Source: Rhodanobacteraceae bacterium (GTDB taxonomy: Bacteria > Pseudomonadota > Gammaproteobacteria > Xanthomonadales > Rhodanobacteraceae). Taken from it: a DNA stretch of 51,427 nucleotides. Below are positions 1-51,427 of this stretch, in pieces. Numbering within the stretch: position 1 is the stretch's first letter; every line of letters begins with the position of its first letter. A program made the translations under genes and the position numbers. The notes below the pieces were generated by a model that was not told the DNA's origin, did no database searches, and saw only the letters and a program-made list of their open reading frames with translations. The stretch lies in NCBI GenBank assembly GCA_035572335.1, contig DATNAW010000014.1, positions 1 through 51,427 on the forward strand, in the 5' to 3' direction.

Positions 1-369
1 AACGAGATGATGATGGTGATGCTCACCGTGGGCGCCGCCGAACTGGGCGAAGCCAAAGCCGTGGGCGACTGGATCCACCGCAACCTGGTTGGCTACCTGA
101 AGCCGCCGTTCAACGTGCGCAGCGAAACCGCCGACAACAACAATGGCTACATCCTCGCGACCTCAGCGGGTTTCGTGCAGAGCTTCATCTATGGCTTGAG
201 CGGACTGCGCATCGACGACAAGGGCCTCGATGCGAAATACGCGCCGATCCTGCCGCCGGACTGGAAAGCGGTGACGCTGAAGGGCATCACGTTCCGCGGC
301 AGGCACTATGACGTGACCATTGAACGGGGCGCCGGCGGCAAGGCCACGCTGGTCCGTAAGGAGTTGTGA
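1..369 (+). CDS. C-terminal fragment of a glycoside hydrolase family 65-like protein (5-prime end lies outside the window)
   Basis: Frame 1 is open from base 1 to TGA 367-369. The tail (LKPPFNVRSETADNNNGYILATSAGFVQSFIYGLSGLRIDD...ITFRGRHYDVTIER) is clearly paralogous to the C-terminus of the next gene (about 2340-2662). Confidence 0.6.
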   Translation, partial: NEMMMVMLTVGAAELGEAKAVGDWIHRNLVGYLKPPFNVRSETADNNNGYILATSAGFVQSFIYGLSGLRIDDKGLDAKYAPILPPDWKAVTLKGITFRGRHYDVTIERGAGGKATLVRKEL

Positions 370-370
370 G

Positions 371-2662
371 TTGCGCGGATTCGGATGCGCCACCGGAACA
401 TGGCTTGGCCTCGCGCTGGCGTGCGTCGCAACCGCGGCCGGAGCCACGGCGGATCCGGGCTTCCTGCTCACCGCGACGGCGAAGGACTTCAAGACCTATT
501 TTCCGGGCCAGCTGGCCAACGGCTATCTCTCCACCTTCACCTCGCCGCGCGGCACCGAATCCAATCTGTCGTATCTCGTCGCGCTGATGGACTACGGCAA
601 GGACGATATCGCGCGGCCCGCGGCGATTCCGGGCTGGAGCGGTATCGATTACCGCGCGGATGCGAACGGCGCGTGGCTGAACCTGGCGCCTTTGGAACCC
701 GCGGCGTTCGAGGATTACCGGCAGGTGCTGAACCTGCACGACGCGACACTGACGACACGCTATCGCTACGTCGATCGCGACAAGGCGACGCGCGTCGAAG
801 TGATGGCATTCGCCAGCGAAGCCTCGCCGCACCTCGCCGCCGTCCGCTTCACGATCACGCCGGAATTCACGGGCACGATCGAGTTGTCGTTTCCGCTGGT
901 GTTGTGGGCGCCGTACCAGCCGCGCCTGCCCCTGGCGAAACTGCCGGGCGACACCGGATTGACGGGTGACCGCTTCCGGCAGGCGCTGCAAGCGCACGGC
1001 CTTTCCTTGACGCCGTTGCCGCCGGCGACGGCCGACCGTGCGGCCATCTGGTACCACGGCGATACGCGCGTGCGGGATGCTGAAGGTGACACGTCCAACT
1101 TGACGTTGCGACTGGATGGACAGGCGACGAACGGCGCGCGCATGGGCGAGGCCGTGGCCGTGCAACTGCCCGACGGCGTTCGACCCATCGAGTCGAAACT
1201 GGACCGTACCGGCAACCGGCTGTCGCTGGACCTGCGCGTTGCCGTGCAAAAGGGCAGGACGTACGCGTTCACCAAGTATGTCGCGGTGTCGCGCGATGGC
1301 TGGGGCGGCGATGCGCGCGCCGATCTGGCGCTGGCCGAATCGGCGCGCACGCACGGTTTCGACACGATGCTCGCGGCGCAGCGCTCGGCGTGGGCGAAGC
1401 TGTGGCGGTCGGACATCCGCATCGATGGCGATCCGCACGCACAACGCGCGGTGCATTCCGACCTCTATTACCTGCTCGCCAACGCGCCGGTGGACACGGC
1501 GTGGGGCGTGGGCGCATGCGCATTGACTACCGGTTACGTTGGCCACGTTTTCTGGGACAGCGACTCCTGGATTTTCCCGGCGCTGCTGTTGCTGCATCCG
1601 CAGCGCGCGCGTTCGATCGTGATGTTCCGCGACCGCACGTTGCCGGTGGCGCAGCAGCGGGCGCGCGACGCCGGCTTCGCCGGCGCCAAATATCCGTGGG
1701 AAGCCGATCCGGACAACGGCAGCGAACAGATCCTGTATGCGGCGCACCGGCTGAGCGTCGGCGAGATCCACGTCAACGCAGACATCGCGATCGCGCAGTG
1801 GCAATACTGGCTGGCAACCCACGATCTCGACTGGTTGCGCAACGATGGCTGGCCGGTGATCCGCGACATCGCGAATTTCTGGGCCAGTCGCGCGAGCTAC
1901 GACAAGGCCAAGCGGCGCTACGAGATCCGCGACGTCGTCTCGATCATGGAACCCTATCCGCACGTCGACGACGACACCTTCACCAACGCCTCGGCGGCCA
2001 AGGCGTTGCGGATCGCCACCGCCGCGGCCAAGGCCGTCGGCGCGCAACCCAATCCGCGCTGGACGCAAATCGCCGACAAGCTCGACATCCCGTTTTCGAA
2101 TGCAGGCCGGCATCACCTCGTTTTCGATCCGGGCACGCCGCTGCACGATCCTGGCGACAACGACCTGGCCTTCCTGATGTTCCCTTCGCTGGACCTGGCG
2201 ATGGATGCCACGACGCGGCGCAACGACGACCGGATCGCGGCCGCGCCACTGGAACAGCCCGGCGCGACAGCGACCTCGATGGGGCTCGCGCCGCTCACCA
2301 TCGCCGCCGCGACAACGGGTGATACGGCGGGCGTGGCGCGCTGGCTCGCCGACAACATCAGCGGCGACATGTTGAAGCCGCCGTTCAACGTCCGCACGGA
2401 AACGCCGGACAACAACACCGGCTACTTCCTCACCGGTTCGGCGGGTTTCGTGCAGAGTCTCGTTTACGGACTCACCGGATTGCGCGTCGAGGACGCCGGC
2501 CTGGTGCAGGCTTATCCGCCGCTGCTGCCATCCGGATGGAAATCGCTGACGCTGACCAACGTGAGCTTCCGCGGCAAGCATTTCGACATCACCGTCGACC
2601 GTGACGCAAGCGGCAAGCCGCGGTTGCAACGAACGCCCGCTTCGGAGGGAGACACGCCATGA
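371..2662 (+). CDS. Secreted glycoside hydrolase family 65-like protein
   Basis: TTG at 371 follows AAGGAG (358-363) with a 7-nt spacer. The ORF-track start at 320 is also TTG and overlaps the upstream gene, so 371 is preferred. The N-terminus RGFGCATGTWLGLALACVATAAGATA is signal-peptide-like. The core HVFWDSDSWIFPALLLL...AKYPWEADPDNGSEQ...EIHVNADIAIAQWQYWLATHD matches the GH65 catalytic-domain pattern as I remember it. Confidence 0.65.
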   Translation: MRGFGCATGTWLGLALACVATAAGATADPGFLLTATAKDFKTYFPGQLANGYLSTFTSPRGTESNLSYLVALMDYGKDDIARPAAIPGWSGIDYRADANGAWLNLAPLEPAAFEDYRQVLNLHDATLTTRYRYVDRDKATRVEVMAFASEASPHLAAVRFTITPEFTGTIELSFPLVLWAPYQPRLPLAKLPGDTGLTGDRFRQALQAHGLSLTPLPPATADRAAIWYHGDTRVRDAEGDTSNLTLRLDGQATNGARMGEAVAVQLPDGVRPIESKLDRTGNRLSLDLRVAVQKGRTYAFTKYVAVSRDGWGGDARADLALAESARTHGFDTMLAAQRSAWAKLWRSDIRIDGDPHAQRAVHSDLYYLLANAPVDTAWGVGACALTTGYVGHVFWDSDSWIFPALLLLHPQRARSIVMFRDRTLPVAQQRARDAGFAGAKYPWEADPDNGSEQILYAAHRLSVGEIHVNADIAIAQWQYWLATHDLDWLRNDGWPVIRDIANFWASRASYDKAKRRYEIRDVVSIMEPYPHVDDDTFTNASAAKALRIATAAAKAVGAQPNPRWTQIADKLDIPFSNAGRHHLVFDPGTPLHDPGDNDLAFLMFPSLDLAMDATTRRNDDRIAAAPLEQPGATATSMGLAPLTIAAATTGDTAGVARWLADNISGDMLKPPFNVRTETPDNNTGYFLTGSAGFVQSLVYGLTGLRVEDAGLVQAYPPLLPSGWKSLTLTNVSFRGKHFDITVDRDASGKPRLQRTPASEGDTP

Positions 2663-3726
2663 ATCCGATCCCGTGCAATGCACGCTGGTGGCTCGTCGCA
2701 TTGGCCAGCGCACTGGTGTGGATGCCGGGAATGGCGGCGACGACGCATGTCGACGCGCAGGACACCGTGCATGCACCGGCTTTCACGGTGCCGTTTTCCA
2801 GCTACGCGTCACTTGAGGCGCGCAAGCTGTTCCAGCGCATGCTCGAACAGGGCCGGAACGCGCCTCCACTGGACGGCCCCATCGCTGCAAGCCGCGCGTA
2901 CTACGACAAGATCAATACCGCTCGCGCCAAACTGATGGAGCGGCTGTATCCGGTGACGATCGAGCAGCGCAGCATCGGCGGCGTGCCGACGCAGGTGGTC
3001 ACGCCGAAGCAGGGCGTCACAGCGGCGGAGCAACATCGCGTGCTGATCAACCTGCACGGCGGCGCATTCCTGTGGGGAGCCGGCGCCGGGGGACTGGTCG
3101 AAGCGATCCCGGTCGCGAGCGTCGGCCGCATCGAAGTCGTCACCGTGGATTACCGGCAAGGTCCCGAGCACGTCTTTCCCGCCGCCAGCGAAGACGTCGC
3201 CGCGGTGTATCGCGTGCTGCTCAAGCAGTACCCGGCGAAGAACATCGGCATCTACGGTTGTTCGGCGGGCGGCGTGCTGACCGGCGAAGCGGTGGCGTGG
3301 TTCATCCACGAACATTTGCCGGTGCCGGGCGCGATCGGGATGTATTGCGGGGCGGTGGCCGAATTGAGTGGCGATTCGGCGTGGGTCGCGCCCGTGCTCG
3401 ATGGCAGCGCGCCGACGTCGCCGCTGAAGCTCGCCGACTTGCCGTACTTCAAGGGCGCGCGAGCCAGCGACCCGCTGGTGTTTCCCGCGGACTCGCCGGA
3501 ACTGCTGAAGCAGTTCCCACCCACGCTGCTGATCACCGGCACCCGCGACTTCACGATGAGTTCGGAAATCCAGAGCCAGCGGCTGCTGACGATCGCCGGC
3601 GTCGATGCGGAGCTGCACATCTGGGATGGCATGTGGCATTCGTTCTTTTCCGATCCGGAAATGCCGGAATCGAAGGAAGCCTACGCGGTGATGGCGCATT
3701 TCTTCGACCGTCACCTGGGACACTGA
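2659..3726 (+). CDS. Alpha/beta hydrolase fold-3 esterase/lipase (hormone-sensitive-lipase-like), secreted
   Basis: ATG 2659 overlaps the upstream stop (ATGA) and follows GGAGGGAG. Motifs: HGGAF oxyanion motif (NLHGGAFLWG), GCSAGG nucleophile elbow, later TGTRDF and WHSFF as candidate Asp/His. Hydrophobic N-terminal signal. Confidence 0.8.
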   Translation: MNPIPCNARWWLVALASALVWMPGMAATTHVDAQDTVHAPAFTVPFSSYASLEARKLFQRMLEQGRNAPPLDGPIAASRAYYDKINTARAKLMERLYPVTIEQRSIGGVPTQVVTPKQGVTAAEQHRVLINLHGGAFLWGAGAGGLVEAIPVASVGRIEVVTVDYRQGPEHVFPAASEDVAAVYRVLLKQYPAKNIGIYGCSAGGVLTGEAVAWFIHEHLPVPGAIGMYCGAVAELSGDSAWVAPVLDGSAPTSPLKLADLPYFKGARASDPLVFPADSPELLKQFPPTLLITGTRDFTMSSEIQSQRLLTIAGVDAELHIWDGMWHSFFSDPEMPESKEAYAVMAHFFDRHLGH

Positions 3727-3739
3727 CGATAATCGCGCC

Positions 3740-5557
3740 GTGGCCGCGAATCCCCTCCACGAAGCGATGCAGCGCGTCAATGGCCTGCTCAAGGCCGGCG
3801 AGCTTCGCGCGGCGCGCGATGCACTTCGGGAAATCGTCGAAGCGCATCCCGGTTACGCCGAGGCGCAACGGCTGCTCGGCGGCGTGACGCTGATGCTCGG
3901 CGATGCGGCCGATGCGGAACGGATCCTGCGGCGCGCCATCGAGCGCGATCCGGATTGGGCGCCCACGCTCACCACGCTCGGCGAATTGCTGCTGGGCAGC
4001 GGACGGCATATCGAAGCGGAAACCTTCCTGCAGCGCGCCGCCACTGCGAAACAGCCCGATCCGCACGCCGCGCAGGTGCTGGCGCGTTACTACAACGATC
4101 GAAAGCAGCCAGCGCGGGCGCTCGCGATCACCGCGCCGTTCTGCGCGCGCGACAGCGTGCCCTCCGAACTGATCGTCCAGCAGGTCACCGCGCTGGTCGC
4201 GCTGGGCCGCAGCGGAGACGCCATCGAATGGTGCCGGAAACTCGTGGCGCGATCGCCGGGCAACGTCGCCACCGAACAGGCACTGGCCACCGCGCTGCAG
4301 GCCGGCAACCATCATGACGAAGCGGAAAGCGTCGCCCGGCGTGCGTTGGAGCGCGGCCCCCGCAACGCGACGTTGTGCTACACGCACGCGCGCAGCTTGA
4401 TCGCGTTGGGCGAATACGCACGCGCCGAAACGGCGTTGCGTGATTGCCTGCGGCTGGAACCGCAACACGTCGATGCGCATGGTGATCTCGCGCGACTGAT
4501 ATGGATGCGCAGTGGTGATGGCGGCAAGGCCACGGCGATGCTCGACGCGGCATTGCAGACCTTCCCCAACAACGATGCGCTGTGGGCCGCCAAAGCAGCG
4601 GTGCTGCAAGGCACGGGCGACGCGCGCGCGGCCTGGGCCTGCCTCGCGCCGCGCGTCGAGCGTCCGCAAGCGCCGCCAGCGCTGCAGGTGCGCGCCGGAC
4701 TCGCCGCGCTGGAGTTCGATCCGCGCATGGCGCTCGATCGCGCCGAGTGCGCATTGCGCGTAATGCCCAATGATCCCGCGGCACGCACGCTTCAGGCCGC
4801 CGCGATGCTGGGCGTCGGCGATGCGCAAGCTGCATTGCGGACGTGCGAGGTGCTGCGGCGTGAATCACCCGACGATCAATACCTGCTCGCGTTGCAGACG
4901 ACCGCGTGGCGCATGCTCGGTGACGAACGTTACGCGCAGCTTTGCGATTATCCGAACCTGGTGGTGGCGTACCGGCTCGAACCGCCGCCGCCATGGACGA
5001 ACCTCATCGATTTTCTCGGCGAACTGCAACGCGCGCTCGGCCGCTTGCACGACGCGTTCAGGCATCCGCTGCTGTTCCAGTCGCTGCGCCACGGCACCGA
5101 AACCACCAACGACCTGACGCGCAGCAACGATCCCGCGATTCGCGCGCTGTTTCATGCTTTCGACGCGCCGGTCCGCGATTACATCGCGCGGATGGGCGCG
5201 GGCACTGATCCGCTGCGTCGCCGCAACCGCGATACGTACAAATTCAACGGCAGCTGGTCGGTCAGGCTGCGCAACGATGGCTTCCATCACAACCACGTGC
5301 ATCCGCGCGGCTGGATTTCATCGGCGTGCTACATCGCGTTGCCGGAAAGCATGGGCGATCCTGCCAGCCACGAAGGCGTGCTGACGTTCGGCGAGCCCGG
5401 CATTCTCACCGCGCCTGCCTTGCCGGCGCAGCATGAAGTGCGCCCAGAAGCGGGCATGCTGGTGTTGTTCCCGTCGTACTTCTGGCACGGCACCGTGCGG
5501 ATTTCAGGTACGCAGACGCGGTTGACCGTCGCGTTCGATGCGGTGCCCGATCGCTAG
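3740..5557 (+). CDS. TPR-repeat protein with C-terminal TIGR02466/PF13759-like putative 2OG-Fe(II) oxygenase domain
   Basis: GTG start at 3740; an in-frame ATG at 3767 is the alternative. The N-terminal 400 aa are Ala/Leu-rich TPR-like repeats (...AEAQRLLGGVTLMLGDAADAERILRRAIERDPDW...). The C-terminus has GFHHNHVHPRGWISSACYIALPE and EAGMLVLFPSYFWHGT, the same pattern as the standalone downstream gene. Confidence 0.7.
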   Translation: MAANPLHEAMQRVNGLLKAGELRAARDALREIVEAHPGYAEAQRLLGGVTLMLGDAADAERILRRAIERDPDWAPTLTTLGELLLGSGRHIEAETFLQRAATAKQPDPHAAQVLARYYNDRKQPARALAITAPFCARDSVPSELIVQQVTALVALGRSGDAIEWCRKLVARSPGNVATEQALATALQAGNHHDEAESVARRALERGPRNATLCYTHARSLIALGEYARAETALRDCLRLEPQHVDAHGDLARLIWMRSGDGGKATAMLDAALQTFPNNDALWAAKAAVLQGTGDARAAWACLAPRVERPQAPPALQVRAGLAALEFDPRMALDRAECALRVMPNDPAARTLQAAAMLGVGDAQAALRTCEVLRRESPDDQYLLALQTTAWRMLGDERYAQLCDYPNLVVAYRLEPPPPWTNLIDFLGELQRALGRLHDAFRHPLLFQSLRHGTETTNDLTRSNDPAIRALFHAFDAPVRDYIARMGAGTDPLRRRNRDTYKFNGSWSVRLRNDGFHHNHVHPRGWISSACYIALPESMGDPASHEGVLTFGEPGILTAPALPAQHEVRPEAGMLVLFPSYFWHGTVRISGTQTRLTVAFDAVPDR

Positions 5558-6199
5558 TCAAGCCGCCGGCAGCGCATTGAACGCGATCACGATGCGCGGT
5601 TCGTCGTTGTCGTGCGGTTCCACGTAATGTTCCATCCAGCACGGGAACAGCACCAGCAGTCCCGCTTCCGGCGTCAATTGGATGTCGCTGTAGCCGTTCG
5701 GCACCGCGCCCTTGACGTAGCCGTGTACCACGCCGGGGCGCGGATCGCGGAACACGAACCGACCCGAGCCGGGCGGCACCTTCAGGTAAAACGATCCCGA
5801 CAGCAGGCAGCCTTCGTGCACGTGCAGGAAATTGAAACCGCCGCGGTCGTGCAGGTTCACCCACGATTGCAGGTCGAACGGAATGCCGGCGACGCCCATG
5901 TCGCGCAATGCGTTGGCGCACGCCGCGCGCACGCTGTCGCGCAGGGCCGCGAATACCGGCCGTTCGAGCACCGCCATGTCCTCGCTGTTCCAGCCTTGGC
6001 GGTTGGTGCGCCCCGCCGGTTTCGGGCTGGCCGCGCGCATGCGCACGACCTCCGCGATCCATTCGTCCAAATAGCCGCGCAACGACGGCAGGCGCGCCTG
6101 CCAGATGCGCGTCGGGAAAAGATCGTAGGCTTGCAGCACGGGCGTCGCGACGGGAGCCCCGGACGGATGCACGATCGTTTTGTCGCTGCTGGTTGCCAC
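5558..6199 (-). CDS. TIGR02466-family putative 2OG-Fe(II) oxygenase
   Basis: GTG start at 6199 with GGAG 5 nt upstream on the minus strand. Motifs GFNFLHVHEGCLLSGSFYLKVPP and EAGLLVLFPCWMEHYVEPH. Its stop directly abuts the stop of the convergent gene (5557|5558). Confidence 0.7.
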   Translation of the reverse strand: MATSSDKTIVHPSGAPVATPVLQAYDLFPTRIWQARLPSLRGYLDEWIAEVVRMRAASPKPAGRTNRQGWNSEDMAVLERPVFAALRDSVRAACANALRDMGVAGIPFDLQSWVNLHDRGGFNFLHVHEGCLLSGSFYLKVPPGSGRFVFRDPRPGVVHGYVKGAVPNGYSDIQLTPEAGLLVLFPCWMEHYVEPHDNDEPRIVIAFNALPAA

Positions 6200-6253
6200 G
6201 CTGTCTCCCGCGTTACACCATGATCAACGAGTCGGCCGCGTGCGGAGGAAGCA

Positions 6254-6946
6254 ATGTCGAGACCACATCCGTGGCGTGCGTGGATCGGCGTCCTGCTGCT
6301 GGTCATCGGCCGGGCCGCGTGGGGGCTTCCGCCGCTGCCCCAAGCCTGGCAGCCCGAGATCGAGCAGCTCGTCGCGAATGATAGCGCGCACCCGCCACCG
6401 CAACGCGGCGTGTTGTTCGTCGGCAGCTCGTCGATCCGGATGTGGACAAGGCTGGCCAGCGATTTCCCGGGCGTGCCGGTGATCAACCGCGGCTTCGGCG
6501 GCTCGGCGATCGCCGACAGCACCTATTACGCGGATCGCATCATCGTTCCCTATCACCCGAGACTGATCGTGATGTACGCCGGCGACAACGACATCGCCGA
6601 AGGCAATACGCCGGCGCAGGTGTTGGTCGAGTTCAAGGCGTTCGCCGGGCGCGTTCGCCGCGCCTTGCCGGCTACCGCGATCGTCTACATCTCGATCAAG
6701 CCGAGCCTCGCACGTGCGGCGTTGTGGCCGCAAATGCGCAAGGCCAACCGCCTGATCGCCGGCTGGTCGCGCCAACAAAACGGCATCACCTTCGTGGATG
6801 TCGCGGCGCGGATGCTGGACGCGAACGGCCAGCCGCGCGCGGAATTGTTCCGCGCCGACGGATTGCACATGGACGCGGCCGGTTACGCGATCTGGGTGCA
6901 GGCGCTTAAGCCGGTGCTTGCCCGGCACGGATTCGCGGTGCACTGA
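6254..6946 (+). CDS. SGNH/GDSL-family hydrolase, secreted
   Basis: ATG 6254 follows GGAGG (6244-6248). The four SGNH blocks are visible: FVGSSSIRMW, GFGGSAI, YAGDNDI, ADGLHMD. N-terminal signal WRAWIGVLLLVIGRAAWG. Confidence 0.75.
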   Translation: MSRPHPWRAWIGVLLLVIGRAAWGLPPLPQAWQPEIEQLVANDSAHPPPQRGVLFVGSSSIRMWTRLASDFPGVPVINRGFGGSAIADSTYYADRIIVPYHPRLIVMYAGDNDIAEGNTPAQVLVEFKAFAGRVRRALPATAIVYISIKPSLARAALWPQMRKANRLIAGWSRQQNGITFVDVAARMLDANGQPRAELFRADGLHMDAAGYAIWVQALKPVLARHGFAVH

Positions 6947-6999
6947 TCGGACGGATCGTGTGTCGCAAGCGCCGAGACGCCACGGCGTATGCTGATCGA

Positions 7000-8085
7000 A
7001 TGTCAGCGATCCCTCCTGCGCGCATCAAGGGCCGCGGCGCCGCTTCCAATCCGGAAGGGCGTTTCGAACACGTGCGCCACCAGGCCGAGGACGACGGCTG
7101 GCAGAGCGCGCTGCTGGATGAAGCCGCGCCGCGTCCGCGCACCGAAGTCACGGAAGAACGCGCGCGCAGCGTGATCACCCGCAACGATTCACCCGACATC
7201 GCCTTCGAGCAGGCGATGAATCCGTACCGAGGCTGCGAGCACGGATGCATCTATTGCTTCGCGCGGCCCTCGCACAGCTATCTCAATCTTTCGCCGGGGC
7301 TGGATTTCGAAACCAAGTTGCGCGCGAAGACGAACCTTGCCGACGTGCTGCGCGCGGAGTTGTCGAAACCCGGCTACGTGGTGAAGCCCATCAACATCGG
7401 CAGCAACACCGATCCGTACCAGCCCGTCGAAAAGAAGTGGCGATTGACGCGTGCCGCGCTGGAAGTGCTGGCCGAATGCCGGCACCCCTGCACGATCGTC
7501 ACCAAGAATGCGCTGGTCGAACGCGACCTCGACATCCTCGGCGCCATGGCGCGCGAAAAGCTGGTGCAGGTGTTCGTGTCGGTCAACTCGCTCGACAACC
7601 GGCTGGCATCGAAACTGGAACCGCGCGCGTCCGCGCCGCACCGGCGCCTGCAGGCAGTGCAGGCGCTCGCGCAAGCGGGCGTGCCGACCGGCGTGCTGGT
7701 GGCGCCGGTCATTCCCGCGTTGAACGATCGCGACATGGAAGCGGTGCTGGAGCGCGCCGCCGAGGCCGGCGCGAACATGGCCGGCTACACCGTGGTGCGC
7801 TTGCCGTGGGAATTGAAAACGCTGTTCCGCGAATGGCTGGCGATCCACGTCCCGCAACGCGCCGAACACGTGATGAGCCTGGTCCAGCAAATGAATGGCG
7901 GGCGCGATTACGATTCCGATTTCCGCACGCGCATGCGCGGACAGGGCCCGTTCTCGGATTTGCTGCGCCGGCGTTTCGAGGTCGCCTGCCGCAAACACGG
8001 CTTCCATCGCGCGCGCAACCTGCAACTGGATTGCACGCGCTTCACGCCGCCGTGCAAACCCTCGCCGCAGGGCGAATTGTTCTGA
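7000..8085 (+). CDS. PA0069-family radical SAM protein (SplB/COG1533-like)
   Basis: CxxxCxxC cluster in NPYRGCEHGCIYCFARPSH. The N-terminus MSAIPPARIKGRGAASNPEGRFE is typical of this family. Internal ATG 7000 is preferred over the GTG at 6958 in the ORF track. Confidence 0.8.
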   Translation: MSAIPPARIKGRGAASNPEGRFEHVRHQAEDDGWQSALLDEAAPRPRTEVTEERARSVITRNDSPDIAFEQAMNPYRGCEHGCIYCFARPSHSYLNLSPGLDFETKLRAKTNLADVLRAELSKPGYVVKPINIGSNTDPYQPVEKKWRLTRAALEVLAECRHPCTIVTKNALVERDLDILGAMAREKLVQVFVSVNSLDNRLASKLEPRASAPHRRLQAVQALAQAGVPTGVLVAPVIPALNDRDMEAVLERAAEAGANMAGYTVVRLPWELKTLFREWLAIHVPQRAEHVMSLVQQMNGGRDYDSDFRTRMRGQGPFSDLLRRRFEVACRKHGFHRARNLQLDCTRFTPPCKPSPQGELF

Positions 8086-8255
8086 CCCAAGTGGACAGCC
8101 GCAGCCGCAATCTGCCGGCCTGATAAGATCAATGCGGCCGCGCATTCGGCATCTGACGGGGTCGTGCGGTTGGGGTGTGAAGGAATTCCACCATTTCCGC
8201 ACGTCGATCGTCCAATCCGAAAGCGCGAAACGTTGTCCAGTACGACGGCATCCGT

Positions 8256-9290
8256 ATGCTGGAGAGCTCGAAGATCGCGGCGCCCCTGCGCTGGCGGCCC
8301 ATGCAGCCGACGGATGTCGATGAGTGCGTGGCCATTGTCGCCGCCCATCCCGTGATCGGCCCGCGCTACGGCGCGGACATCGAGAAGCTGGGCCGCGCCT
8401 GGCGCCAGCTTCTGGGCTCGGCTTCCACTACCCGCGCCGTTGTCGAACGGCTGGACCGGAAACGCGCACGGATCGTGGGCATCGGCTTCGACGTCTTCGT
8501 TCGCGACGAATTCATCCGCGAGATCAAGACGCCTCCGCTCTTCTGGATTGGTCCGGAGCTCGCGCGACGAGTCGCGGGAAGAGACTCTCCCGTGCTCACC
8601 GATGACGAGGTGCGCGACGCGAATTCAGGTGCGGGGCTCAATGTGCTGGTGTGGGAAGGCATCGGAGCGCCGGAGTTCGAGCAGACAATGGATTTTATCC
8701 ATCTCATGGTGGGTGGCTACGTCGAGACACATCGAGGTTTCTTGTTGAAAGAAATGATCTCTGCCCAGGCGGAGAGCGTCGAGCAGTTGCTATGGGCCGT
8801 CGAAGCGGGAGGACTTTACTGGAATCCGGCGAACCAGAATTACGAGAAGGCGCCGCCCGAGCCGGCCGAAGTCTTGGCGGCACGGCCGCACCTTGTCGGC
8901 ATCACACGCGAGCTGGAACTCGCGCGGCGCGGCGCATGGGTGAACACGCTGTTCGACTATCGCCCGCCACGGTTCGGGTTCAGCCGTGGCGAACAGCAAC
9001 TTCTGCAAGCGGCGCTCACGAGTTCCTGCGGAACGGACCAGGAACTGGCCGCCGCCCTCCAGCTCTCGGTTCCGACGGTCAAGAAGATGTGGGGCTCGAT
9101 CTACCGGCGCGTCGCCGATTGCGATCCCGACCTGATCCCCGATTCGACACTGGCCGAATCGGGGACGCACGAGCGGGGACGCGAAAAACGGCGCAGCCTG
9201 CTCGCGTATGTCCGCGAACATCCCGAGGAACTGCGCCTGCATTCGCGCAAGCTCCTGAGGCAGAACCTGCATCAAATGACTGCCGGGTAA
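8256..9290 (+). CDS. Hypothetical regulator: unknown N-terminal domain fused to a C-terminal LuxR/GerE-type HTH
   Basis: The C-terminal segment GEQQLLQAALTSSCGTDQELAAALQLSVPTVKKMWGSIYRRV looks like a GerE-type HTH. I do not recognise the roughly 230-aa N-terminal part. Codon usage is visibly richer in A/T-ending and rare codons (AGA, CTA, TTG, ACA, TCT, AGT) than in neighbouring genes. ATG 8301 is an alternative start. Confidence 0.5.
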   Translation: MLESSKIAAPLRWRPMQPTDVDECVAIVAAHPVIGPRYGADIEKLGRAWRQLLGSASTTRAVVERLDRKRARIVGIGFDVFVRDEFIREIKTPPLFWIGPELARRVAGRDSPVLTDDEVRDANSGAGLNVLVWEGIGAPEFEQTMDFIHLMVGGYVETHRGFLLKEMISAQAESVEQLLWAVEAGGLYWNPANQNYEKAPPEPAEVLAARPHLVGITRELELARRGAWVNTLFDYRPPRFGFSRGEQQLLQAALTSSCGTDQELAAALQLSVPTVKKMWGSIYRRVADCDPDLIPDSTLAESGTHERGREKRRSLLAYVREHPEELRLHSRKLLRQNLHQMTAG

Positions 9291-9306
9291 TCACGTCGCC
9301 TGCTCG

Positions 9307-10014
9307 TTATTGCACCACCACCCTGCAGTTCGGGGATTCTGCGAGTCCCAATCGCCCGCCGCACCTCGTGACGACTCCATGGATGGGCGCCGTCCCGAAG
9401 TGACCGGCAGCTTTCTCGCCGATGGTCATCGTGAGATTCGAGTATTGGACATACGCGGTCCCCGAGGTGCCCGTGCCGGTTGCGCCAAGGATGCAGATCG
9501 TCACGGGGGACGGATTGCCGAACGGTGGGTTGGATCCATTGGCCGTGAGGTACATCGAACCGGTCACCGCAAAACCACCCGAGGCTGCAGGCTTGAGCGC
9601 CGGACACATCGTCTGCCAATCCGTCGGCAAGTTGTGGACTACGCCATCGGTCACGCTGATGTGGTGCGTGTGGGCGCCCAGGCTCCCGGGGTCAAAGACC
9701 GAACTCGCGTTTGCAACTTCCGATGTTTCCATCGTCATCTCGGCGGAAAAGGTTGCCGTGCCCCGCTGTGCGTTCAGATCCAGGGTCCATCGGCCGTGCA
9801 TCTCGTACGGACTGCCACTGATCGGGTTGCCCGTGTTGCTGTCGCTCGTGGGCGTGTAGTCGTTGAGCAAACCACTGAAGTGGGTGGGCATCGGCGGCGA
9901 GCCGCCCGCCCGGGCGCTGGCCGGTCCAGCGGCAGCCATCGTGGCCAAAACCAGAATGCCCAATACCGGGGTCGCCCTGTTAAGTGCGGTCCGCATCAAT
10001 GCCTTGCGTCTCAT
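9307..10014 (-). CDS. Secreted hypothetical protein
   Basis: ATG at 10014 has GGAGG (10021-10025 on the plus strand) 6 nt upstream, so it is preferred over the ORF-track start at 10125. Signal peptide MRRKALMRTALNRATPVLGILVLATMAAAGPASA. The mature part is Gly/Thr/Ser-rich and I recognise no family. Confidence 0.55.
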   Translation of the reverse strand: MRRKALMRTALNRATPVLGILVLATMAAAGPASARAGGSPPMPTHFSGLLNDYTPTSDSNTGNPISGSPYEMHGRWTLDLNAQRGTATFSAEMTMETSEVANASSVFDPGSLGAHTHHISVTDGVVHNLPTDWQTMCPALKPAASGGFAVTGSMYLTANGSNPPFGNPSPVTICILGATGTGTSGTAYVQYSNLTMTIGEKAAGHFGTAPIHGVVTRCGGRLGLAESPNCRVVVQ

Positions 10015-10140
10015 GGAAAACCTCCCGTTCGCGTGGTCACTGCGCCTTGAGTGATCCGGAATGCATGCCCGCAACAACCGGACCGCCCGAGCGGTGAAGG
10101 CTAGGCGAAGCGCGAAGGGAAACAATCCTCCTAAAAGACC

Positions 10141-12210
10141 CTAGTGGCTGGCCAGATATTTGCCGAACCAATCCAGCGAGCGGCGCATGATGTCTTCCTC
10201 GTCGGCGTGGTCGGCGATGTGGTGTCCCTGGTTGGCGTACACGACCAGCGTTGTCGGCACGCCCAGCGTCTTCAGCGCGTGCCAGTATTCGAACGATTGC
10301 GGCGCCGGGCATTCCTCGTCGCGTTCGCCCACGACGATCAGCGCGGGCGTGTGCGCGTTCCTGATGTAATTGATCGCCGAGCTTTTCGCGTAGGCCGCGG
10401 GATCGTCGTACAGCGACGCGCCGAAGAACGGAATCATCCACTGGTCGATCTGGTTCTCGCCGTAATAGCTTTGCCAGTCGGACAGGCCGGCGCCCGCGAC
10501 CACCGCCTTGAAACGCTGCGTGCGGGTCGGCGCGAACATGCTCATGAAACCGCCGTAGCTCCAGCCGGTCAGGCCCAGACGGGCGTCATCGATGGGTGCC
10601 ATTTTTTCGACCTTGTCGACGCCCGCGAGGATGTCGTCGAGATCGCCGTAGCCCATCTGGTTGCGGATTCCCTGCGCGAAGGCTTCGCCCTCGCCGAAAC
10701 TGCCGCGTGGGTTGGGCATCAGCACGAAGTAACCGAATTCGGAATAGGCGCTCGCGTTGGTGCCCCACCTCGGCAGGTGCGCCGATGAGGGGCCGCCGTG
10801 CACGTACACGATCATCGGATATTTCTTGTGCGGGTCGTAATCGGCCGGATACATCAGCCAGCCCTGCACGTGCGCGCCGCCGTTGTTCCATTCCACCGAT
10901 TCGGCCTTGCCCCAGGCGTGCGCAAGCCCCTTGTTGATGGACGTGACTGCCGGCGGGGGCGCGGTGGTGAGCTGGCCTGCGTGCACCTCGGGAGGCTGGT
11001 CGAACGAGTTGCCTGCGTAAGCGATGCGACGCGGCGCCTTGTCAGACAGCGACACCGAAAGCTCGGCGCGGCCGTCGCCGATAATGCCCGGCGCGGTGAA
11101 CCACAGGCGCGTCTGGCGCGCGCTGTTGCCGGCCAACGTGTACTCCGTCACCTGCACCTCGCCGCTGGCGATCTGGTTGACCAGCAGCGAGCGCGCATCG
11201 AGGAAGGTGAACCAGGAAGGCGTGACCTTGGTGCCTGCGGTCAGGTCCACCGGCGTGCCGCCAGAAGCCGGCACGCCGTAGAGGTCGCCCCCGGTGGCGC
11301 CGCGATCGCTCATCAAGCCGCCGATGAACAGGATGCGTGCGTCGTCCGGCGACCAGCGCGGCAGCGCGATCTGCAAACCGTGCAAGGAACCGCTCACCGT
11401 CGCCGGATCGACGATGATCCTGGGCGTCGCGCCGCTGCGTGAATCTTGCACGTAGAGCTTCGCCGTCCACCAGTTGTCATCACCCGGCGGCTGGGCGGCG
11501 GTGTAGGCAATGCGGTTGCCGATCGAGGACGCGCGGAATTCATATACGTACAGTCCTTCCGGCGTCAGCAGTTCGGGCGCGCCGCCCGACACCGCGACGC
11601 GGGCCACGCGCTGCACCTGCACGTCGGCTTCGCCGATCACGCCGACCCGCGGATTGCCCGAAGCCGTCGCGTAAGGCAGGCGTGTCGCCCCGGGCACGTA
11701 AAGGAATGCGATGTATTGACCGTCACGGCTCCATTGCATGCCCTGCGCGAAGCCTTCGACGTTGGCGAGCCTGCGCGGCGGCGTGCCGGCATCGACGTCG
11801 ATCAGCCAGATCGCGCCGTTGATCGGCTTGGTGTTCGAAGGATCGACCTTGCAGCGCATCAGCACCGCGAGCTGGTTCGCGCGCGGTGCCCAGCGGATGC
11901 CTTCCTCGCGGCAATCGCCGGGGATCGCGACGGCATGCGCGTTCTGCCCGTTCCATGCGCCCAGCATCAGCTCCGTTTTCTCGTCGTGCGCGATGACCCA
12001 GGCAAGGTGCTGGCCGTCGTACGACAGCGCCACCGCGGGAATGTCCCTGACCTTGGCGTGCTGCGCGAGGATCTGTTCGATCCTGGCGTTTTCCGAAGAC
12101 GCATTCGCGGGCGGCGCCTTGGCCTGCAGGACCGGTGCGAGGACAAACGCCGCGCTTGCGGCGAGCAACAGCAGACCGTGACGGGCGGATTTCATGGCGC
12201 GCGCCTTCAT
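10141..12210 (-). CDS. S9-family serine peptidase (acylaminoacyl-peptidase/prolyl oligopeptidase type) with N-terminal beta-propeller
   Basis: Nucleophile elbow GLTGWSYGGFMS, later VGERDEECP (Asp) and YANQGHHI (His). Signal peptide MKSARHGLLLLAASAAFVLAPVLQA. ATG 12195 is an alternative start. Confidence 0.85.
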   Translation of the reverse strand: MKARAMKSARHGLLLLAASAAFVLAPVLQAKAPPANASSENARIEQILAQHAKVRDIPAVALSYDGQHLAWVIAHDEKTELMLGAWNGQNAHAVAIPGDCREEGIRWAPRANQLAVLMRCKVDPSNTKPINGAIWLIDVDAGTPPRRLANVEGFAQGMQWSRDGQYIAFLYVPGATRLPYATASGNPRVGVIGEADVQVQRVARVAVSGGAPELLTPEGLYVYEFRASSIGNRIAYTAAQPPGDDNWWTAKLYVQDSRSGATPRIIVDPATVSGSLHGLQIALPRWSPDDARILFIGGLMSDRGATGGDLYGVPASGGTPVDLTAGTKVTPSWFTFLDARSLLVNQIASGEVQVTEYTLAGNSARQTRLWFTAPGIIGDGRAELSVSLSDKAPRRIAYAGNSFDQPPEVHAGQLTTAPPPAVTSINKGLAHAWGKAESVEWNNGGAHVQGWLMYPADYDPHKKYPMIVYVHGGPSSAHLPRWGTNASAYSEFGYFVLMPNPRGSFGEGEAFAQGIRNQMGYGDLDDILAGVDKVEKMAPIDDARLGLTGWSYGGFMSMFAPTRTQRFKAVVAGAGLSDWQSYYGENQIDQWMIPFFGASLYDDPAAYAKSSAINYIRNAHTPALIVVGERDEECPAPQSFEYWHALKTLGVPTTLVVYANQGHHIADHADEEDIMRRSLDWFGKYLASH

Positions 12211-12300
12211 GGAAGAGGAATCCCACGAACGTACACCCGCGCCGCGCGCAGCGCCAAGTGCCGATGGGCACGGGCCCGGCGTGACGGCCCGCGATGCGAT

Positions 12301-12534
12301 CTACGCCCGCTTTTCGCCCGAAGCGTGCAGCACCCGCGGCTCGTCGCGATCGCTCCGGCCCGGCGCATTGCCCTCGGCAGCGCGGGGAGTCTTGCCCTGG
12401 CGCGCACCCAGCAATTCGTCGAGTTGCGCCTGCAGGGCCTTCATCTGCACGGTGTGCCGGTGCAACGCCGCCATGATCGCCCACAGCAGGACGCACAGCA
12501 CGATGAGAAGAATGCCGATGTCAGTCGTCGTCAT
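12301..12534 (-). CDS. Small hypothetical membrane protein (one TM helix plus a coiled-coil-like segment)
   Basis: ATG 12534 has GAGGA (12544-12548 on the plus strand) 9 nt upstream. MTTTDIGILLIVLCVLLWAIMAAL forms a TM helix, followed by QMKALQAQLDELL. Third codon positions are G/C-rich like real genes here. No family recognised. Confidence 0.4.
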   Translation of the reverse strand: MTTTDIGILLIVLCVLLWAIMAALHRHTVQMKALQAQLDELLGARQGKTPRAAEGNAPGRSDRDEPRVLHASGEKRA

Positions 12535-12814
12535 TTAAGTCGTTCCTCGCGGTCCGACGAGGTGCGGGTGAGGTGCGGATAGGGCGCAGGCTGAACGAGT
12601 ATGGCGGCAAAACCCCTTCCCCTGCAGGCCAAGCATACAAGCAACTTCCATGCCCGTCGCGAAGGCTGAATCACACTTTTGCAGCAACCGAAAAGCTGAA
12701 CGGGCGAGCGTTTCGTTCGACCGCGCAGGCGCTTGCACGGGATGCCCGTGTACCGCGCCGCGATGTCGCGATCGAAAACGGCGGACGAACAGGCAGCGCG
12801 AAAGCGTCGTGGTT

Positions 12815-12883
12815 TATTCGTGATTCAATTAGCTAAACACGTTCATTTTCTTTCGTCAAAGAAAACGTAAATAATCACGAATA
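12815..12883. promoter_or_regulatory. Nested dyad-symmetry element in the AT-rich region upstream of the initiating glycosyltransferase
   Basis: A perfect 11-bp inverted repeat, TATTCGTGATT (12815-12825) and AATCACGAATA (12873-12883), encloses an inner hairpin TTTTCTTT-cgtc-AAAGAAAA (12846-12865). It lies 64-130 nt upstream of ATG 12947, in the lowest-GC stretch of this region. Confidence 0.35.
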
Positions 12884-12946
12884 TTCAGCGCCAATTTCAC
12901 CGGACTGGACATACTCAATCCTTTCGACAGCCGAAGGGAACCAAGG

Positions 12947-14086
12947 ATGATTTCTACGGCGCACACGGTGTTGTCCGCATGCATGGTCTCGCTGGGCGCA
13001 TCGGCACTTGGTTTGTGCGTACTCGTCCCGATCAGCAAGCCGTTCGGATTGCTCGATTATCCGGATGCCCGCAAGCGGCATGCTTTCGCAACCCCACTCG
13101 TGGGTGGCTTGTCCATTTTCGTCGGCATGCTGGCCGGCTGGATGTGGTTGGGACAGGCGCAACATTTCGATGACGTCGTGCTCGGCACGGCATGCATGCT
13201 GGTGCTGCTGGGTGCGCTCGATGACAAGTACGGCCTGCGGGTCGGCGTGCGGGTGGTCGTGGAGATCGTGGCCATCCTGGTCGTGATTTCCACCACCGGC
13301 GTGTACGTGCATTCGCTCGGCCTCCTGCACGGCTACGACCTCCAGTTGGGCTGGCTCGGCATTCCCTTCACCGTGCTGGCCGTGATCGGGCTGATCAACG
13401 CGTTCAATCTGATGGACGGCATCGACGGTCTGGCGGGCTGCCTCGCGCTGGTCAGCGCCGGCGCGATCGCACTGCTGATGGAGCCCGACATGCCGGCGCC
13501 GTTGACCATCATCGTGCTGTTGCTGGCCGCGGCGCTGTATCCGTTCCTGATGGCCAACCTCGGACTGCTCGGCCGCAGGGCCAAGGTCTTCCTCGGTGAT
13601 TCCGGCAGCGTGGTGCTGGGATACGTCATCGCGTGGACACTGATCGCGCTCAGCCAGAGTACGCCGCGCTACATTTCGCCCGGCCTGGTGCTCTGGTGCG
13701 TCGCGCTGCCGGTGATGGATACGCTCGCGGTGATCTACCGGCGCCTGAAACGCGGTGTGTCGCCCTTCACGCCGGATCGCACCCATATCCACCATTTGCT
13801 GATGAACGCCGGATGGGGCCCGCGCCGCACGTTGATCTGTCTGGTGGCGTTCGCCGTGGTCATGCCCTTCGTGGGCGTGGTGATCCATACGCGGCTGGGT
13901 CCGATCGCGAACCTGGTGGCGTTCGTGTTCGTGGCGTCGGCGTACGGCGCGTTCACCACGCACCTCGAGCGCAAGCAGGCGGTTGCGCAAGCGCCGGCGA
14001 AGGCGCGTGCGCCGACGCCGGTGTCCGTGTCCGTGGTGCGATCCTTGCCGGCGGCTTCGGCCCGCGAGCGCCGGCGCGTCGGCTAA
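12947..14086 (+). CDS. Undecaprenyl-phosphate sugar-1-phosphate transferase, WecA/MraY family (initiating glycosyltransferase)
   Basis: Polytopic membrane protein with the family motifs LGALDDKYGL and NAFNLMDGIDGLAG. Confidence 0.85.
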   Translation: MISTAHTVLSACMVSLGASALGLCVLVPISKPFGLLDYPDARKRHAFATPLVGGLSIFVGMLAGWMWLGQAQHFDDVVLGTACMLVLLGALDDKYGLRVGVRVVVEIVAILVVISTTGVYVHSLGLLHGYDLQLGWLGIPFTVLAVIGLINAFNLMDGIDGLAGCLALVSAGAIALLMEPDMPAPLTIIVLLLAAALYPFLMANLGLLGRRAKVFLGDSGSVVLGYVIAWTLIALSQSTPRYISPGLVLWCVALPVMDTLAVIYRRLKRGVSPFTPDRTHIHHLLMNAGWGPRRTLICLVAFAVVMPFVGVVIHTRLGPIANLVAFVFVASAYGAFTTHLERKQAVAQAPAKARAPTPVSVSVVRSLPAASARERRRVG

Positions 14087-15240
14087 ACGGTGGCCGGAAT
14101 CGTGCCGGGCGCGTCCAGCACTTCGCCGTAGGTTTCCAGCGTGCGGCGGATGACGATGCGTTCGTCGAACCGCGCCAGCGCCTTGGCACGGGCCGCCAAT
14201 CCAAGTTGCCTTGCCCATTCCGGCGCATCCAGCAAGCGCACGATCGCCGCGCACAATGCTTCGGCATTCCTGGGTGGCACGATCAAGCCGTCCACGCCGT
14301 CGGCGACCACGTCGCGGCAACCCGGCATGTCCGTAGTGATCAGCGGCGTCGCACAGGCCGCCGCTTCGATCAGTGACTTGGGCAAGCCTTCGCGGTAATA
14401 ACTTGGCAGCACGAAGATGTCGGTCGACGCGAACAGCGCCGGCATGTCGTCGACATGGCCGATCCATTCGACCGCGCCTTCCTCGACCCAGCCGCGCACG
14501 ACCGTTTCCGGGACCGCCGCAGGATTGCCGGGATCGGATGCACCGGCCAGGAGGAAGCGCACGCGCCTGCCCTGCGCGCGCAAGTTGCGCGATGCCTGCA
14601 CGTATTCGGCGAGGCCCTTTTCCCACAGCAGCCGCGCCGCCAGCAGCACGAGGGGCGGATCGTTGCGCGATGCGGACCGCGGCACGAAGCGCGCGCAGTC
14701 CACGCCGGAGCCGGCGATCACGCGCACGCGCGCGTCCTCAATCAGACCGTGGCGTTCGAACATGCGGGCATCGTCGGGGTTTTGCAGGATCAGCCGCGAA
14801 CGCCTGCCGCGCAGCGCCAGCCGCATCAGCGTGCGCACCAGCGGACGCAGCGCACGCGCGCGGCGATCGTCGCTGGCGAACACGTAACCCAAACCCGCGA
14901 CGGCGTTGATGCGCGCCGGCACGCCGGTCAGCATCGCGGCGAGCGAGCCGTACACCGCGCACTTGATCGTGAAGTTGTGCACCAGTGCCGGGCGTTCGCG
15001 TTTGAACAACGCGACCAATTCCGCGAGCGCGCGAACCTCGCGCCAGGGATTCAGGCTGCGGCGATCCATCGCCGGCAGCGGCATCCAGCGCAGGCCCAAT
15101 TCGCGGAAACGCGCGCCGTATTCGCCGGGCGGCGAGACCAGCAGCACGTCGTGGCCCGCAGCCTGCACCGCCAGCGCCAGCGAACGCCGGAAGTTGTAGA
15201 GATACCAATCGGTATTGGCGAACAGGATGATCCTGGACAT
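14083..15240 (-). CDS. GT4-family (GT-B) glycosyltransferase, last gene of the minus-strand operon
   Basis: N-terminus MSRIILFANTDWYLYNFRRSLA. EX7E-type motif region YYREGLPKSLIEAAACATPLITTDMPGCRDVV. Its stop overlaps the stop of the convergent transferase gene (14083-14086). Confidence 0.85.
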   Translation of the reverse strand: MSRIILFANTDWYLYNFRRSLALAVQAAGHDVLLVSPPGEYGARFRELGLRWMPLPAMDRRSLNPWREVRALAELVALFKRERPALVHNFTIKCAVYGSLAAMLTGVPARINAVAGLGYVFASDDRRARALRPLVRTLMRLALRGRRSRLILQNPDDARMFERHGLIEDARVRVIAGSGVDCARFVPRSASRNDPPLVLLAARLLWEKGLAEYVQASRNLRAQGRRVRFLLAGASDPGNPAAVPETVVRGWVEEGAVEWIGHVDDMPALFASTDIFVLPSYYREGLPKSLIEAAACATPLITTDMPGCRDVVADGVDGLIVPPRNAEALCAAIVRLLDAPEWARQLGLAARAKALARFDERIVIRRTLETYGEVLDAPGTIPATV

Positions 15241-15273
15241 GCGGCACCCGATGCGTGATGTGGATCCGCCGCG

Positions 15274-16380
15274 TCAGCGCGACGCCTGGCAGCGCGTCTC
15301 CACCCGATGGATCGCATCGGTGAACTGGTTGAAGTCTGGCGTCACCGGACCCGGCGCATACGGCCCGTCGGTCTGCCACGCGCTGCCGTGGCCGTAGATC
15401 CAGACGTACTGGTTGGCTGCCGCGTACGCGGCGCGGAGCCGATCCGCAAAACGTCCCGGACTTTCGCGCGCCGCCTTGTTGGTCCGCGTCGGACCGAGCG
15501 GCCACAAACCGGGCGCACCGCTGAGATGCATCGAAGCCACGCTCTTGCCCATCAGCTTGGCGAAATCAGCCTCGGTCCGCTGCACCGACGGCCCCATGCC
15601 GTTGGCGTTCCGGCTGTAGGTCTGTTCCATGCCGATCACGACATGCGACCACGGCACCGACAGCAGGCCGCGCATGAACGGCACCGCCATTTCGTAGCGG
15701 TTGTACTTCGGCATCTTCTTGGCGGTTTTCATCGCGTGCACGCCGGACTTGAACCGCTGCAGCAGCGTCGCGTAACGCTGCGTCTGGTCGAGCACATCCG
15801 GAAGCACGAACAGCGTCATGCCTGGATCCGCCTGGTGCATGGCTTCGCCGATCGCGCGTCCTTCCTGCTCGATCGTGGTCTCGAGTTCTGGGCCGGCCGC
15901 GGGCCCGCCCCAGATCGGGACGTACGGTTCGAGGTCCAGTGCGACGCCCTTCAGGCCGGCGTACTTCGCGAGCATTGCCGCGTGCCGGAAACGCGCGACC
16001 GCCGCATCGTTGCTCTGGGCGTTTTTCCAGTCGCGGGCCTTGTACGACGCGACCTTGATGAAGTTGTCGGTCACGCCTTCCTTTGAATACAGGGACTGGA
16101 ACTTCGCGACGTCCTGCCAGATCGGGCTGTCGGGATTGGTGCCGACGTCCTTTTGCCAGTGCGCCATCACGGAATTCAGGAAGAAGCCCTGCACGCCCAC
16201 GGTGCGGCCCCAATAGGCAGCCTGCTGCGCGTTGTTCTGGGTGCGGATGTCGAAGCCGTCGAACATCAGCAGTTTCGGGCATTGCGCGGCCAGGGCGAGA
16301 TGCCAGGGACCGGCCAGCAGCACCAGCAGTGCCGCCCAGCCGATGGACTTCAACGAAAACCGCAGCGTCGCTCCATTCAT
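15274..16380 (-). CDS. Secreted hypothetical protein; candidate polysaccharide-processing enzyme by context only
   Basis: ATG 16380 has AAGGAG 8 nt upstream (16389-16394 on the plus strand). Signal peptide MNGATLRFSLKSIGWAALLVLLAGPWHLALAA. No motif I can name; GVALDLEPY is the kind of acidic strand-end seen in TIM-barrel glycosidases, which is weak evidence. Confidence 0.5.
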   Translation of the reverse strand: MNGATLRFSLKSIGWAALLVLLAGPWHLALAAQCPKLLMFDGFDIRTQNNAQQAAYWGRTVGVQGFFLNSVMAHWQKDVGTNPDSPIWQDVAKFQSLYSKEGVTDNFIKVASYKARDWKNAQSNDAAVARFRHAAMLAKYAGLKGVALDLEPYVPIWGGPAAGPELETTIEQEGRAIGEAMHQADPGMTLFVLPDVLDQTQRYATLLQRFKSGVHAMKTAKKMPKYNRYEMAVPFMRGLLSVPWSHVVIGMEQTYSRNANGMGPSVQRTEADFAKLMGKSVASMHLSGAPGLWPLGPTRTNKAARESPGRFADRLRAAYAAANQYVWIYGHGSAWQTDGPYAPGPVTPDFNQFTDAIHRVETRCQASR

Positions 16381-16455
16381 GTTGCACACTCCTTCGTCGG
16401 TCCGGCGGACCACGGCTCGGCACGGTGTGCGACAGCCGCGTGCGGCTAGTCGTCG

Positions 16456-17136
16456 CTATGCGTGCCGCTTCGACCGCAGCAGGAAAATCATTTCCTGTGA
16501 AAGCGCCGGGGCAATCCAGGTTCTCGCCATGATGTCGAAATGCGGTGCGAGCTCCGCGCACGCTTCGACCAGGCTGCAGAAACACAGCGTGTCCTTCTGT
16601 CCGCCGAAGATCGCGGCACGCGTTCTCCGCCGCAGCGCATGGAAACCGTTTTCGATCCCGAACGACACGATCGTCCACGGCGCGACCCGCGCGAATTCCT
16701 GCAGCATGCGCGCGCGCAACGAGGAAGGCACGCGGTGCATCAGGCGCAGGCACGCCACCACGTCGAACGCGCCATTGGCGAACTCACCCAGGTCGGCTGC
16801 GTCGGCGACCCGAAACTCGACCTGTGAATGACCGGCCCTCGCGAATTCGGCTTCGGCCTGCTTCAGCATGCTGGTCGAAATGTCGGAGGCCACCACGCGG
16901 GTGCCCAGCGAGGCGAACACGCCCGCGAGCTTGCCGGTGCCGGCGGGGATGTCGAGCGCGCTGCGGTGCGGCACCCGCGCCAGCAAGTCCCTCATCACGC
17001 GCCGTTCGCGTTGCGCCACCACCCGCGAGGGAAGATTGCGCCAGCCACTCGGCGACATGAACATCGCGTGATAGCGCTGTGCGGTGGCTTCGTCCTGGTA
17101 GAACTTCCGTGTGTCACGTTCGTAATCAAATTCCAT
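16456..17136 (-). CDS. Class I SAM-dependent methyltransferase
   Basis: Motif I ALDIPAGTGKLAGVFASLGTRVVASDIS. ATG 17136 overlaps the upstream gene's end by 11 nt (ATGGAATTTGA), and this start removes an implausible Arg/Cys-rich extension. Confidence 0.75.
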   Translation of the reverse strand: MEFDYERDTRKFYQDEATAQRYHAMFMSPSGWRNLPSRVVAQRERRVMRDLLARVPHRSALDIPAGTGKLAGVFASLGTRVVASDISTSMLKQAEAEFARAGHSQVEFRVADAADLGEFANGAFDVVACLRLMHRVPSSLRARMLQEFARVAPWTIVSFGIENGFHALRRRTRAAIFGGQKDTLCFCSLVEACAELAPHFDIMARTWIAPALSQEMIFLLRSKRHA

Positions 17137-18034
17137 GGCCTGAACCGGACCTCTCCGCCCAATGTTCGAGTTGCACGAAATAGGCGGACAGATAGGGGCG
17201 TCCAATCCATCTCGACACGCCATGCAGCGCGCCCAAGGCCTTTTCCGCAAAATGCCGCCGCATGGCGATCGTTTCGTGCAGGAAATAATTCAGCAATACC
17301 GGGTCGATGGAGCACGACGCGGCATGCGCGTAAATCGACACCAGATCGCCAATGTCAAAGTGTGTCCATATTTTCGGCGAGCCGCCTTTACCCCAGCTAA
17401 CCATCAACAGTGAAATGATGAAACGCGCGAGATCATTTTCCGGCACCCCGCGGGAAACCACCTGCGGGTCGAAAAACGTCCACGCGCGGTGATGCGCGTC
17501 GTACCTGAAATTGCGCACCTCGAAGCCTTCGATGCAGAGCGTGCGGCGGCGCTCCTCGATGCGGCGCAGCACGTCGGCATCGGGATCCAGGAACACATCG
17601 ACCAGGTAATCCTTGAGCGGATAGTGCGACACCGCATCGGTGACCGCGTGCAACCGGGCCAGCAGCGATACGGCATCGCGAAGCGCCGCCGCGCGGTCGA
17701 TGCCTGGGCCATGCTGCAGCAAGCGTTCGCGCAGGTCGGGTCCGGACAAGTTGGGATACACGATGCAGCCGTGGTCCAATCGCAACGGCTTGCAGGCGCG
17801 TTCGTCGAGTTGGTGCAGCAATCGCATCGCGGCGTACTCGCGACGGGCTTTTTCCATGCACGCGGAATCGAGCCAGTCTCGCGCCGGATCGCCGCTGCTG
17901 CGGAAGATCTTGTAGAAGCGGTCCGCGGATGCGGCCACCCAGGATTCCTTGCGTCGCGTGAATGCAAGCGCGTCGATCCAGCCGGCGTCGGCGTGCGCAT
18001 GAAGTTCCTTCCGTGCGGCGGCCCGTTCGATCAT
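17126..18034 (-). CDS. Kinase-fold (APH/choline-kinase-like phosphotransferase) protein, catalytic loop apparently degenerate
   Basis: ATG 18034 forms an ATGA overlap with the asnB-like stop. Kinase-like landmarks: FYKIFR (beta3 Lys), EKARREYAAM (alphaC Glu), and TFFDPQVVSRGVPENDLARF resembling the APH IDxE...DLA segment. Where HGDxxxxN is expected the sequence reads LCIEGFEVRNF. Confidence 0.5.
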   Translation of the reverse strand: MIERAAARKELHAHADAGWIDALAFTRRKESWVAASADRFYKIFRSSGDPARDWLDSACMEKARREYAAMRLLHQLDERACKPLRLDHGCIVYPNLSGPDLRERLLQHGPGIDRAAALRDAVSLLARLHAVTDAVSHYPLKDYLVDVFLDPDADVLRRIEERRRTLCIEGFEVRNFRYDAHHRAWTFFDPQVVSRGVPENDLARFIISLLMVSWGKGGSPKIWTHFDIGDLVSIYAHAASCSIDPVLLNYFLHETIAMRRHFAEKALGALHGVSRWIGRPYLSAYFVQLEHWAERSGSGHGI

Positions 18035-20040
18035 GCGGCGATCCCGCGCACGGGCAAACGGTCGCGCGTCGTTTCCGCAAGCCACGCCTGGAACATCAAC
18101 ACGTCCCACAAGCGCGCGCCTTCGTCCGCGGCACCCGCAAGATGGCGCGTCCACAATTGCCGCACGTGGCCGGGTTCGAAATAGCCCTCCTCATGCAGCC
18201 GCCGCGCGTCCAGCAGTGCTTCCGCCCAGTCGCGCAGCGGCCCCCGCAGCCACGCGCCGATCGGCACCCCAAAGCCCTGCTTGGGGCGATCCATCAGCTG
18301 CCGCGGGACATGGCGATACAGCACTTCGCGCAGCAGCCACTTGCCCTGCCCGTTCCTGACCTTCTGTGCAAATGGCACGCGCCACGCGAATTCCACCACC
18401 CGGTGGTCGAGCAGCGGCACGCGCGCCTCGAGGCTCACCGCCATGCTGGCGCGATCGACCTTGGCCAGGATGTCGCCCGGAAGATACGTGACCAGATCAT
18501 CCAACATCATCCGTTCGATCACGCTGCGTGCGCTCAATGCGGACACGGGGTTGTCGAACCGCAGCGCAGGTTCGGTGGCGCGCAGCACCAGCTCCGCCGG
18601 ATGCCGGTGGTGCGACATCAGCACTTGGTAGCGTTCGCCCTGCGAGCCAGCCTGCAGCATGTCGGCGAGTACCCCGACCTTCGCTTGTGGACGCCTGAGT
18701 TTCAATCGCGCCGGCATGCCGCCGTTGATGGACGCCAGCAACGATTCATAGAATCCGCGGTGCAGCACGAGTGAACGCGCGGCTTGCCTGCGTGCGGCGG
18801 GCGGCAGCCAGTTGAAGCCGCGCTCGATGCTGCGCGCCGCGAAATAGCGGCGGTAACCGCCGAACAATTCGTCGCCGCCGTCGCCGGAGAGACCCACGGT
18901 GACGTTGCGGCGTGCCAGTTGCGCGACCAGGAAGGTCGGGATTTGCGAGGCGTCGGAAAACGGCTCGTCGAACATCCCGGGCAGCTTCGGCACCACGTCC
19001 AGCGCATCCTGCGCGGTGACATACAACTCGTGGTGATCGGTGTGCAGATGCTGCGCGACCGCGCTGGCGTGGGTCGCTTCGTCGTAACCCTTTTCGTTGA
19101 ACCCGATCGTGAACGTCTGCACCGGACGGCTGGACTGCGCCTGCATCAACGCGACCACCAGCGACGAGTCGATGCCGCCGGAAAGGAACGCGCCCAGCGG
19201 CACGTCCGCTTCCATCCGCAACGCCACCGCGTCGCGCAGCAGGCTTTCGAGTTCATCGGCGGCTTCGGCATCGGACAGGTGCAGGCGGTCGGCCATGCCC
19301 GCGGCCGCCGCGTCGCGTGCCGACCAGAACGGCTGCGTGTTTTGGGCGAGAACCGATTCGTCGGCCGCGGCTTTGGCAACGCTACCGGCATCGAGGGTGA
19401 GTATCGTGCCCGGTTCCAGCTTGCGCAGATCGCGATAAATGGTGTGCGGCGCCGCGATGTAATTGTGGCGCAGCAGCAGGCACAACGCGTCGCGATCGAT
19501 CGGGTTGTCGAAATCCGGCATCGCCGCGACGGCTTTGAGTTCCGACGCGAACACGAAACACCCACCGGCCGAGCCGAAGTACAGCGGCTTGATGCCGAGG
19601 CGGTCGCGCACCAGCGATAGCGTGCGTTTGCGGCGATCCCACAGCGCGAACGCGAACATCCCGATGAAATGTTGCAGGGCGCCGCGCAAGCCCCACCGTT
19701 CGATCGCGGCCAGCATCACCTCGGTGTCGGAATGTCCGCGGAACGTGGCGCCGGACTTCGCGAGTTCCTGCCGCAACGCGCGGTGGTTGTACACCTCGCC
19801 GTTGTAGTCGATCACGTAACGGCCGCTGGCCGAGACCATCGGCTGGCGGCCCTCGGGCGAAAGATCGATCACCGAAAGCCGGCGATGGCCCAGCGCAATA
19901 CCGGACGCGGCATCCTGGAAATAGCCCTCGTCGTCCGGTCCGCGATGGCGGATCGCGCGCGTCATGCGGCGCAGCGCCACCGCCGCGTACTCGGCGTCGA
20001 GGCGATGCGCAACATCCCAGAAGCCCGTTATCCCGCACAT
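18031..20040 (-). CDS. asnB: Asparagine synthase (glutamine-hydrolysing) family amidotransferase, polysaccharide-cluster type (WbpS-like role inferred)
   Basis: The true start must be ATG 20040, giving MCGITGFWD with the Ntn Cys2 nucleophile. PP-loop AFLSGGIDSSLVVALM. The ORF-track N-terminal extension is rejected. Confidence 0.85.
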   Translation of the reverse strand: MCGITGFWDVAHRLDAEYAAVALRRMTRAIRHRGPDDEGYFQDAASGIALGHRRLSVIDLSPEGRQPMVSASGRYVIDYNGEVYNHRALRQELAKSGATFRGHSDTEVMLAAIERWGLRGALQHFIGMFAFALWDRRKRTLSLVRDRLGIKPLYFGSAGGCFVFASELKAVAAMPDFDNPIDRDALCLLLRHNYIAAPHTIYRDLRKLEPGTILTLDAGSVAKAAADESVLAQNTQPFWSARDAAAAGMADRLHLSDAEAADELESLLRDAVALRMEADVPLGAFLSGGIDSSLVVALMQAQSSRPVQTFTIGFNEKGYDEATHASAVAQHLHTDHHELYVTAQDALDVVPKLPGMFDEPFSDASQIPTFLVAQLARRNVTVGLSGDGGDELFGGYRRYFAARSIERGFNWLPPAARRQAARSLVLHRGFYESLLASINGGMPARLKLRRPQAKVGVLADMLQAGSQGERYQVLMSHHRHPAELVLRATEPALRFDNPVSALSARSVIERMMLDDLVTYLPGDILAKVDRASMAVSLEARVPLLDHRVVEFAWRVPFAQKVRNGQGKWLLREVLYRHVPRQLMDRPKQGFGVPIGAWLRGPLRDWAEALLDARRLHEEGYFEPGHVRQLWTRHLAGAADEGARLWDVLMFQAWLAETTRDRLPVRGIAA

Positions 20041-20083
20041 GCCGGAAGTGTCCTGATCTGCACGCGTGATTGCGCCGACGTCT

Positions 20084-20938
20084 TCATTCGAGTGCGGCCA
20101 CGAGTTCGTGGATGTCCGATCCGGCGCCGATCCGCGCTTCGGCCAGGAAGCGCTTGCCCGAGCGCCGGAACACGCTGGACTGTTCGATCGATCCGCCATC
20201 GATGTTGCGGTTCTCGACCACCGCCAGCACCGCGCCGTCGCGCATCGCGTCGCGCAGGTTGCGCAGGCCCGCCTGCAGGGCGTCGTCCGTGAAGTAGCCG
20301 CGGTTCAGCAGGTTCGCGGCGATCACGAGGTCCGCCTTCTCGTGTTGCCACGCATCGAAGATGTTGTATTGCTCGATGCGGATGCGGTCGCCGCGCATCG
20401 CCGCGAGATCGGGGTTGATCATGTAGATGTCGCGTTCGTCGCGGGGCTTCGAGGCATCGAAGGTCTTGAACACGCGTTCCGCGATCACGTTGTAGGGCCA
20501 CTCCGCGCCGTCGAGGTCGTTCTGGATCACGAAGCAGCGGTTCGCGTACAGCCACGGCCTGGCATCCATGTCCGAGAGGAACATGCCTTTCTGGGTCGGG
20601 TATACGTGCGCCCTGATGTGGCGGTCGGTCACGTAGTAGCGCGTGAACCGCAATTGCTTCATCACCGCGAGCGACGTGCTGCCGTCGGAGGCGCCGACAT
20701 CCAGCACCACCGGCGGGGTCGCGAACGGCAATTCCGAAAGCAGGTGCGTGGTCTGCGGAAACCGGTCGTAGTCCGTGGTCTTGTAGGTGGTGCCGATCTT
20801 CAGCCGCTGCAGCGTCTCGGTGAGCACCGCAGCGTCGATGCCCCGATCCAGCAGGCGGCGCGGATCGGGAATGCCGCGGCGCAGTTTCTGCATGGCGGTT
20901 GGCCAGATGGCGCGATTGAGTCTTATCGGTCGGCGCAT
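20084..20938 (-). CDS. Putative SAM-dependent methyltransferase-like protein
   Basis: ATG 20938 has GAGGA 4 nt upstream and overlaps the upstream GT4 gene by 16 nt. Motif-I-like PPVVLDVGASDGSTSLAV, then YYVTD and VIAANLL. Family not recognised beyond the Rossmann-type MTase pattern. Confidence 0.5.
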   Translation of the reverse strand: MRRPIRLNRAIWPTAMQKLRRGIPDPRRLLDRGIDAAVLTETLQRLKIGTTYKTTDYDRFPQTTHLLSELPFATPPVVLDVGASDGSTSLAVMKQLRFTRYYVTDRHIRAHVYPTQKGMFLSDMDARPWLYANRCFVIQNDLDGAEWPYNVIAERVFKTFDASKPRDERDIYMINPDLAAMRGDRIRIEQYNIFDAWQHEKADLVIAANLLNRGYFTDDALQAGLRNLRDAMRDGAVLAVVENRNIDGGSIEQSSVFRRSGKRFLAEARIGAGSDIHELVAALE

Positions 20939-22062
20939 GGAATCCTCGTGACGGTTCGATACAGGTCGGCGTAACGGCGCGCGCCGGCGTCGAGGGCGTA
21001 TTGATCGACGACGCGCCGGCGTGCGCGCAGCCCCAGCGCGCGCCGGGCTTCCGTGTCGAGATCGGCCAGCCTGGCCCACGCCGCCGCGAGCGCGGCGGCA
21101 TCACGCGGCGGCACCACCACGCCGGTGTCGTCCACGATCGCGGGCGCATCGCCCACGTCGGTGACCACGCAGGGCACGCCGCACGCCATCGCTTCCGCGG
21201 TGGCGTTGGGAAACGCTTCGCCCCATGCAGAAGCGGAAGCGGCGATGTCGAGCGCGTTGTCGACGGCCGCGACGTCGGCGCGGCGGCCGCACAACCGCAC
21301 GCGGTCGCGCAGGCCGATCCCGTCGATCAGCGCAGCGAGTTCCGGGTTGTTGTCGTCAGCGCCTTCACCCACCAGCACGAACACCGAACGCGGATGGCTT
21401 GCGGAAAGCTCTTTTGCGGCGCGCAGGAAATTGGCGTGGTCCTTCATCGGATGCACGCGCGCGACCAATCCGATCGCGAGTGCATCGGGCGCGATGCCCA
21501 GTTCGGCGCGCACGCGCGCACGTTCGGCGGGCTGCGGCGCGAACGCGCGGGTATCGAAACCGTTCGGGATCACCACCGCGCGCTCGCCGTCGTAACCGAA
21601 GGCAACGTGCTGGGCGCGGCTGACCGCGGCATTGAAGATGATCCGTGCCGGCCGGTGCGATAGCCGGGCGCCCGCGCGGATCACCCAGCGCGTGCTGCGT
21701 TTCTCGTGTGCCAGTGCATGCAGGGAATGGCGGATGTTCCAGACCACCGGCACGCCATCGCCCCAGCCGGCCATCGCCGCCATCAGGTTGGCGTGGTACA
21801 TCCAGCTCTGCACCACGTCGTATCGGTTCTCGCGCAACATGCGCCGCAGTCGCCACACGTCGTGCGGCAACAGGCGTCCGGCGTGCATGCCGAGATGATG
21901 CAACTCCGCGGATTCGGCGATCGACGCACTCATCGAGCCTTCCGCGCCCAGCGCGATCACCACGTGCTCGAAGTCGGGCGCTCGCAGCGTCTGCACCAGC
22001 CGGTGCAGCGCAGCCTGCGCGCCGCCGGTGCCGAGTCCGGTGATGATGTGGCAGATCTTCAT
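20923..22062 (-). CDS. GT4-family glycosyltransferase
   Basis: N-terminus MKICHIITGLGTGGAQAALHRL. C-terminal WGEAFPNATAEAMACGVPCVVTDVGD (EX7E region). Paralogous to the gene at 23320-24537. Confidence 0.85.
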   Translation of the reverse strand: MKICHIITGLGTGGAQAALHRLVQTLRAPDFEHVVIALGAEGSMSASIAESAELHHLGMHAGRLLPHDVWRLRRMLRENRYDVVQSWMYHANLMAAMAGWGDGVPVVWNIRHSLHALAHEKRSTRWVIRAGARLSHRPARIIFNAAVSRAQHVAFGYDGERAVVIPNGFDTRAFAPQPAERARVRAELGIAPDALAIGLVARVHPMKDHANFLRAAKELSASHPRSVFVLVGEGADDNNPELAALIDGIGLRDRVRLCGRRADVAAVDNALDIAASASAWGEAFPNATAEAMACGVPCVVTDVGDAPAIVDDTGVVVPPRDAAALAAAWARLADLDTEARRALGLRARRRVVDQYALDAGARRYADLYRTVTRIPCADR

Positions 22063-22099
22063 GCGAAGGGATTCCGGTATGGCATCGTCACGGGTGCCC

Positions 22100-23320
22100 T
22101 CAGGCGGCCGGATAGGGGTCGTGATGCATGGGTCCGTCCTCGCCCAGCGGATGCGCGGTGACGACGAGGTAACGGCGCTTCCGCCGGAACCGGCTGCGCA
22201 GCAGCGCGAGCACGCCGATGTACTGGAACACCACGATCAGCCCGTCGATCTGCACGCGATGGCGCGGCCCCTGCAGCGTCGGGAACATGCCATACAGCAG
22301 CGTCATCATCAGGAAATAAATGACCATGAAGCGCAGCGTCATCGTCTTCCTTCGCCACGCCGCGACCATGCCGTAGAACTGGAACGGCAGCATCACCCAG
22401 AAGAACAGCTGCGGCAGGTCGAGGAACGCGTAATTGGGTTGCGTGTGGAACGGAATGGGCGTGGCGATGAAACGCACGACGCCGGTCAGCGGATCGCCTA
22501 GGCGCGAACGGAATTCGTGCATGGCGCCGCCGATGCTGCCGTGGCCGAGGCCATGCACCACGACCACGAGCGCGGCGACCGCCGCCAACCACATCCACGG
22601 ATTGCGGCGGCCGCGGCGCGAGCACAGCACCATGATTCCGAATGCCGCGCCCAGCATCAGCGGCACGTAGAAACGCGTGACCGCCAGCACCAGCCCGCAG
22701 ATCACCGCGATCACCGCCGCGCGCTTGAAGCGGCCGGCTTCGACCAGCGCGACGGCGTACACCACGCCCGCGGTGCCGGTGGCGACCAGGATGTCCTTCA
22801 GGTTGGCCACGGTGGACCACGCCAGCACCGAAGGACTCAACGCCAGGAACACGAACAACCCGATGCCGCTGCGGCGGCCCATGCCGAACGCGAGACGACC
22901 GGCCTTCGCCAGCACGCCGGCCCCGATGAAGGTGAGCAGGATGTTGGCCGCGACGGGCGCGAAATAACCCGATCCGAAAACGGCGAGTGCGGAGGCGTTG
23001 TAGACGTAATAGAAAAGGTTCGCGCTCTTCACCATGCTGCGCACGTAGTCGTAGTTGTCCGTGATGTTGAAGACGCTCACGCCGCTCTGCAGCAGTTGCT
23101 TGCCGAAGCGCAGGTAATTCCAGTCGTCGAAAAACGTGTACGTGCCGTCGAACACGAATCCGAAATAGAACAGGAACAATCCCGACTTCAACGCGGCAAC
23201 GGCAAGGCTGAGGCCGGCCCTGCGCGTGAACCACAGCGACAGCAGGAATCCCACCAGCATGATCGCGATGGCGGGCCAGATCAGTTGGCCGATCGGGAAG
23301 GGATGCAGGCCCGTGCCCAT
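22100..23320 (-). CDS. Polytopic inner-membrane protein, candidate Wzy-type polymerase (assigned by context)
   Basis: ATG 23320 shares its A with the upstream TGA (TGATG). About 10 hydrophobic segments, for example LIWPAIAIMLVGFLLSLWF, GLFVFLALSPSVLAWSTV and FFWVMLPFQFYGMVAAW. It lies between glycosyltransferases, and no other polymerase candidate exists in the locus. Confidence 0.5.
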   Translation of the reverse strand: MGTGLHPFPIGQLIWPAIAIMLVGFLLSLWFTRRAGLSLAVAALKSGLFLFYFGFVFDGTYTFFDDWNYLRFGKQLLQSGVSVFNITDNYDYVRSMVKSANLFYYVYNASALAVFGSGYFAPVAANILLTFIGAGVLAKAGRLAFGMGRRSGIGLFVFLALSPSVLAWSTVANLKDILVATGTAGVVYAVALVEAGRFKRAAVIAVICGLVLAVTRFYVPLMLGAAFGIMVLCSRRGRRNPWMWLAAVAALVVVVHGLGHGSIGGAMHEFRSRLGDPLTGVVRFIATPIPFHTQPNYAFLDLPQLFFWVMLPFQFYGMVAAWRRKTMTLRFMVIYFLMMTLLYGMFPTLQGPRHRVQIDGLIVVFQYIGVLALLRSRFRRKRRYLVVTAHPLGEDGPMHHDPYPAA

Positions 23321-24537
23321 CACGTGTACCTGCGGGTTGCGCACACGCCGTCGAGCGCGGCTTTCGAGTTGGCGAGCAGCGCATCCAGTGAATACGCGTC
23401 CACGATGCGTTTGCGCGCGGCTGCATGCATTGCGTTTGCGGCTTCCGCGTTCGCCAGCGACGGCAGCATGTTTTCGATGGCGGCAGCGAAGCCTTCCGGG
23501 TCGCGCGGGGCGACCACAGTGCCGCAATCGCCCACGATGCGCGCGCAATCGCCCACGTCGGTCACCACGCACGGGCGACCGCAGGCCATCGCTTCGGCAA
23601 CCACGTTGGGGAAGCTTTCGCCATAGGAGGTCGATGCGAGCACGTCCAGCGCGCTGTACACCGCGGGCATGTCGCCGCGCGGACCGGCCCAGATCAAACG
23701 ATCGGCCAGGCCGAGTTCATCCGCCTGCGCGTGCAGCGTGGCGGCGTATTCCGCTTTGCCTTCACCGACGCAGACGAAACGCCAGCGTGGATCGTGCGCT
23801 GCGAGCCGCGCGGTGGCGGCAAGGAACGTGGGATGGTCCTTCATCGGGTCGAGCCGGCCGATCAGCCCGACCAGCAGCCCGTCGTCCGGCACGTGCCATT
23901 CGCCGCGCACGCGTGCGCGCGCGTCGGCATCGAAACGGAAACGCTGCGTATCGATGCCGTTCGGAATCGCCCGCATGCGGTCGCGCGGATAACCCAGCGC
24001 CGCGTGATGCGCCGCGCCGGCATCGGAATTCACGATGACGAGATCCGCGAGTCGGGCGCACAGGCAACTCAGGCGGAAGGTCAGGCGCGCCATCCGGTCA
24101 TAACGCGCGCGATCCATGTACGCGGAGCGCACGCCCCAGACGACGCGCGTGTGGCGATGCGCAAGCTTCGCCAGCAAGGCCAGCAAATTGCCGACGGTGA
24201 GATAGCCGTGCACGACATCGGCATCGTGGGTGCGCAACGTGCGCCACAACCGCCACAGGAACCCCGCGACGTCCCAGCGACCACGCTTGCGCAGGTCGAT
24301 CACCGGTACGCCCGCCTGCACGAGTTCACGCTGGAAGACGTCGCCGCCATAGAAACACGCGACCGCGACATCCCAACCGGCGCGGTGCAACGCCGTCGCC
24401 AGCGCCACCAGTTGCCGCTGCGCGCCGCCGCGCCCGAACGAACGGATCAGGAACAGGACGCGCAAGGACCCGCCGCGATGCGTGGCCGCGTCGCGCAGGT
24501 TCGCCATCACCGCGCCGGATTCGGAGGCAGGCATCAT
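23320..24537 (-). CDS. GT4-family glycosyltransferase
   Basis: LRVLFLIRSFGRGGAQRQLV at the N-terminus and YGESFPNVVAEAMACGRPCVVTDVGD at the C-terminus. ATG 24537 gives an ATGA overlap with the upstream stop; ATG 24507 (MANLRD) is an alternative. Confidence 0.85.
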   Translation of the reverse strand: MMPASESGAVMANLRDAATHRGGSLRVLFLIRSFGRGGAQRQLVALATALHRAGWDVAVACFYGGDVFQRELVQAGVPVIDLRKRGRWDVAGFLWRLWRTLRTHDADVVHGYLTVGNLLALLAKLAHRHTRVVWGVRSAYMDRARYDRMARLTFRLSCLCARLADLVIVNSDAGAAHHAALGYPRDRMRAIPNGIDTQRFRFDADARARVRGEWHVPDDGLLVGLIGRLDPMKDHPTFLAATARLAAHDPRWRFVCVGEGKAEYAATLHAQADELGLADRLIWAGPRGDMPAVYSALDVLASTSYGESFPNVVAEAMACGRPCVVTDVGDCARIVGDCGTVVAPRDPEGFAAAIENMLPSLANAEAANAMHAAARKRIVDAYSLDALLANSKAALDGVCATRRYT

Positions 24538-25676
24538 GCTTGCTCCGCGGCCGCCTGCGCGCGCTCCGCGTCCGGCGCCGCCACCGAAGCCAGCAGCCTG
24601 TCCCACTGGCGGAGGATCTCGCTGACCGAATAGAGGTTGCACACCTCGCGCGCGTGCGTGCCGAGGCGGGCGCGCAACACGTCATCCTGCATCAAGGTGT
24701 CGAGCGCCATGGCCAGCCCGTCCACGTCTTCGGCGGGAACCAGCCAGCCGTTCTCGCCGTGCGTGATCAGTTCGCGCGGACCGGCCGTGCAATCGAAGCT
24801 CACGCAGGCCACGCCTTCGGCCATCGCTTCCAGCAGCGCATTGGGCAGGCCCTCGAAGCGCGACGACAGCACGAACAGGTCGGCGCGCCGCATCGCCTGC
24901 CTCACCTGCGGGCTGAAACCCGGCAGCGCGATGCGCGTCGTGAGTCCATGCATGGCGATGGATTGCGTCAACGGTTCGCGCAAGGGGCCTTCGCCGAGGA
25001 TTTCCAGCTTCCAACCGGGATGTCGCTTCGCGACGCGCGCGAACGCATCGATCAGCAGGTCGAAACCCTTCGCCGGAACGAGCCGTCCGACGGCCAGCAA
25101 AGTGCGGACGCGCCCGTCCCCGGCCGGAGCCGGCTCGGGCCTCGCGTTGTCGGCGCCGGGCGCGACCGGATTGGCGATCACCTGCACCGCGCGCCCCACC
25201 CGCGCTTCCAGCTCATCGGCGCAGCGCCGCGTCTGCGCCACCACCGCCGCGGCGCGCCGATACAAGACGCGGCGCAACAGTGTCCAGACCAGGCGCGAGG
25301 GTTCGGCGCCGATGAACTGGCGTTCCGTGACGATGACCGGCACGCGCAAACCCGTGGCGGCGATCATCGCCAGCGCGTTGGTGTTGGCCACGAAGCTGAT
25401 GACGGCGTCCGGGCGCGCCGCCTTGATGGCACGCCGCAGCGCGCGCACGCGCACGACGTTGCGGCCGAGTGCCTGCGCCGGATTCGACGAGCGCCGCGCC
25501 ACGTCCAGCGCCACGCGCCAGACCCTGCGGTCCAGCGGATAGCGATCGTTCACCGCCGAGCTCAGCGTGATCAGCGTGACCTCGACGCCGCGCATGGCCC
25601 ACGCATTCGCCAGCGTCGCCATCACGCGCTCGGCGCCGCCGCCGCCGAGCGACGGCACGATCAGCACCAGTTTCAT
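24534..25676 (-). CDS. GT4-family glycosyltransferase
   Basis: MKLVLIVPSLGGGGAERVMATLAN at the N-terminus and RFEGLPNALLEAMAEGVACVSFDC at the C-terminus. ATG 25676 is preferred; ATG 25727 is an alternative. Confidence 0.85.
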   Translation of the reverse strand: MKLVLIVPSLGGGGAERVMATLANAWAMRGVEVTLITLSSAVNDRYPLDRRVWRVALDVARRSSNPAQALGRNVVRVRALRRAIKAARPDAVISFVANTNALAMIAATGLRVPVIVTERQFIGAEPSRLVWTLLRRVLYRRAAAVVAQTRRCADELEARVGRAVQVIANPVAPGADNARPEPAPAGDGRVRTLLAVGRLVPAKGFDLLIDAFARVAKRHPGWKLEILGEGPLREPLTQSIAMHGLTTRIALPGFSPQVRQAMRRADLFVLSSRFEGLPNALLEAMAEGVACVSFDCTAGPRELITHGENGWLVPAEDVDGLAMALDTLMQDDVLRARLGTHAREVCNLYSVSEILRQWDRLLASVAAPDAERAQAAAEQA

Positions 25677-25791
25677 GGCGTCCCGGCCGTCCTGGCCGGA
25701 AACGGAAAGCGCAGGCATCGCGATCATGACGGCTGTCCGTATGACGGCTTCATGCGGAAGCGGAGGTCCTGGTTGCCAGCCCGGAAATTTT

Positions 25792-26733
25792 TCATGCTGT
25801 CATCCTTCCTTGTGGTGCGACGGGTTCGCTTCCGTGCAGCCAGGCATGCAGGTCCCGGCCGGTGAGTTTTTCGAGCAGGTGGACATCCGGCGTGAAATAA
25901 GCGCGCAATTCGTCCAGCAATGCCGGTGCGATGGCCTGTTGCTGGACCGGCGCGAAGTTGGCCTTGCGCAAGGTTTTCAGCACGCCAAGCCGTTCGATGC
26001 CCGCGCGCTGCTTGACGTACATCGCGGCGCGCAAGAGCGGTTTGGGCGTCTTCTGCGTGAATTGCGCGAGCGTCTGCGAACGTGCGCGCGTGCGCCCGTT
26101 CACGCGTGGAAACTCGTTGCGTCCGTCGTAGGCAACACCGAGGAACGCCAACACCTCGCGGTAAACGCGCGCAGGGTTCGCGGCGAAGTCGTCGTAGAAC
26201 CACCAGCCAAGTTGCGCCTTCGGCACCAGGTCCAGCAGACGCTGCAGTTGCGCGCCGAGCAGCGCCATGCGGTCGTACAGCAGGATCTTGGCGTCCCGGC
26301 ATTGCGCCGGCACGCGGCGGCCGGAGCGGCGTTCCGCGCACAGCTGCCACGCCGCGGCGAAGTCGATGACGGTTTCGTCGCGCGTCCGCAGCGACTGCGC
26401 ATGCATGGACATCGCGAGGTCGACCGGATTGCGCAACATCACCAGCAGCCGCGCCGACGGCAGCCGCTTGCGGATTTCGGCAACCGCCGCGTCGGAATAC
26501 ATGTAGAAGATCGAGGCTTCGCCGATCGCGATATGCTCGCGCCCGGCGCCGGTGAACAACGCCTGGTAATCGTCCCAGTCCGACACGTAACGATGCGACG
26601 GCATGTCGAGCGCGAAATAGTGCGGTTCCTTCGGCTTGCTCATGAACACGCGCGGATGCGTGCGCAGGAATTCCGCCAGTGCGGTGGTGCCGCATTTCGG
26701 TGCCCCCACCAGGATGAAATTCGGCGCGGTCAT
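25792..26733 (-). CDS. PAPS-dependent sulfotransferase (copy 1 of a tandem pair)
   Basis: 5-prime-PSB motif NFILVGAPKCGTTAL and 3-prime-PB-like LLVMLRNPVDLAMSMH. ATG 26733 forms an ATGA overlap with the stop of copy 2. Confidence 0.8.
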   Translation of the reverse strand: MTAPNFILVGAPKCGTTALAEFLRTHPRVFMSKPKEPHYFALDMPSHRYVSDWDDYQALFTGAGREHIAIGEASIFYMYSDAAVAEIRKRLPSARLLVMLRNPVDLAMSMHAQSLRTRDETVIDFAAAWQLCAERRSGRRVPAQCRDAKILLYDRMALLGAQLQRLLDLVPKAQLGWWFYDDFAANPARVYREVLAFLGVAYDGRNEFPRVNGRTRARSQTLAQFTQKTPKPLLRAAMYVKQRAGIERLGVLKTLRKANFAPVQQQAIAPALLDELRAYFTPDVHLLEKLTGRDLHAWLHGSEPVAPQGRMTA

Positions 26734-27704
26734 GGTTTGGACGAAAGCGGCAACACGGTGGGATCGACATCGACACGCGGGCGGACGAACGCCAACCCGG
26801 AATTCCCGAGCCAATGCGCCAGATCGCGGCCGGTGATCGCTTCGAGCAGATGGATGTCCGGCGCGAAATGTGTCCGCATGTCGCGCAGCAGGCCGGAAGG
26901 AATATCCGGCGGCCGCGACGGCACGAAGCTGGCCTCCCGCAAGGCGTTCAAAACGCCAAGCCGCCGGATGCCCATCCGCTTCTTGGCGTACATCGCCAGG
27001 CGCACGACGGATTTTGGCGGCCTTTGCACGAGCGAAGCCAGCGTTTGCGAACGTGCCTGCGTGCGCGCGTTCACGACCGGGAATTCGCTGCGCCCGTCAT
27101 GCGGAAGATCGAGGAACGACAAGGCCTCGCGGTAAACCTTTGCGGGATCGGCGGAGAAATCCTCGAGGAACCACCACCGCACCTGCGACTTCGGAAAAAC
27201 ATCCAGCACACGCTGCAATTGCAATCCCAGCAGCGCGGCCTCATCGTAGAGCAGGGTCTTGCACTCGCGGCAGCGCGCCGGAATCTCGTTGCCGGCGCGG
27301 CGCTCTGCGCACAGCGCCCACGCTTGTGCGAAATCCGCGACGTCTTCGTCGCAATCGTGCAGCCGTTGGCCGTGCAGCGAGACCACCAGATCCAGCGGAT
27401 TGCGCAGCATCACCAGCAGGCGCGCGGAAGGAAAGCGCCGATGCAGTTCGGGCACGGCGACTTCCGAATGCATGTAGATGGTGGAACCTTCGCCGACCGC
27501 CCGATAGGTTTCGTCGGCGTCGCGGAACAGCGCTTCGTACTCGCTCCAATGCTTCGCGACGCGAATGGCCGGAAAGTCCAGCGCGAAAAACGCGGGCTCC
27601 TTCGGAACGCACATGAACACATCCGGATGCGCGCCCAGGTAGACGCTCAGCGCGGTCGTGCCGCACTTCGGTGCTCCGACGATGAAGAAATTCGGCAGCA
27701 TCAT
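26730..27704 (-). CDS. PAPS-dependent sulfotransferase (copy 2 of a tandem pair)
   Basis: NFFIVGAPKCGTTAL and LLVMLRNPLDLVVSLH. Colinear similarity to copy 1 runs along the whole length. ATG 27704 (MMLPNF) forms an ATGA overlap with the flippase stop. The 709-aa ORF-track extension is read-through over the flippase gene in another frame. Confidence 0.8.
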   Translation of the reverse strand: MMLPNFFIVGAPKCGTTALSVYLGAHPDVFMCVPKEPAFFALDFPAIRVAKHWSEYEALFRDADETYRAVGEGSTIYMHSEVAVPELHRRFPSARLLVMLRNPLDLVVSLHGQRLHDCDEDVADFAQAWALCAERRAGNEIPARCRECKTLLYDEAALLGLQLQRVLDVFPKSQVRWWFLEDFSADPAKVYREALSFLDLPHDGRSEFPVVNARTQARSQTLASLVQRPPKSVVRLAMYAKKRMGIRRLGVLNALREASFVPSRPPDIPSGLLRDMRTHFAPDIHLLEAITGRDLAHWLGNSGLAFVRPRVDVDPTVLPLSSKP

Positions 27705-29065
27705 CGTTTGCTCGGGAGAGGCAAGATGGTCGGGTTCACGTGCAACCGCGTGCGGACGAACGTCAGGCCGGTTACGTTCCATGCCACGGCTCCGAGCGCG
27801 GTCGCGATCGCGGCGCCGATCAACCCGAATATCGGAATCAGCGCGACGCTGAACACCACGTTCAACGCGGCCGCCAATGCCATGAACCACGAAGCCTGGC
27901 GTTCGTAGCGTGTCATCGTCATCAGGAAGCCGGTGGGTCCGGTCATCGCGGCGACGCACTGGCCGGCCAGGATGATGAGCAGCGGAATGTAGGCAGCTTC
28001 CGCGAAGCCCTTGCCGAACAATTGCAGCGCCCAGTACCCGGCGATCGCGATCGCCAGCGCGACGGCGGCGGTGACCACGAACGTCAGCTTGGCTGCGTGG
28101 TGCACCAGCCTCGCCATGGTGGCGTGGTCTTCGGCCGCGTAGCTTTCCGCGATCATCGGCGCGAGGATCGTGTTGACCGCGGTGAGGCCGTACGCCGCGA
28201 TCGCCGCCAGCCGCACCGCCGCGTAATAGGGACCGACCACTTTCGCACCGGCGAGCGCACCGAGGATCAGGACGTCCACGCGGTTCGAAACGATCCCGAT
28301 CGCCGCCAGCAGGAACAACTGCCGCCCCAGCTTGAACCAGGCGCGCGGTTCGTAGCGTGGCCTGACGTGTTTCGCCGCGGCCGGCCACGCCCGCGACAGA
28401 TGCCACTCCGAACAGGCCACCGCGGCCAGCGCCGCGACCACGTTGGCCAGCATGATGCCCGGCGCGTCCAGCCGCAGGCCCAGCGGCAACGCGAGCACCA
28501 GCACCAGCACGATCAGGAACGCCGGCCGCACCAGGCTGTTGTACGCGCCGGAACTGATCGCCCGCTTGTAGCCGCGGAAAAATCCGCCGTTCAATCCGAG
28601 CTGCGTCAGCAGCGGCAGCAGCAGGAACGCCGCCAGCATCGTTTTCAGCGTGGCGCTGTCCATCCTGTCGCGCAGCGCGAACACCACCACGCCGCCGACC
28701 AGCATCACCGCGATGCTGCCCGCCAGCACCATTGCGCTGGTGCCGCGGCGCAATCCGCGCAGCGTGCCCCAATCCCTGCGGTGAAGATAGACCGGCACCA
28801 GGCGCACCACGCTGCTGCTTTGTCCCAGCAGCGACAGTACGCCCAGCACGCTGACCCATGACATCGCGTAGGCGTAGATGCCGTACTGCGATTTGCCGAC
28901 CAGCCGCGCCAGCAGCACGTTGACGATCAGGGCGAATGCCGCGCCGCCCACCTGCACCAGCAGTGCGCCGGAAGCGCCGCGGCGGAGCAGGCGCGTGGCC
29001 GCGGCGAAATCCGCGTGGGGCCGTTCCGGTCGCGCTGCCACAGCGTCGGTCGCTTCAACCGACAT
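27701..29065 (-). CDS. wzx: Wzx-type oligosaccharide flippase (MOP superfamily polysaccharide biosynthesis protein)
   Basis: 454 aa and hydrophobic throughout, with about 12 or more TM segments. The N-terminal RRGASGALLVQVGGAAFALIVNVLLARLVGKSQYGIYAY is typical of Wzx/RfbX-like proteins. It sits next to wzc. Confidence 0.75.
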   Translation of the reverse strand: MSVEATDAVAARPERPHADFAAATRLLRRGASGALLVQVGGAAFALIVNVLLARLVGKSQYGIYAYAMSWVSVLGVLSLLGQSSSVVRLVPVYLHRRDWGTLRGLRRGTSAMVLAGSIAVMLVGGVVVFALRDRMDSATLKTMLAAFLLLPLLTQLGLNGGFFRGYKRAISSGAYNSLVRPAFLIVLVLVLALPLGLRLDAPGIMLANVVAALAAVACSEWHLSRAWPAAAKHVRPRYEPRAWFKLGRQLFLLAAIGIVSNRVDVLILGALAGAKVVGPYYAAVRLAAIAAYGLTAVNTILAPMIAESYAAEDHATMARLVHHAAKLTFVVTAAVALAIAIAGYWALQLFGKGFAEAAYIPLLIILAGQCVAAMTGPTGFLMTMTRYERQASWFMALAAALNVVFSVALIPIFGLIGAAIATALGAVAWNVTGLTFVRTRLHVNPTILPLPSKR

Positions 29066-29113
29066 CGTCCTGCTTCCCCGGTGGCGCAGGTTCCGCGGTG
29101 GTCGCGATGCGCG

Positions 29114-31375
29114 TCATTGCACGTATCCGTCACCCTGGTAACCGTAGGCGTTGAAGCCGCCGCTGCGCCGTTCCATGCCGTTGAACACGACGCCCTTGAT
29201 CTCGACGCCGCTCTGGCGGAAGCGCTGCATCGCCATTTCGACTTCGCGCGACTGGTTGAGGCCGAAGCGCACCACCAGCAGGCTGGTACCGACGTGGTGG
29301 CCGATGATCGTCGCGTCGGTCACCGAAAGGATCGGCGGCGAGTCGATGACGATCAGGTCGTATTGCGGCGACAGCTTGTCCAGCAGCGACGCGAAGCGCG
29401 GCCGCATCAGCAGTTCGGACGGATTGGACGGCCGCCTGCCGGCGGGGATGAAGTGCAGGTTGTCGACGTCCTCGACCAGGCGGATCGCTTCCTCGAGGAT
29501 GATCCGGTCGGCGAGCAGTTCGGAAAGGCCGTGCTCCGCGCGGCCGCCGAGGATGGTGTGCAGCTTGCCGTCGCGCATGTTGGCGTCGATCAGCAGGACC
29601 CGCTGTCCGGCCTGCGCGTTGATCGCCGCGAGGTTGGCGGACACGAACGTCTTGCCGGCGTTCGGGCTGGAACCGCAGATCATGATGCGGTTGTCGTCGG
29701 CGTCGGGCGCGGTGAAGTACAGGCTGGTGCGCAGGCTGCGCAGGGCTTCGGCCGCGATGTCTTCGGGCGCCGCCAACGCCAGCAGGCGTTGCCGGCGGCG
29801 CGAGAACAGGCGCGGGCCGCTTTGCGACAATGCGAGTTGCTGCTCGCTCAACGGGATCGCGGTGTAAACCGGCAGGCCGAGCTGCTCGATTTCCGCCGGG
29901 TCCTCCACGCCGCGCTTCATGAACTGGCGCAGGAACACGAACGCCAGCGCCAGCACGCCGCCGGCCACGGTGCTGCCTGCCACCGTGATCAGTTTCTTCG
30001 GCTTGGCGGGACTGGTGATGTCGACGTTCGGCTGGTCCACGATGCGTGCGGTGCCGACCGCGCCGGCCTGCGAGATCTCCAGTTGCTGTTCTTCGTTCAA
30101 CAAGCCGTTGTAGGTGGTGTCCAGCACCTGCACGTTGCCGTTCAGCCGCAACAGTTCGCGCTGGGTGTCGGGCAGCGTGTTCATCTGGCTTTGCATCGCA
30201 CTCTTGCGCGAACGCAGCATCGCGATCTGGTTGACGATGGCCTTGTAGGCCGGGTGCTCCGGCGTGTACAGGCGCGCCGCCTCCAGCTTCTGCGTCTCGA
30301 GTTGGCGCAGGCTGTCATCGACGCTGTTCAATTCCGTCAGCAGGCTCTGCGTCTGCATCGGCACGTCCACCGAGTGCGCCTTGATCTGGTAGGCGTTGAG
30401 CGCGGCCTGGGCCTGTTCCAGGCGTTGCTTCACCACCGGCAGTTGCTTCTGCACGAACTTCAGGCTGTTGGCGGATTGCGCGGAATTGCGGCCCACGTTC
30501 TGCGCCAGGAAAGCCTGGGTGATGTAATCGAGGATCTGCACGGTCAGATGCGGGTTGGTGCCATCGAGCGTCAGCGCGATCACGTTGGAACCTTGCTGCG
30601 CCGGCTGGGCATTGATCGACGCCTGCAGTCCGGCAATGGTGGTCGCCTCGTTGTTGCGGGTGACGCTGAAGTGCGTGCCCGGATTGGCATCCAGTTTCGC
30701 GACGCGCATGGTGATGCCGTCATGCTTCACCGTCTGGCCGACCTGTCCCTGCAACAGCACGCTGCCATCGAAGAAGGGAAGCAGGCCATCCTTGCGCAAG
30801 GTGTACGAGCCGTCCTTGCCCGCGACCAGCGTCAGCTCCTGTCCGAGCAGGCTGTTGGGCACGTCGAGTTGCGGGACATCGAGGTGCGAGCCGCCCCAGT
30901 CGTAACGCCCGAATCCCGGCCATGCGCTGGCGACGTCGCCCGGCTTGGCCGGCGTGTAGAACTGCGCGGCGAGCTCACCTATCAGCGGCACCCGGTAAGG
31001 CGCAACCACGATGTTGAGGTTGAGCGCGTCGACCGCCTTCTTCACCACCGAATACGACGTGAGGATCGATACCGCGTCGGTGGATTCGGGATTGGATGCG
31101 CCCACCGCCTGTTCGACCGCGGTAATGCCGGGCAGCGTCGGAGCCTGTTCGACCTGCAACAGGGCGGAGGCCTCGTAGACCGGACGCGCGAGGAATACAT
31201 AGACGAGTCCCAGCACGAAGAAGATCGCGGTCACCGTGATGATGAGCCGCTTGTGGTCGATCAGCGTGCCGAGTAGTGCGCGCAGGTCGATTTCCTCGCC
31301 GGCCTGCTCGATCGGCAGCGCCCGCGCGTCGATGAACGCGCTTCGGGAATATTCAAGTCGTTGTGTGGGCGTCAT
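29114..31375 (-). CDS. wzc: Polysaccharide co-polymerase/BY-kinase (Wzc/GumC-like tyrosine autokinase), first gene of the minus-strand operon
   Basis: ATG 31375 has GGAGG 6 nt upstream. N-terminal Wzz-like region with 2 TM segments. Walker A GSSPNAGKTFVSANLA, Walker A-prime VLLIDANMRDG, Walker B DLIVIDSPP. Short C-terminal Tyr cluster NAYGYQGDGYVQ. Confidence 0.9.
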   Translation of the reverse strand: MTPTQRLEYSRSAFIDARALPIEQAGEEIDLRALLGTLIDHKRLIITVTAIFFVLGLVYVFLARPVYEASALLQVEQAPTLPGITAVEQAVGASNPESTDAVSILTSYSVVKKAVDALNLNIVVAPYRVPLIGELAAQFYTPAKPGDVASAWPGFGRYDWGGSHLDVPQLDVPNSLLGQELTLVAGKDGSYTLRKDGLLPFFDGSVLLQGQVGQTVKHDGITMRVAKLDANPGTHFSVTRNNEATTIAGLQASINAQPAQQGSNVIALTLDGTNPHLTVQILDYITQAFLAQNVGRNSAQSANSLKFVQKQLPVVKQRLEQAQAALNAYQIKAHSVDVPMQTQSLLTELNSVDDSLRQLETQKLEAARLYTPEHPAYKAIVNQIAMLRSRKSAMQSQMNTLPDTQRELLRLNGNVQVLDTTYNGLLNEEQQLEISQAGAVGTARIVDQPNVDITSPAKPKKLITVAGSTVAGGVLALAFVFLRQFMKRGVEDPAEIEQLGLPVYTAIPLSEQQLALSQSGPRLFSRRRQRLLALAAPEDIAAEALRSLRTSLYFTAPDADDNRIMICGSSPNAGKTFVSANLAAINAQAGQRVLLIDANMRDGKLHTILGGRAEHGLSELLADRIILEEAIRLVEDVDNLHFIPAGRRPSNPSELLMRPRFASLLDKLSPQYDLIVIDSPPILSVTDATIIGHHVGTSLLVVRFGLNQSREVEMAMQRFRQSGVEIKGVVFNGMERRSGGFNAYGYQGDGYVQ

Positions 31376-32109
31376 GGGATACCTCCAGGTTCGCCCGGGT
31401 CGTGCAAAGGAAATACCGGATGCGCATCAGGGGCCGCGGACGGACGGTGCAGGCGAGAGGACGTCTGCGTTCGGGCGTGTTCCGGGCATGCGCTTGCGAT
31501 TTCATCCTTGGCGTCGCTCCGTGTGGCAATGCGGCCGCTGTCCACTGACACCTGTGCAGCGGCCGGTGTCTTTCGAGTGATTCGCCGCATCGCGGCGATT
31601 CGCGTGCGTCGACACGTGGTGCATGCCGTGTCGCGGACGTGTTCGAATCAAGGATTCTTGCAACGATGTGCTGAACGAAACCAGCACAAATAAAGCACGC
31701 TTTCCGAATGTTTATGCGTTCATGAAATAGACAGCCATATAAACGTGCAGAAAATGCAAGCCCATACAAAAACTTGTCGGCCGCATTCCCGCGGCATCAC
31801 GTTTCAATGACAAAAATAAATGACATTTCATTCAGCGAATTGCGCTGGACACGCCTGGATCGGCATGGCCTACTGCGGAGCACATCGTGGCGGGATGCAG
31901 TGCATTCGACCGCGATTCCGCGCGTTTTACGCTGCGCGCGATGACGTTGGTGGCGTGGCACGCCCGGCATCGCCGTTCATCGTGGCAAGCACCTCGTCGA
32001 ACGGCGGACGGCAGGTTGCCGGTGCGTCGCGCGTCATGTACCGGGTTCGAGCGTGTGCTCCGGCAACCCGCGCGGCACATGCATTTTCCTCATCTGCAAG
32101 GACATGGCC
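31376..32109. promoter_or_regulatory. Divergent promoter/leader region between wzc and wza, with an AT-rich core
   Basis: A 734-bp non-coding gap between divergent genes. The core at 31680-31850 is much lower in GC than its surroundings and contains a direct repeat AATGACA (31806-31812 and 31819-31825). ORFs called here are short with implausible composition. Confidence 0.45.
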
Positions 32110-33273
32110 ATGGAACGTTTGCAGCGGACCCTGAATGGAACGGATTCCGGCGCGCATGCTGCGCGCCGAATGGATGCATTGCGCAGGGCAAATGCCCTGC
32201 GCTGCGTTTTCGCGATCATCGCGTGTGCGGCGATGGCGGGCTGCGTGCCCGGCCAGAACGCTTCGCTCAATGTCCGCGCCGCCAACAACAATCCCGATTA
32301 CGTGCACCTGGTGCCGATCACGCCGCAGGTGATCGCCGCGCAAAAAGCCGCGAATCCGCCCGCGGAAGTTCCTTCCGCACTGCTCGATTATCAGCCGCAG
32401 GGATACCAGATCGGTCCCGGCGACACGCTGTACATCACGGTGTGGAATCATCCGGAGCTGACCTCGCCGGCAGGCAACCAGCAGGAGGCGGCCGCCAATG
32501 GACGCGTGGTGCAACCGGATGGTTCGATCTACTATCCCTTCGCGGGCAAGGTGCAGGCGGCGGGCAAGACCATCGAGCAACTGCGCCAGGATCTGGCCCA
32601 CAAGCTCGCCACCTATCTCAAGAATCCGCAGGTGGATGTCAGCGTCATCAACTACGGCAGCCAGCGCGTATCGCTGGAGGGCGCATTCACCAACACCGGG
32701 CCGCAGCCGATCCTCGGCGTGCCGCTGACGCTGGGCGAAGCGATGGGCAAGGCGGTGGTGGACGATCCCAACGCCAACCTTTCGGACGTGACGTTGACGC
32801 GCGATGGGCTGGTCTACCACCTCGACATCGACCAGCTCCAACACGAGGGCCTCGCCAAGACCATTTACCTGAAGGGCGGCGACCGCATCTTCCTGCCGTA
32901 CAACAGCCACCAGAAGGCGTTCGTGATGGGCGAAGTGAATCGTCCGCTCGCCGTCCGCTTCAGTTCGGCCGACATCAGTTTGTCGGAGGCGATCGGTGCC
33001 GCCGGCGGGCTGAACCAGGTCACCTCGGAGGGCAAGATCTACGTCATCCGCAACACCACGCAGAACGGCGATTACAAGGCCACGGTTTACGAACTGGATG
33101 CGAAGTCGGTGGTCGCGTTCGCGCTGGGCAGCCAGTTCGAGGTGAAACCCGGCGACACGGTGTTCGCTTCGGCTGCGCCCATCACGCGCTGGAATCGTTT
33201 CCTGACGCAGCTGCTGCCACTGACCAGCGCGCTCAGTTCGACCGCCGCGGCCCAGTACTACATCCAGCGTTGA
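32110..33273 (+). CDS. wza: Wza-like outer-membrane polysaccharide export lipoprotein
   Basis: Poly_export motif YQIGPGDTLYITVWNHPELT, SLBB-like repeats, and lipobox AAMAGC in RCVFAIIACAAMAGCVPG. ATG 32110 has AAGGA 7 nt upstream. ATG 32170 (MDALRR...) and the GTG at 32053 in the ORF track are alternatives. Confidence 0.85.
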   Translation: MERLQRTLNGTDSGAHAARRMDALRRANALRCVFAIIACAAMAGCVPGQNASLNVRAANNNPDYVHLVPITPQVIAAQKAANPPAEVPSALLDYQPQGYQIGPGDTLYITVWNHPELTSPAGNQQEAAANGRVVQPDGSIYYPFAGKVQAAGKTIEQLRQDLAHKLATYLKNPQVDVSVINYGSQRVSLEGAFTNTGPQPILGVPLTLGEAMGKAVVDDPNANLSDVTLTRDGLVYHLDIDQLQHEGLAKTIYLKGGDRIFLPYNSHQKAFVMGEVNRPLAVRFSSADISLSEAIGAAGGLNQVTSEGKIYVIRNTTQNGDYKATVYELDAKSVVAFALGSQFEVKPGDTVFASAAPITRWNRFLTQLLPLTSALSSTAAAQYYIQR

Positions 33274-33295
33274 CGATCAGGTACAACGGTGCAGG

Positions 33296-33325
33296 AAAAA
33301 CGGGGCGTCGAAAGACGCCCCGTTT
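33296..33325. terminator. Bidirectional rho-independent terminator between convergent wza and the S9 peptidase gene
   Basis: AAAAA, then ACGGGGCGTC (33300-33309), gaaa loop, GACGCCCCGT (33314-33323), then TT. This is a perfect 10-bp GC-rich stem with A/T runs on both sides. It lies between the stops at 33273 and 33331. Confidence 0.75.
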
Positions 33326-33330
33326 GCGTG

Positions 33331-35796
33331 TCAGCGTTTGTCCTTCACGTACTGCGTGAACAGTTCGTGGATGCGGCGGTATTCGTCGTACCAGTCGTCG
33401 GCGTGTTCGAACGCGTGGCGTTCCATCGGATACAGCGACATCCAGAAGTTGTTCTTGTGCAGTTCGATGAAGCGCTGGTACAGGCGGATCGAATCGCCGG
33501 GCATCACGTTGTTGTCGATGAGCCCGTGCATGATCAGCAGTGGATCCTGCAGGTTCTTCGCGTATTCGATCGGCGATGAAACCTTGTACGCCTCGGGATC
33601 GAGCTGCGGCGTGTTGAGGATGTCCGAGGTGTAGCCGTCGTTGTAGCTGGTCCAGTCCGACGGCGGACGCAACGCCGCGCCCGCGGCGAATTCGCCCGGC
33701 GCGCGCAGAAGCGCCATCTCGGTCATGAAGCCGCCGTAGGAACCGCCGTACACGCCGACGCGCTGCGGATCGACGTGGTGGTTCTTCACCAGCCACGCTT
33801 TGCCGTCCAGCAGGTCTTCCAGTTCCGGATGACCCATGTGCCGATAGATCGCGTCGCGCCAGTCGCGGCCGTAACCGGCCGAGCCGCGGTAATCCATGTC
33901 CAGCACCACGTAGCCTTCCTGCGTCAGCAGGTTGTTGAACATCTGCTCGCGGAAGTAATACGACCAGTTCTTCTCGACATCCTGCAGGTAGCCCGCGCCG
34001 TGCACGAAGAACACCGCCGGATGCGTGTGCGAGGTGTCGTAATCAGTTGGCTGGTAATACTTGGCCCACACGCCGAAGTGGCCGTGGCTCGACGGCACCT
34101 TCACGAACTGCGGCTGCACCCAGGTGGACGACAGCGCCTTGTATTCCGGCGTGCGCGTGTCGGTGAGCTCGTGCACACCGCTGCCGTCGATGTTCACCAC
34201 CGCCAATTGTGGCGGCACGTAAGCGCTCGAATGCAGCACCGCGAGCTTCGACCCATCGGGCGAGAGCACGAAGTCGTCCATGCCTTCGAAGTGCGTCACC
34301 TGTTCCAGTGCGCCGCCCGCGACCGGCACGCGATAGACGTCGTAGTCATACGGTGCCTGCTTGTTGGAGCGCACATAGAACCACTTGCCGTCGGGCGACA
34401 CCACGGGCGTCGAGACCTCGAAGCCCGTCGCGGTCAGCGCGCGCGCCTTGCCGTCCAGCGGCTTCACGAACAGCTGCGCGTAACCGGAGGCTTCCGATGC
34501 GAACCACAGCGTGCGGTTGTCGGGCAGCCAGCCCAGCGCGTTGAAGCTCCAGTTGATCCACGCCGGATCGGTGAGGCGATCCTGCGTTACCAGCGTGTGG
34601 CCTTTGAGGTCCACCGATTCGATCCAGCGATCCTTGTGGTCGTTGGCGACCAGTTCCACCGCGAGCTGGCTGCCATCCGCGCTCCACACGATCGCTGGAA
34701 AACCCGATTCGCCGACCGCGACGAAGTTGATCGACACCGGCCGCGTCTTCGGCGCGGCCAGTGCGGCGGCTTCGTCCTCGTGGCCTTCCTGCTTCAACTG
34801 CGCGATGCGTTTCGCGCGCAGTTCGTGCAACGGATCGTCGTGGATGCCGGGCAGGCCGTCCACCGACAACGGATGTTGCCTGTGCGCCTGCAGGTCCAGC
34901 AGCAGCAGCGATTGCGGCGCCGGATTGTTGTGGCCGGCGTAGGTGCGCGCGTCCTCGGTTTCGGGATAGCCGGAATCGTTGACGTAATGCACCACCACCG
35001 GATGCTTGCCGCGTTGGTACGACTTCGGCACCGTCACCACCAGCAGCCAGCGCGCGTTCGGCGACAGCGAAGTCATCACCACGTGCACCTTGTCACCAAA
35101 ATAGAACGGTGCCGCGGCGCGCGCAGGATTTTCCGCGTCCAGCTTGTCGTCGTGTTCGCGCACCGCGTCCTTGTCGGCCTTTTCGGCGCGCAGCGTCGAG
35201 AACAGGCTCAGCTGGAGGCGCTCCATCTGGTCGGGCTTGGCGTCGGTGGGGTTGTCTTCCATCTTCAACGTCGCGGCCGGCGCCACCACGCCCGTCGAGG
35301 CATTCCACACGAACCATTCGTTGCCCTGGCTCCAGCTGACGAGCTGGCCGTCGGCGGAAATCTGCAGGCCGAACTTGTCGGCGTCGTCGCGCGTGATCTG
35401 GCGCGTCGTGCCGCTGGCGACGTCGCGCACCAACACGTCGCCGTGGCGGATGTACGCCGCGCGGTCGTGCGCGCGGTCGAACATCGGAGGACCGTCGGCG
35501 GTGGCCAATTCGGTGCCGCTCAACTTGACCGGCGTGCCACCGTCGGCAGGAACGCGGTACAGATCCTCGATCGACGAACCCTTGCGCTTCAGCTTGAAGT
35601 AAACGCTGCGGCCATCGACGCTCCAGTATTCGTCTTCGACCGGCGGCCCGATCCAGTCGGGATCGGCCATGATCTGTTCGAGCGTGAGTTTCTGCGCCGC
35701 GTTCGCGGGGGCGGCGGCCGCCGTGTCCTGCGGCGCGGCACAAGTGCCCGCACTCACCAGAAGACAAGCCAGGCCGGCAACGGCGATGCGATTCAT
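33331..35796 (-). CDS. S9-family serine peptidase, dipeptidyl-peptidase-IV-like (S9B-type), secreted
   Basis: GVYGGSYGGFMTEMAL nucleophile, MHGLIDNNV (Asp) and YPMERHAF (His). Signal peptide MNRIAVAGLACLLVSAGTCAA from ATG 35796. Long N-terminal propeller region. Confidence 0.85.
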   Translation of the reverse strand: MNRIAVAGLACLLVSAGTCAAPQDTAAAAPANAAQKLTLEQIMADPDWIGPPVEDEYWSVDGRSVYFKLKRKGSSIEDLYRVPADGGTPVKLSGTELATADGPPMFDRAHDRAAYIRHGDVLVRDVASGTTRQITRDDADKFGLQISADGQLVSWSQGNEWFVWNASTGVVAPAATLKMEDNPTDAKPDQMERLQLSLFSTLRAEKADKDAVREHDDKLDAENPARAAAPFYFGDKVHVVMTSLSPNARWLLVVTVPKSYQRGKHPVVVHYVNDSGYPETEDARTYAGHNNPAPQSLLLLDLQAHRQHPLSVDGLPGIHDDPLHELRAKRIAQLKQEGHEDEAAALAAPKTRPVSINFVAVGESGFPAIVWSADGSQLAVELVANDHKDRWIESVDLKGHTLVTQDRLTDPAWINWSFNALGWLPDNRTLWFASEASGYAQLFVKPLDGKARALTATGFEVSTPVVSPDGKWFYVRSNKQAPYDYDVYRVPVAGGALEQVTHFEGMDDFVLSPDGSKLAVLHSSAYVPPQLAVVNIDGSGVHELTDTRTPEYKALSSTWVQPQFVKVPSSHGHFGVWAKYYQPTDYDTSHTHPAVFFVHGAGYLQDVEKNWSYYFREQMFNNLLTQEGYVVLDMDYRGSAGYGRDWRDAIYRHMGHPELEDLLDGKAWLVKNHHVDPQRVGVYGGSYGGFMTEMALLRAPGEFAAGAALRPPSDWTSYNDGYTSDILNTPQLDPEAYKVSSPIEYAKNLQDPLLIMHGLIDNNVMPGDSIRLYQRFIELHKNNFWMSLYPMERHAFEHADDWYDEYRRIHELFTQYVKDKR

Positions 35797-35946
35797 GGAG
35801 TGATCCCCGGGACAAAGGAACGCAGCGTAGCCACACGCGATTCGCACGCGCAAGCGCCGAAAGTCCCGAGCACCGCGCGCCGATCGCGTGGCGCCACGCG
35901 CGCGCCGGCGCTACCCTGCCGGCATTCCCCGCCGCCGGAGCCTGCC

Positions 35947-38133
35947 ATGCGCCGCATAGTCTTCTTCGCCGCTCTCGGTCTCCTGCCCGGGCTTGCATGC
36001 GCGCAGGCCACGCCCGGCACTGGCGCCGGCCTCGACCAGTCGCTGATCGACACCCGCCACGAGATGCCCGCAATGCCACCGTCGACCATACAACACGACG
36101 TCACCGAAACCTTCTTCGGCATGACGGTGCACGATCCGTATCGCTGGCTGGAAGACGCCGACGCGCCCGCGGTGAAGCAATGGATCACGGCGCAGAACGC
36201 GTACACCGAAAAGGTGATGGATGGTTTCGCCGGCGCCAAGGCCATCGCCAAGCGCGTGGGCGAACTCGCGTTGACCTCGACACAGCAGTTCGATCCGGAA
36301 ATCGTCGGCGGCACCTTGTTCTACATGCGCCAGACGCCACCGCAACCGCAGGCCGTGTTGGTGGCGCAAGCGTGGCCGAGCGGCAAGGCGCGCGTGCTGG
36401 TCGATCCGAATGCTGCGCAGGGCAGCACCGCGATCACCGGCTACTGGCCGTCGCCCGACGGGCAGTACGTCGCCTATGGCACCGCTGAAGGCGGCAATGA
36501 GGAAACCACGATCCGCTTCATCGATGTCGCCACCGGCAAGACGCTGCCCGACGCATTGCCGCACGCGGGCGGCGGCACCACGCCGCAGGCGCTGGTGTGG
36601 GACGCCGACGGCAAGGGCGTTACGTATGTGCGTTTGCCTTCTGGCGTACCGGCCGATCAATCGCAATTCAACGCGGCGCTGTACCACCACGCGCTCGGCA
36701 GCGATGCGAACGGTGATGCGCTGGAATTCGGCAAGGGCTGGTCGAAAGTCGCGGAGTACACGCTGCTCGGTTCCGCGAACGGCGAACATGCCGCCGCGCT
36801 GGTGCACGCGGGCGACGGCGACCCCGATGTCGTTTACCTGCGTTCCGGCAAGGGGCCGTGGAAGCAGGCGCTGGGCACCGAAGCGAACGTGCGCGCGGCG
36901 TGGGAAGTGAACCAGGGCGCTGCGTGGGGCGGCAATCGCCTGCTGGTGATCGCATATCAAAACGCACCGCGCGGCAAATTGCTGGCGCTGGATGCAAACG
37001 GCAAATCGACCTTGCTGGTGCCGCAGAGCGAATGGGCGATGCATTCGGTCGCGCCCATCAAGGGTGGATTCCTGATCACCGAAGTGCGCGGACCTGATTG
37101 GCGCGTGCAGCAGTACTCGAACGATGGCAAGTTCGTGCGCACCGTGGCCCTGCCGAAAACCGGTATCGGTATCGGCACGATCGCCAGCAGCGCGGATTCC
37201 GCGCGCGCGTTGATCACGTACGCGGGCTGGACGATTCCGTCGCGCTGGGCGGAATACGACGGCGCGAGCGGCGCGTTGAAGACCGTGTTCGAAGTGAAGT
37301 CCGCGGCCGACTATTCGAAGATAGTGACCTACCGGCTGGATGCGACCTCGAAGGACGGCACCAAGGTTCCCGTCACCGTCATCGCGATGAAAGGCGTGAC
37401 GCCGAACGGTGCGCGTCCGACGATCCTGTACGGCTACGGCGGCTTCGGCATCACCACCGCGCCGCGCTTTCTCGGTTCCAACCTCGCGTGGCTGGAACGC
37501 GGCGGCGTGTACGCGGTCGCCAACATCCGCGGCGGCGGCGAGTACGGCGAAGGCTGGCACGCCGACGGCATGCTGTCGAAGAAACAAAACGTGTTCGATG
37601 ACTTCTACGCTGCGGCTCGGGCGCTGGTGCAACAGCATTGGACCGACAGCGCACATCTCGGCATCCTCGGCGGCTCCAACGGCGGCCTGCTGATGGGCGC
37701 CGCGCTGACGCAACATCCGTCGCAATACCGCGCGGTGGTGTCGCTGGTCGGCATCTACGACATGCTGCGCGCGGAGCTGTGGCCGAACGGCCAGTACAAC
37801 ATTTCGGAATATGGCACGGTGACCAAGCAGCCCGACTTCGCATGGCTGCGCGCGTATTCACCGCTGCAGAATGTCAAGCCGGATACCGCGTATCCCGCGG
37901 TACTGCTGATCACCGGCGTCAACGATCCGCGCGTCGCGCCGTGGCAGTCGCGCAAGTTCGCGGCGGCGCTGCAGGCCGCGACCACGTCGAAGGAACCGGT
38001 GCTGCTGCTGACGCGCATGAACGAAGGCCACGGCGTCACCGCGTCCTTCAGCCAGCGCGTCGGCAATGCGGCGGCGGCGATGGCGTTCTTCGCGCAGGAA
38101 CTGGGGCTGCCGTCGCAGGGGGCGGCAAAGTGA
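35947..38133 (+). CDS. Prolyl oligopeptidase (S9A prolyl endopeptidase), secreted/periplasmic
   Basis: ATG 35947 gives the signal MRRIVFFAALGLLPGLACAQA. Hallmark VHDPYRWLED near the N-terminus. GILGGSNGGLLMGAAL nucleophile, TGVNDPRV (Asp), RMNEGHGV (His). The first 2.1 kb of the 1452-aa ORF-track entry is antisense read-through of the previous gene. Confidence 0.9.
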   Translation: MRRIVFFAALGLLPGLACAQATPGTGAGLDQSLIDTRHEMPAMPPSTIQHDVTETFFGMTVHDPYRWLEDADAPAVKQWITAQNAYTEKVMDGFAGAKAIAKRVGELALTSTQQFDPEIVGGTLFYMRQTPPQPQAVLVAQAWPSGKARVLVDPNAAQGSTAITGYWPSPDGQYVAYGTAEGGNEETTIRFIDVATGKTLPDALPHAGGGTTPQALVWDADGKGVTYVRLPSGVPADQSQFNAALYHHALGSDANGDALEFGKGWSKVAEYTLLGSANGEHAAALVHAGDGDPDVVYLRSGKGPWKQALGTEANVRAAWEVNQGAAWGGNRLLVIAYQNAPRGKLLALDANGKSTLLVPQSEWAMHSVAPIKGGFLITEVRGPDWRVQQYSNDGKFVRTVALPKTGIGIGTIASSADSARALITYAGWTIPSRWAEYDGASGALKTVFEVKSAADYSKIVTYRLDATSKDGTKVPVTVIAMKGVTPNGARPTILYGYGGFGITTAPRFLGSNLAWLERGGVYAVANIRGGGEYGEGWHADGMLSKKQNVFDDFYAAARALVQQHWTDSAHLGILGGSNGGLLMGAALTQHPSQYRAVVSLVGIYDMLRAELWPNGQYNISEYGTVTKQPDFAWLRAYSPLQNVKPDTAYPAVLLITGVNDPRVAPWQSRKFAAALQAATTSKEPVLLLTRMNEGHGVTASFSQRVGNAAAAMAFFAQELGLPSQGAAK

Positions 38134-38798
38134 CGATCGAGTGCGTGGAATTCCAGACCGCGTCCAACCCGCGTCACGCGGTGATCTGGCTGCACGGCCT
38201 CGGCGCCGACGGCCACGACTTCGAACCCATCGTGCCGCAACTGGTGCGGCTGGAATGGCCGGCGCTGCGTTTCGTCTTTCCGCACGCGCCGGTGCGGCCG
38301 ATCTCGCTCAACGGCGGCCTGCCGATGCGCGCGTGGTACGACATCGGTGGTTTTGATTTGTCGCAGAAGCAGGACGAGGCCGGCATCCGCATGTCGATCA
38401 CCGCGGTCGACTCATTGATCGCACGCGAAGTGGAACGTGGCGTGCCGAACGCAAACATCGTGCTGACCGGATTTTCGCAGGGCGGCGCGATCGCGCTGGC
38501 GGCCGGTTTGCGGCATGCGAACAAACTCGCCGCGATTGTCGCGCTGTCCACGTATCTGCCGATCGCCGAAGTGACCGCGGGCGAACGCAACGCCTCGAAT
38601 GCCGCCACACCGATCTTCATGGGCCATGGCGCATTCGATCCCGTCGTGCCGCGTTACCTCGGCGAACGTTCGCGCGACCAGCTGCGCGATTGGGGCTACC
38701 ACGTCGACTGGCACAGCTACCCGATGGCTCACCAGGTTTGCCCGCAGGAGATCGCGGATCTCGCGGATTTCCTGACGGGTTGCCTGAGGCAGGTCTGA
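38130..38798 (+). CDS. Carboxylesterase/phospholipase-family alpha/beta hydrolase (Abhydrolase_2 type)
   Basis: GTG 38130 overlaps the upstream TGA (GTGA). AVIWLHGLGADGHDF, GFSQGGAIAL nucleophile, MGHGAFDPVV (Asp), YPMAHQV (His). Confidence 0.8.
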   Translation: MTIECVEFQTASNPRHAVIWLHGLGADGHDFEPIVPQLVRLEWPALRFVFPHAPVRPISLNGGLPMRAWYDIGGFDLSQKQDEAGIRMSITAVDSLIAREVERGVPNANIVLTGFSQGGAIALAAGLRHANKLAAIVALSTYLPIAEVTAGERNASNAATPIFMGHGAFDPVVPRYLGERSRDQLRDWGYHVDWHSYPMAHQVCPQEIADLADFLTGCLRQV

Positions 38799-38817
38799 AG
38801 CGTCCATACTGGCCACC

Positions 38818-39852
38818 ATGGCGGAAACCACCGGACCACGCAAACCCGACGCCGCCGTGCTGCCGGATTTCTGCAGCGCGGCGTCCGTCTTCACGCTGGT
38901 CGTGGTCGCCGAACTGGTGGTGGTGATCGACGCGCTGGCGCCGGATGCGCGGATGCAGTGGCGCGGGTTCGCGACCGCGACGGTGTTCGTGGTGTGGCTG
39001 GCGTTGCTGGCGTCGTTGTTGCTGTGCCGGCTGAAGCCGATGTTGATCCGCTGGCCGCGTACGTTGGCGTGGCCGCTCGCGTGGGGTGCATTGATCGCTC
39101 TGGTTGCGTTGGCAAGTGCGGTGGTGGCGTGGCTGGATCATGCGCTCGGCACGGCGTTGACGCCGACGTCGGGCACGCGTTTCGTCATCGGCAACACGGT
39201 GCTTGCCGCGCTGCTGGGTGCGGCGTTGCTGCGCTATTTCTACGTGCTCGCCGAATGGCGCGCGCGGCTGGCGGCGGTGGCGCGCGCGCAGTTCGAAGCG
39301 CTGCAGGCACGCATCCGCCCGCACTTTTTGTACAACAGCATGAACACGGTCGCGGCGCTGGTGCGGGTCGATCCGGACGCGGCCGAGCGCACGGTCGAGG
39401 ATCTTTCCGAGCTGTTCCGTGCTTCGCTCGGCGCGGGCGACAAGCCCAGCACGCTGGGCGCCGAACTCGGCTTGATCGACCGTTATCTCGCGATCGAGCA
39501 ACTGCGTCTCGGCGATCGCCTGAAAGTGGAACGCGACTTGGCCGGTCTGCCCGCCGACATGGAAATCCCCGCGCTGTTGTTGCAGCCGCTGGTCGAGAAC
39601 GCGGTCTACCACGGCATCCAGCCGCGCCGCGATGGCGGTACCTTGCGCATCGCCGGTCGTCGCGCTGGCGACAGCGTCGAAATCGAAGTCGCCAATCCGT
39701 TGCCCGACACCTCGGCACCGGCGCGCAGCGGGCATGGACTCGAGAACGTGCGCCGCCGCATCGCCTACCACTTCGGTGAACGCGGTGTGCTGGAAACCCG
39801 CAACCGGGAGGGCGAGTTTCGGGTATTGGTGAGGCTGCCGTGCGCATCCTGA
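38818..39852 (+). CDS. LytS/AlgZ(FimS)-type sensor histidine kinase
   Basis: Four to five N-terminal TM segments, the His_kinase motif RIRPHFLYNSMNTVAALV, and an ATPase region with GHGLENVRRRI. Confidence 0.8.
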   Translation: MAETTGPRKPDAAVLPDFCSAASVFTLVVVAELVVVIDALAPDARMQWRGFATATVFVVWLALLASLLLCRLKPMLIRWPRTLAWPLAWGALIALVALASAVVAWLDHALGTALTPTSGTRFVIGNTVLAALLGAALLRYFYVLAEWRARLAAVARAQFEALQARIRPHFLYNSMNTVAALVRVDPDAAERTVEDLSELFRASLGAGDKPSTLGAELGLIDRYLAIEQLRLGDRLKVERDLAGLPADMEIPALLLQPLVENAVYHGIQPRRDGGTLRIAGRRAGDSVEIEVANPLPDTSAPARSGHGLENVRRRIAYHFGERGVLETRNREGEFRVLVRLPCAS

Positions 39853-40550
39853 TCGCCGACGACGAGCCCCTTGCGCGTGCGCGGCTCGCCGCGTTGCTGC
39901 GCGATTGCGAAGGCGCCGAGGTCGTCGCCAGCGTCGGCGACGGCGAGGCGGCACTGGTGGCTTGCGCGCAGCACAAACCCGAACTGTTGCTGCTGGACAT
40001 CGCCATGCCCGGCCTTGACGGCATCGGCGTGGCGCGCCGGCTTGCGGCGCTGCCCGATCCGCCGCAACTGGTGTTCTGCACGGCTTACGAAAAACACGCG
40101 CTGGCCGCGTATGAATTGCGCGTGGCCGATTATCTGTTGAAACCGGTGCGGATCGAACGGCTGCGCGAAGCGCTCGCGCGTGCGCAGGCGCTGCGACGCC
40201 GCGCACCGTCCGCGGCCGCTACCTTGCTGGCGCAGGTGCATGGCGCGCCGCTCAAGGTGTCGCTCGACGAAATCCTGTACCTGACCGCCGACGACAAGTA
40301 CGTCACGCTGCATCGCGCCGCGGGCGACCTGTTGAGCGAACAATCGCTGAAGGCGATCGAAGAAGCGTTCCCGGATCGCTTTGTGCGCGTGCATCGCGCC
40401 TGCCTGATCCCGCTCGAACGCCTGCTCGGCCTGCATCGCGATCCCGACGGCACCGTGCGCGCGCTGATCGCGGGCAGCGACGCGAACCCCGAAGTCAGTC
40501 GTCGCAATCTGCCGGCGGTGCGTCGATTGCTGCGCGGCGGGCGGGACTGA
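39840..40550 (+). CDS. LytTR-family response regulator (AlgR-like)
   Basis: GTG 39840 overlaps the kinase gene by 13 nt. Receiver domain RILIADDEPLAR...LLLLDIAMPGLDG. C-terminal LytTR domain (ILYLTADDKYVTLH...RVHRACLI). Confidence 0.85.
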   Translation: MRILIADDEPLARARLAALLRDCEGAEVVASVGDGEAALVACAQHKPELLLLDIAMPGLDGIGVARRLAALPDPPQLVFCTAYEKHALAAYELRVADYLLKPVRIERLREALARAQALRRRAPSAAATLLAQVHGAPLKVSLDEILYLTADDKYVTLHRAAGDLLSEQSLKAIEEAFPDRFVRVHRACLIPLERLLGLHRDPDGTVRALIAGSDANPEVSRRNLPAVRRLLRGGRD

Positions 40551-40559
40551 CGCGCGCCG

Positions 40560-40593
40560 GTTGACACGTTCGTTTGCGCACGGCTAGCGTGCG
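40560..40593 (+). promoter_or_regulatory. Possible sigma70-like promoter overlapping a GC hairpin, upstream of the lipoprotein gene
   Basis: TTGACA (40560-40565), an 18-nt spacer, then TAGCGT (40584-40589). The hairpin GCGCACG-gctag-CGTGCGC (40575-40593) starts 25 nt after the response-regulator stop and has no U-tract. Confidence 0.25.
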
Positions 40594-40635
40594 CGAGCCG
40601 GTGCCGGCAGGGCGGCACAACCATCGGGGGAAGGC

Positions 40636-41544
40636 ATGCAGTCGTGGATACGGATCGTCGCCGTGCTGGCGGCGTGCATCGGGTTGGCTGCCTGCCAGCG
40701 CACGCCTGACCTGAGCAAACTGGGTTCGCCCGCGCAACGGTTGGTCGGACACTGGGCGACCAGCGACGGCAACGAGGAATTCTTCGCGCCGGTGGATGCT
40801 TCGGGCAAGGGCGAATTCACCGCGATGCAGTCGGGCGGCAAGCCGTCACGGCAACGCTATCGGGTGCTCGACGAAGAACCGGCCACGCAGACCGTCCGCA
40901 TCGCCATGCTCGATGGGAACGGCAAGGAAGGTGACCCGCGCACGATCATGCTTGCCGAAGACGGCGAATCCGCCACGGTCACGCAGGGCAATTCGTCGGT
41001 CGCACTGGCGCTCGCGCGCATGGACGATGCCGCGACGCCGGAACAATCCGCTTACGTATTGCCGCCGCCGTCGGCCAGCACCGCAACGCCGCGCAACGCG
41101 CGCTACGCCGAAACGCGCGGCGACCGCCCGCCGGTCAATCCGTCGTTCGGGCCGCCGGCGAATGCGCCGGACGGCGTGTACCGTTACGTGCTGATCGGCT
41201 ACGACGGCATGACGCCGTTGTACGCGTGGAAGCGCGTATCGGATGTGTCGGGCCAACACATCGACGACAACGCCGTCGCGTATTCGCGCGGCATGGCGCG
41301 CCGGCACAACTACGTGATCTGGCTGAACGCGGTGGCGTTCGCGCTCATGCTGGTCACGACGTTGCTGTTCCGCAAGAACATCGACGAGAAAGTCCTGCTG
41401 GGCAGTTGGGTGATCGCGATCGCGATCGGCCTGCTCGGCGTGTTCGTGTTCAACATGCCGATCATCGCCGGGCTCGTGGAAATCGCCATCGCATTCGTGC
41501 TCGTGGTGCGCGGGCTGTTCCCGAAATCCGACATGCTCGCGTAG
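40636..41544 (+). CDS. Hypothetical lipoprotein with C-terminal transmembrane helices
   Basis: Lipobox in MQSWIRIVAVLAACIGLAACQ. Pro/Ala-rich linker. Two to three C-terminal TM helices (NYVIWLNAVAFALMLVTTLLF, VLLGSWVIAIAIGLLGVFVF, IIAGLVEIAIAFVLVV). GGGGGAAGG lies upstream of the ATG. Confidence 0.55.
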   Translation: MQSWIRIVAVLAACIGLAACQRTPDLSKLGSPAQRLVGHWATSDGNEEFFAPVDASGKGEFTAMQSGGKPSRQRYRVLDEEPATQTVRIAMLDGNGKEGDPRTIMLAEDGESATVTQGNSSVALALARMDDAATPEQSAYVLPPPSASTATPRNARYAETRGDRPPVNPSFGPPANAPDGVYRYVLIGYDGMTPLYAWKRVSDVSGQHIDDNAVAYSRGMARRHNYVIWLNAVAFALMLVTTLLFRKNIDEKVLLGSWVIAIAIGLLGVFVFNMPIIAGLVEIAIAFVLVVRGLFPKSDMLA

Positions 41545-41565
41545 CGCCAACTCGCAACCCGCGTT

Positions 41566-42552
41566 TCAGGGAAGCAAGACGAAGTGCGTGATCGATTGCG
41601 CCACTTCGCGCGGCTTTTCCATGATCGACATGTGTCCGCAATCCGTCAATTCGGTGACGCCGATGTTGGGCGCATGGGTGAGGCCCTTGCGGATCGCATC
41701 CAGCGCGGACACGTCGATGATCCGGTCCCTGGTGCACCAGATCGCCAGCGTCGGCGCGGTGATGTCCGGCAGTTTCGCTTGCAGCGCGTTGCGCTCGTCC
41801 GGCGCGGCGATCCCGCGCAGCACCTTGTCGTCGAAGGCGCGCTCACCCTTCGACTTGTCAACGAACACATCCTGGATGCGCGCGGGCACCGGCGGCGGAT
41901 GCGCGAACAGCAGCGATTCGAGATGCTGGAATTGCGCGCGGTCGTCGATGTCGAACGGGCTCTTGCCGGATTTCAGTTCGCGCACGAACGCGTTTTCCTT
42001 GAACGGCACGCCAGCACTGTCGACCAATACCAGCGCGGCGACGTCCTTCGGATGGTCCGCCGCGTACAGGCCTGCGATCGCGCCGCCCATCGAATGCCCG
42101 GCAATCGCGATCTCGCCGAGGTGCAGCGCATTGACGAAGCCATGCAGGCGATCGACCTGCGCGGGATAGCCGTAGTCGGCGTTCGACAAGCGCGTCGAGG
42201 CACCCCAGCCGGGCAGATCCGGAATGATCAAGTGGAAGTTTCCGGTGAGGTACTTCGCGGCCAGCAGCCAATCGGCGTAGCTGCCGCCGTAACCGTGCAG
42301 CAGCACCAGCGGCGGCCCGTTTTGCTTGCCGCCTTCGAGATACACCCAGCGCGTGTCGCCGACCTGCACCGATTGCTGGTGCAGGCCATCGCGCCACGCC
42401 TGCCACGCGATCGCGCCGCGCAGCAACCATTGCGGCGCGATGAAATACACGCCAAGGCCGATCACCGCCAGCGCGATGACGATGGCGCCGAGGATCTTCA
42501 GACGCCATGCGAGCCGCGCCAACAGCACGTCGCGAGTTGGGTTGTTCGACAT
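41566..42552 (-). CDS. Membrane-anchored alpha/beta hydrolase
   Basis: N-terminal TM LKILGAIVIALAVIGLGVYFIA. HGYGG oxyanion region, IAGHSMGGAIAG nucleophile, WCTRDRIID (Asp), DCGHMSIME (His). It starts 3 nt after the M1 peptidase stop. Confidence 0.8.
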   Translation of the reverse strand: MSNNPTRDVLLARLAWRLKILGAIVIALAVIGLGVYFIAPQWLLRGAIAWQAWRDGLHQQSVQVGDTRWVYLEGGKQNGPPLVLLHGYGGSYADWLLAAKYLTGNFHLIIPDLPGWGASTRLSNADYGYPAQVDRLHGFVNALHLGEIAIAGHSMGGAIAGLYAADHPKDVAALVLVDSAGVPFKENAFVRELKSGKSPFDIDDRAQFQHLESLLFAHPPPVPARIQDVFVDKSKGERAFDDKVLRGIAAPDERNALQAKLPDITAPTLAIWCTRDRIIDVSALDAIRKGLTHAPNIGVTELTDCGHMSIMEKPREVAQSITHFVLLP

Positions 42553-42555
42553 CGA

Positions 42556-44430
42556 TCAGCCTTTCGCGCCGGGCTTGGCTTCCGCCGCGCGCGTCTTCGC
42601 GAACAGCCGCTCCACCGCCATTTGCGTCAGCGGGTGATAGCCGTCCTTCGCTTTCGCGTAAACCTTCCCGGCATACGTGAAGCCTTCCGGCGTCGCGCAG
42701 AACGCCTTGTACACGGGCATCGTGAGATAAAGGCGGCCGATGCGCGTCATGTGTTCGGCGGCGGCGGGCCACGCAGCCTTGTCGCCCGCCGCGATCGCGT
42801 GCACGTACCAGCGCATGCCGATCTCGGCGTTGGGCGTGCCGGTGAGATGCCACGCGGCGTCGAGCTGCTGCACCTTCGCGAGCGGCGGCGAATCGGGCAG
42901 GCGGTCGAGGAAGTACATCCACTCCTGTGTGTTCCACGATTTCGCATCGAGCTTGTCGGCAGCCAGCGTGCCCGCAAGGAACGCCGCGCGCTCCTTGTCG
43001 ATCGCATCGAAGCGCGGTGAATCCGGAATCGGCGCATCCTTCGGAATGCCAGCGCCGTATACCCATTCCTTCACTTCATCCCAGCTCATCTTGCCGGGAT
43101 ACTTGTCGATCAGGTTGGGTTTCAGGTACGCCAGCATCTGTTCGGTGGTGATGCTGTGCCACGCGAAGTGGTTGAAGTAGCCTTTCAGCCATGTATCGAA
43201 ATGCTCGCGTCCGAATTTCTGTTCCAGCGCGCGCAGGAACCACGAACCCTTGTCGTAGGCGACGTCGGAAAGTTCGTCATCGGCATCGGTCGTGCGCGGC
43301 TGCGGTGCGAGGCGCTGGGAATTTTCCGGCATCCTGCCGATGGACTTTTCGAGATTGCGGATCGCCAGCAGCGATTCCTCGGTTTCCTGGCGCTGGCCAT
43401 ACAGCGCTTCGGTGACGCGGCCCTGCACGTAGGTGGTGAAGCCTTCGTTCAACCAGCCGTCGCGCCACGTCGCGTTGGTGACGAGGTTGCCCGACCACGA
43501 GTGCGCGAGTTCATGCGAGATCACGCTGACCAGGCTCTTGTCGCCGACGATGATCGTCGGCGTCGCGAAGGTCATGTTCGGATTTTCCATGCCGCCGAAC
43601 GGGAACGACGGCGGCAGCACGAGGATGTCGTAGCGACCCCAGCGGTAAGGACCGTACAACTTCTCGGTGGTCCCGATCATCTTCTCGGTGTCTTCGAACT
43701 CGCGCGCGGCTTTCGCGACGACGGAAGGTTCGGCGTACACCGCACTGCGCGGCCCGGTCTCGCGCACGTCGATGTCGCCTGCAGCGATCGCCATCAGGTA
43801 CGACGGGATCGGGTGCGTCTGCTCGAAGTCGAACGAACCGTCCAGAGGGTGCTTCGGATCGTTGGGCGCGCTCATTACCACGCGGACCTCCTTCGGCGCG
43901 CTGACGTGCGCCTTGTAGGTGAAGCGGACCGCCGGCGAATCCTGCAGCGGAATCCACGAGCGCGCGTGGGTCGCTTCCGATTGCGAGAACAGGAACGGCA
44001 ACTTCTTGTCCGCGGTTTGCGCGGCGGTCAGCCATTGCAGGCCACTGGCGTCGGGTGACGTGGTGTAGGCGATGCGCACTTCGTGGGGATGCTTCGGCGC
44101 CGCGATCGTGAGTTTCGAACCCATGTTCGGCACCGGCGCGGCAAGCTGATACTTCAAGGCGCGGGTCTGGCCCTTGCCGTCCACCGCTTCGATCGAGGCG
44201 ATCTTCAGGTTCCCGGTGTCGAGCACCAGGTCGTGCCCCGCGGCGTTCTTCCAGTCCAGCGTCAGCATGGCCACGCCGTCCAGCTGCTTGTGCGTGAAAT
44301 CGACCTTGAGGTCCAGGTCGATGTGGTTGATGACGACCTCGTCCGGCTGCGCGTACGAATGTCGATCCGCGGCCTGCGCCGCGATTGGCAGCACGAAGGC
44401 GCCGAGGGCGAGGGTGGAGAGCAGGCGCAT
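42556..44430 (-). CDS. M1-family zinc metallopeptidase (aminopeptidase / leukotriene-A4-hydrolase-like), secreted
   Basis: GGMENP exopeptidase motif and HELAHSWSGNLVTNATWRDGWLNEGFTTY (HEXXH-X18-E). Signal peptide MRLLSTLALGAFVLPIAAQA. Confidence 0.9.
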   Translation of the reverse strand: MRLLSTLALGAFVLPIAAQAADRHSYAQPDEVVINHIDLDLKVDFTHKQLDGVAMLTLDWKNAAGHDLVLDTGNLKIASIEAVDGKGQTRALKYQLAAPVPNMGSKLTIAAPKHPHEVRIAYTTSPDASGLQWLTAAQTADKKLPFLFSQSEATHARSWIPLQDSPAVRFTYKAHVSAPKEVRVVMSAPNDPKHPLDGSFDFEQTHPIPSYLMAIAAGDIDVRETGPRSAVYAEPSVVAKAAREFEDTEKMIGTTEKLYGPYRWGRYDILVLPPSFPFGGMENPNMTFATPTIIVGDKSLVSVISHELAHSWSGNLVTNATWRDGWLNEGFTTYVQGRVTEALYGQRQETEESLLAIRNLEKSIGRMPENSQRLAPQPRTTDADDELSDVAYDKGSWFLRALEQKFGREHFDTWLKGYFNHFAWHSITTEQMLAYLKPNLIDKYPGKMSWDEVKEWVYGAGIPKDAPIPDSPRFDAIDKERAAFLAGTLAADKLDAKSWNTQEWMYFLDRLPDSPPLAKVQQLDAAWHLTGTPNAEIGMRWYVHAIAAGDKAAWPAAAEHMTRIGRLYLTMPVYKAFCATPEGFTYAGKVYAKAKDGYHPLTQMAVERLFAKTRAAEAKPGAKG

Positions 44431-44559
44431 GGGCGCTCCTGTCGAAAAGGAAATCCCGAGTATGCCAGCGCCCCGATGCCCGCGCCCGTGCGGAAAGCAA
44501 CGGCGCCGCGCTTTCCGTGCGGGAATAGAATCCGCGCTTCGGCCACGCGGAGTTTAGCC

Positions 44560-45231
44560 ATGCCCACGCTGTACATCGCCAACAAGAATTACTCGTCGTG
44601 GTCGCTGCGTCCGTGGGTGCTGCTGCGCGAACTCGGCATTCCCTTCGAGGAAAAAGTAATGCCGTTCCATGGCGGCGCGTTCACGACGTTTTCGCCCAGC
44701 GGCAAGGTGCCGTGTCTCGTGGACGGCGCGATCACGGTGTGGGATTCGCTGGCGATCGCCGAATACGTCGCCGAGTCGCATCCGCAGGTGTGGCCGGCCG
44801 ACAAGGCCGCGCGCGCCTTCGCGCGCTGCGCTGCCGCGGAGATGCATTCGGGATTCATGGCGCTGCGCACGCAATGCGGGATGAATTGCGGCATCCGGGT
44901 GAAGCTGCATCGTGTCGACGACGCGTTGCAGCACGACCTCACGCGTTTGAACGCATTGTGGAACGACGGCCTGCAACGTTTCGGCGGCCCGTTTCTCGCT
45001 GGCGCGAAGTTCAGTGCCGCCGATGCGTTCTTCGCGCCGGTCGCGTTCCGCATCCAGACCTACGCGCCGCCACTCGACGATGCCGCGAATGCTTACACGC
45101 AACGTCTGCTGGCATTGCCGTCGATGCGGGACTGGTATCGCGCCGCGCTGGCCGAAACCTGGCGTGACGCCGGGCACGATGCCGAAGTCGCGGAGTGGGG
45201 GTCGGTCACTGAGGATTTGCGCGCGGTCTGA
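44560..45231 (+). CDS. Glutathione S-transferase family protein
   Basis: ATG 44560 gives MPTLYIANKNYSSWSLRPWVLLRELGIPFEE, followed by GKVPCLVDG..VWDSLAIAEY, a thioredoxin-like GST N-domain. The upstream part of the ORF-track entry is antisense to the M1 gene. Confidence 0.75.
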   Translation: MPTLYIANKNYSSWSLRPWVLLRELGIPFEEKVMPFHGGAFTTFSPSGKVPCLVDGAITVWDSLAIAEYVAESHPQVWPADKAARAFARCAAAEMHSGFMALRTQCGMNCGIRVKLHRVDDALQHDLTRLNALWNDGLQRFGGPFLAGAKFSAADAFFAPVAFRIQTYAPPLDDAANAYTQRLLALPSMRDWYRAALAETWRDAGHDAEVAEWGSVTEDLRAV

Positions 45232-45283
45232 AGCGCTCGTTCGGTGTCGATCAACTTTGCACCTGTCACATCGGGAGACGGCG

Positions 45284-45928
45284 ATGACGCTTCGTTCGAA
45301 ACTGTCGTTCGGCCTCGTGGCCGTGATCGTGCTGTGGGCGGGATTCCTGTTGCTGCCATTGGGGGTGCCCGGTTACGACGGGGTCAGGCAGACGGTCAGC
45401 GAAATCGGGCAACAGGGTTCGCCGATGCGGTTTCCGTTTGCGGGCATGCTTTGCGTTTTCGCAGCTTGCCTGCTCGTCTTCGCATGGGCATTGCGCGACG
45501 TCGCGCGCAAATCCGGCGCCTCCACCGCGGTCGCCTACGTCACCGGCTTCATGGCGATCTCGTCCGTGGGCGTGGGGATCTTCGCCTATCCGCATCCGCT
45601 GCACGGCGACTTCGGTCTTTCGGAATTTGTCGGCTACCAGGCGCCTTGGGTGCTCGCGCTGACGTGGCGACGCGCCAAACAGGCCCGCGGACTGGTGACA
45701 TTCTCGTGGTGGATGGCCGTGATCGTGTGGTGTGCGATCCTCGCGAACCTCAGTGCGCTCGATTTCAACGGCTGGCTCTGGCATCTCGAACGCCCCGTGT
45801 ACGGCATCGTCCAGCGCTCGCTGTTTTTCATGTGGAGCGTGTGGTTGGCGGGCACCAGCGCCGCGCTGATGAAGCAGCGCAACGTTGCCGGCGTGCGCGA
45901 ACCCGTGCCGTTGACAGCGATTGATTGA
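45284..45928 (+). CDS. Hypothetical membrane protein (DUF998-like)
   Basis: ATG 45284 follows GGGAGA (45273-45278). Six hydrophobic segments. VSEIGQQGSP after TM1 resembles the DUF998 signature as I remember it. Confidence 0.5.
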   Translation: MTLRSKLSFGLVAVIVLWAGFLLLPLGVPGYDGVRQTVSEIGQQGSPMRFPFAGMLCVFAACLLVFAWALRDVARKSGASTAVAYVTGFMAISSVGVGIFAYPHPLHGDFGLSEFVGYQAPWVLALTWRRAKQARGLVTFSWWMAVIVWCAILANLSALDFNGWLWHLERPVYGIVQRSLFFMWSVWLAGTSAALMKQRNVAGVREPVPLTAID

Positions 45929-45938
45929 GCGGCGCGGG

Positions 45939-46580
45939 TCAAGGCAACTCGTCAGCCGTGTGCGGGTCTTCGCTGTACGGATGCATCGTCGCAAGGAACC
46001 GCGGTTGCGCCTGCACCCGTGCAATCCACGCACGGAAGTGTGGATACGGGTCCAGTGGAATGCCGGCCTCTTCCGCACGGCTCGCGTAGGCGAACACCGA
46101 CATGTCGGCGATGCTGTAGCGGTCGTTGGCAAGAAAGGATCGCGTGGACAATTCGCGATCGAGGATGGCCAGCGTGCGCAACGCGCCCGCGCGTTTCATT
46201 TCGACCAGTGCGGGTGGGCGCTGTGCCAGCTTGCCGGTGAGCGTCCAGTAACGCAGCGAACCGATCACCGATTCCACGCGCTCCTGTTCGAAGTGCAGCC
46301 ACTGCTGCACCTTGGCGCGCTCGAACGGATCGCTCGGCAAGTACGGCGTGCCGTCGGCGAGGTAGGCGAGGATCGCGTTCGACTCCGCCAGCGTGCGGCC
46401 GTCGTCCAGCCGGATCGCGGGTACCGTGCCGGTGGGATTGATCGCGAGATAGGCCTCGCTGCGTCCCGCGCCTTCGAAGATGCTCACGATTTCGGTGCGG
46501 TGCGGACGATCGAGATGGTGCAACAGCTGGCGTACCTTCCAGGCGTTTTGCGAGGGCAGGTAGTCGAACAGGGTCAGCAT
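45939..46580 (-). CDS. Glutathione S-transferase
   Basis: MLTLFDYLPSQNAWKVRQLL...NPTGTVPAIRLDDGRTLAESNAILAYLA forms the GST N-domain, followed by a typical helical C-domain. Confidence 0.8.
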   Translation of the reverse strand: MLTLFDYLPSQNAWKVRQLLHHLDRPHRTEIVSIFEGAGRSEAYLAINPTGTVPAIRLDDGRTLAESNAILAYLADGTPYLPSDPFERAKVQQWLHFEQERVESVIGSLRYWTLTGKLAQRPPALVEMKRAGALRTLAILDRELSTRSFLANDRYSIADMSVFAYASRAEEAGIPLDPYPHFRAWIARVQAQPRFLATMHPYSEDPHTADELP

Positions 46581-46655
46581 GGCGCGGCTCCATCATCGAA
46601 AGCGCGAAGGTTGCCAGTTCGCGCGCCGTCGTGCCATCCGGTTCTTGCGGATGGA

Positions 46656-47609
46656 TCAGCCGAGCCGATCGGCGAATGCGTCGGTGGCTTCGACCAGCTT
46701 GTCCACGATCGCCGGATCGGCTGCGGAATGTCCTGCCAGCACGACATGGAATTCCGCTTCCGGCCACGCCTGGTGCAGCTCGAACGCGGTCTTCACCGGG
46801 CAGATGATGTCGTAGCGGCCGTGTACGATGACGGCGGGGATGCGGCGGACGCGATCGATGTCGCGCAGCAACTGATTCGGTTCCAGGAACATGCCGTTGC
46901 GGAAATAGTGCGCTTCCAGCCGGGCCAGGCTCACCGCCTTGTGCGGTTCGTCGAAATCGCCACCTGCATCCGGATCGTGGACCAGCGTGGTGCTGCCGCC
47001 TTCGTAGGCGCTCCATGCGCGCGCGGCGGCGAGTCGAACGGCTTCATCGTTGCTGTCGAGGCGCCGCCAGTAGGCTTCGATCATGTTGCCGCGCTCGGCT
47101 TCCGGGATGAAGTCGCGGAAGCGCGTCCAGCGTTCGGGAAAAATGCAGCGCGCGCCGCCATCCATTTCGTTGAACCAGCGCAATTCCTCTTCGCGCGCGA
47201 GGAAGATGCCGCGCAACACCAGACCGGTGACGCGACCTGGATGTGCTTCGGCATAGGCGAGCGCAAGCGTCGAACCCCACGAGCCGCCGAACACAAGCCA
47301 GCGTTCGATGCCGAGGTGTTCGCGGATGCGTTCGATGTCGGCGACAAGATGTGGCGTGGTGTTGGCATCGAGGCTGGCGAACGGCGTCGACTGGCCCGCG
47401 CCGCGCTGGTCGAACAGCACCACGCGCCAGCGCGCAGGGTCGAAGAAGCAGCGGTGATAGGGCGACAAACCCGCACCCGGACCGCCGTGCAGGAACACCA
47501 CCGGCAAGCCATCCGGGTTGCCGCATTCCTCGACGTGCAGCATGTGCCCGTCGCCGACGGAAAGGCTTCCGGTGCGGTACGGTTCGATTTCGGGATACAG
47601 CTCGCGCAT
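46656..47609 (-). CDS. pip: Prolyl aminopeptidase (proline iminopeptidase, S33)
   Basis: MRELYPEIEPYRTGSL...VVFLHGGPGAG, GGSWGSTLALAYA nucleophile, HGRYDIICP (Asp), LAGHSA (His). Confidence 0.9.
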   Translation of the reverse strand: MRELYPEIEPYRTGSLSVGDGHMLHVEECGNPDGLPVVFLHGGPGAGLSPYHRCFFDPARWRVVLFDQRGAGQSTPFASLDANTTPHLVADIERIREHLGIERWLVFGGSWGSTLALAYAEAHPGRVTGLVLRGIFLAREEELRWFNEMDGGARCIFPERWTRFRDFIPEAERGNMIEAYWRRLDSNDEAVRLAAARAWSAYEGGSTTLVHDPDAGGDFDEPHKAVSLARLEAHYFRNGMFLEPNQLLRDIDRVRRIPAVIVHGRYDIICPVKTAFELHQAWPEAEFHVVLAGHSAADPAIVDKLVEATDAFADRLG

Positions 47610-47624
47610 GGCTTCACCGGTCGC

Positions 47625-48134
47625 TCAGGGACAGGCCATCTTCAGCGCCGGTCCCCAGGTGTTGCGGAAAGACATGACGTACTTCGCCGCTCCGTGTTCG
47701 TCCGTGCCCCGGTAGATGCCGACCGGCGCGGGTTCCTGGTCCGGATTCCACTGCACCGTCAATCCCGTTTGCAGACGCGCATGCGACGACTCGCCGACGG
47801 CGGCGAGCTCGTGCCGGTTGGCGCGGCGCAACTTGAACACGCTCGAATACGAGCCCCAGTAACTCCCAATCGCGCGCAACTGGTAGCCGTCGTCGGTCTG
47901 GCGCACCTGGATCAGGAAGTCCGCATTGTTGGCGCCCCAGCTTTGCGGTGTCACGCTGAAGCAGCCCAGCAGGTCGTCGACCGATTCCGCGCCGACGTGC
48001 ATCTGCACGGCCTGCTCGCTCTTGGCGCACGGCGAGTCCTGGTACGCGACCTGCCCGCCGTGCGTGCATTTGTAGACCTGCGCCGAAGCGACGGACGAAA
48101 CCAGCAGCAACAGCAACGCCAGGATGTAACGCAT
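47625..48134 (-). CDS. Secreted DUF4124-like protein
   Basis: Signal peptide MRYILALLLLLVSSVASA, followed by QVYKCTHGGQVAYQDSPC, the DUF4124 pattern. Confidence 0.6.
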   Translation of the reverse strand: MRYILALLLLLVSSVASAQVYKCTHGGQVAYQDSPCAKSEQAVQMHVGAESVDDLLGCFSVTPQSWGANNADFLIQVRQTDDGYQLRAIGSYWGSYSSVFKLRRANRHELAAVGESSHARLQTGLTVQWNPDQEPAPVGIYRGTDEHGAAKYVMSFRNTWGPALKMACP

Positions 48135-48158
48135 CGTTCCCCCTGAAAGAACGTGGAT

Positions 48159-48920
48159 TCAAATCTTGTAGCCGCGATGGATGGCGACGATGCCGGCGGA
48201 AAGGTTGCGTACCTGCACGCTGCGGAAACCGGCCGCTTCCATCATCGCCTTCAGCGTTTGCTGGTCCGGATGTTTGCGGATCGATTCGGCGAGGTAGCGA
48301 TAGCTGCCTTCGTCGTGCGCAACCAGTTTGCCGATGCGCGGCAGCACCTGGAATGAATGGAAGTCGTACAGCGGTCGCAGCCAATCCTGGTTGACGCGTG
48401 AGAACTCCAGGATCAACACGCGGCCACCCGGCTTCAGCACGCGCTGCATTTCGCGCAAGGCCTGGTCCTTGTCGGTGACGTTGCGCAGGCCGAACGCGAT
48501 GGTGACCGCGTCGAACGACGCGTCCGGAAACGGCAAGGCTTCGGCGTTGACTTGCGCCCAGCGCAACCCCTGCAGCATGCCGCGATCCAGCAGCCGGTCG
48601 CGACCGACGCGCAACATCTCCGCATTGATGTCGGCGACGACGATCTCGCCCTTGTCGCCCACGCGCGGCAACAGCAACGCCGCGATGTCGCCGGTGCCGC
48701 CCGCGAGGTCGAGCACGCGATCGCCTTTGCGGATGCCGGACGTCGCAACGAAATGCCGCTTCCACAAACGGTGGACGCCGAACGACATCAGATCGTTCAT
48801 CACGTCGTACTTGCCGGCGACGGACGAGAACACTTCGCCGACCAGTTTCTGTTTTTCGGCGACGGGCACTTCGCGGTAGCCGAAGTGCGTAGTGGTGCCG
48901 GGAGTGTTCGATGCGCTCAT
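48159..48920 (-). CDS. ubiE: Ubiquinone/menaquinone biosynthesis C-methyltransferase UbiE
   Basis: [45 protein letters not shown] and [12 protein letters not shown]. Full-length match to the UbiE pattern. Confidence 0.9.
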
Positions 48921-48956
48921 GTCGGCATTCTAAGGCGAGTTCAACGGGAGCCGGGC

Positions 48957-48989
48957 AAAAAAAGAACCCCTCACTTTCGGGAGGGGTTC
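48957..48989 (-). terminator. Rho-independent terminator downstream of the M16 peptidase gene
   Basis: On the minus strand: GAACCCCTC, an 8-nt loop, GAGGGGTTC (9-bp stem, 48964-48989), then TTTTTTT (plus-strand A-run 48957-48963). It lies 24 nt after the stop at 49013 and 36 nt upstream of the ubiE start. Confidence 0.8.
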
Positions 48990-49012
48990 CAAGTTGCGTC
49001 TACGTGATGAAT

Positions 49013-51319
49013 TTACTTCACCGGATTGCCGTCCGCATCGATCACGTGCACTTCGCCCAGATTCAACGCGCGCACCGGCTGCTCGATCTTCGAAAGATCG
49101 CCCACGATCACCCAGGTGAGTTGATCCGGGTGGATCACTTCCTTGGCGGCCGCATTGACCGCGGCGTCCTTCTGCGCCTCGATGCGGCCCTTCAAGGTTT
49201 GCACGTAGTCGTCCGGACGATCGAACTTGACGATGCCCGCAACGGCCGACAGCACCGCGCGCGAAGTCTCGTACTCACCCGGCATCGAACGGACATCGTT
49301 GTCCTTGATCTTCTGGATCTCCGTGTCGGTGAGCGGCTTGTCGCCGATCACCGCGCGCGCCTCCTTCAGCACTTCTTCCGCGGACGGCGCGGTCTTGTCG
49401 GTCTGCACCGGCGCGTACATCAGGAATGGCCGCTGGCCGACCGCGCTCGGGCTGAAGCTGAAAGCGCCGTAGGCCCAGTGCTTGTCCTCGCGCAGGTTCA
49501 TGTTGAGGCGCGAAGTGAAGGTGCCGCCGAACGCACCATTCATGGTGCCGATCTCGAGATTGTTGGGCGCCTTGGTCGACGGCGAAACCAGTCCCGCGAT
49601 GATCACCGACTGCTGCGCGCCCGGACGATTCACCAGGTACACGCTGGACTTGGCCGGGAAAGCGACCTTGGCGAGGTTCTTGGGCGGGACCGGCGTCGAC
49701 GGTGCCTTCCAGTCGCCGAACACCTTTTCCAGTTGCGGGATGATCTTGTCCAGCGTGGTGTCGCCCGCGACCAGGATCTTCATGTTGTCGGGACGGATGT
49801 AGTCGTGCACGAAACCGCGCATGTCGGCCGTGGTCAGCGACTTGATCGAGTTTTCCGTGCCCGAACCGGTGAACGGAATCGCGTAGGCGTTGCCGTTGCC
49901 GTACAGGATCGGCGGCAGCAGGCGCAGCGCGAGCGCGGTCGGCTGGGTCTTCTCCTGCGCGATGCCGGCCAGCCACTGCCCGCGCAAGCGCGACACGTCC
50001 GCATCGCGGAATGCCGGGTTGCGCACGACATCGGCGTACAGCGCCAGCGAATCGGCGAGATTGGAATCGAGCGCGCTCATCCAGGCGTTGCAGGTATCGA
50101 GGTCGCAACCGCTCGCGATCTCGGCGCCCAGCCGTTGCTTGCGCTTGGCGATTTCGACCGAATCGAGATCCCTGGTGCCTTCGTCCAGCATGCCCATCGT
50201 GAAGCTGGAGGTGCCGAGCTTGCGGCCCTGGTCGGCGGCGTAACCTGCATCGAACAGCGCCTCGACCTGCACCACCGGGATCGAGTGGCGCTCGGCCAGC
50301 ACCACCTCGATGCCGTTCTTCAATTTGCCGTGCTGCAGGTTCGGGAACGTGAGATTGGGGAACGCCGCCACTTGCGGCACGCCCTTGCTGCGGTCAACGT
50401 CGCTCCTGGTGACCTTGTAATCACCCTTGGGCGACAACTGATCGGCGGGACGGCCCGGGATCGCGGCGCGGCCGCTTTCGGTGGCCATGTCCTTGGCCTC
50501 GACCTTGCCCGGCACCACGGTGAGCGTGTAATCGCCCTGCGCCAGCCACTTGTCGGCGGCAGCTTTCACTTCGGCGGGCGTCGCCGCCATCGTGGTGTCG
50601 TAGTCCTTCTTCCACGCGCCCGGATCGCCGCGATAGACCTGACCCTCGGCCAGCGTCACCGCCTTGCCCGAGAAGCCGCCGATCTGTTCCAGGCCGCGGA
50701 TCGTGGAGGCCTGGTTGGTGGTTTGCGCGCGCTTCAATTCGTCTGCGCTCGGGCCGCCCTTGAGGAATTTCTGCCATTCATCGGCGATCGCGGCATCGAC
50801 CCTGGCCGGATCGACGCCCTTCTTTACGTCCACCTGCAGCATCGACATGCTGGCCAGTTCGAAGGTCATGTTGTAGACCGAGACATCGTCGGCCAGCTTG
50901 TCCTTGTAGACAAGGCGCTGGTACAGGCGCGAGGTTTTGCTGCCGCCGAGCACCTGCGCGGCCAGGTCCAGCATCAAGCGGTCGTTGCCGGGCGCATCGA
51001 GGCCGGGCGTGTTCCACTCGCGGTAGATGCGGGTTTGCGCGACATTGTCGGTCATCGTGCCGCTGGACGATTTCGTGTTCGGCGCGACCCACGCCTGCGG
51101 CCGCGGCACGCGCGTGCCGGCCGGGACGTCGCCGAAATACTTCATGGCCTTCTCGCGCGCCTGCGCCGGCGTGATGTCGCCGACCAGCACCAGCGTGGTG
51201 TTGGCCGCGCCGTAGTAGTCGCGGAACCACTGCTTCACCGTGCCGAGCGAAGCGGCGTTCAAGTCCGCCATCGAGCCGATGGTGTCGTGGTGGTACGGAT
51301 GGTCGGCCGGGAACGCATT
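49013..51319 (-). CDS. M16-family (pitrilysin/PqqL-like) zinc peptidase, 5-prime-truncated at an inverted-repeat junction
   Basis: M16 features include HPYHHDTIGSMADLNAASLGTVKQWFRDYYGAANTTLVLVGDI and a second M16 unit downstream. The frame stays open upstream of ATG 51271 as ...NAFPADHPYHH, then enters the inverted arm and hits TGA at 51374-51376. The N-terminal HxxEH zinc-binding region is absent. Confidence 0.7.
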   Translation of the reverse strand, partial: NAFPADHPYHHDTIGSMADLNAASLGTVKQWFRDYYGAANTTLVLVGDITPAQAREKAMKYFGDVPAGTRVPRPQAWVAPNTKSSSGTMTDNVAQTRIYREWNTPGLDAPGNDRLMLDLAAQVLGGSKTSRLYQRLVYKDKLADDVSVYNMTFELASMSMLQVDVKKGVDPARVDAAIADEWQKFLKGGPSADELKRAQTTNQASTIRGLEQIGGFSGKAVTLAEGQVYRGDPGAWKKDYDTTMAATPAEVKAAADKWLAQGDYTLTVVPGKVEAKDMATESGRAAIPGRPADQLSPKGDYKVTRSDVDRSKGVPQVAAFPNLTFPNLQHGKLKNGIEVVLAERHSIPVVQVEALFDAGYAADQGRKLGTSSFTMGMLDEGTRDLDSVEIAKRKQRLGAEIASGCDLDTCNAWMSALDSNLADSLALYADVVRNPAFRDADVSRLRGQWLAGIAQEKTQPTALALRLLPPILYGNGNAYAIPFTGSGTENSIKSLTTADMRGFVHDYIRPDNMKILVAGDTTLDKIIPQLEKVFGDWKAPSTPVPPKNLAKVAFPAKSSVYLVNRPGAQQSVIIAGLVSPSTKAPNNLEIGTMNGAFGGTFTSRLNMNLREDKHWAYGAFSFSPSAVGQRPFLMYAPVQTDKTAPSAEEVLKEARAVIGDKPLTDTEIQKIKDNDVRSMPGEYETSRAVLSAVAGIVKFDRPDDYVQTLKGRIEAQKDAAVNAAAKEVIHPDQLTWVIVGDLSKIEQPVRALNLGEVHVIDADGNPVK

Positions 51320-51427
51320 GGTTCCGCGACTACTACGGCGCGGCCAACACCACGCTGGTGCTGGTCGGCGACATCACGCCCGCGCAGGCGCGCGAGAAGG
51401 CCATGAAGTATTTCGGCGACATTCCCG
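51121..51427. repeat. Inverted repeat: arm A 51121-51229, arm B 51319-51427 (runs to the window end), 89-nt spacer
   Basis: By hand alignment the reverse complement of arm A matches arm B at 105 of 109 nt. Arm B therefore encodes WFRDYYGAANTTLVLVGDITPAQAREKAMKYFGDIP on the plus strand, a copy of the minus-strand M16 segment. Confidence 0.85.

Follow-up and report, generated by a model that had tools for sequence, protein, structure and literature searches.

Sulfotransferase genes have been described within the Wzx/Wzy-type synechan cluster (xss) of cyanobacteria (PMC8205485) and are also present in marine polysaccharide loci (PMC11641403), while AsnB homologues of the WbpS type have been linked to the conversion of HexNAcA to HexNAcAN (PMC6025236). 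The locus analysed here, known from its genes, resembles synechan xss in carrying sulfotransferases inside a Wzx/Wzy cluster. Judged by its gene content, it is probably a family-typical Wzx/Wzy exopolysaccharide or capsule locus in a sulfotransferase-bearing variant, and the pathway type, Wzx/Wzy-dependent with Wza/Wzc export, can be predicted with near certainty. As far as the DNA indicates, the host is a soil-type Rhodanobacteraceae bacterium, whose 20-kb operon is predicted to serve the synthesis and export of a surface polysaccharide. The pathway itself is well known, and the locus is notable for its two putative sulfate-adding enzymes and for an orphan kinase-like/methyltransferase pair. 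A preliminary description had not recognised this combination of enzymes as any described cluster, which overstated its novelty given the synechan precedent, the recurrence of the same gene order in 34 Rhodanobacteraceae-type genomes, and the occurrence of the same enzyme mix in a Dissulfuribacterales genome.

The locus lies in a window of 51,427 nt (the whole stretch of DNA that was analysed; 65% GC) and comprises 16 genes, in all of which GC is distributed over the codon positions as in genuine coding sequence (GC3 0.74-0.88). An identical contig from an ENA metagenome, with its genes called independently, showed the same boundaries and overlaps, and the gene order, strands and seven overlaps given in the preliminary description were all borne out (Table 1). 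Start and stop codons overlap by 4 nt at 27701, 26730, 24534 and 18031, by 1 nt at 23320 (wzy-like/GT4), by 16 nt at 20923 and by 11 nt at 17126, and the remaining co-directional junctions have gaps of 33-75 nt; the convergent wecA-like and GT4 genes also share 4 nt at their stop codons. These overlaps and short gaps agree with the earlier view of the 14 co-directional minus-strand genes as a coupled unit, probably one tightly packed operon. In the divergent wzc-wza intergenic region, which is of similar size in relatives (729-866 nt), promoter consensus sites were no more frequent than expected by chance and an Rfam search returned no match; a terminator scan was, like the promoter scan, uninformative on a single transcript. 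Genes for nucleotide-sugar or PAPS synthesis, already reported as missing from the locus, were found nowhere in the 51-kb window, nor was a wzb or UDP-sugar dehydrogenase gene; precursor, PAPS and any Wzb genes would therefore be encoded elsewhere in the genome, the supply of uronic acid and PAPS being assumed.

Table 1. Features of the predicted polysaccharide locus, in order of position in the window
Feature	Coordinates	Strand	Basis
Initiating polyprenyl-phosphate HexNAc-1-P transferase, WecA/WbpL-like	12947..14086	+	PF00953 6.5e-32; about 11 hydrophobic segments
GT4 glycosyltransferase, last gene of the operon	14083..15240	-	Glycos_transf_1 4e-30; Glyco_trans_4_4
Secreted TIM-barrel protein, orphan family	15274..16380	-	AF2 pLDDT 85; (beta/alpha)8 pattern
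Class I SAM-dependent methyltransferase	16456..17136	-	Methyltransf_25 7.9e-17
Orphan kinase-fold protein (APH/choline-kinase fold)	17126..18034	-	AF2 pLDDT 88.5; Foldseek
Glutamine-dependent AsnB/WbpS-like amidotransferase	18031..20040	-	Asn_synthase 2.8e-123; GATase_7
Second SAM methyltransferase, probable, weakly supported	20084..20938	-	Methyltransf_12 26.4 bits, below cut-off 30
GT4 glycosyltransferase	20923..22062	-	Glyco_trans_1_4 1.7e-27; Glyco_transf_4 1.8e-20; core gene in related loci
Putative Wzy polymerase, polytopic membrane protein	22100..23320	-	About 10 hydrophobic segments; membrane topology and position
GT4 glycosyltransferase	23320..24537	-	Glyco_trans_1_4 1.8e-32; Glyco_transf_4 1.6e-26
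GT4 glycosyltransferase, PglH/PglJ-like	24534..25727	-	Glycos_transf_1 1.1e-38
Carbohydrate sulfotransferase 1	25792..26733	-	Sulfotransfer_1 9.7e-11; PKCGTT and RNPxDxxxS motifs
Carbohydrate sulfotransferase 2	26730..27704	-	Sulfotransfer_3 1.3e-12; Sulfotransfer_1 4e-8
Wzx flippase	27701..29065	-	Polysacc_synt PF01943 1.5e-20; about 11 hydrophobic segments
Wzc (PCP-2a) tyrosine autokinase/co-polymerase, first gene of the operon	29114..31375	-	Wzz, WZC_N, GNVR and AAA_31 domains
Divergent intergenic region wzc/wza, presumed promoter region	31376..32103	.	AT-rich centre, GC down to about 0.62
Wza-type outer-membrane polysaccharide export lipoprotein (OPX)	32104..33273	+	Poly_export 7.4e-27; SLBB_2; Wza_C

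Domains were assigned by Pfam and NCBIfam profile searches scored against curated cut-offs. At least one family model exceeded its curated threshold for the WecA-type PNPT, the four GT4s, Wzx, Wzc, Wza, AsnB, one methyltransferase and the two sulfotransferases, in support of the earlier assignment of the locus to the Wzx/Wzy type, with initiation by a WecA-type enzyme and Wza encoded divergently, and of most individual gene labels. Several NCBIfam equivalog models fell short of their cut-offs in the locus proteins: Wzc exceeded TIGR01007 and reached 632 bits against NF008568 (cut-off 1068), the WecA-like protein scored 273.5 bits with TIGR02380 (cut-off 326), and the Wza-type protein 282 bits with NF011658 (cut-off 333). 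The top NCBIfam match of the GT4 at 24534..25727 was PglH, at 147 bits and far below the cut-off of 600. Wzc carries a Walker A motif (GSSPNAGKT), a C-terminal tyrosine cluster (AYGYQGDGYVQ) and two membrane segments. Two of the earlier labels fared less well, namely those of the Wzy-like protein and of the methyltransferase-like protein, the latter being sub-threshold. The Wzy-like protein matched no Wzy family and no NCBIfam model, its single match, to PMT_2, being weak (20.8 bits; cut-off 26.1); predicted membrane segments, a predicted loop of about 70 residues (at about residues 260-327) and gene position nevertheless suggest a putative Wzy. Rhodanobacter loci have in the same slot a similar-sized gene without detectable similarity to it, and such a lack of similarity between genes in the same slot is typical of Wzy.

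The order wzx-(ST)-GT-GT-wzy-GT-(MT-like)-asnB-kinase-MT-TIM-GT/wecA was conserved in the 34 Rhodanobacteraceae-type species genomes, at the same chromosomal site and adjoining the same S9 peptidase genes. The last GT4 gene of the operon belongs to the conserved core (64-89% identity in all related loci extending that far), and the wecA-like gene adjoins the operon in most of them. The mix of Wzx, sulfotransferase, methyltransferases, GT4 and AsnB was also present in the Dissulfuribacterales genome.

Domain content was observed, and from it we infer the individual steps of the following mechanism. The WecA-like enzyme would transfer HexNAc-1-phosphate to undecaprenyl phosphate, and on this start four cytoplasmic GT4 enzymes would build a repeat unit with at most five sugars, in line with the earlier estimate of up to about five, which is a fair one. 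At the cytoplasmic face, soluble enzymes may modify the lipid-linked unit or nucleotide-sugar precursors: sulfate would come from the two paralogous PAPS-dependent carbohydrate sulfotransferases, the WbpS-like glutamine amidotransferase would convert a uronic-acid carboxylate to the amide, and one or two SAM methyltransferases would add methyl groups. The kinase-fold protein may phosphorylate a sugar, the phosphate or a neighbouring hydroxyl then being methylated by the adjacent methyltransferase. Wzx would flip the unit, the polytopic Wzy-like protein would polymerise it, Wzc and Wza would govern chain length and export, and the secreted TIM-barrel protein would probably act in the periplasm, trimming or processing the polymer. 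For each of the sulfate, methyl and amide decorations named in the preliminary description the locus encodes the enzyme class, with intact catalytic motifs; as to polymer chemistry, we infer all three substituents from enzyme class.

Methylation of the polymer is favoured, if modestly. The methyltransferase-like gene at 20084..20938 is accessory, and about one related locus in two has it; a profile built from 12 orthologues gave a weak match (E = 0.007) to Plu4895, an O-methyltransferase, and the family has an invariant LDVGASDG motif-I-like segment and YYVTD. The other, clearly assigned methyltransferase gene, at 16456..17136, overlaps the upstream kinase-fold gene by 11 nt, and both genes occur in 21 of the 34 genome-scan loci. 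A distant protein (P0437), whose gene adjoins a GT2 gene, is a natural kinase-like/methyltransferase fusion, its kinase-like part being matched by hhalign (93%) and its methyltransferase part by BLASTP (3e-19), and at another locus (L043) the gene of a GT4-kinase-like fusion (P0374) lies ahead of this methyltransferase gene and again overlaps it by 11 nt. The kinase-like gene and its methyltransferase neighbour are a conserved pair, and their fusion in one distant protein recalls WbdD; we propose that the two proteins work as a unit.

The kinase-fold label itself held only at the level of structure, with Foldseek matches to APH(2''), LicA choline kinase and 25-hydroxysteroid kinase (E about 1e-7, TM about 0.5), although the canonical catalytic Asp is missing. 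No Pfam, NCBIfam or PDB sequence match was obtained, nor one to any kinase family, and no membrane segments were predicted. Clustering shows a small family (104 clusters at the 90% identity level, and 42 at 50% with E < 1e-30), and its named sources and the 34 genome matches are all of Rhodanobacteraceae/Lysobacterales type or unclassified Gammaproteobacteria/Pseudomonadota. Its invariant residues are K42, E66, G170-F-E172-x-R-N175 and D189, and in a manual alignment to APH(3')-IIIa the catalytic Asp position is taken by the invariant G170, with the invariant E172 two residues on. The protein is an orphan, lineage-restricted one with an atypical catalytic loop, which could be a pseudokinase or have some other activity. 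That it is a pseudokinase or scaffold positioning the methyltransferase and the GT4s, the methyltransferase merely O-methylating a sugar, is a possibility of real weight: the HxD Asp is lost in this partly manual alignment, kinase-family sequence matches are lacking and the structural similarity is limited. Invariance of the ATP-site residues K42, E66, N175 and D189, a P0374 N-lobe above the Pfam APH threshold, and the conserved acidic E172, which suggests retained catalysis, speak against it. Phosphorylation by the kinase-fold protein is rather unlikely.

Turning to the sulfotransferases, the two proteins are paralogues (58% identical) with no predicted membrane segments. Both retain the 5'-PSB PKCGTT, the K-E-P segment and the 3'-PB RNPxDxxxS, and these PAPS-site motifs are invariant or at least 90% conserved among 30 family members. 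Sulfotransferase 1 is of the type common to one-sulfotransferase relatives (58-77% identity to the lone sulfotransferase of loci L003-L013 and L026), and the arrangement with two sulfotransferases recurs in just one further species (L002/L005). With sulfotransferase genes in 9 of 28 informative loci, they are an accessory module of the family-wide locus, outside its core. Sulfation of the polymer is likely on this evidence. An improbable alternative is that the enzymes have a different acceptor (glycolipid, small molecule or protein tyrosine) or idle without PAPS, as might fit the absence of PAPS genes from the locus, a family member that lies in no glycan cluster (L040), weak similarity to a tyrosylprotein sulfotransferase, and the accessory status of genes that cultured Rhodanobacter loci lack. 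Against these stand the conserved PAPS-binding motifs, the translational coupling of the genes between wzx and GT4, and homologues directly downstream of wzx in a cyanobacterial polysaccharide cluster and in the Dissulfuribacterales glycan cluster, the latter also with methyltransferases and AsnB. The nearest characterised relatives are likewise carbohydrate sulfotransferases: in the PDB, sulfotransferase 2 matched the bacterial sulfotransferase 3RNL (1.5e-30) and the heparan-sulfate enzymes NDST and 3-OST (1e-8 to 1e-3).

Slightly less probable still is a Wzy-polymerised LPS O-antigen, ligated to lipid A-core, in place of a capsule or exopolysaccharide. The WecA-type initiator, Wzx, Wzy-like protein and AsnB/WbpS-type amidotransferase are classic components of O-antigen clusters, and the product of group 1 capsule loci can also enter K-LPS; however, the co-polymerase here is a full-length Wzc tyrosine autokinase (PCP-2a), accompanied by a Wza OPX, and not a Wzz-only one, this Wzc/Wza architecture is retained in relatives, and no WaaL gene was found in the window.

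The amidotransferase, a core member of related loci with an intact N-terminal MCG nucleophile (Cys2) and PP-loop SGGIDSS (SGGxDS), exceeded the TIGR01536 cut-off (505 against 267 bits); on these features, uronamide formation has about an even chance. A PEP-CTERM/exosortase (XrtA) EPS system, suggested by the top NCBIfam matches of the amidotransferase and three GT4s to XrtA families (TIGR03108, TIGR03088), is very improbable, with scores that fall well short of the curated cut-offs (595 against 817 and 110-165 against 409) and no exosortase, EpsI-type or PEP-CTERM genes found in the window.

The protein previously listed as a secreted hypothetical does have a hydrophobic signal-like N-terminal segment, and its description can be refined to a TIM barrel. 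It had no Pfam, NCBIfam or PDB sequence match, and Foldseek returned generic TIM barrels only (TM 0.4-0.5), including GH18-like, GH84, Cwp19 and GH5 proteins but also proteins that are not glycosidases, old yellow enzymes and sugar isomerases among them. The predicted structure points to a putative enzyme of the periplasm, a glycoside hydrolase or one that processes the polymer, the hydrolase role being a tentative one. The gene is a core member of related loci, and residues D149 and E151 are invariant.

In the window, with about 65% GC, spurious open reading frames are plentiful, so frames were picked by codon-position GC, and the 16 genes of the preliminary description were all recovered in agreement with its list (see table). 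Independent gene calls on an ENA metagenome contig carrying an identical locus gave the same boundaries. Each of the seven overlaps that had been claimed between co-directional genes proved exact in the sequence (4 nt at 27701, 26730, 24534 and 18031, 1 nt at 23320, 16 nt at 20923 and 11 nt at 17126), and the other co-directional junctions were gaps of 33-75 nt. Two longer frames at the sulfotransferase (ST) genes, 25724-26776 and 26730-28859, were wrong-frame artefacts by codon-position GC. Promoter and terminator consensus scans returned counts at or below the shuffled expectation and thus say nothing on operon structure, and an Rfam scan of the whole window gave no match. When every protein was compared with the Pfam and NCBIfam models, most enzyme classes were firm, and those of the Wzy-like and methyltransferase-like proteins were weaker. 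The convergent wecA-like gene (+) and last GT4 gene (-) have stop codons overlapping by 4 nt (14083-14086), which leaves no space for terminators between the two transcription units; in relatives this junction is a gap of ~80-100 nt.

Genes of the polysaccharide locus, with the basis of each assignment
Feature	Position	Strand	Basis
WecA-like initiating transferase	12947-14086	+	PF00953
GT4	14083-15240	-	Pfam/NCBIfam
Secreted protein (predicted TIM barrel)	15274-16380	-	signal-like N-terminus, (beta/alpha)8 model
Methyltransferase, class I	16456-17136	-	Methyltransf_25
Kinase-fold protein (predicted)	17126-18034	-	AlphaFold2 model + Foldseek
AsnB-like amidotransferase	18031-20040	-	PF00733, TIGR01536
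Methyltransferase-like	20084-20938	-	sub-threshold in Pfam
GT4	20923-22062	-	Pfam/NCBIfam
Wzy-like	22100-23320	-	~10 membrane segments
GT4	23320-24537	-	Pfam/NCBIfam
GT4	24534-25727	-	Pfam/NCBIfam
Sulfotransferase	25792-26733	-	PF00685/PF13469
Sulfotransferase	26730-27704	-	PF00685/PF13469
Wzx	27701-29065	-	PF01943
Wzc	29114-31375	-	Wzz, WZC_N, GNVR + kinase domain
Wza	32104-33273	+	Poly_export, SLBB_2, Wza_C

The names of homologues and a genome scan place the organism in Rhodanobacteraceae. When 185,579 species genomes were scanned with a profile of the kinase-like protein, 34 loci were found, all in Rhodanobacteraceae/Lysobacterales-type genomes or in unclassified Gammaproteobacteria/Pseudomonadota MAGs, and the carriers included R. 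lindaniclasticus DSM 17932 and Rhodanobacter spp. FW102-FHT14D07 and B05. Searching the related loci by tblastn with the 16 proteins gave a single conserved order, wzx-(ST)-GT-GT-wzy-GT-(MT-like)-asnB-kinase-MT-TIM-GT/wecA, in which the STs, the methyltransferase-like gene (both in parentheses) and the Wzy sequence varied and some loci held extra genes. Since this one order is kept beside the same peptidase genes, we regard the locus as the standard EPS locus of the family Rhodanobacteraceae. Three S9 peptidase genes, one DPP-IV-like and one encoding a prolyl oligopeptidase, lie at 10141-12210 (-), 33331-35853 (-) and ~35911-38133 (+), and relatives also have S9 genes on either side, so that the locus has a fixed place on the chromosome. 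A megablast of the locus against a plasmid collection returned trivial asnB fragments alone, so the locus is not plasmid-borne and has no annotated relative in that collection. As extra genes, the related loci L003 and L004 (7299-8615, 10993-12342) carry a 438-aa member of the APH family (PF01636), placed between wzc and wzx, and a second Wzx-like gene. In L025, L027, L028, L031-L034 and L038, wzc and wzx are likewise separated by ~1.3-1.4 kb, and several loci had a ~1-kb gene inserted between asnB and the kinase-like gene.

Within this conserved order, the kinase-like gene and the methyltransferase gene downstream of it behave as a unit. The two genes overlap and occur together in 21 of the 34 genome-scan loci, and in the loci without this partner the other methyltransferase-like gene directly precedes the kinase-like gene. 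Two natural fusions provide Rosetta-stone evidence and are possible targets for biochemistry: P0437 (L042 258-1937), a 559-aa protein from a distant low-GC organism whose gene adjoins a GT2 gene, joins a kinase-like part (hhalign 93%, with K, E, GFEMRN and D conserved) to a methyltransferase part (BLASTP 3e-19), and P0374 (L043 1105-3138) joins a GT4 to the kinase-like domain, its gene being overlapped, again by 11 nt, by that of the same methyltransferase downstream. The kinase-like family is very small and lineage-restricted: it forms 104 clusters when grouped at 90% identity, and among 1.84 billion representatives at 50% identity 42 clusters had E<1e-30. The fused P0374 alone reaches PF01636 (28.5 bits); the locus protein had no Pfam, NCBIfam or PDB sequence match, even as a profile. 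Sequence and profile searches of the PDB likewise gave no significant match for the TIM-barrel protein, so that predicted structures alone were informative for these two. The AlphaFold2 model of the kinase-like protein (36 homologues, pLDDT 88.5) had top Foldseek matches that were all aminoglycoside phosphotransferases, choline kinase LicA, steroid kinase or similar (E 1e-7 to 1e-5, TM 0.45-0.57), which supports a predicted bilobal kinase fold.

Residues K42, E66, GFEVRN (170-175) and D189 are invariant in the family, and when the protein was aligned by hand with APH(3')-IIIa, N175 and D189 matched N195 (the Mg-binding Asn) and D208 (the DFG-type Asp), while the position of the catalytic Asp (HxDxxxxN) is G170, with the invariant E172 two residues on. 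Judged from these residues, activity is plausible but unproven given the non-canonical catalytic loop, and it is quite possible that the protein is a pseudokinase, the loop speaking for this and the invariant residues against it. We hold as rather improbable the reading in which the pair would form a new two-component module that adds phosphate or methyl phosphate to each Wzy repeat unit, using a loop with Glu in place of the HxD Asp. If this were true, the two STs and the amidotransferase would make the polymer a soil-gammaproteobacterial EPS that is sulfated, (methyl)phosphorylated and amidated, and to our knowledge such a combination of charge-tuning substituents occurs in no described bacterial polymer.

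The pair recalls WbdD of E. coli O9a, which combines kinase and methyltransferase in one protein and puts methyl phosphate on the O-antigen (PMC3482155). As in WbdD, a kinase-fold module is physically coupled to a class I SAM methyltransferase, through the gene overlap and the P0437 fusion, but the two domains of that fusion stand in the opposite order, a coiled-coil is lacking, and the catalytic loop is not of the usual type. Sequence similarity to WbdD was undetectable, WbdD being absent from the PDB sequence matches and the top 50 Foldseek matches of the kinase-like protein. The pathway logic also differs: WbdD ends the chains of a polymer that depends on an ABC transporter, and the locus pair would decorate each repeat unit of a Wzy pathway. 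Two other routes were discarded: a Campylobacter-style O-methyl-phosphoramidate pathway (glutamine-utilising enzyme, kinase and methyltransferases) for want of a cytidylyltransferase and of homology, and a phosphocholine (LicA-type) route for want of LicC/LicD-type genes.

The two STs are paralogues (58% identical) that both exceed the Pfam cut-offs and both keep the 5'-PSB motif PKCGTT (PKxGTT) and the 3'-PB motif RNPxDxxxS (RxxxxxxxS), PAPS-binding motifs that were invariant or at least 90% conserved across 30 family members. Their nearest solved relatives were a bacterial protein (PDB 3RNL, 1.5e-30) and the heparan-sulfate enzymes NDST (1.5e-8) and also 3-OST, and the family has 1,960 detectable members. 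STs adjoined wzx in 9 of the 28 informative related loci, the two-ST arrangement occurred in one other species only (L002/L005), and STs were absent from the loci of cultured Rhodanobacter strains. Further afield, of three distant family members sampled, two adjoin wzx, one of these in a cyanobacterial wzx-ST-GT-ST-GT cluster, and one is isolated from any glycan genes. That the STs act on some other acceptor and not on the locus polymer is unlikely, because they are translationally coupled within the operon and the position beside wzx recurs. A divergent ST-like gene (26-27% identical to those of the window) was observed directly after the kinase-like gene in L025 (11035-11856), L029 and L030, three related loci in which a wzx-adjacent ST is missing and asnB is inverted.

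Comparison with known systems shows that the decoration set is less unusual than first appeared. The preliminary description had not recognised this combination of modifying enzymes in any described cluster, a view countered by synechan, by a Dissulfuribacterales cluster and by the 34 related loci. In the xss cluster of Synechocystis sp. PCC 6803, STs within a Wzx/Wzy cluster have been characterised genetically and chemically, and the numbers of STs and GTs roughly predict the composition of the synechan repeat unit (PMC8205485). The present locus resembles xss in being a Wzx/Wzy-type cluster with two ST genes among glycosyltransferases; it differs in belonging to a gammaproteobacterium, in having four GTs against the eight of synechan, in encoding Wza/OPX at the locus, and in the additional amidotransferase, kinase-like protein and methyltransferases. 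By Pfam scans, no STAND or response-regulator gene of the XssQ/R/S type adjoins the locus. The Dissulfuribacterales cluster (L041 6652-15714, a MAG, GCA_049696115.1) reads wzx-ST-MT-MT-GT4-MT-AsnB-GT4, with an ST (48% identical) that overlaps wzx by 4 nt, and is surrounded by toxin-antitoxin genes; by its predicted genes it represents the same enzyme mix in another phylum. Marine loci offer a further likeness, namely ST genes inside a gammaproteobacterial polysaccharide locus. Cobetia marina KMM 1449 reportedly has a sulfated CPS and ST genes in its polysaccharide locus. In Vibrio sp. KMM 8419, a carbohydrate ST (ORF_404) lies beside a Wzx gene (ORF_402) in a putative O-antigen region, whereas the solved sulfated CPS is made via an ABC-transporter pathway from a locus that includes cysNDC genes for PAPS, and the genomes studied yielded no Wzy gene (PMC11641403); the ABC-transporter route, the locus cysNDC and the Wzy absence do not apply here. 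In the searchable literature, neither this gene order nor any Rhodanobacter was found linked to a solved polysaccharide structure. Thus, the enzyme classes and the operon structure of the preliminary description held, its claim of uniqueness was overstated, and the sulfate, methyl and amide chemistry is what we infer from the enzyme classes.

The assembly and export genes place the locus, itself uncharacterised, in the well-known class that combines Wzx/Wzy with Wza/Wzc, and the known pathway logic is unchanged by these findings. The initiating transferase matched PF00953 at 6.5e-32 (273 bits with the WecA model, under the equivalog cut-off), Wzx matched its family with 74 bits against a cut-off of 28, and Wzc scored 151 bits with TIGR01007 (cut-off 108) and carries a Walker A motif (GSSPNAGKT) and a C-terminal tyrosine cluster (AYGYQGDGYVQ). 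The Wzy-like protein has a loop of ~70 residues and, in Pfam and NCBIfam, matched neither Wzy_C nor an O-antigen-polymerase family, with PMT_2 alone appearing sub-threshold; its slot is kept in the related loci while the sequence turns over. As in E. coli group 1 capsule and colanic acid, cytoplasmic glycosyltransferases would build a lipid-linked repeat unit, and the locus has Wzx, a candidate polytopic polymerase, a Wzc autokinase of the PCP-2a type and the OPX lipoprotein Wza. Unlike group 1 capsule loci, wza here is divergent from wzc and not part of a wza-wzb-wzc order, the initiator is of WecA type and not WbaP/WcaJ type, the decorating enzymes are STs, an amidotransferase, a kinase-like protein and methyltransferases and not acetyl or pyruvyl transferases, and, in contrast to the group 1 capsule/colanic-acid type, precursor genes are missing from the locus. 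No gene of the 51-kb window has an LMW-PTP domain, and the cognate Wzb may be encoded elsewhere in the genome. Domain scans agreed with the earlier claim that nucleotide-sugar and PAPS-synthesis genes are absent from the locus and extended it to the flanks, where wzb, exosortase and waaL genes were also lacking within the 51-kb window. The WecA-type initiator would fit an LPS O-antigen cluster as well, a role made unlikely by the presence of Wzc and Wza.

The AsnB-like protein is full-length (PF00733 at 2.8e-123; TIGR01536, 505 bits against a cut-off of 267), with Asn_synthase and GATase domains, an N-terminal Cys nucleophile (MCGITGF) and a PP-loop (LSGGIDSS). AsnB-like WbpS enzymes have been linked to the amidation of HexNAcA to HexNAcAN in O-antigen and N-glycan pathways of P. 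aeruginosa O6 and H. pullorum (PMC6025236). The locus enzyme is like WbpS in being a full-length class II glutamine amidotransferase plus Asn_synthase protein within a glycan cluster, with Cys2 and the PP-loop intact, but the locus is without a WbpO/WbpP-type dehydrogenase/epimerase for HexNAcA, and the best-scoring specific model was not a WbpS model but the XrtA-type TIGR03108, under its cut-off. Membership of an XrtA/PEP-CTERM EPS system, to whose families the top NCBIfam matches of the amidotransferase and of three GT4 enzymes belong, was rejected because the scores fall under the cut-offs (TIGR03108, 595 against 817; TIGR03088, 110-165 against 409) and the window has no exosortase. For the methyltransferase-like protein, a 12-sequence profile touches O-methyltransferase at E=0.007 only, and a motif-I-like segment, LDVGASDG, is invariant. 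The model of the TIM-barrel protein is confident (pLDDT 85), and its Foldseek matches are generic, with glycosidases (GH18-like, GH84, Cwp19, GH5) mixed with unrelated enzymes, too generic for a glycoside hydrolase family to be named; in an EPS operon, a periplasmic polymer-processing hydrolase would be the most natural reading of the predicted fold.

Given this domain content, the individual steps may be pictured as follows. The WecA-like enzyme would start the unit on undecaprenyl phosphate, and the four GT4 enzymes would finish it, giving at most five sugars per repeat. Cytoplasmic soluble enzymes would decorate the unit or its precursors: sulfate from the two STs, with PAPS supplied from elsewhere in the genome, an amide from the AsnB-like enzyme, on a uronic acid made elsewhere, methyl groups, and possibly phosphate through the kinase-like/methyltransferase pair. 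Wzx would then flip the unit and the Wzy-like protein polymerise it, with Wzc and Wza responsible for regulation and export of the product, which may be trimmed by the TIM-barrel protein.

Polysaccharides that carry sulfate are prized as biomaterials. For bacteria other than cyanobacteria they have been described as barely known (PMC8205485), and the ST genes described here suggest that Wzx/Wzy-made sulfated polymers may be more widespread, including in soil and subsurface Rhodanobacteraceae. The locus is of moderate interest as a pointer to sulfated EPS among Gammaproteobacteria of the soil. Because related species, cultured Rhodanobacter included, carry the operon with zero, one or two STs, they form a natural comparison set in which the effect of sulfation could be studied, and the orphan kinase-like/methyltransferase pair and the orphan secreted TIM barrel are conserved, testable components of glycan decoration.

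The surroundings of the locus are rich in peptidase genes and also contain housekeeping genes: besides the S9 genes, the flanks hold genes for an M1 aminopeptidase and an M16 peptidase (42556-44430 and 49013-51271, both minus strand), as well as GST and UbiE. A 1452-aa ORF at 33775-38133 (+) was dismissed as a chimera, its 5' part being antisense to the real minus-strand S9 gene; it has coding-type GC3 in the 3' part only (~35911-38133), which encodes the prolyl oligopeptidase, and a minus-strand ORF at 35911-37725 is spurious. On the other side of the locus, a small group of genes at 3740-8085, possibly related to one another, includes two genes with PF13759 2OG-Fe(II) oxygenases, one fused to a TPR protein (3740-5557) and one standing alone (5558-6199, -). 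The other two encode a GDSL lipase (6254-6946) and a radical SAM protein (6958-8085), with a GH65 phosphorylase-like gene (320-2662) upstream.

Follow-up and report, generated by a model that had tools for sequence, protein, structure and literature searches.

Two adjacent genes in an EPS cluster of a Rhodanobacteraceae bacterium, here called ST-A and ST-B, encode proteins of the PAPS-dependent sulfotransferase fold and are the product of an in-place tandem duplication of one ancestral gene. In at least four diverged lineages, purifying selection has acted on each copy. According to the favored reading, to which a probability of about 0.65 may be assigned, they are two cytoplasmic sulfotransferases, differing in site or acceptor specificity, which act on the lipid-linked repeat unit before it is flipped. 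The analysis was run on a window of 51,427 nucleotides, i.e. the whole stretch of DNA under study; the features discussed are reported in Table 1.

The tandem genes and their operon

ST-A begins with MMLPNFFIVGAPKCGTT (read from 27704 to 26730, minus strand) and ST-B with MTAPNFILVGAPKCGTT (26733 to 25792, minus strand). When compared by BLASTP, the two proteins share 175 of 302 residues (58%), without gaps (E = 6e-134): the similarity is well outside chance, and the genes are paralogs. The colinear, whole-length alignment announced by the sequence-only reading is thus confirmed, and the stretches it quoted are found, FPVVNARTQARSQTLASLVQRPPKSVV in ST-A and FPRVNGRTRARSQTLAQFTQKTPKPLL in ST-B. 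The catalytic core of ST-A corresponds to residues 1–302. For ST-B, a TTG start at 26814, present in the ORF listing, was rejected: the ATG at 26733 fits the N-terminus of the family, where M1 is nearly invariant and both P4 and F6 are invariant. An assembly artefact can be dismissed as the origin of the tandem arrangement, since positions 24867–27823 are covered, with 8 differences, by an independent 2957-bp contig from a soil metagenome.

The genes are ordered wzc-wzx-STA-STB-GT4-GT4-wzy-GT4-..., with a divergent wza and a WecA-like initiator. The EPS operon context, previously proposed from the sequence, was borne out by Pfam, which identified Wzx, Wzc with its kinase domain, Wza, the PF00953 initiator and four GT4 genes. 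With Wzc as PCP-2a and Wza as OPX, these are components of a Wzx/Wzy-dependent (group 1-like) EPS/CPS assembly cluster. The Wzy-like candidate gives a weak PMT_2 match, under the cutoff, and occupies the same position in all related clusters. The AsnB-like protein, whose orthologs in related clusters are 670 aa long, could presumably, by analogy, amidate a sugar carboxylate.

Table 1. Features of the EPS cluster; positions refer to the window.
Feature	Position	Strand	Basis and remarks
wza, outer-membrane polysaccharide export	32053..33273	plus (divergent)	Pfam Poly_export, SLBB_2, Wza_C
wzc, polysaccharide co-polymerase with tyrosine-kinase domain	29114..31375	minus	Pfam Wzz, WZC_N, GNVR, AAA_31; first gene of the minus-strand operon
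wzx flippase, 454 aa	27701..29065	minus	Pfam PF01943 Polysacc_synt 1.5e-20
ST-A, upstream sulfotransferase paralog, 324 aa	26730..27704	minus	Translation, Pfam, 3rnl_A, AF2/Foldseek
ST-A C-terminal tail (about residues 303–324, GLAFVRPRVDVDPTVLPLSSKP)	26733..26800	minus	wzx relic fused in frame
ST-B, downstream sulfotransferase paralog, 313 aa	25792..26733	minus	Translation, Pfam, 3rnl_A
Mini-ORF, 23 codons (MKNFRAGNQDLRFRMKPSYGQPS)	25724..25795	minus	Between ST-B and GT4a, ATGA overlap at each end
GT4 glycosyltransferase a (GT4a), 397 aa	24534..25727	minus	Pfam Glycos_transf_1 1.1e-38, Glyco_transf_4
GT4 glycosyltransferase b (GT4b)	23320..24537	minus	Pfam; start at 24537, in ATGA overlap with GT4a stop
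Wzy-like polymerase candidate, 406-aa multi-pass membrane protein	22100..23320	minus	Position and hydrophobic sequence only
GT4 glycosyltransferase c	20923..22062	minus	Pfam
AsnB-like glutamine amidotransferase	18031..20043	minus	Pfam Asn_synthase 3.5e-123, GATase_7
GT4 glycosyltransferase d, distal cluster end	14083..15240	minus	Pfam
WecA/MraY-family initiating sugar-phosphate transferase	12947..14086	plus	Pfam PF00953 Glycos_transf_4 6.5e-32

A chain of ATGA overlaps connects wzx, ST-A, ST-B, the mini-ORF, GT4a and GT4b; it includes the two overlaps already claimed, wzx/ST-A (27701–27704) and ST-A/ST-B (26730–26733). The GT4a/GT4b junction reads GCATGATG, and the GT4b ortholog in the related contig L002 is 404 aa long. 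At the position of the mini-ORF, L001 has an ORF of 25 codons and L002 one of 56, their sequences being poorly conserved; in L005, L006 and L010 no mini-ORF is present, and the ST stop directly overlaps the GT4 start. The mini-ORF is probably a translational-coupling relay. ST-A and ST-B are probably co-transcribed with wzx and the downstream glycosyltransferases, and their translation is probably coupled to that of these genes through the overlaps. Contigs from sequencing runs described as "metatranscriptomic" cover both the wzx/ST-A and ST-A/ST-B junctions: being shallow (depth about 3 over the ST genes vs 11 over wzc), and derived from runs which may contain DNA, they count as weak evidence of co-transcription.

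Terminator-like sites in the operon show no excess (11 found vs 14.4 expected from shuffled sequence), promoter-like sites are no commoner than in shuffled sequence, and neither Rfam matches, at gathering thresholds, nor tRNA genes were found; no regulatory RNA or internal terminator can therefore be assigned to the pair. Genes for PAPS synthesis (cysDN, cysC) and cysQ are absent among the window ORFs scanned, so that PAPS would have to be supplied by genes lying elsewhere in the genome.

Sulfotransferase fold and active site

Both proteins score above the Pfam gathering thresholds for two sulfotransferase families (ST-A: PF13469 48.9 bits, PF00685 33.4 bits; ST-B: PF00685 42 bits, PF13469 41.2 bits). 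Profile searches might instead have placed them in a non-sulfotransferase family, the outcome named beforehand as a refutation. The best PDB sequence match is 3rnl_A for both (E 1.5e-30 for ST-A, 2e-36 for ST-B); in a PDB profile search 3RNL (4.4e-53) is followed by heparan-sulfate 3-OST-3/5/1 and by NDST1. The AF2 model of ST-A (pLDDT 90.3, pTM 0.85) leads, by Foldseek, to 3rnl (5.5e-17) and then to NDST1 and 3-OST structures, PAPS/PAP-bound, at 2e-9 to 1e-8; sulfotransferases make up 50 out of 50 among the matches listed. Pfam, the PDB searches and the AlphaFold model thus agree with the identity first proposed: ST-A and ST-B belong to the PAPS-dependent sulfotransferase fold.

The two motifs on which that proposal was based are where it had them. 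GAPKCGTT occupies residues 10–17 in both proteins; the LLVMLRNPxDLxxS motif is LLVMLRNPLDLVVS in ST-A and LLVMLRNPVDLAMS in ST-B, the 3'-PB motif proper (LRNPLDLVVS and LRNPVDLAMS, respectively) carrying R101 and S109. In the ST-A model this region forms a strand (95–100) followed by a helix (103–116). E72 is found within GEGS in ST-A and within GEAS in ST-B. In a 46-sequence alignment of the family, G10, G15, T16, T17 and R101 are invariant, while K13, E72 and S109 are present in at least 90% of the sequences. The PSB loop aligns with those of 3-OST-3 and NDST1 and, in PDB sequence and profile alignments, K13 falls on the K of the GTRAL loop, E72 on the E of EKTP (3-OST-3) or FEKS (NDST1), and R101/S109 on the R...S of RDPVTRAIS (3-OST-3). 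The glutamates of FEKS and EKTP are the catalytic bases (PMC11625862). K13 (5'-PSB loop), E72 (putative base), R101 and S109 (3'-PB) may accordingly be indicated as conserved, putative catalytic residues.

A PSB Lys, a PB-helix Ser, a beta-sheet and either His or Glu as base define the sulfotransferase fold (PMC11625862). Its elements are all recognized in ST-A and ST-B: the PSB strand-loop-helix with Gly and Lys, the 3'-PB strand-turn-helix with Arg and Ser, the central parallel beta-sheet between helices, with the profile scores given above, and the Glu base. Both enzymes would be expected to use PAPS. Neither signal peptides nor TM segments were detected in the two proteins (maximum Kyte-Doolittle value 1.16 over 19 residues); lacking a hydrophobic segment, and with a P-loop beginning at residue 10, they are taken to be cytoplasmic.

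Duplication scar

Along with the ST gene, the duplicated unit took in the 3' end of wzx, over about 150 nt. The stretches of about 70 nt that precede the two ST start codons can be aligned, and the C-terminal tail of ST-A, a 22-residue disordered segment in the model (residues 303–324, pLDDT <50), matches Wzx C-termini with E values of 1e-8 to 1e-9. In related MAGs the relic is kept, at the position of the ST-A tail, as a separate ORF of 49–50 codons. Its source is the last ~50 codons of wzx: the relic between the ST genes matches the wzx C-terminus of its own cluster, with E values down to 1e-16. An origin from a second full-length wzx, such as that present in L008, was also considered and rejected, the match to wzx2 being either poor (E = 0.009) or absent.

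Relatives, selection and divergence

The same cluster, with the tandem pair, is found in five Rhodanobacteraceae metagenome contigs (L001–L005). Single-copy clusters (wzx-ST-GT4) also occur, for example in a Xanthomonadales MAG, and already show the wzx-ATGA-ST-ATGA-GT4 arrangement. The sequence-only reading had regarded the pair as unusual for a Xanthomonadales-like soil bacterium. This view has to be moderated, given these recurrences and the very large size of the family (>2,000 sequence clusters). The source genome or its close relatives are scarce among GTDB representatives, as a scan of their contigs found only one locus, L001; a literature search on sulfotransferases or sulfated EPS in Rhodanobacter/Xanthomonadales found nothing relevant.

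The dN/dS values of the two copies (0.14–0.23 for ST-A, 0.15–0.27 for ST-B) are similar to those of wzx (0.15–0.20). Thirty-four sites are fixed differently between the ST-A and ST-B clades, and at 27 of them single-copy homologs side with ST-B; ten of the 34 are located at residues 104–118, on or just past the PB helix (H103–116). By this comparison, ST-A is the more derived copy and ST-B the one nearer to single-copy relatives. In a NJ tree, ST-A is sister to ST-B plus the single-copy genes, a topology which fits either an older duplication, with later loss of ST-A, or an acceleration of ST-A.

This divergence bears on the possibility of redundant copies, or dosage duplicates, which would act on one and the same sugar position and merely add capacity. 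Such copies are normally lost or homogenised, whereas here they are only 58% identical, with a between-copy dN of about 0.28–0.35, and each is under purifying selection in the diverged lineages mentioned above. Dosage variants are a frequent starting point of tandem duplications, and the two copies have identical catalytic motifs and equal core length; against this stand the clade-fixed sites, clustered near the PB helix, and the persistence of ST-A, which recombination between the wzx 3' end and the relic would easily delete. Redundancy is, on balance, unlikely.

Proposed function

Two different sites, or two acceptors, offer the best explanation for the features predicted from the sequences, fitting the long co-retention under purifying selection, the asymmetric divergence and the lack of signal peptides or TM segments. 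Distinct regiospecificity is suggested only by divergence and co-retention; the acceptor would be a sugar of the lipid-linked repeat unit. In the proposed mechanism the general base of each enzyme would be Glu72, with Lys13 acting from the 5'-phosphosulfate loop and the 3'-phosphate motif contributing Arg101 and Ser109; such an active site would be arranged like that of heparan-sulfate 3-O- and N-sulfotransferases. With PAPS as donor, ST-A and ST-B would each sulfate, at the cytoplasmic face, a sugar of the repeat unit carried by undecaprenyl diphosphate; Wzx would then flip the unit, the Wzy-like protein polymerise it, and Wzc/Wza export the product. ST-B may retain the ancestral site specificity of single-copy clusters, and ST-A, the more derived copy, may have gained a second site or acceptor sugar, giving two sulfates per EPS repeat. 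That a soil/rhizosphere clade of Rhodanobacteraceae makes a doubly sulfated, glycosaminoglycan-like EPS, whose second sulfate comes from a recently neofunctionalised ST-A, is a more tentative proposal, somewhat short of even odds.

A different acceptor (LPS core or lipid A, a secreted peptide, a protein tyrosine, as for RaxST, or a small molecule), with an accidental position of the genes in the operon, is improbable. Specificity for the acceptor is unreadable from sequence, Xanthomonas possesses the tyrosine sulfotransferase RaxST, and tyrosylprotein sulfotransferases (TPSTs) do appear among the weaker PDB matches; these, however, are limited to a 28-residue P-loop region (E about 2e-4), and TPSTs rank below all carbohydrate sulfotransferases in the fold search. 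The position of the ST genes between wzx and GT4, with overlapping stop and start codons, is moreover conserved in 10 out of 10 related contigs (L001–L010). Slightly more improbable still is an obligate hetero-oligomer with a single joint sulfation activity, one subunit being mainly structural or regulatory: K13, E72, R101 and S109 are all present in both copies, single-copy orthologs evidently function alone, and the ATGA coupling, which favors the equimolar co-synthesis typical of complex subunits, also joins unrelated enzymes of the operon and is thus not complex-specific. A possible point in favor of the hetero-oligomer is a 573-aa protein of the representative library, P0134, two stretches of which match the query.

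Comparison with known systems

The favored reading, two specificities acting on the lipid-linked unit, has its closest parallel in the synechan (xss) cluster of Synechocystis sp. PCC 6803, where two sulfotransferase genes, xssA and xssE, also lie within a Wzx/Wzy-dependent EPS cluster. Synechan has a sulfate:sugar ratio of 2:8, with two sulfates per repeat, and a model of cytoplasmic modification, i.e. sulfation of the lipid-linked unit, has been proposed (PMC8205485). XssA has PSB loop, Glu and PB motif in common with ST-A/ST-B (33% identity, residues 4–124, E = 9e-16), with no alignable similarity past the N-terminal half; XssE shows 23% identity over 190 residues, with 40 gaps (E = 1e-6). 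Full-length homology of the pair was thus found neither to XssA nor to XssE. These belong to different subfamilies and are encoded by non-adjacent genes, in contrast to the tandem paralogs described here; moreover, the host is no cyanobacterium but a gammaproteobacterium from soil, and no XssQRS-type regulator is present beside the cluster. A second sulfotransferase can be phenotypically silent, since deletion of xssE left EPS amount and bloom formation unchanged in Synechocystis (PMC8205485).

3RNL, from Alicyclobacillus acidocaldarius, is a full-length homolog (residues 2–300, TM 0.84 on target) with the same motifs, but identity is only 27%, and its generic name in the PDB listing, "Sulfotransferase", is silent on specificity. 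In the animal 3-OST-1/3/5 and the NDST1 sulfotransferase domain, the best characterised neighbours by structure, the fold is that of the pair, the Lys of the PSB, the Glu base and the Arg/Ser of the PB are likewise present, and the acceptors are carbohydrates. Identity is 16–21%, however, TMq 0.53–0.60, the sequence match ends at about residue 120–204, and the acceptor-binding parts are not conserved: the likeness supports a shared mechanism, but not narrow family membership. The animal enzymes, furthermore, are Golgi-lumenal and modify the finished polymer, whereas the ST pair is cytoplasmic, with a lipid-linked oligosaccharide as presumed acceptor.

In rhizobia, NodH, NoeE, LpsS and KpsS perform PAPS-dependent sulfation of glycolipids and polysaccharides (PMC11625862). 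The PSB motif of NodH is RXG (PMC11625862), as opposed to PKCG in the pair. An NCBIfam search of ST-A and ST-B gave no equivalog, but only a P-loop match to the NoeE profile, at 14.7–15 bits, far under the cutoff of 500. A polysaccharide-type cluster on pSymB of S. meliloti includes three annotated sulfotransferase genes; the product of one aligns with ST-A along its full length at about 30% identity.

Implications

The number of characterised bacterial polysaccharide sulfotransferases is small, and reviews point out how little is known on those modifying polysaccharide sugars (PMC11625862; PMC11641403). The EPS is probably sulfated at two sites: the prediction is sound yet unsurprising, in view of the large size of the enzyme family and of the similar clusters known before. 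What is new is the in-place duplication, with its wzx-derived scar, its recurrence in relatives, and the purifying selection acting on both copies.

A sulfated EPS is what the locus leads one to expect in soil Rhodanobacteraceae; the doubly sulfated, glycosaminoglycan-like EPS of the more tentative proposal, if real, would be, to our knowledge, the first sulfated EPS described for a terrestrial, non-cyanobacterial bacterium. The locus would also help to understand how matrix charge is adjusted in soil bacteria, for example with regard to metal binding, hydration or resistance to phages and predators. With a matched pair of enzymes and single-copy relatives available, the 34 clade-fixed sites could be linked to regiospecificity, which would be useful for the engineering of sulfated polysaccharides. 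Single-copy and tandem clusters would then constitute, if the proposal is true, a natural before-and-after system for the evolution of sulfotransferase regiospecificity.

Sulfotransferase genes and family assignment

From the sequence alone, ST-A and ST-B, the upstream and downstream sulfotransferase genes of the EPS operon, had been described as colinear paralogs, both carrying PAPS-binding motifs and joined to each other and to the flippase gene wzx by ATGA overlaps. Motifs, gapless alignment and overlaps confirm this observation, and both quoted peptide stretches are present. The P-loop strand lies directly at the N-terminus of ST-A and ST-B (MMLPNFFIVGAPKCGTT and MTAPNFILVGAPKCGTT), LLVMLRNP(L/V)DL(VV/AM)S is common to the two, and BLASTP aligns them with 58% identity over 302 residues and zero gaps (E = 6e-134). 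The ATGA at 27701-27704 combines the wzx stop with the ST-A start; that at 26730-26733, the ST-A stop with the ST-B start.

A longer, TTG-initiated ORF, proposed for ST-B in the automatic ORF list, was rejected as the real gene, because translation from the ATG at 26733 gives the N-terminus of the family, with its invariant P4 and F6 and its nearly invariant M1. An assembly artefact as the source of the tandem pair is excluded by an independent soil-metagenome contig of 2957 bp, covering both genes with 8 differences.

Both proteins score above the Pfam gathering thresholds of Sulfotransfer_1 (PF00685) and Sulfotransfer_3 (PF13469), so that profiles place them in sulfotransferase families. No specific NCBIfam model was found for either, the only match being a sub-threshold one to the NoeE P-loop. 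For both, the top match among PDB sequences is 3RNL, over the full length (E = 1.5e-30 for ST-A, 2e-36 for ST-B; 4.4e-53 with a 46-sequence family profile), an Alicyclobacillus acidocaldarius protein listed in PDB as 'Sulfotransferase' only; heparan-sulfate 3-O-sulfotransferases (3-OST) and the sulfotransferase domain of NDST1 follow. AlphaFold2, run for ST-A with the family alignment, models residues 1-302 confidently (mean pLDDT 90.3, pTM 0.85). Compared to PDB by Foldseek, the model matches 3RNL (5.5e-17), then NDST1 and 3-OST with bound PAPS or PAP (2e-9 to 1e-8) and, further down, tyrosylprotein and other sulfotransferases: among the matches listed, 50 out of 50 are sulfotransferases.

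Polysaccharide sulfotransferases are defined by a lysine in the 5'-phosphosulfate-binding (PSB) loop, a serine in the 3'-phosphate-binding (PB) helix, a beta-sheet core and a His or Glu base (PMC11625862); all these features are found in ST-A and ST-B. Within the family, R101 of the PB motif is invariant, while K13 (PSB loop), E72 (putative base) and S109 (PB motif) are found in at least 90% of the members; they align to the loop K, the E of EKTP and the R..S of RDPVTRAIS in 3-OST-3, and to the E of FEKS in NDST1. The PAPS-type identity is thus upheld by Pfam, PDB and Foldseek matches and by the conserved PSB and PB residues. Neither protein contains a hydrophobic segment or a signal peptide. 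Since PAPS is a cytoplasmic metabolite, the two putative enzymes must act in the cytoplasm.

Operon layout and neighbourhood

Location of the features of the polysaccharide cluster and its surroundings (window coordinates, unless a contig is indicated)
Feature	Coordinates	Strand or orientation	Remarks
S9 prolyl-oligopeptidase-family gene	33331-35853	minus	adjacent to wza
wza (outer-membrane exporter)	32053-33273	divergent from operon
wzc (co-polymerase/kinase)	29114-31375	minus
wzx (flippase)	27701-29065	minus
ST-A	26730-27704	minus	ATG at 27704, stop 26732-26730; 324 aa
relic (copied wzx 3' end)	26733-26800	minus	between the two ST genes
relic, L002	7037-7189		between the two ST genes
relic, L005	8912-9061		between the two ST genes
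ST-B	25792-26733	minus	ATG at 26733, stop 25794-25792; 313 aa
mini-ORF	25724-25795	minus	23 codons
GT4a (glycosyltransferase)	24534-25727	minus
GT4b	23320-24537	minus
Wzy-like membrane protein	22100-23320	minus
GT4c	20923-22062	minus
methyltransferase-like gene	20084-20938	minus	weak
AsnB-like amidotransferase	18031-20043	minus
302-aa protein	17126-18034	minus	no Pfam match
SAM methyltransferase	about 16456-17136	minus
379-aa ORF	15274-16413	minus	no Pfam match
GT4d	14083-15240	minus
WecA-family initiating transferase	12947-14086	convergent with operon's far end
S9 prolyl-oligopeptidase-family gene	10141-12210	minus
LytS/LytTR pair	38818-40550	plus
possible modification cassette	3740-8085

The genes belong to a Wzx/Wzy-type polysaccharide cluster. 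The tandem pair is found, with full synteny, in five related contigs: L001 and L005 are NCBI assemblies labelled Rhodanobacteraceae, L002-L004 unlabelled metagenome contigs. Five successive junctions feature an ATGA overlap (wzx/ST-A, ST-A/ST-B, ST-B/mini-ORF, mini-ORF/GT4a, GT4a/GT4b), and direct reading of the 15 nt before the ST-A and ST-B starts reveals no Shine-Dalgarno-like AGGAGG, a pattern that fits coupling by termination-reinitiation. Terminator-like sites are not in excess over shuffled sequence, and none of the window ORFs scanned matches a PAPS-synthesis family.

The mini-ORF is preceded by a Shine-Dalgarno-like run, AGGAAGGA. L001 and L002 have counterparts of 25 and 56 codons, respectively, at the same position, with the resemblance limited to the MK... 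start and, in L002, the ...GQPS end; none is present there in L005, nor in L006 and L010, which contain a single ST gene. It could serve as a coupling relay or encode a small protein. The ATG of the 302-aa gene overlaps the asnB stop, and L006 has a gene in the same position; the N-terminal region of the 379-aa protein includes a hydrophobic stretch that may be a signal peptide.

Two S9-family genes flank the cluster. The one adjacent to wza is its neighbour in L005 and L008 as well, indicating that the boundary on this side is stable across relatives. A LytS-type histidine kinase (PF06580) and LytTR response regulator pair, about 5 kb from wza, is a candidate regulator of the cluster. In the upstream neighbourhood, a TPR protein ending in a 2OG-Fe(II) oxygenase-5 domain, a second, standalone 2OG-Fe(II)_Oxy_5 protein, a radical-SAM protein and a GDSL lipase could form a small modification cassette, unrelated to the ST pair.

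Two rhizosphere runs (X8, X10), with a 'metatranscriptomic' library description, provided contigs at least 95% identical to parts of 22000-31500. They cover 27498-27746 (wzx/ST-A junction), 26625-27005 (ST-A/ST-B junction) and 25736-25990 (3' end of ST-B, with some of the mini-ORF). Since the runs may contain DNA, and contig depth (about 3 over the ST genes vs about 11 over wzc) is a poor measure, this coverage weakly suggests transcription of the operon in the rhizosphere.

Origin of the pair

Two stretches of roughly 70 nt are homologous: the one that precedes the ST-B start and makes up the 3' tail of ST-A, and the one that precedes the ST-A start, at the wzx 3' end. In protein terms, ...FVRPRVDVDPTVLPLSSKP of the ST-A tail corresponds to ...FVRTRLHVNPTILPLPSKR at the Wzx C-terminus (E of 1e-8 to 1e-9 against several Wzx orthologs); confidence in the model is low for this tail alone (residues 303-324, pLDDT below 50). 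In L002-L005, ST-A is 303-304 aa long and has its own stop, followed by a separate ORF of 49-50 codons, a copy of the final transmembrane helix of Wzx and the tail behind it (MRLALIPSSLVGGGAALASAAGIVVWNLCGAVFVRSRLDANPTVLPLSR in L005, vs the Wzx C-terminus ...FSVALIPIFGLMGAALATALGSVAWNVSGLTFVRSRLHVNPTVLPLPSK; E down to 1e-16). The L002 relic overlaps stop and start codons of both neighbours, the L005 relic the ST-A stop only. This homology indicates what was duplicated: the ST gene, with the ATGA junction before it and about 150 nt from the 3' end of wzx. The window and L001 share a lineage in which a deletion of about 85 nt took out the stop codon of ST-A together with the beginning of the relic, so that the last 22 relic codons now extend ST-A as a disordered tail. 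Although the relic evolves far more rapidly than the genes beside it, its reading frame is still open, as if it were kept merely as a translational relay.

The single-copy clusters (L006, L007, L010) have the order wzx-ATGA-ST-ATGA-GT4, the state expected either before the duplication or after ST-A loss by repeat recombination. A variant cluster is found in two Xanthomonadales MAG contigs (L008/L009, 5299-10342): an APH-like gene (PF01636) lies between wzc and wzx, and the one ST gene precedes another full-length Polysacc_synt (wzx-like) gene, with just 43% identity to the first. Such a second gene was rejected as the origin of the relic, whose source is the cluster's own wzx.

Divergence of the two copies

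In a neighbour-joining tree of 74 homologs, the ST-A clade is sister to ST-B orthologs plus single-copy genes; this is compatible with either a duplication preceding the single-copy lineages, with later ST-A loss, or a faster evolution of ST-A. Pairwise dN/dS is 0.14-0.23 for ST-A orthologs and 0.15-0.27 for ST-B and single-copy genes, comparable to wzx (0.15-0.20), indicating that both are functional. Between paralogs, dN is 0.28-0.35 and dS 0.74-1.09, and each clade has its own fixed residue at 34 sites. At these sites, the single-copy genes side with ST-B 27 times and with ST-A 5 times, more distant homologs 17 and 9 times, respectively, which makes ST-A the more derived of the two. Of the 34 sites, ten fall within residues 104-118, on or just after the Ser109 helix (H103-116); by analogy with heparan-sulfate sulfotransferases, this segment may contact the acceptor. 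It is rather unlikely that the two are redundant copies serving dosage.

Comparison with known systems

Among functional precedents, the synechan xss cluster of Synechocystis comes closest. It is a Wzx/Wzy system with two sulfotransferases, XssA and XssE, and 2 sulfates per 8 sugars, for which modification before flipping is also the model (PMC8205485), as proposed here. Comparison with the pSYSM proteins rules out orthology to either: XssA is 33% identical to ST-A over residues 4-124 only, and XssE is barely alignable. In 2021, sulfated polysaccharides were still said to be found in cyanobacteria only; this has been overtaken by sulfated capsules with cluster-encoded sulfotransferases, described since in marine Vibrio and Cobetia (PMC11641403; PMC11766843). 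An annotated polysaccharide-type cluster of S. meliloti pSymB (CP140934.1, 899899-916702) has three separate annotated sulfotransferase genes, one about 30% identical to ST-A over the full length.

The family is large: an exhaustive search gave 2,065 clusters (50% identity) at E <= 1e-30 and 9,407 at E <= 1e-10, a word-indexed search 1,955 proteins at E <= 1e-10, including homologs of 44-51% identity labelled cyanobacteria, Nitrococcus and Dissulfuribacterales. MAG members are already labelled 'sulfotransferase' by NCBI. In P0134, a 573-aa protein of the representative library, two separate stretches match the ST query; two sulfotransferase domains of this family may be naturally fused in this protein. 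A literature search on sulfated EPS or enzymes of this type in Rhodanobacter or Xanthomonadales found nothing.

Proposed role

Fold, motifs, operon structure, duplication history and selection are documented here; PAPS use, acceptor, distinct specificity and real coupling are presumed in the scheme proposed. At the cytoplasmic face, the WecA-like enzyme and the four GT4 transferases would assemble the repeat unit on undecaprenyl phosphate, and the amidotransferase and methyltransferases would decorate it. With PAPS as donor, ST-B would add sulfate to the ancestral position, ST-A to a second position or sugar; Wzx would then flip the unit, for polymerisation by the Wzy-like protein and export through Wzc/Wza. 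An acceptor outside EPS, such as protein tyrosine or LPS, is improbable, and so is an obligate ST-A/ST-B heteromer.

As far as computation reaches, the sequence-only reading, which proposed two sulfation positions or acceptors before flipping, is supported. What is added is the demonstration, by comparison of sequences, that the pair arose by tandem duplication in place and left a scar that can still be read, that it is conserved across a Rhodanobacteraceae clade, that single-copy relatives exist, and that the two copies diverged asymmetrically. PAPS-dependent polysaccharide sulfotransferases within Wzx/Wzy clusters are of an already known kind, and are no surprise to a specialist. The locus is a tidy system for studies of sulfotransferase regiospecificity, and predicts a sulfated EPS in a soil lineage without an earlier report of one.
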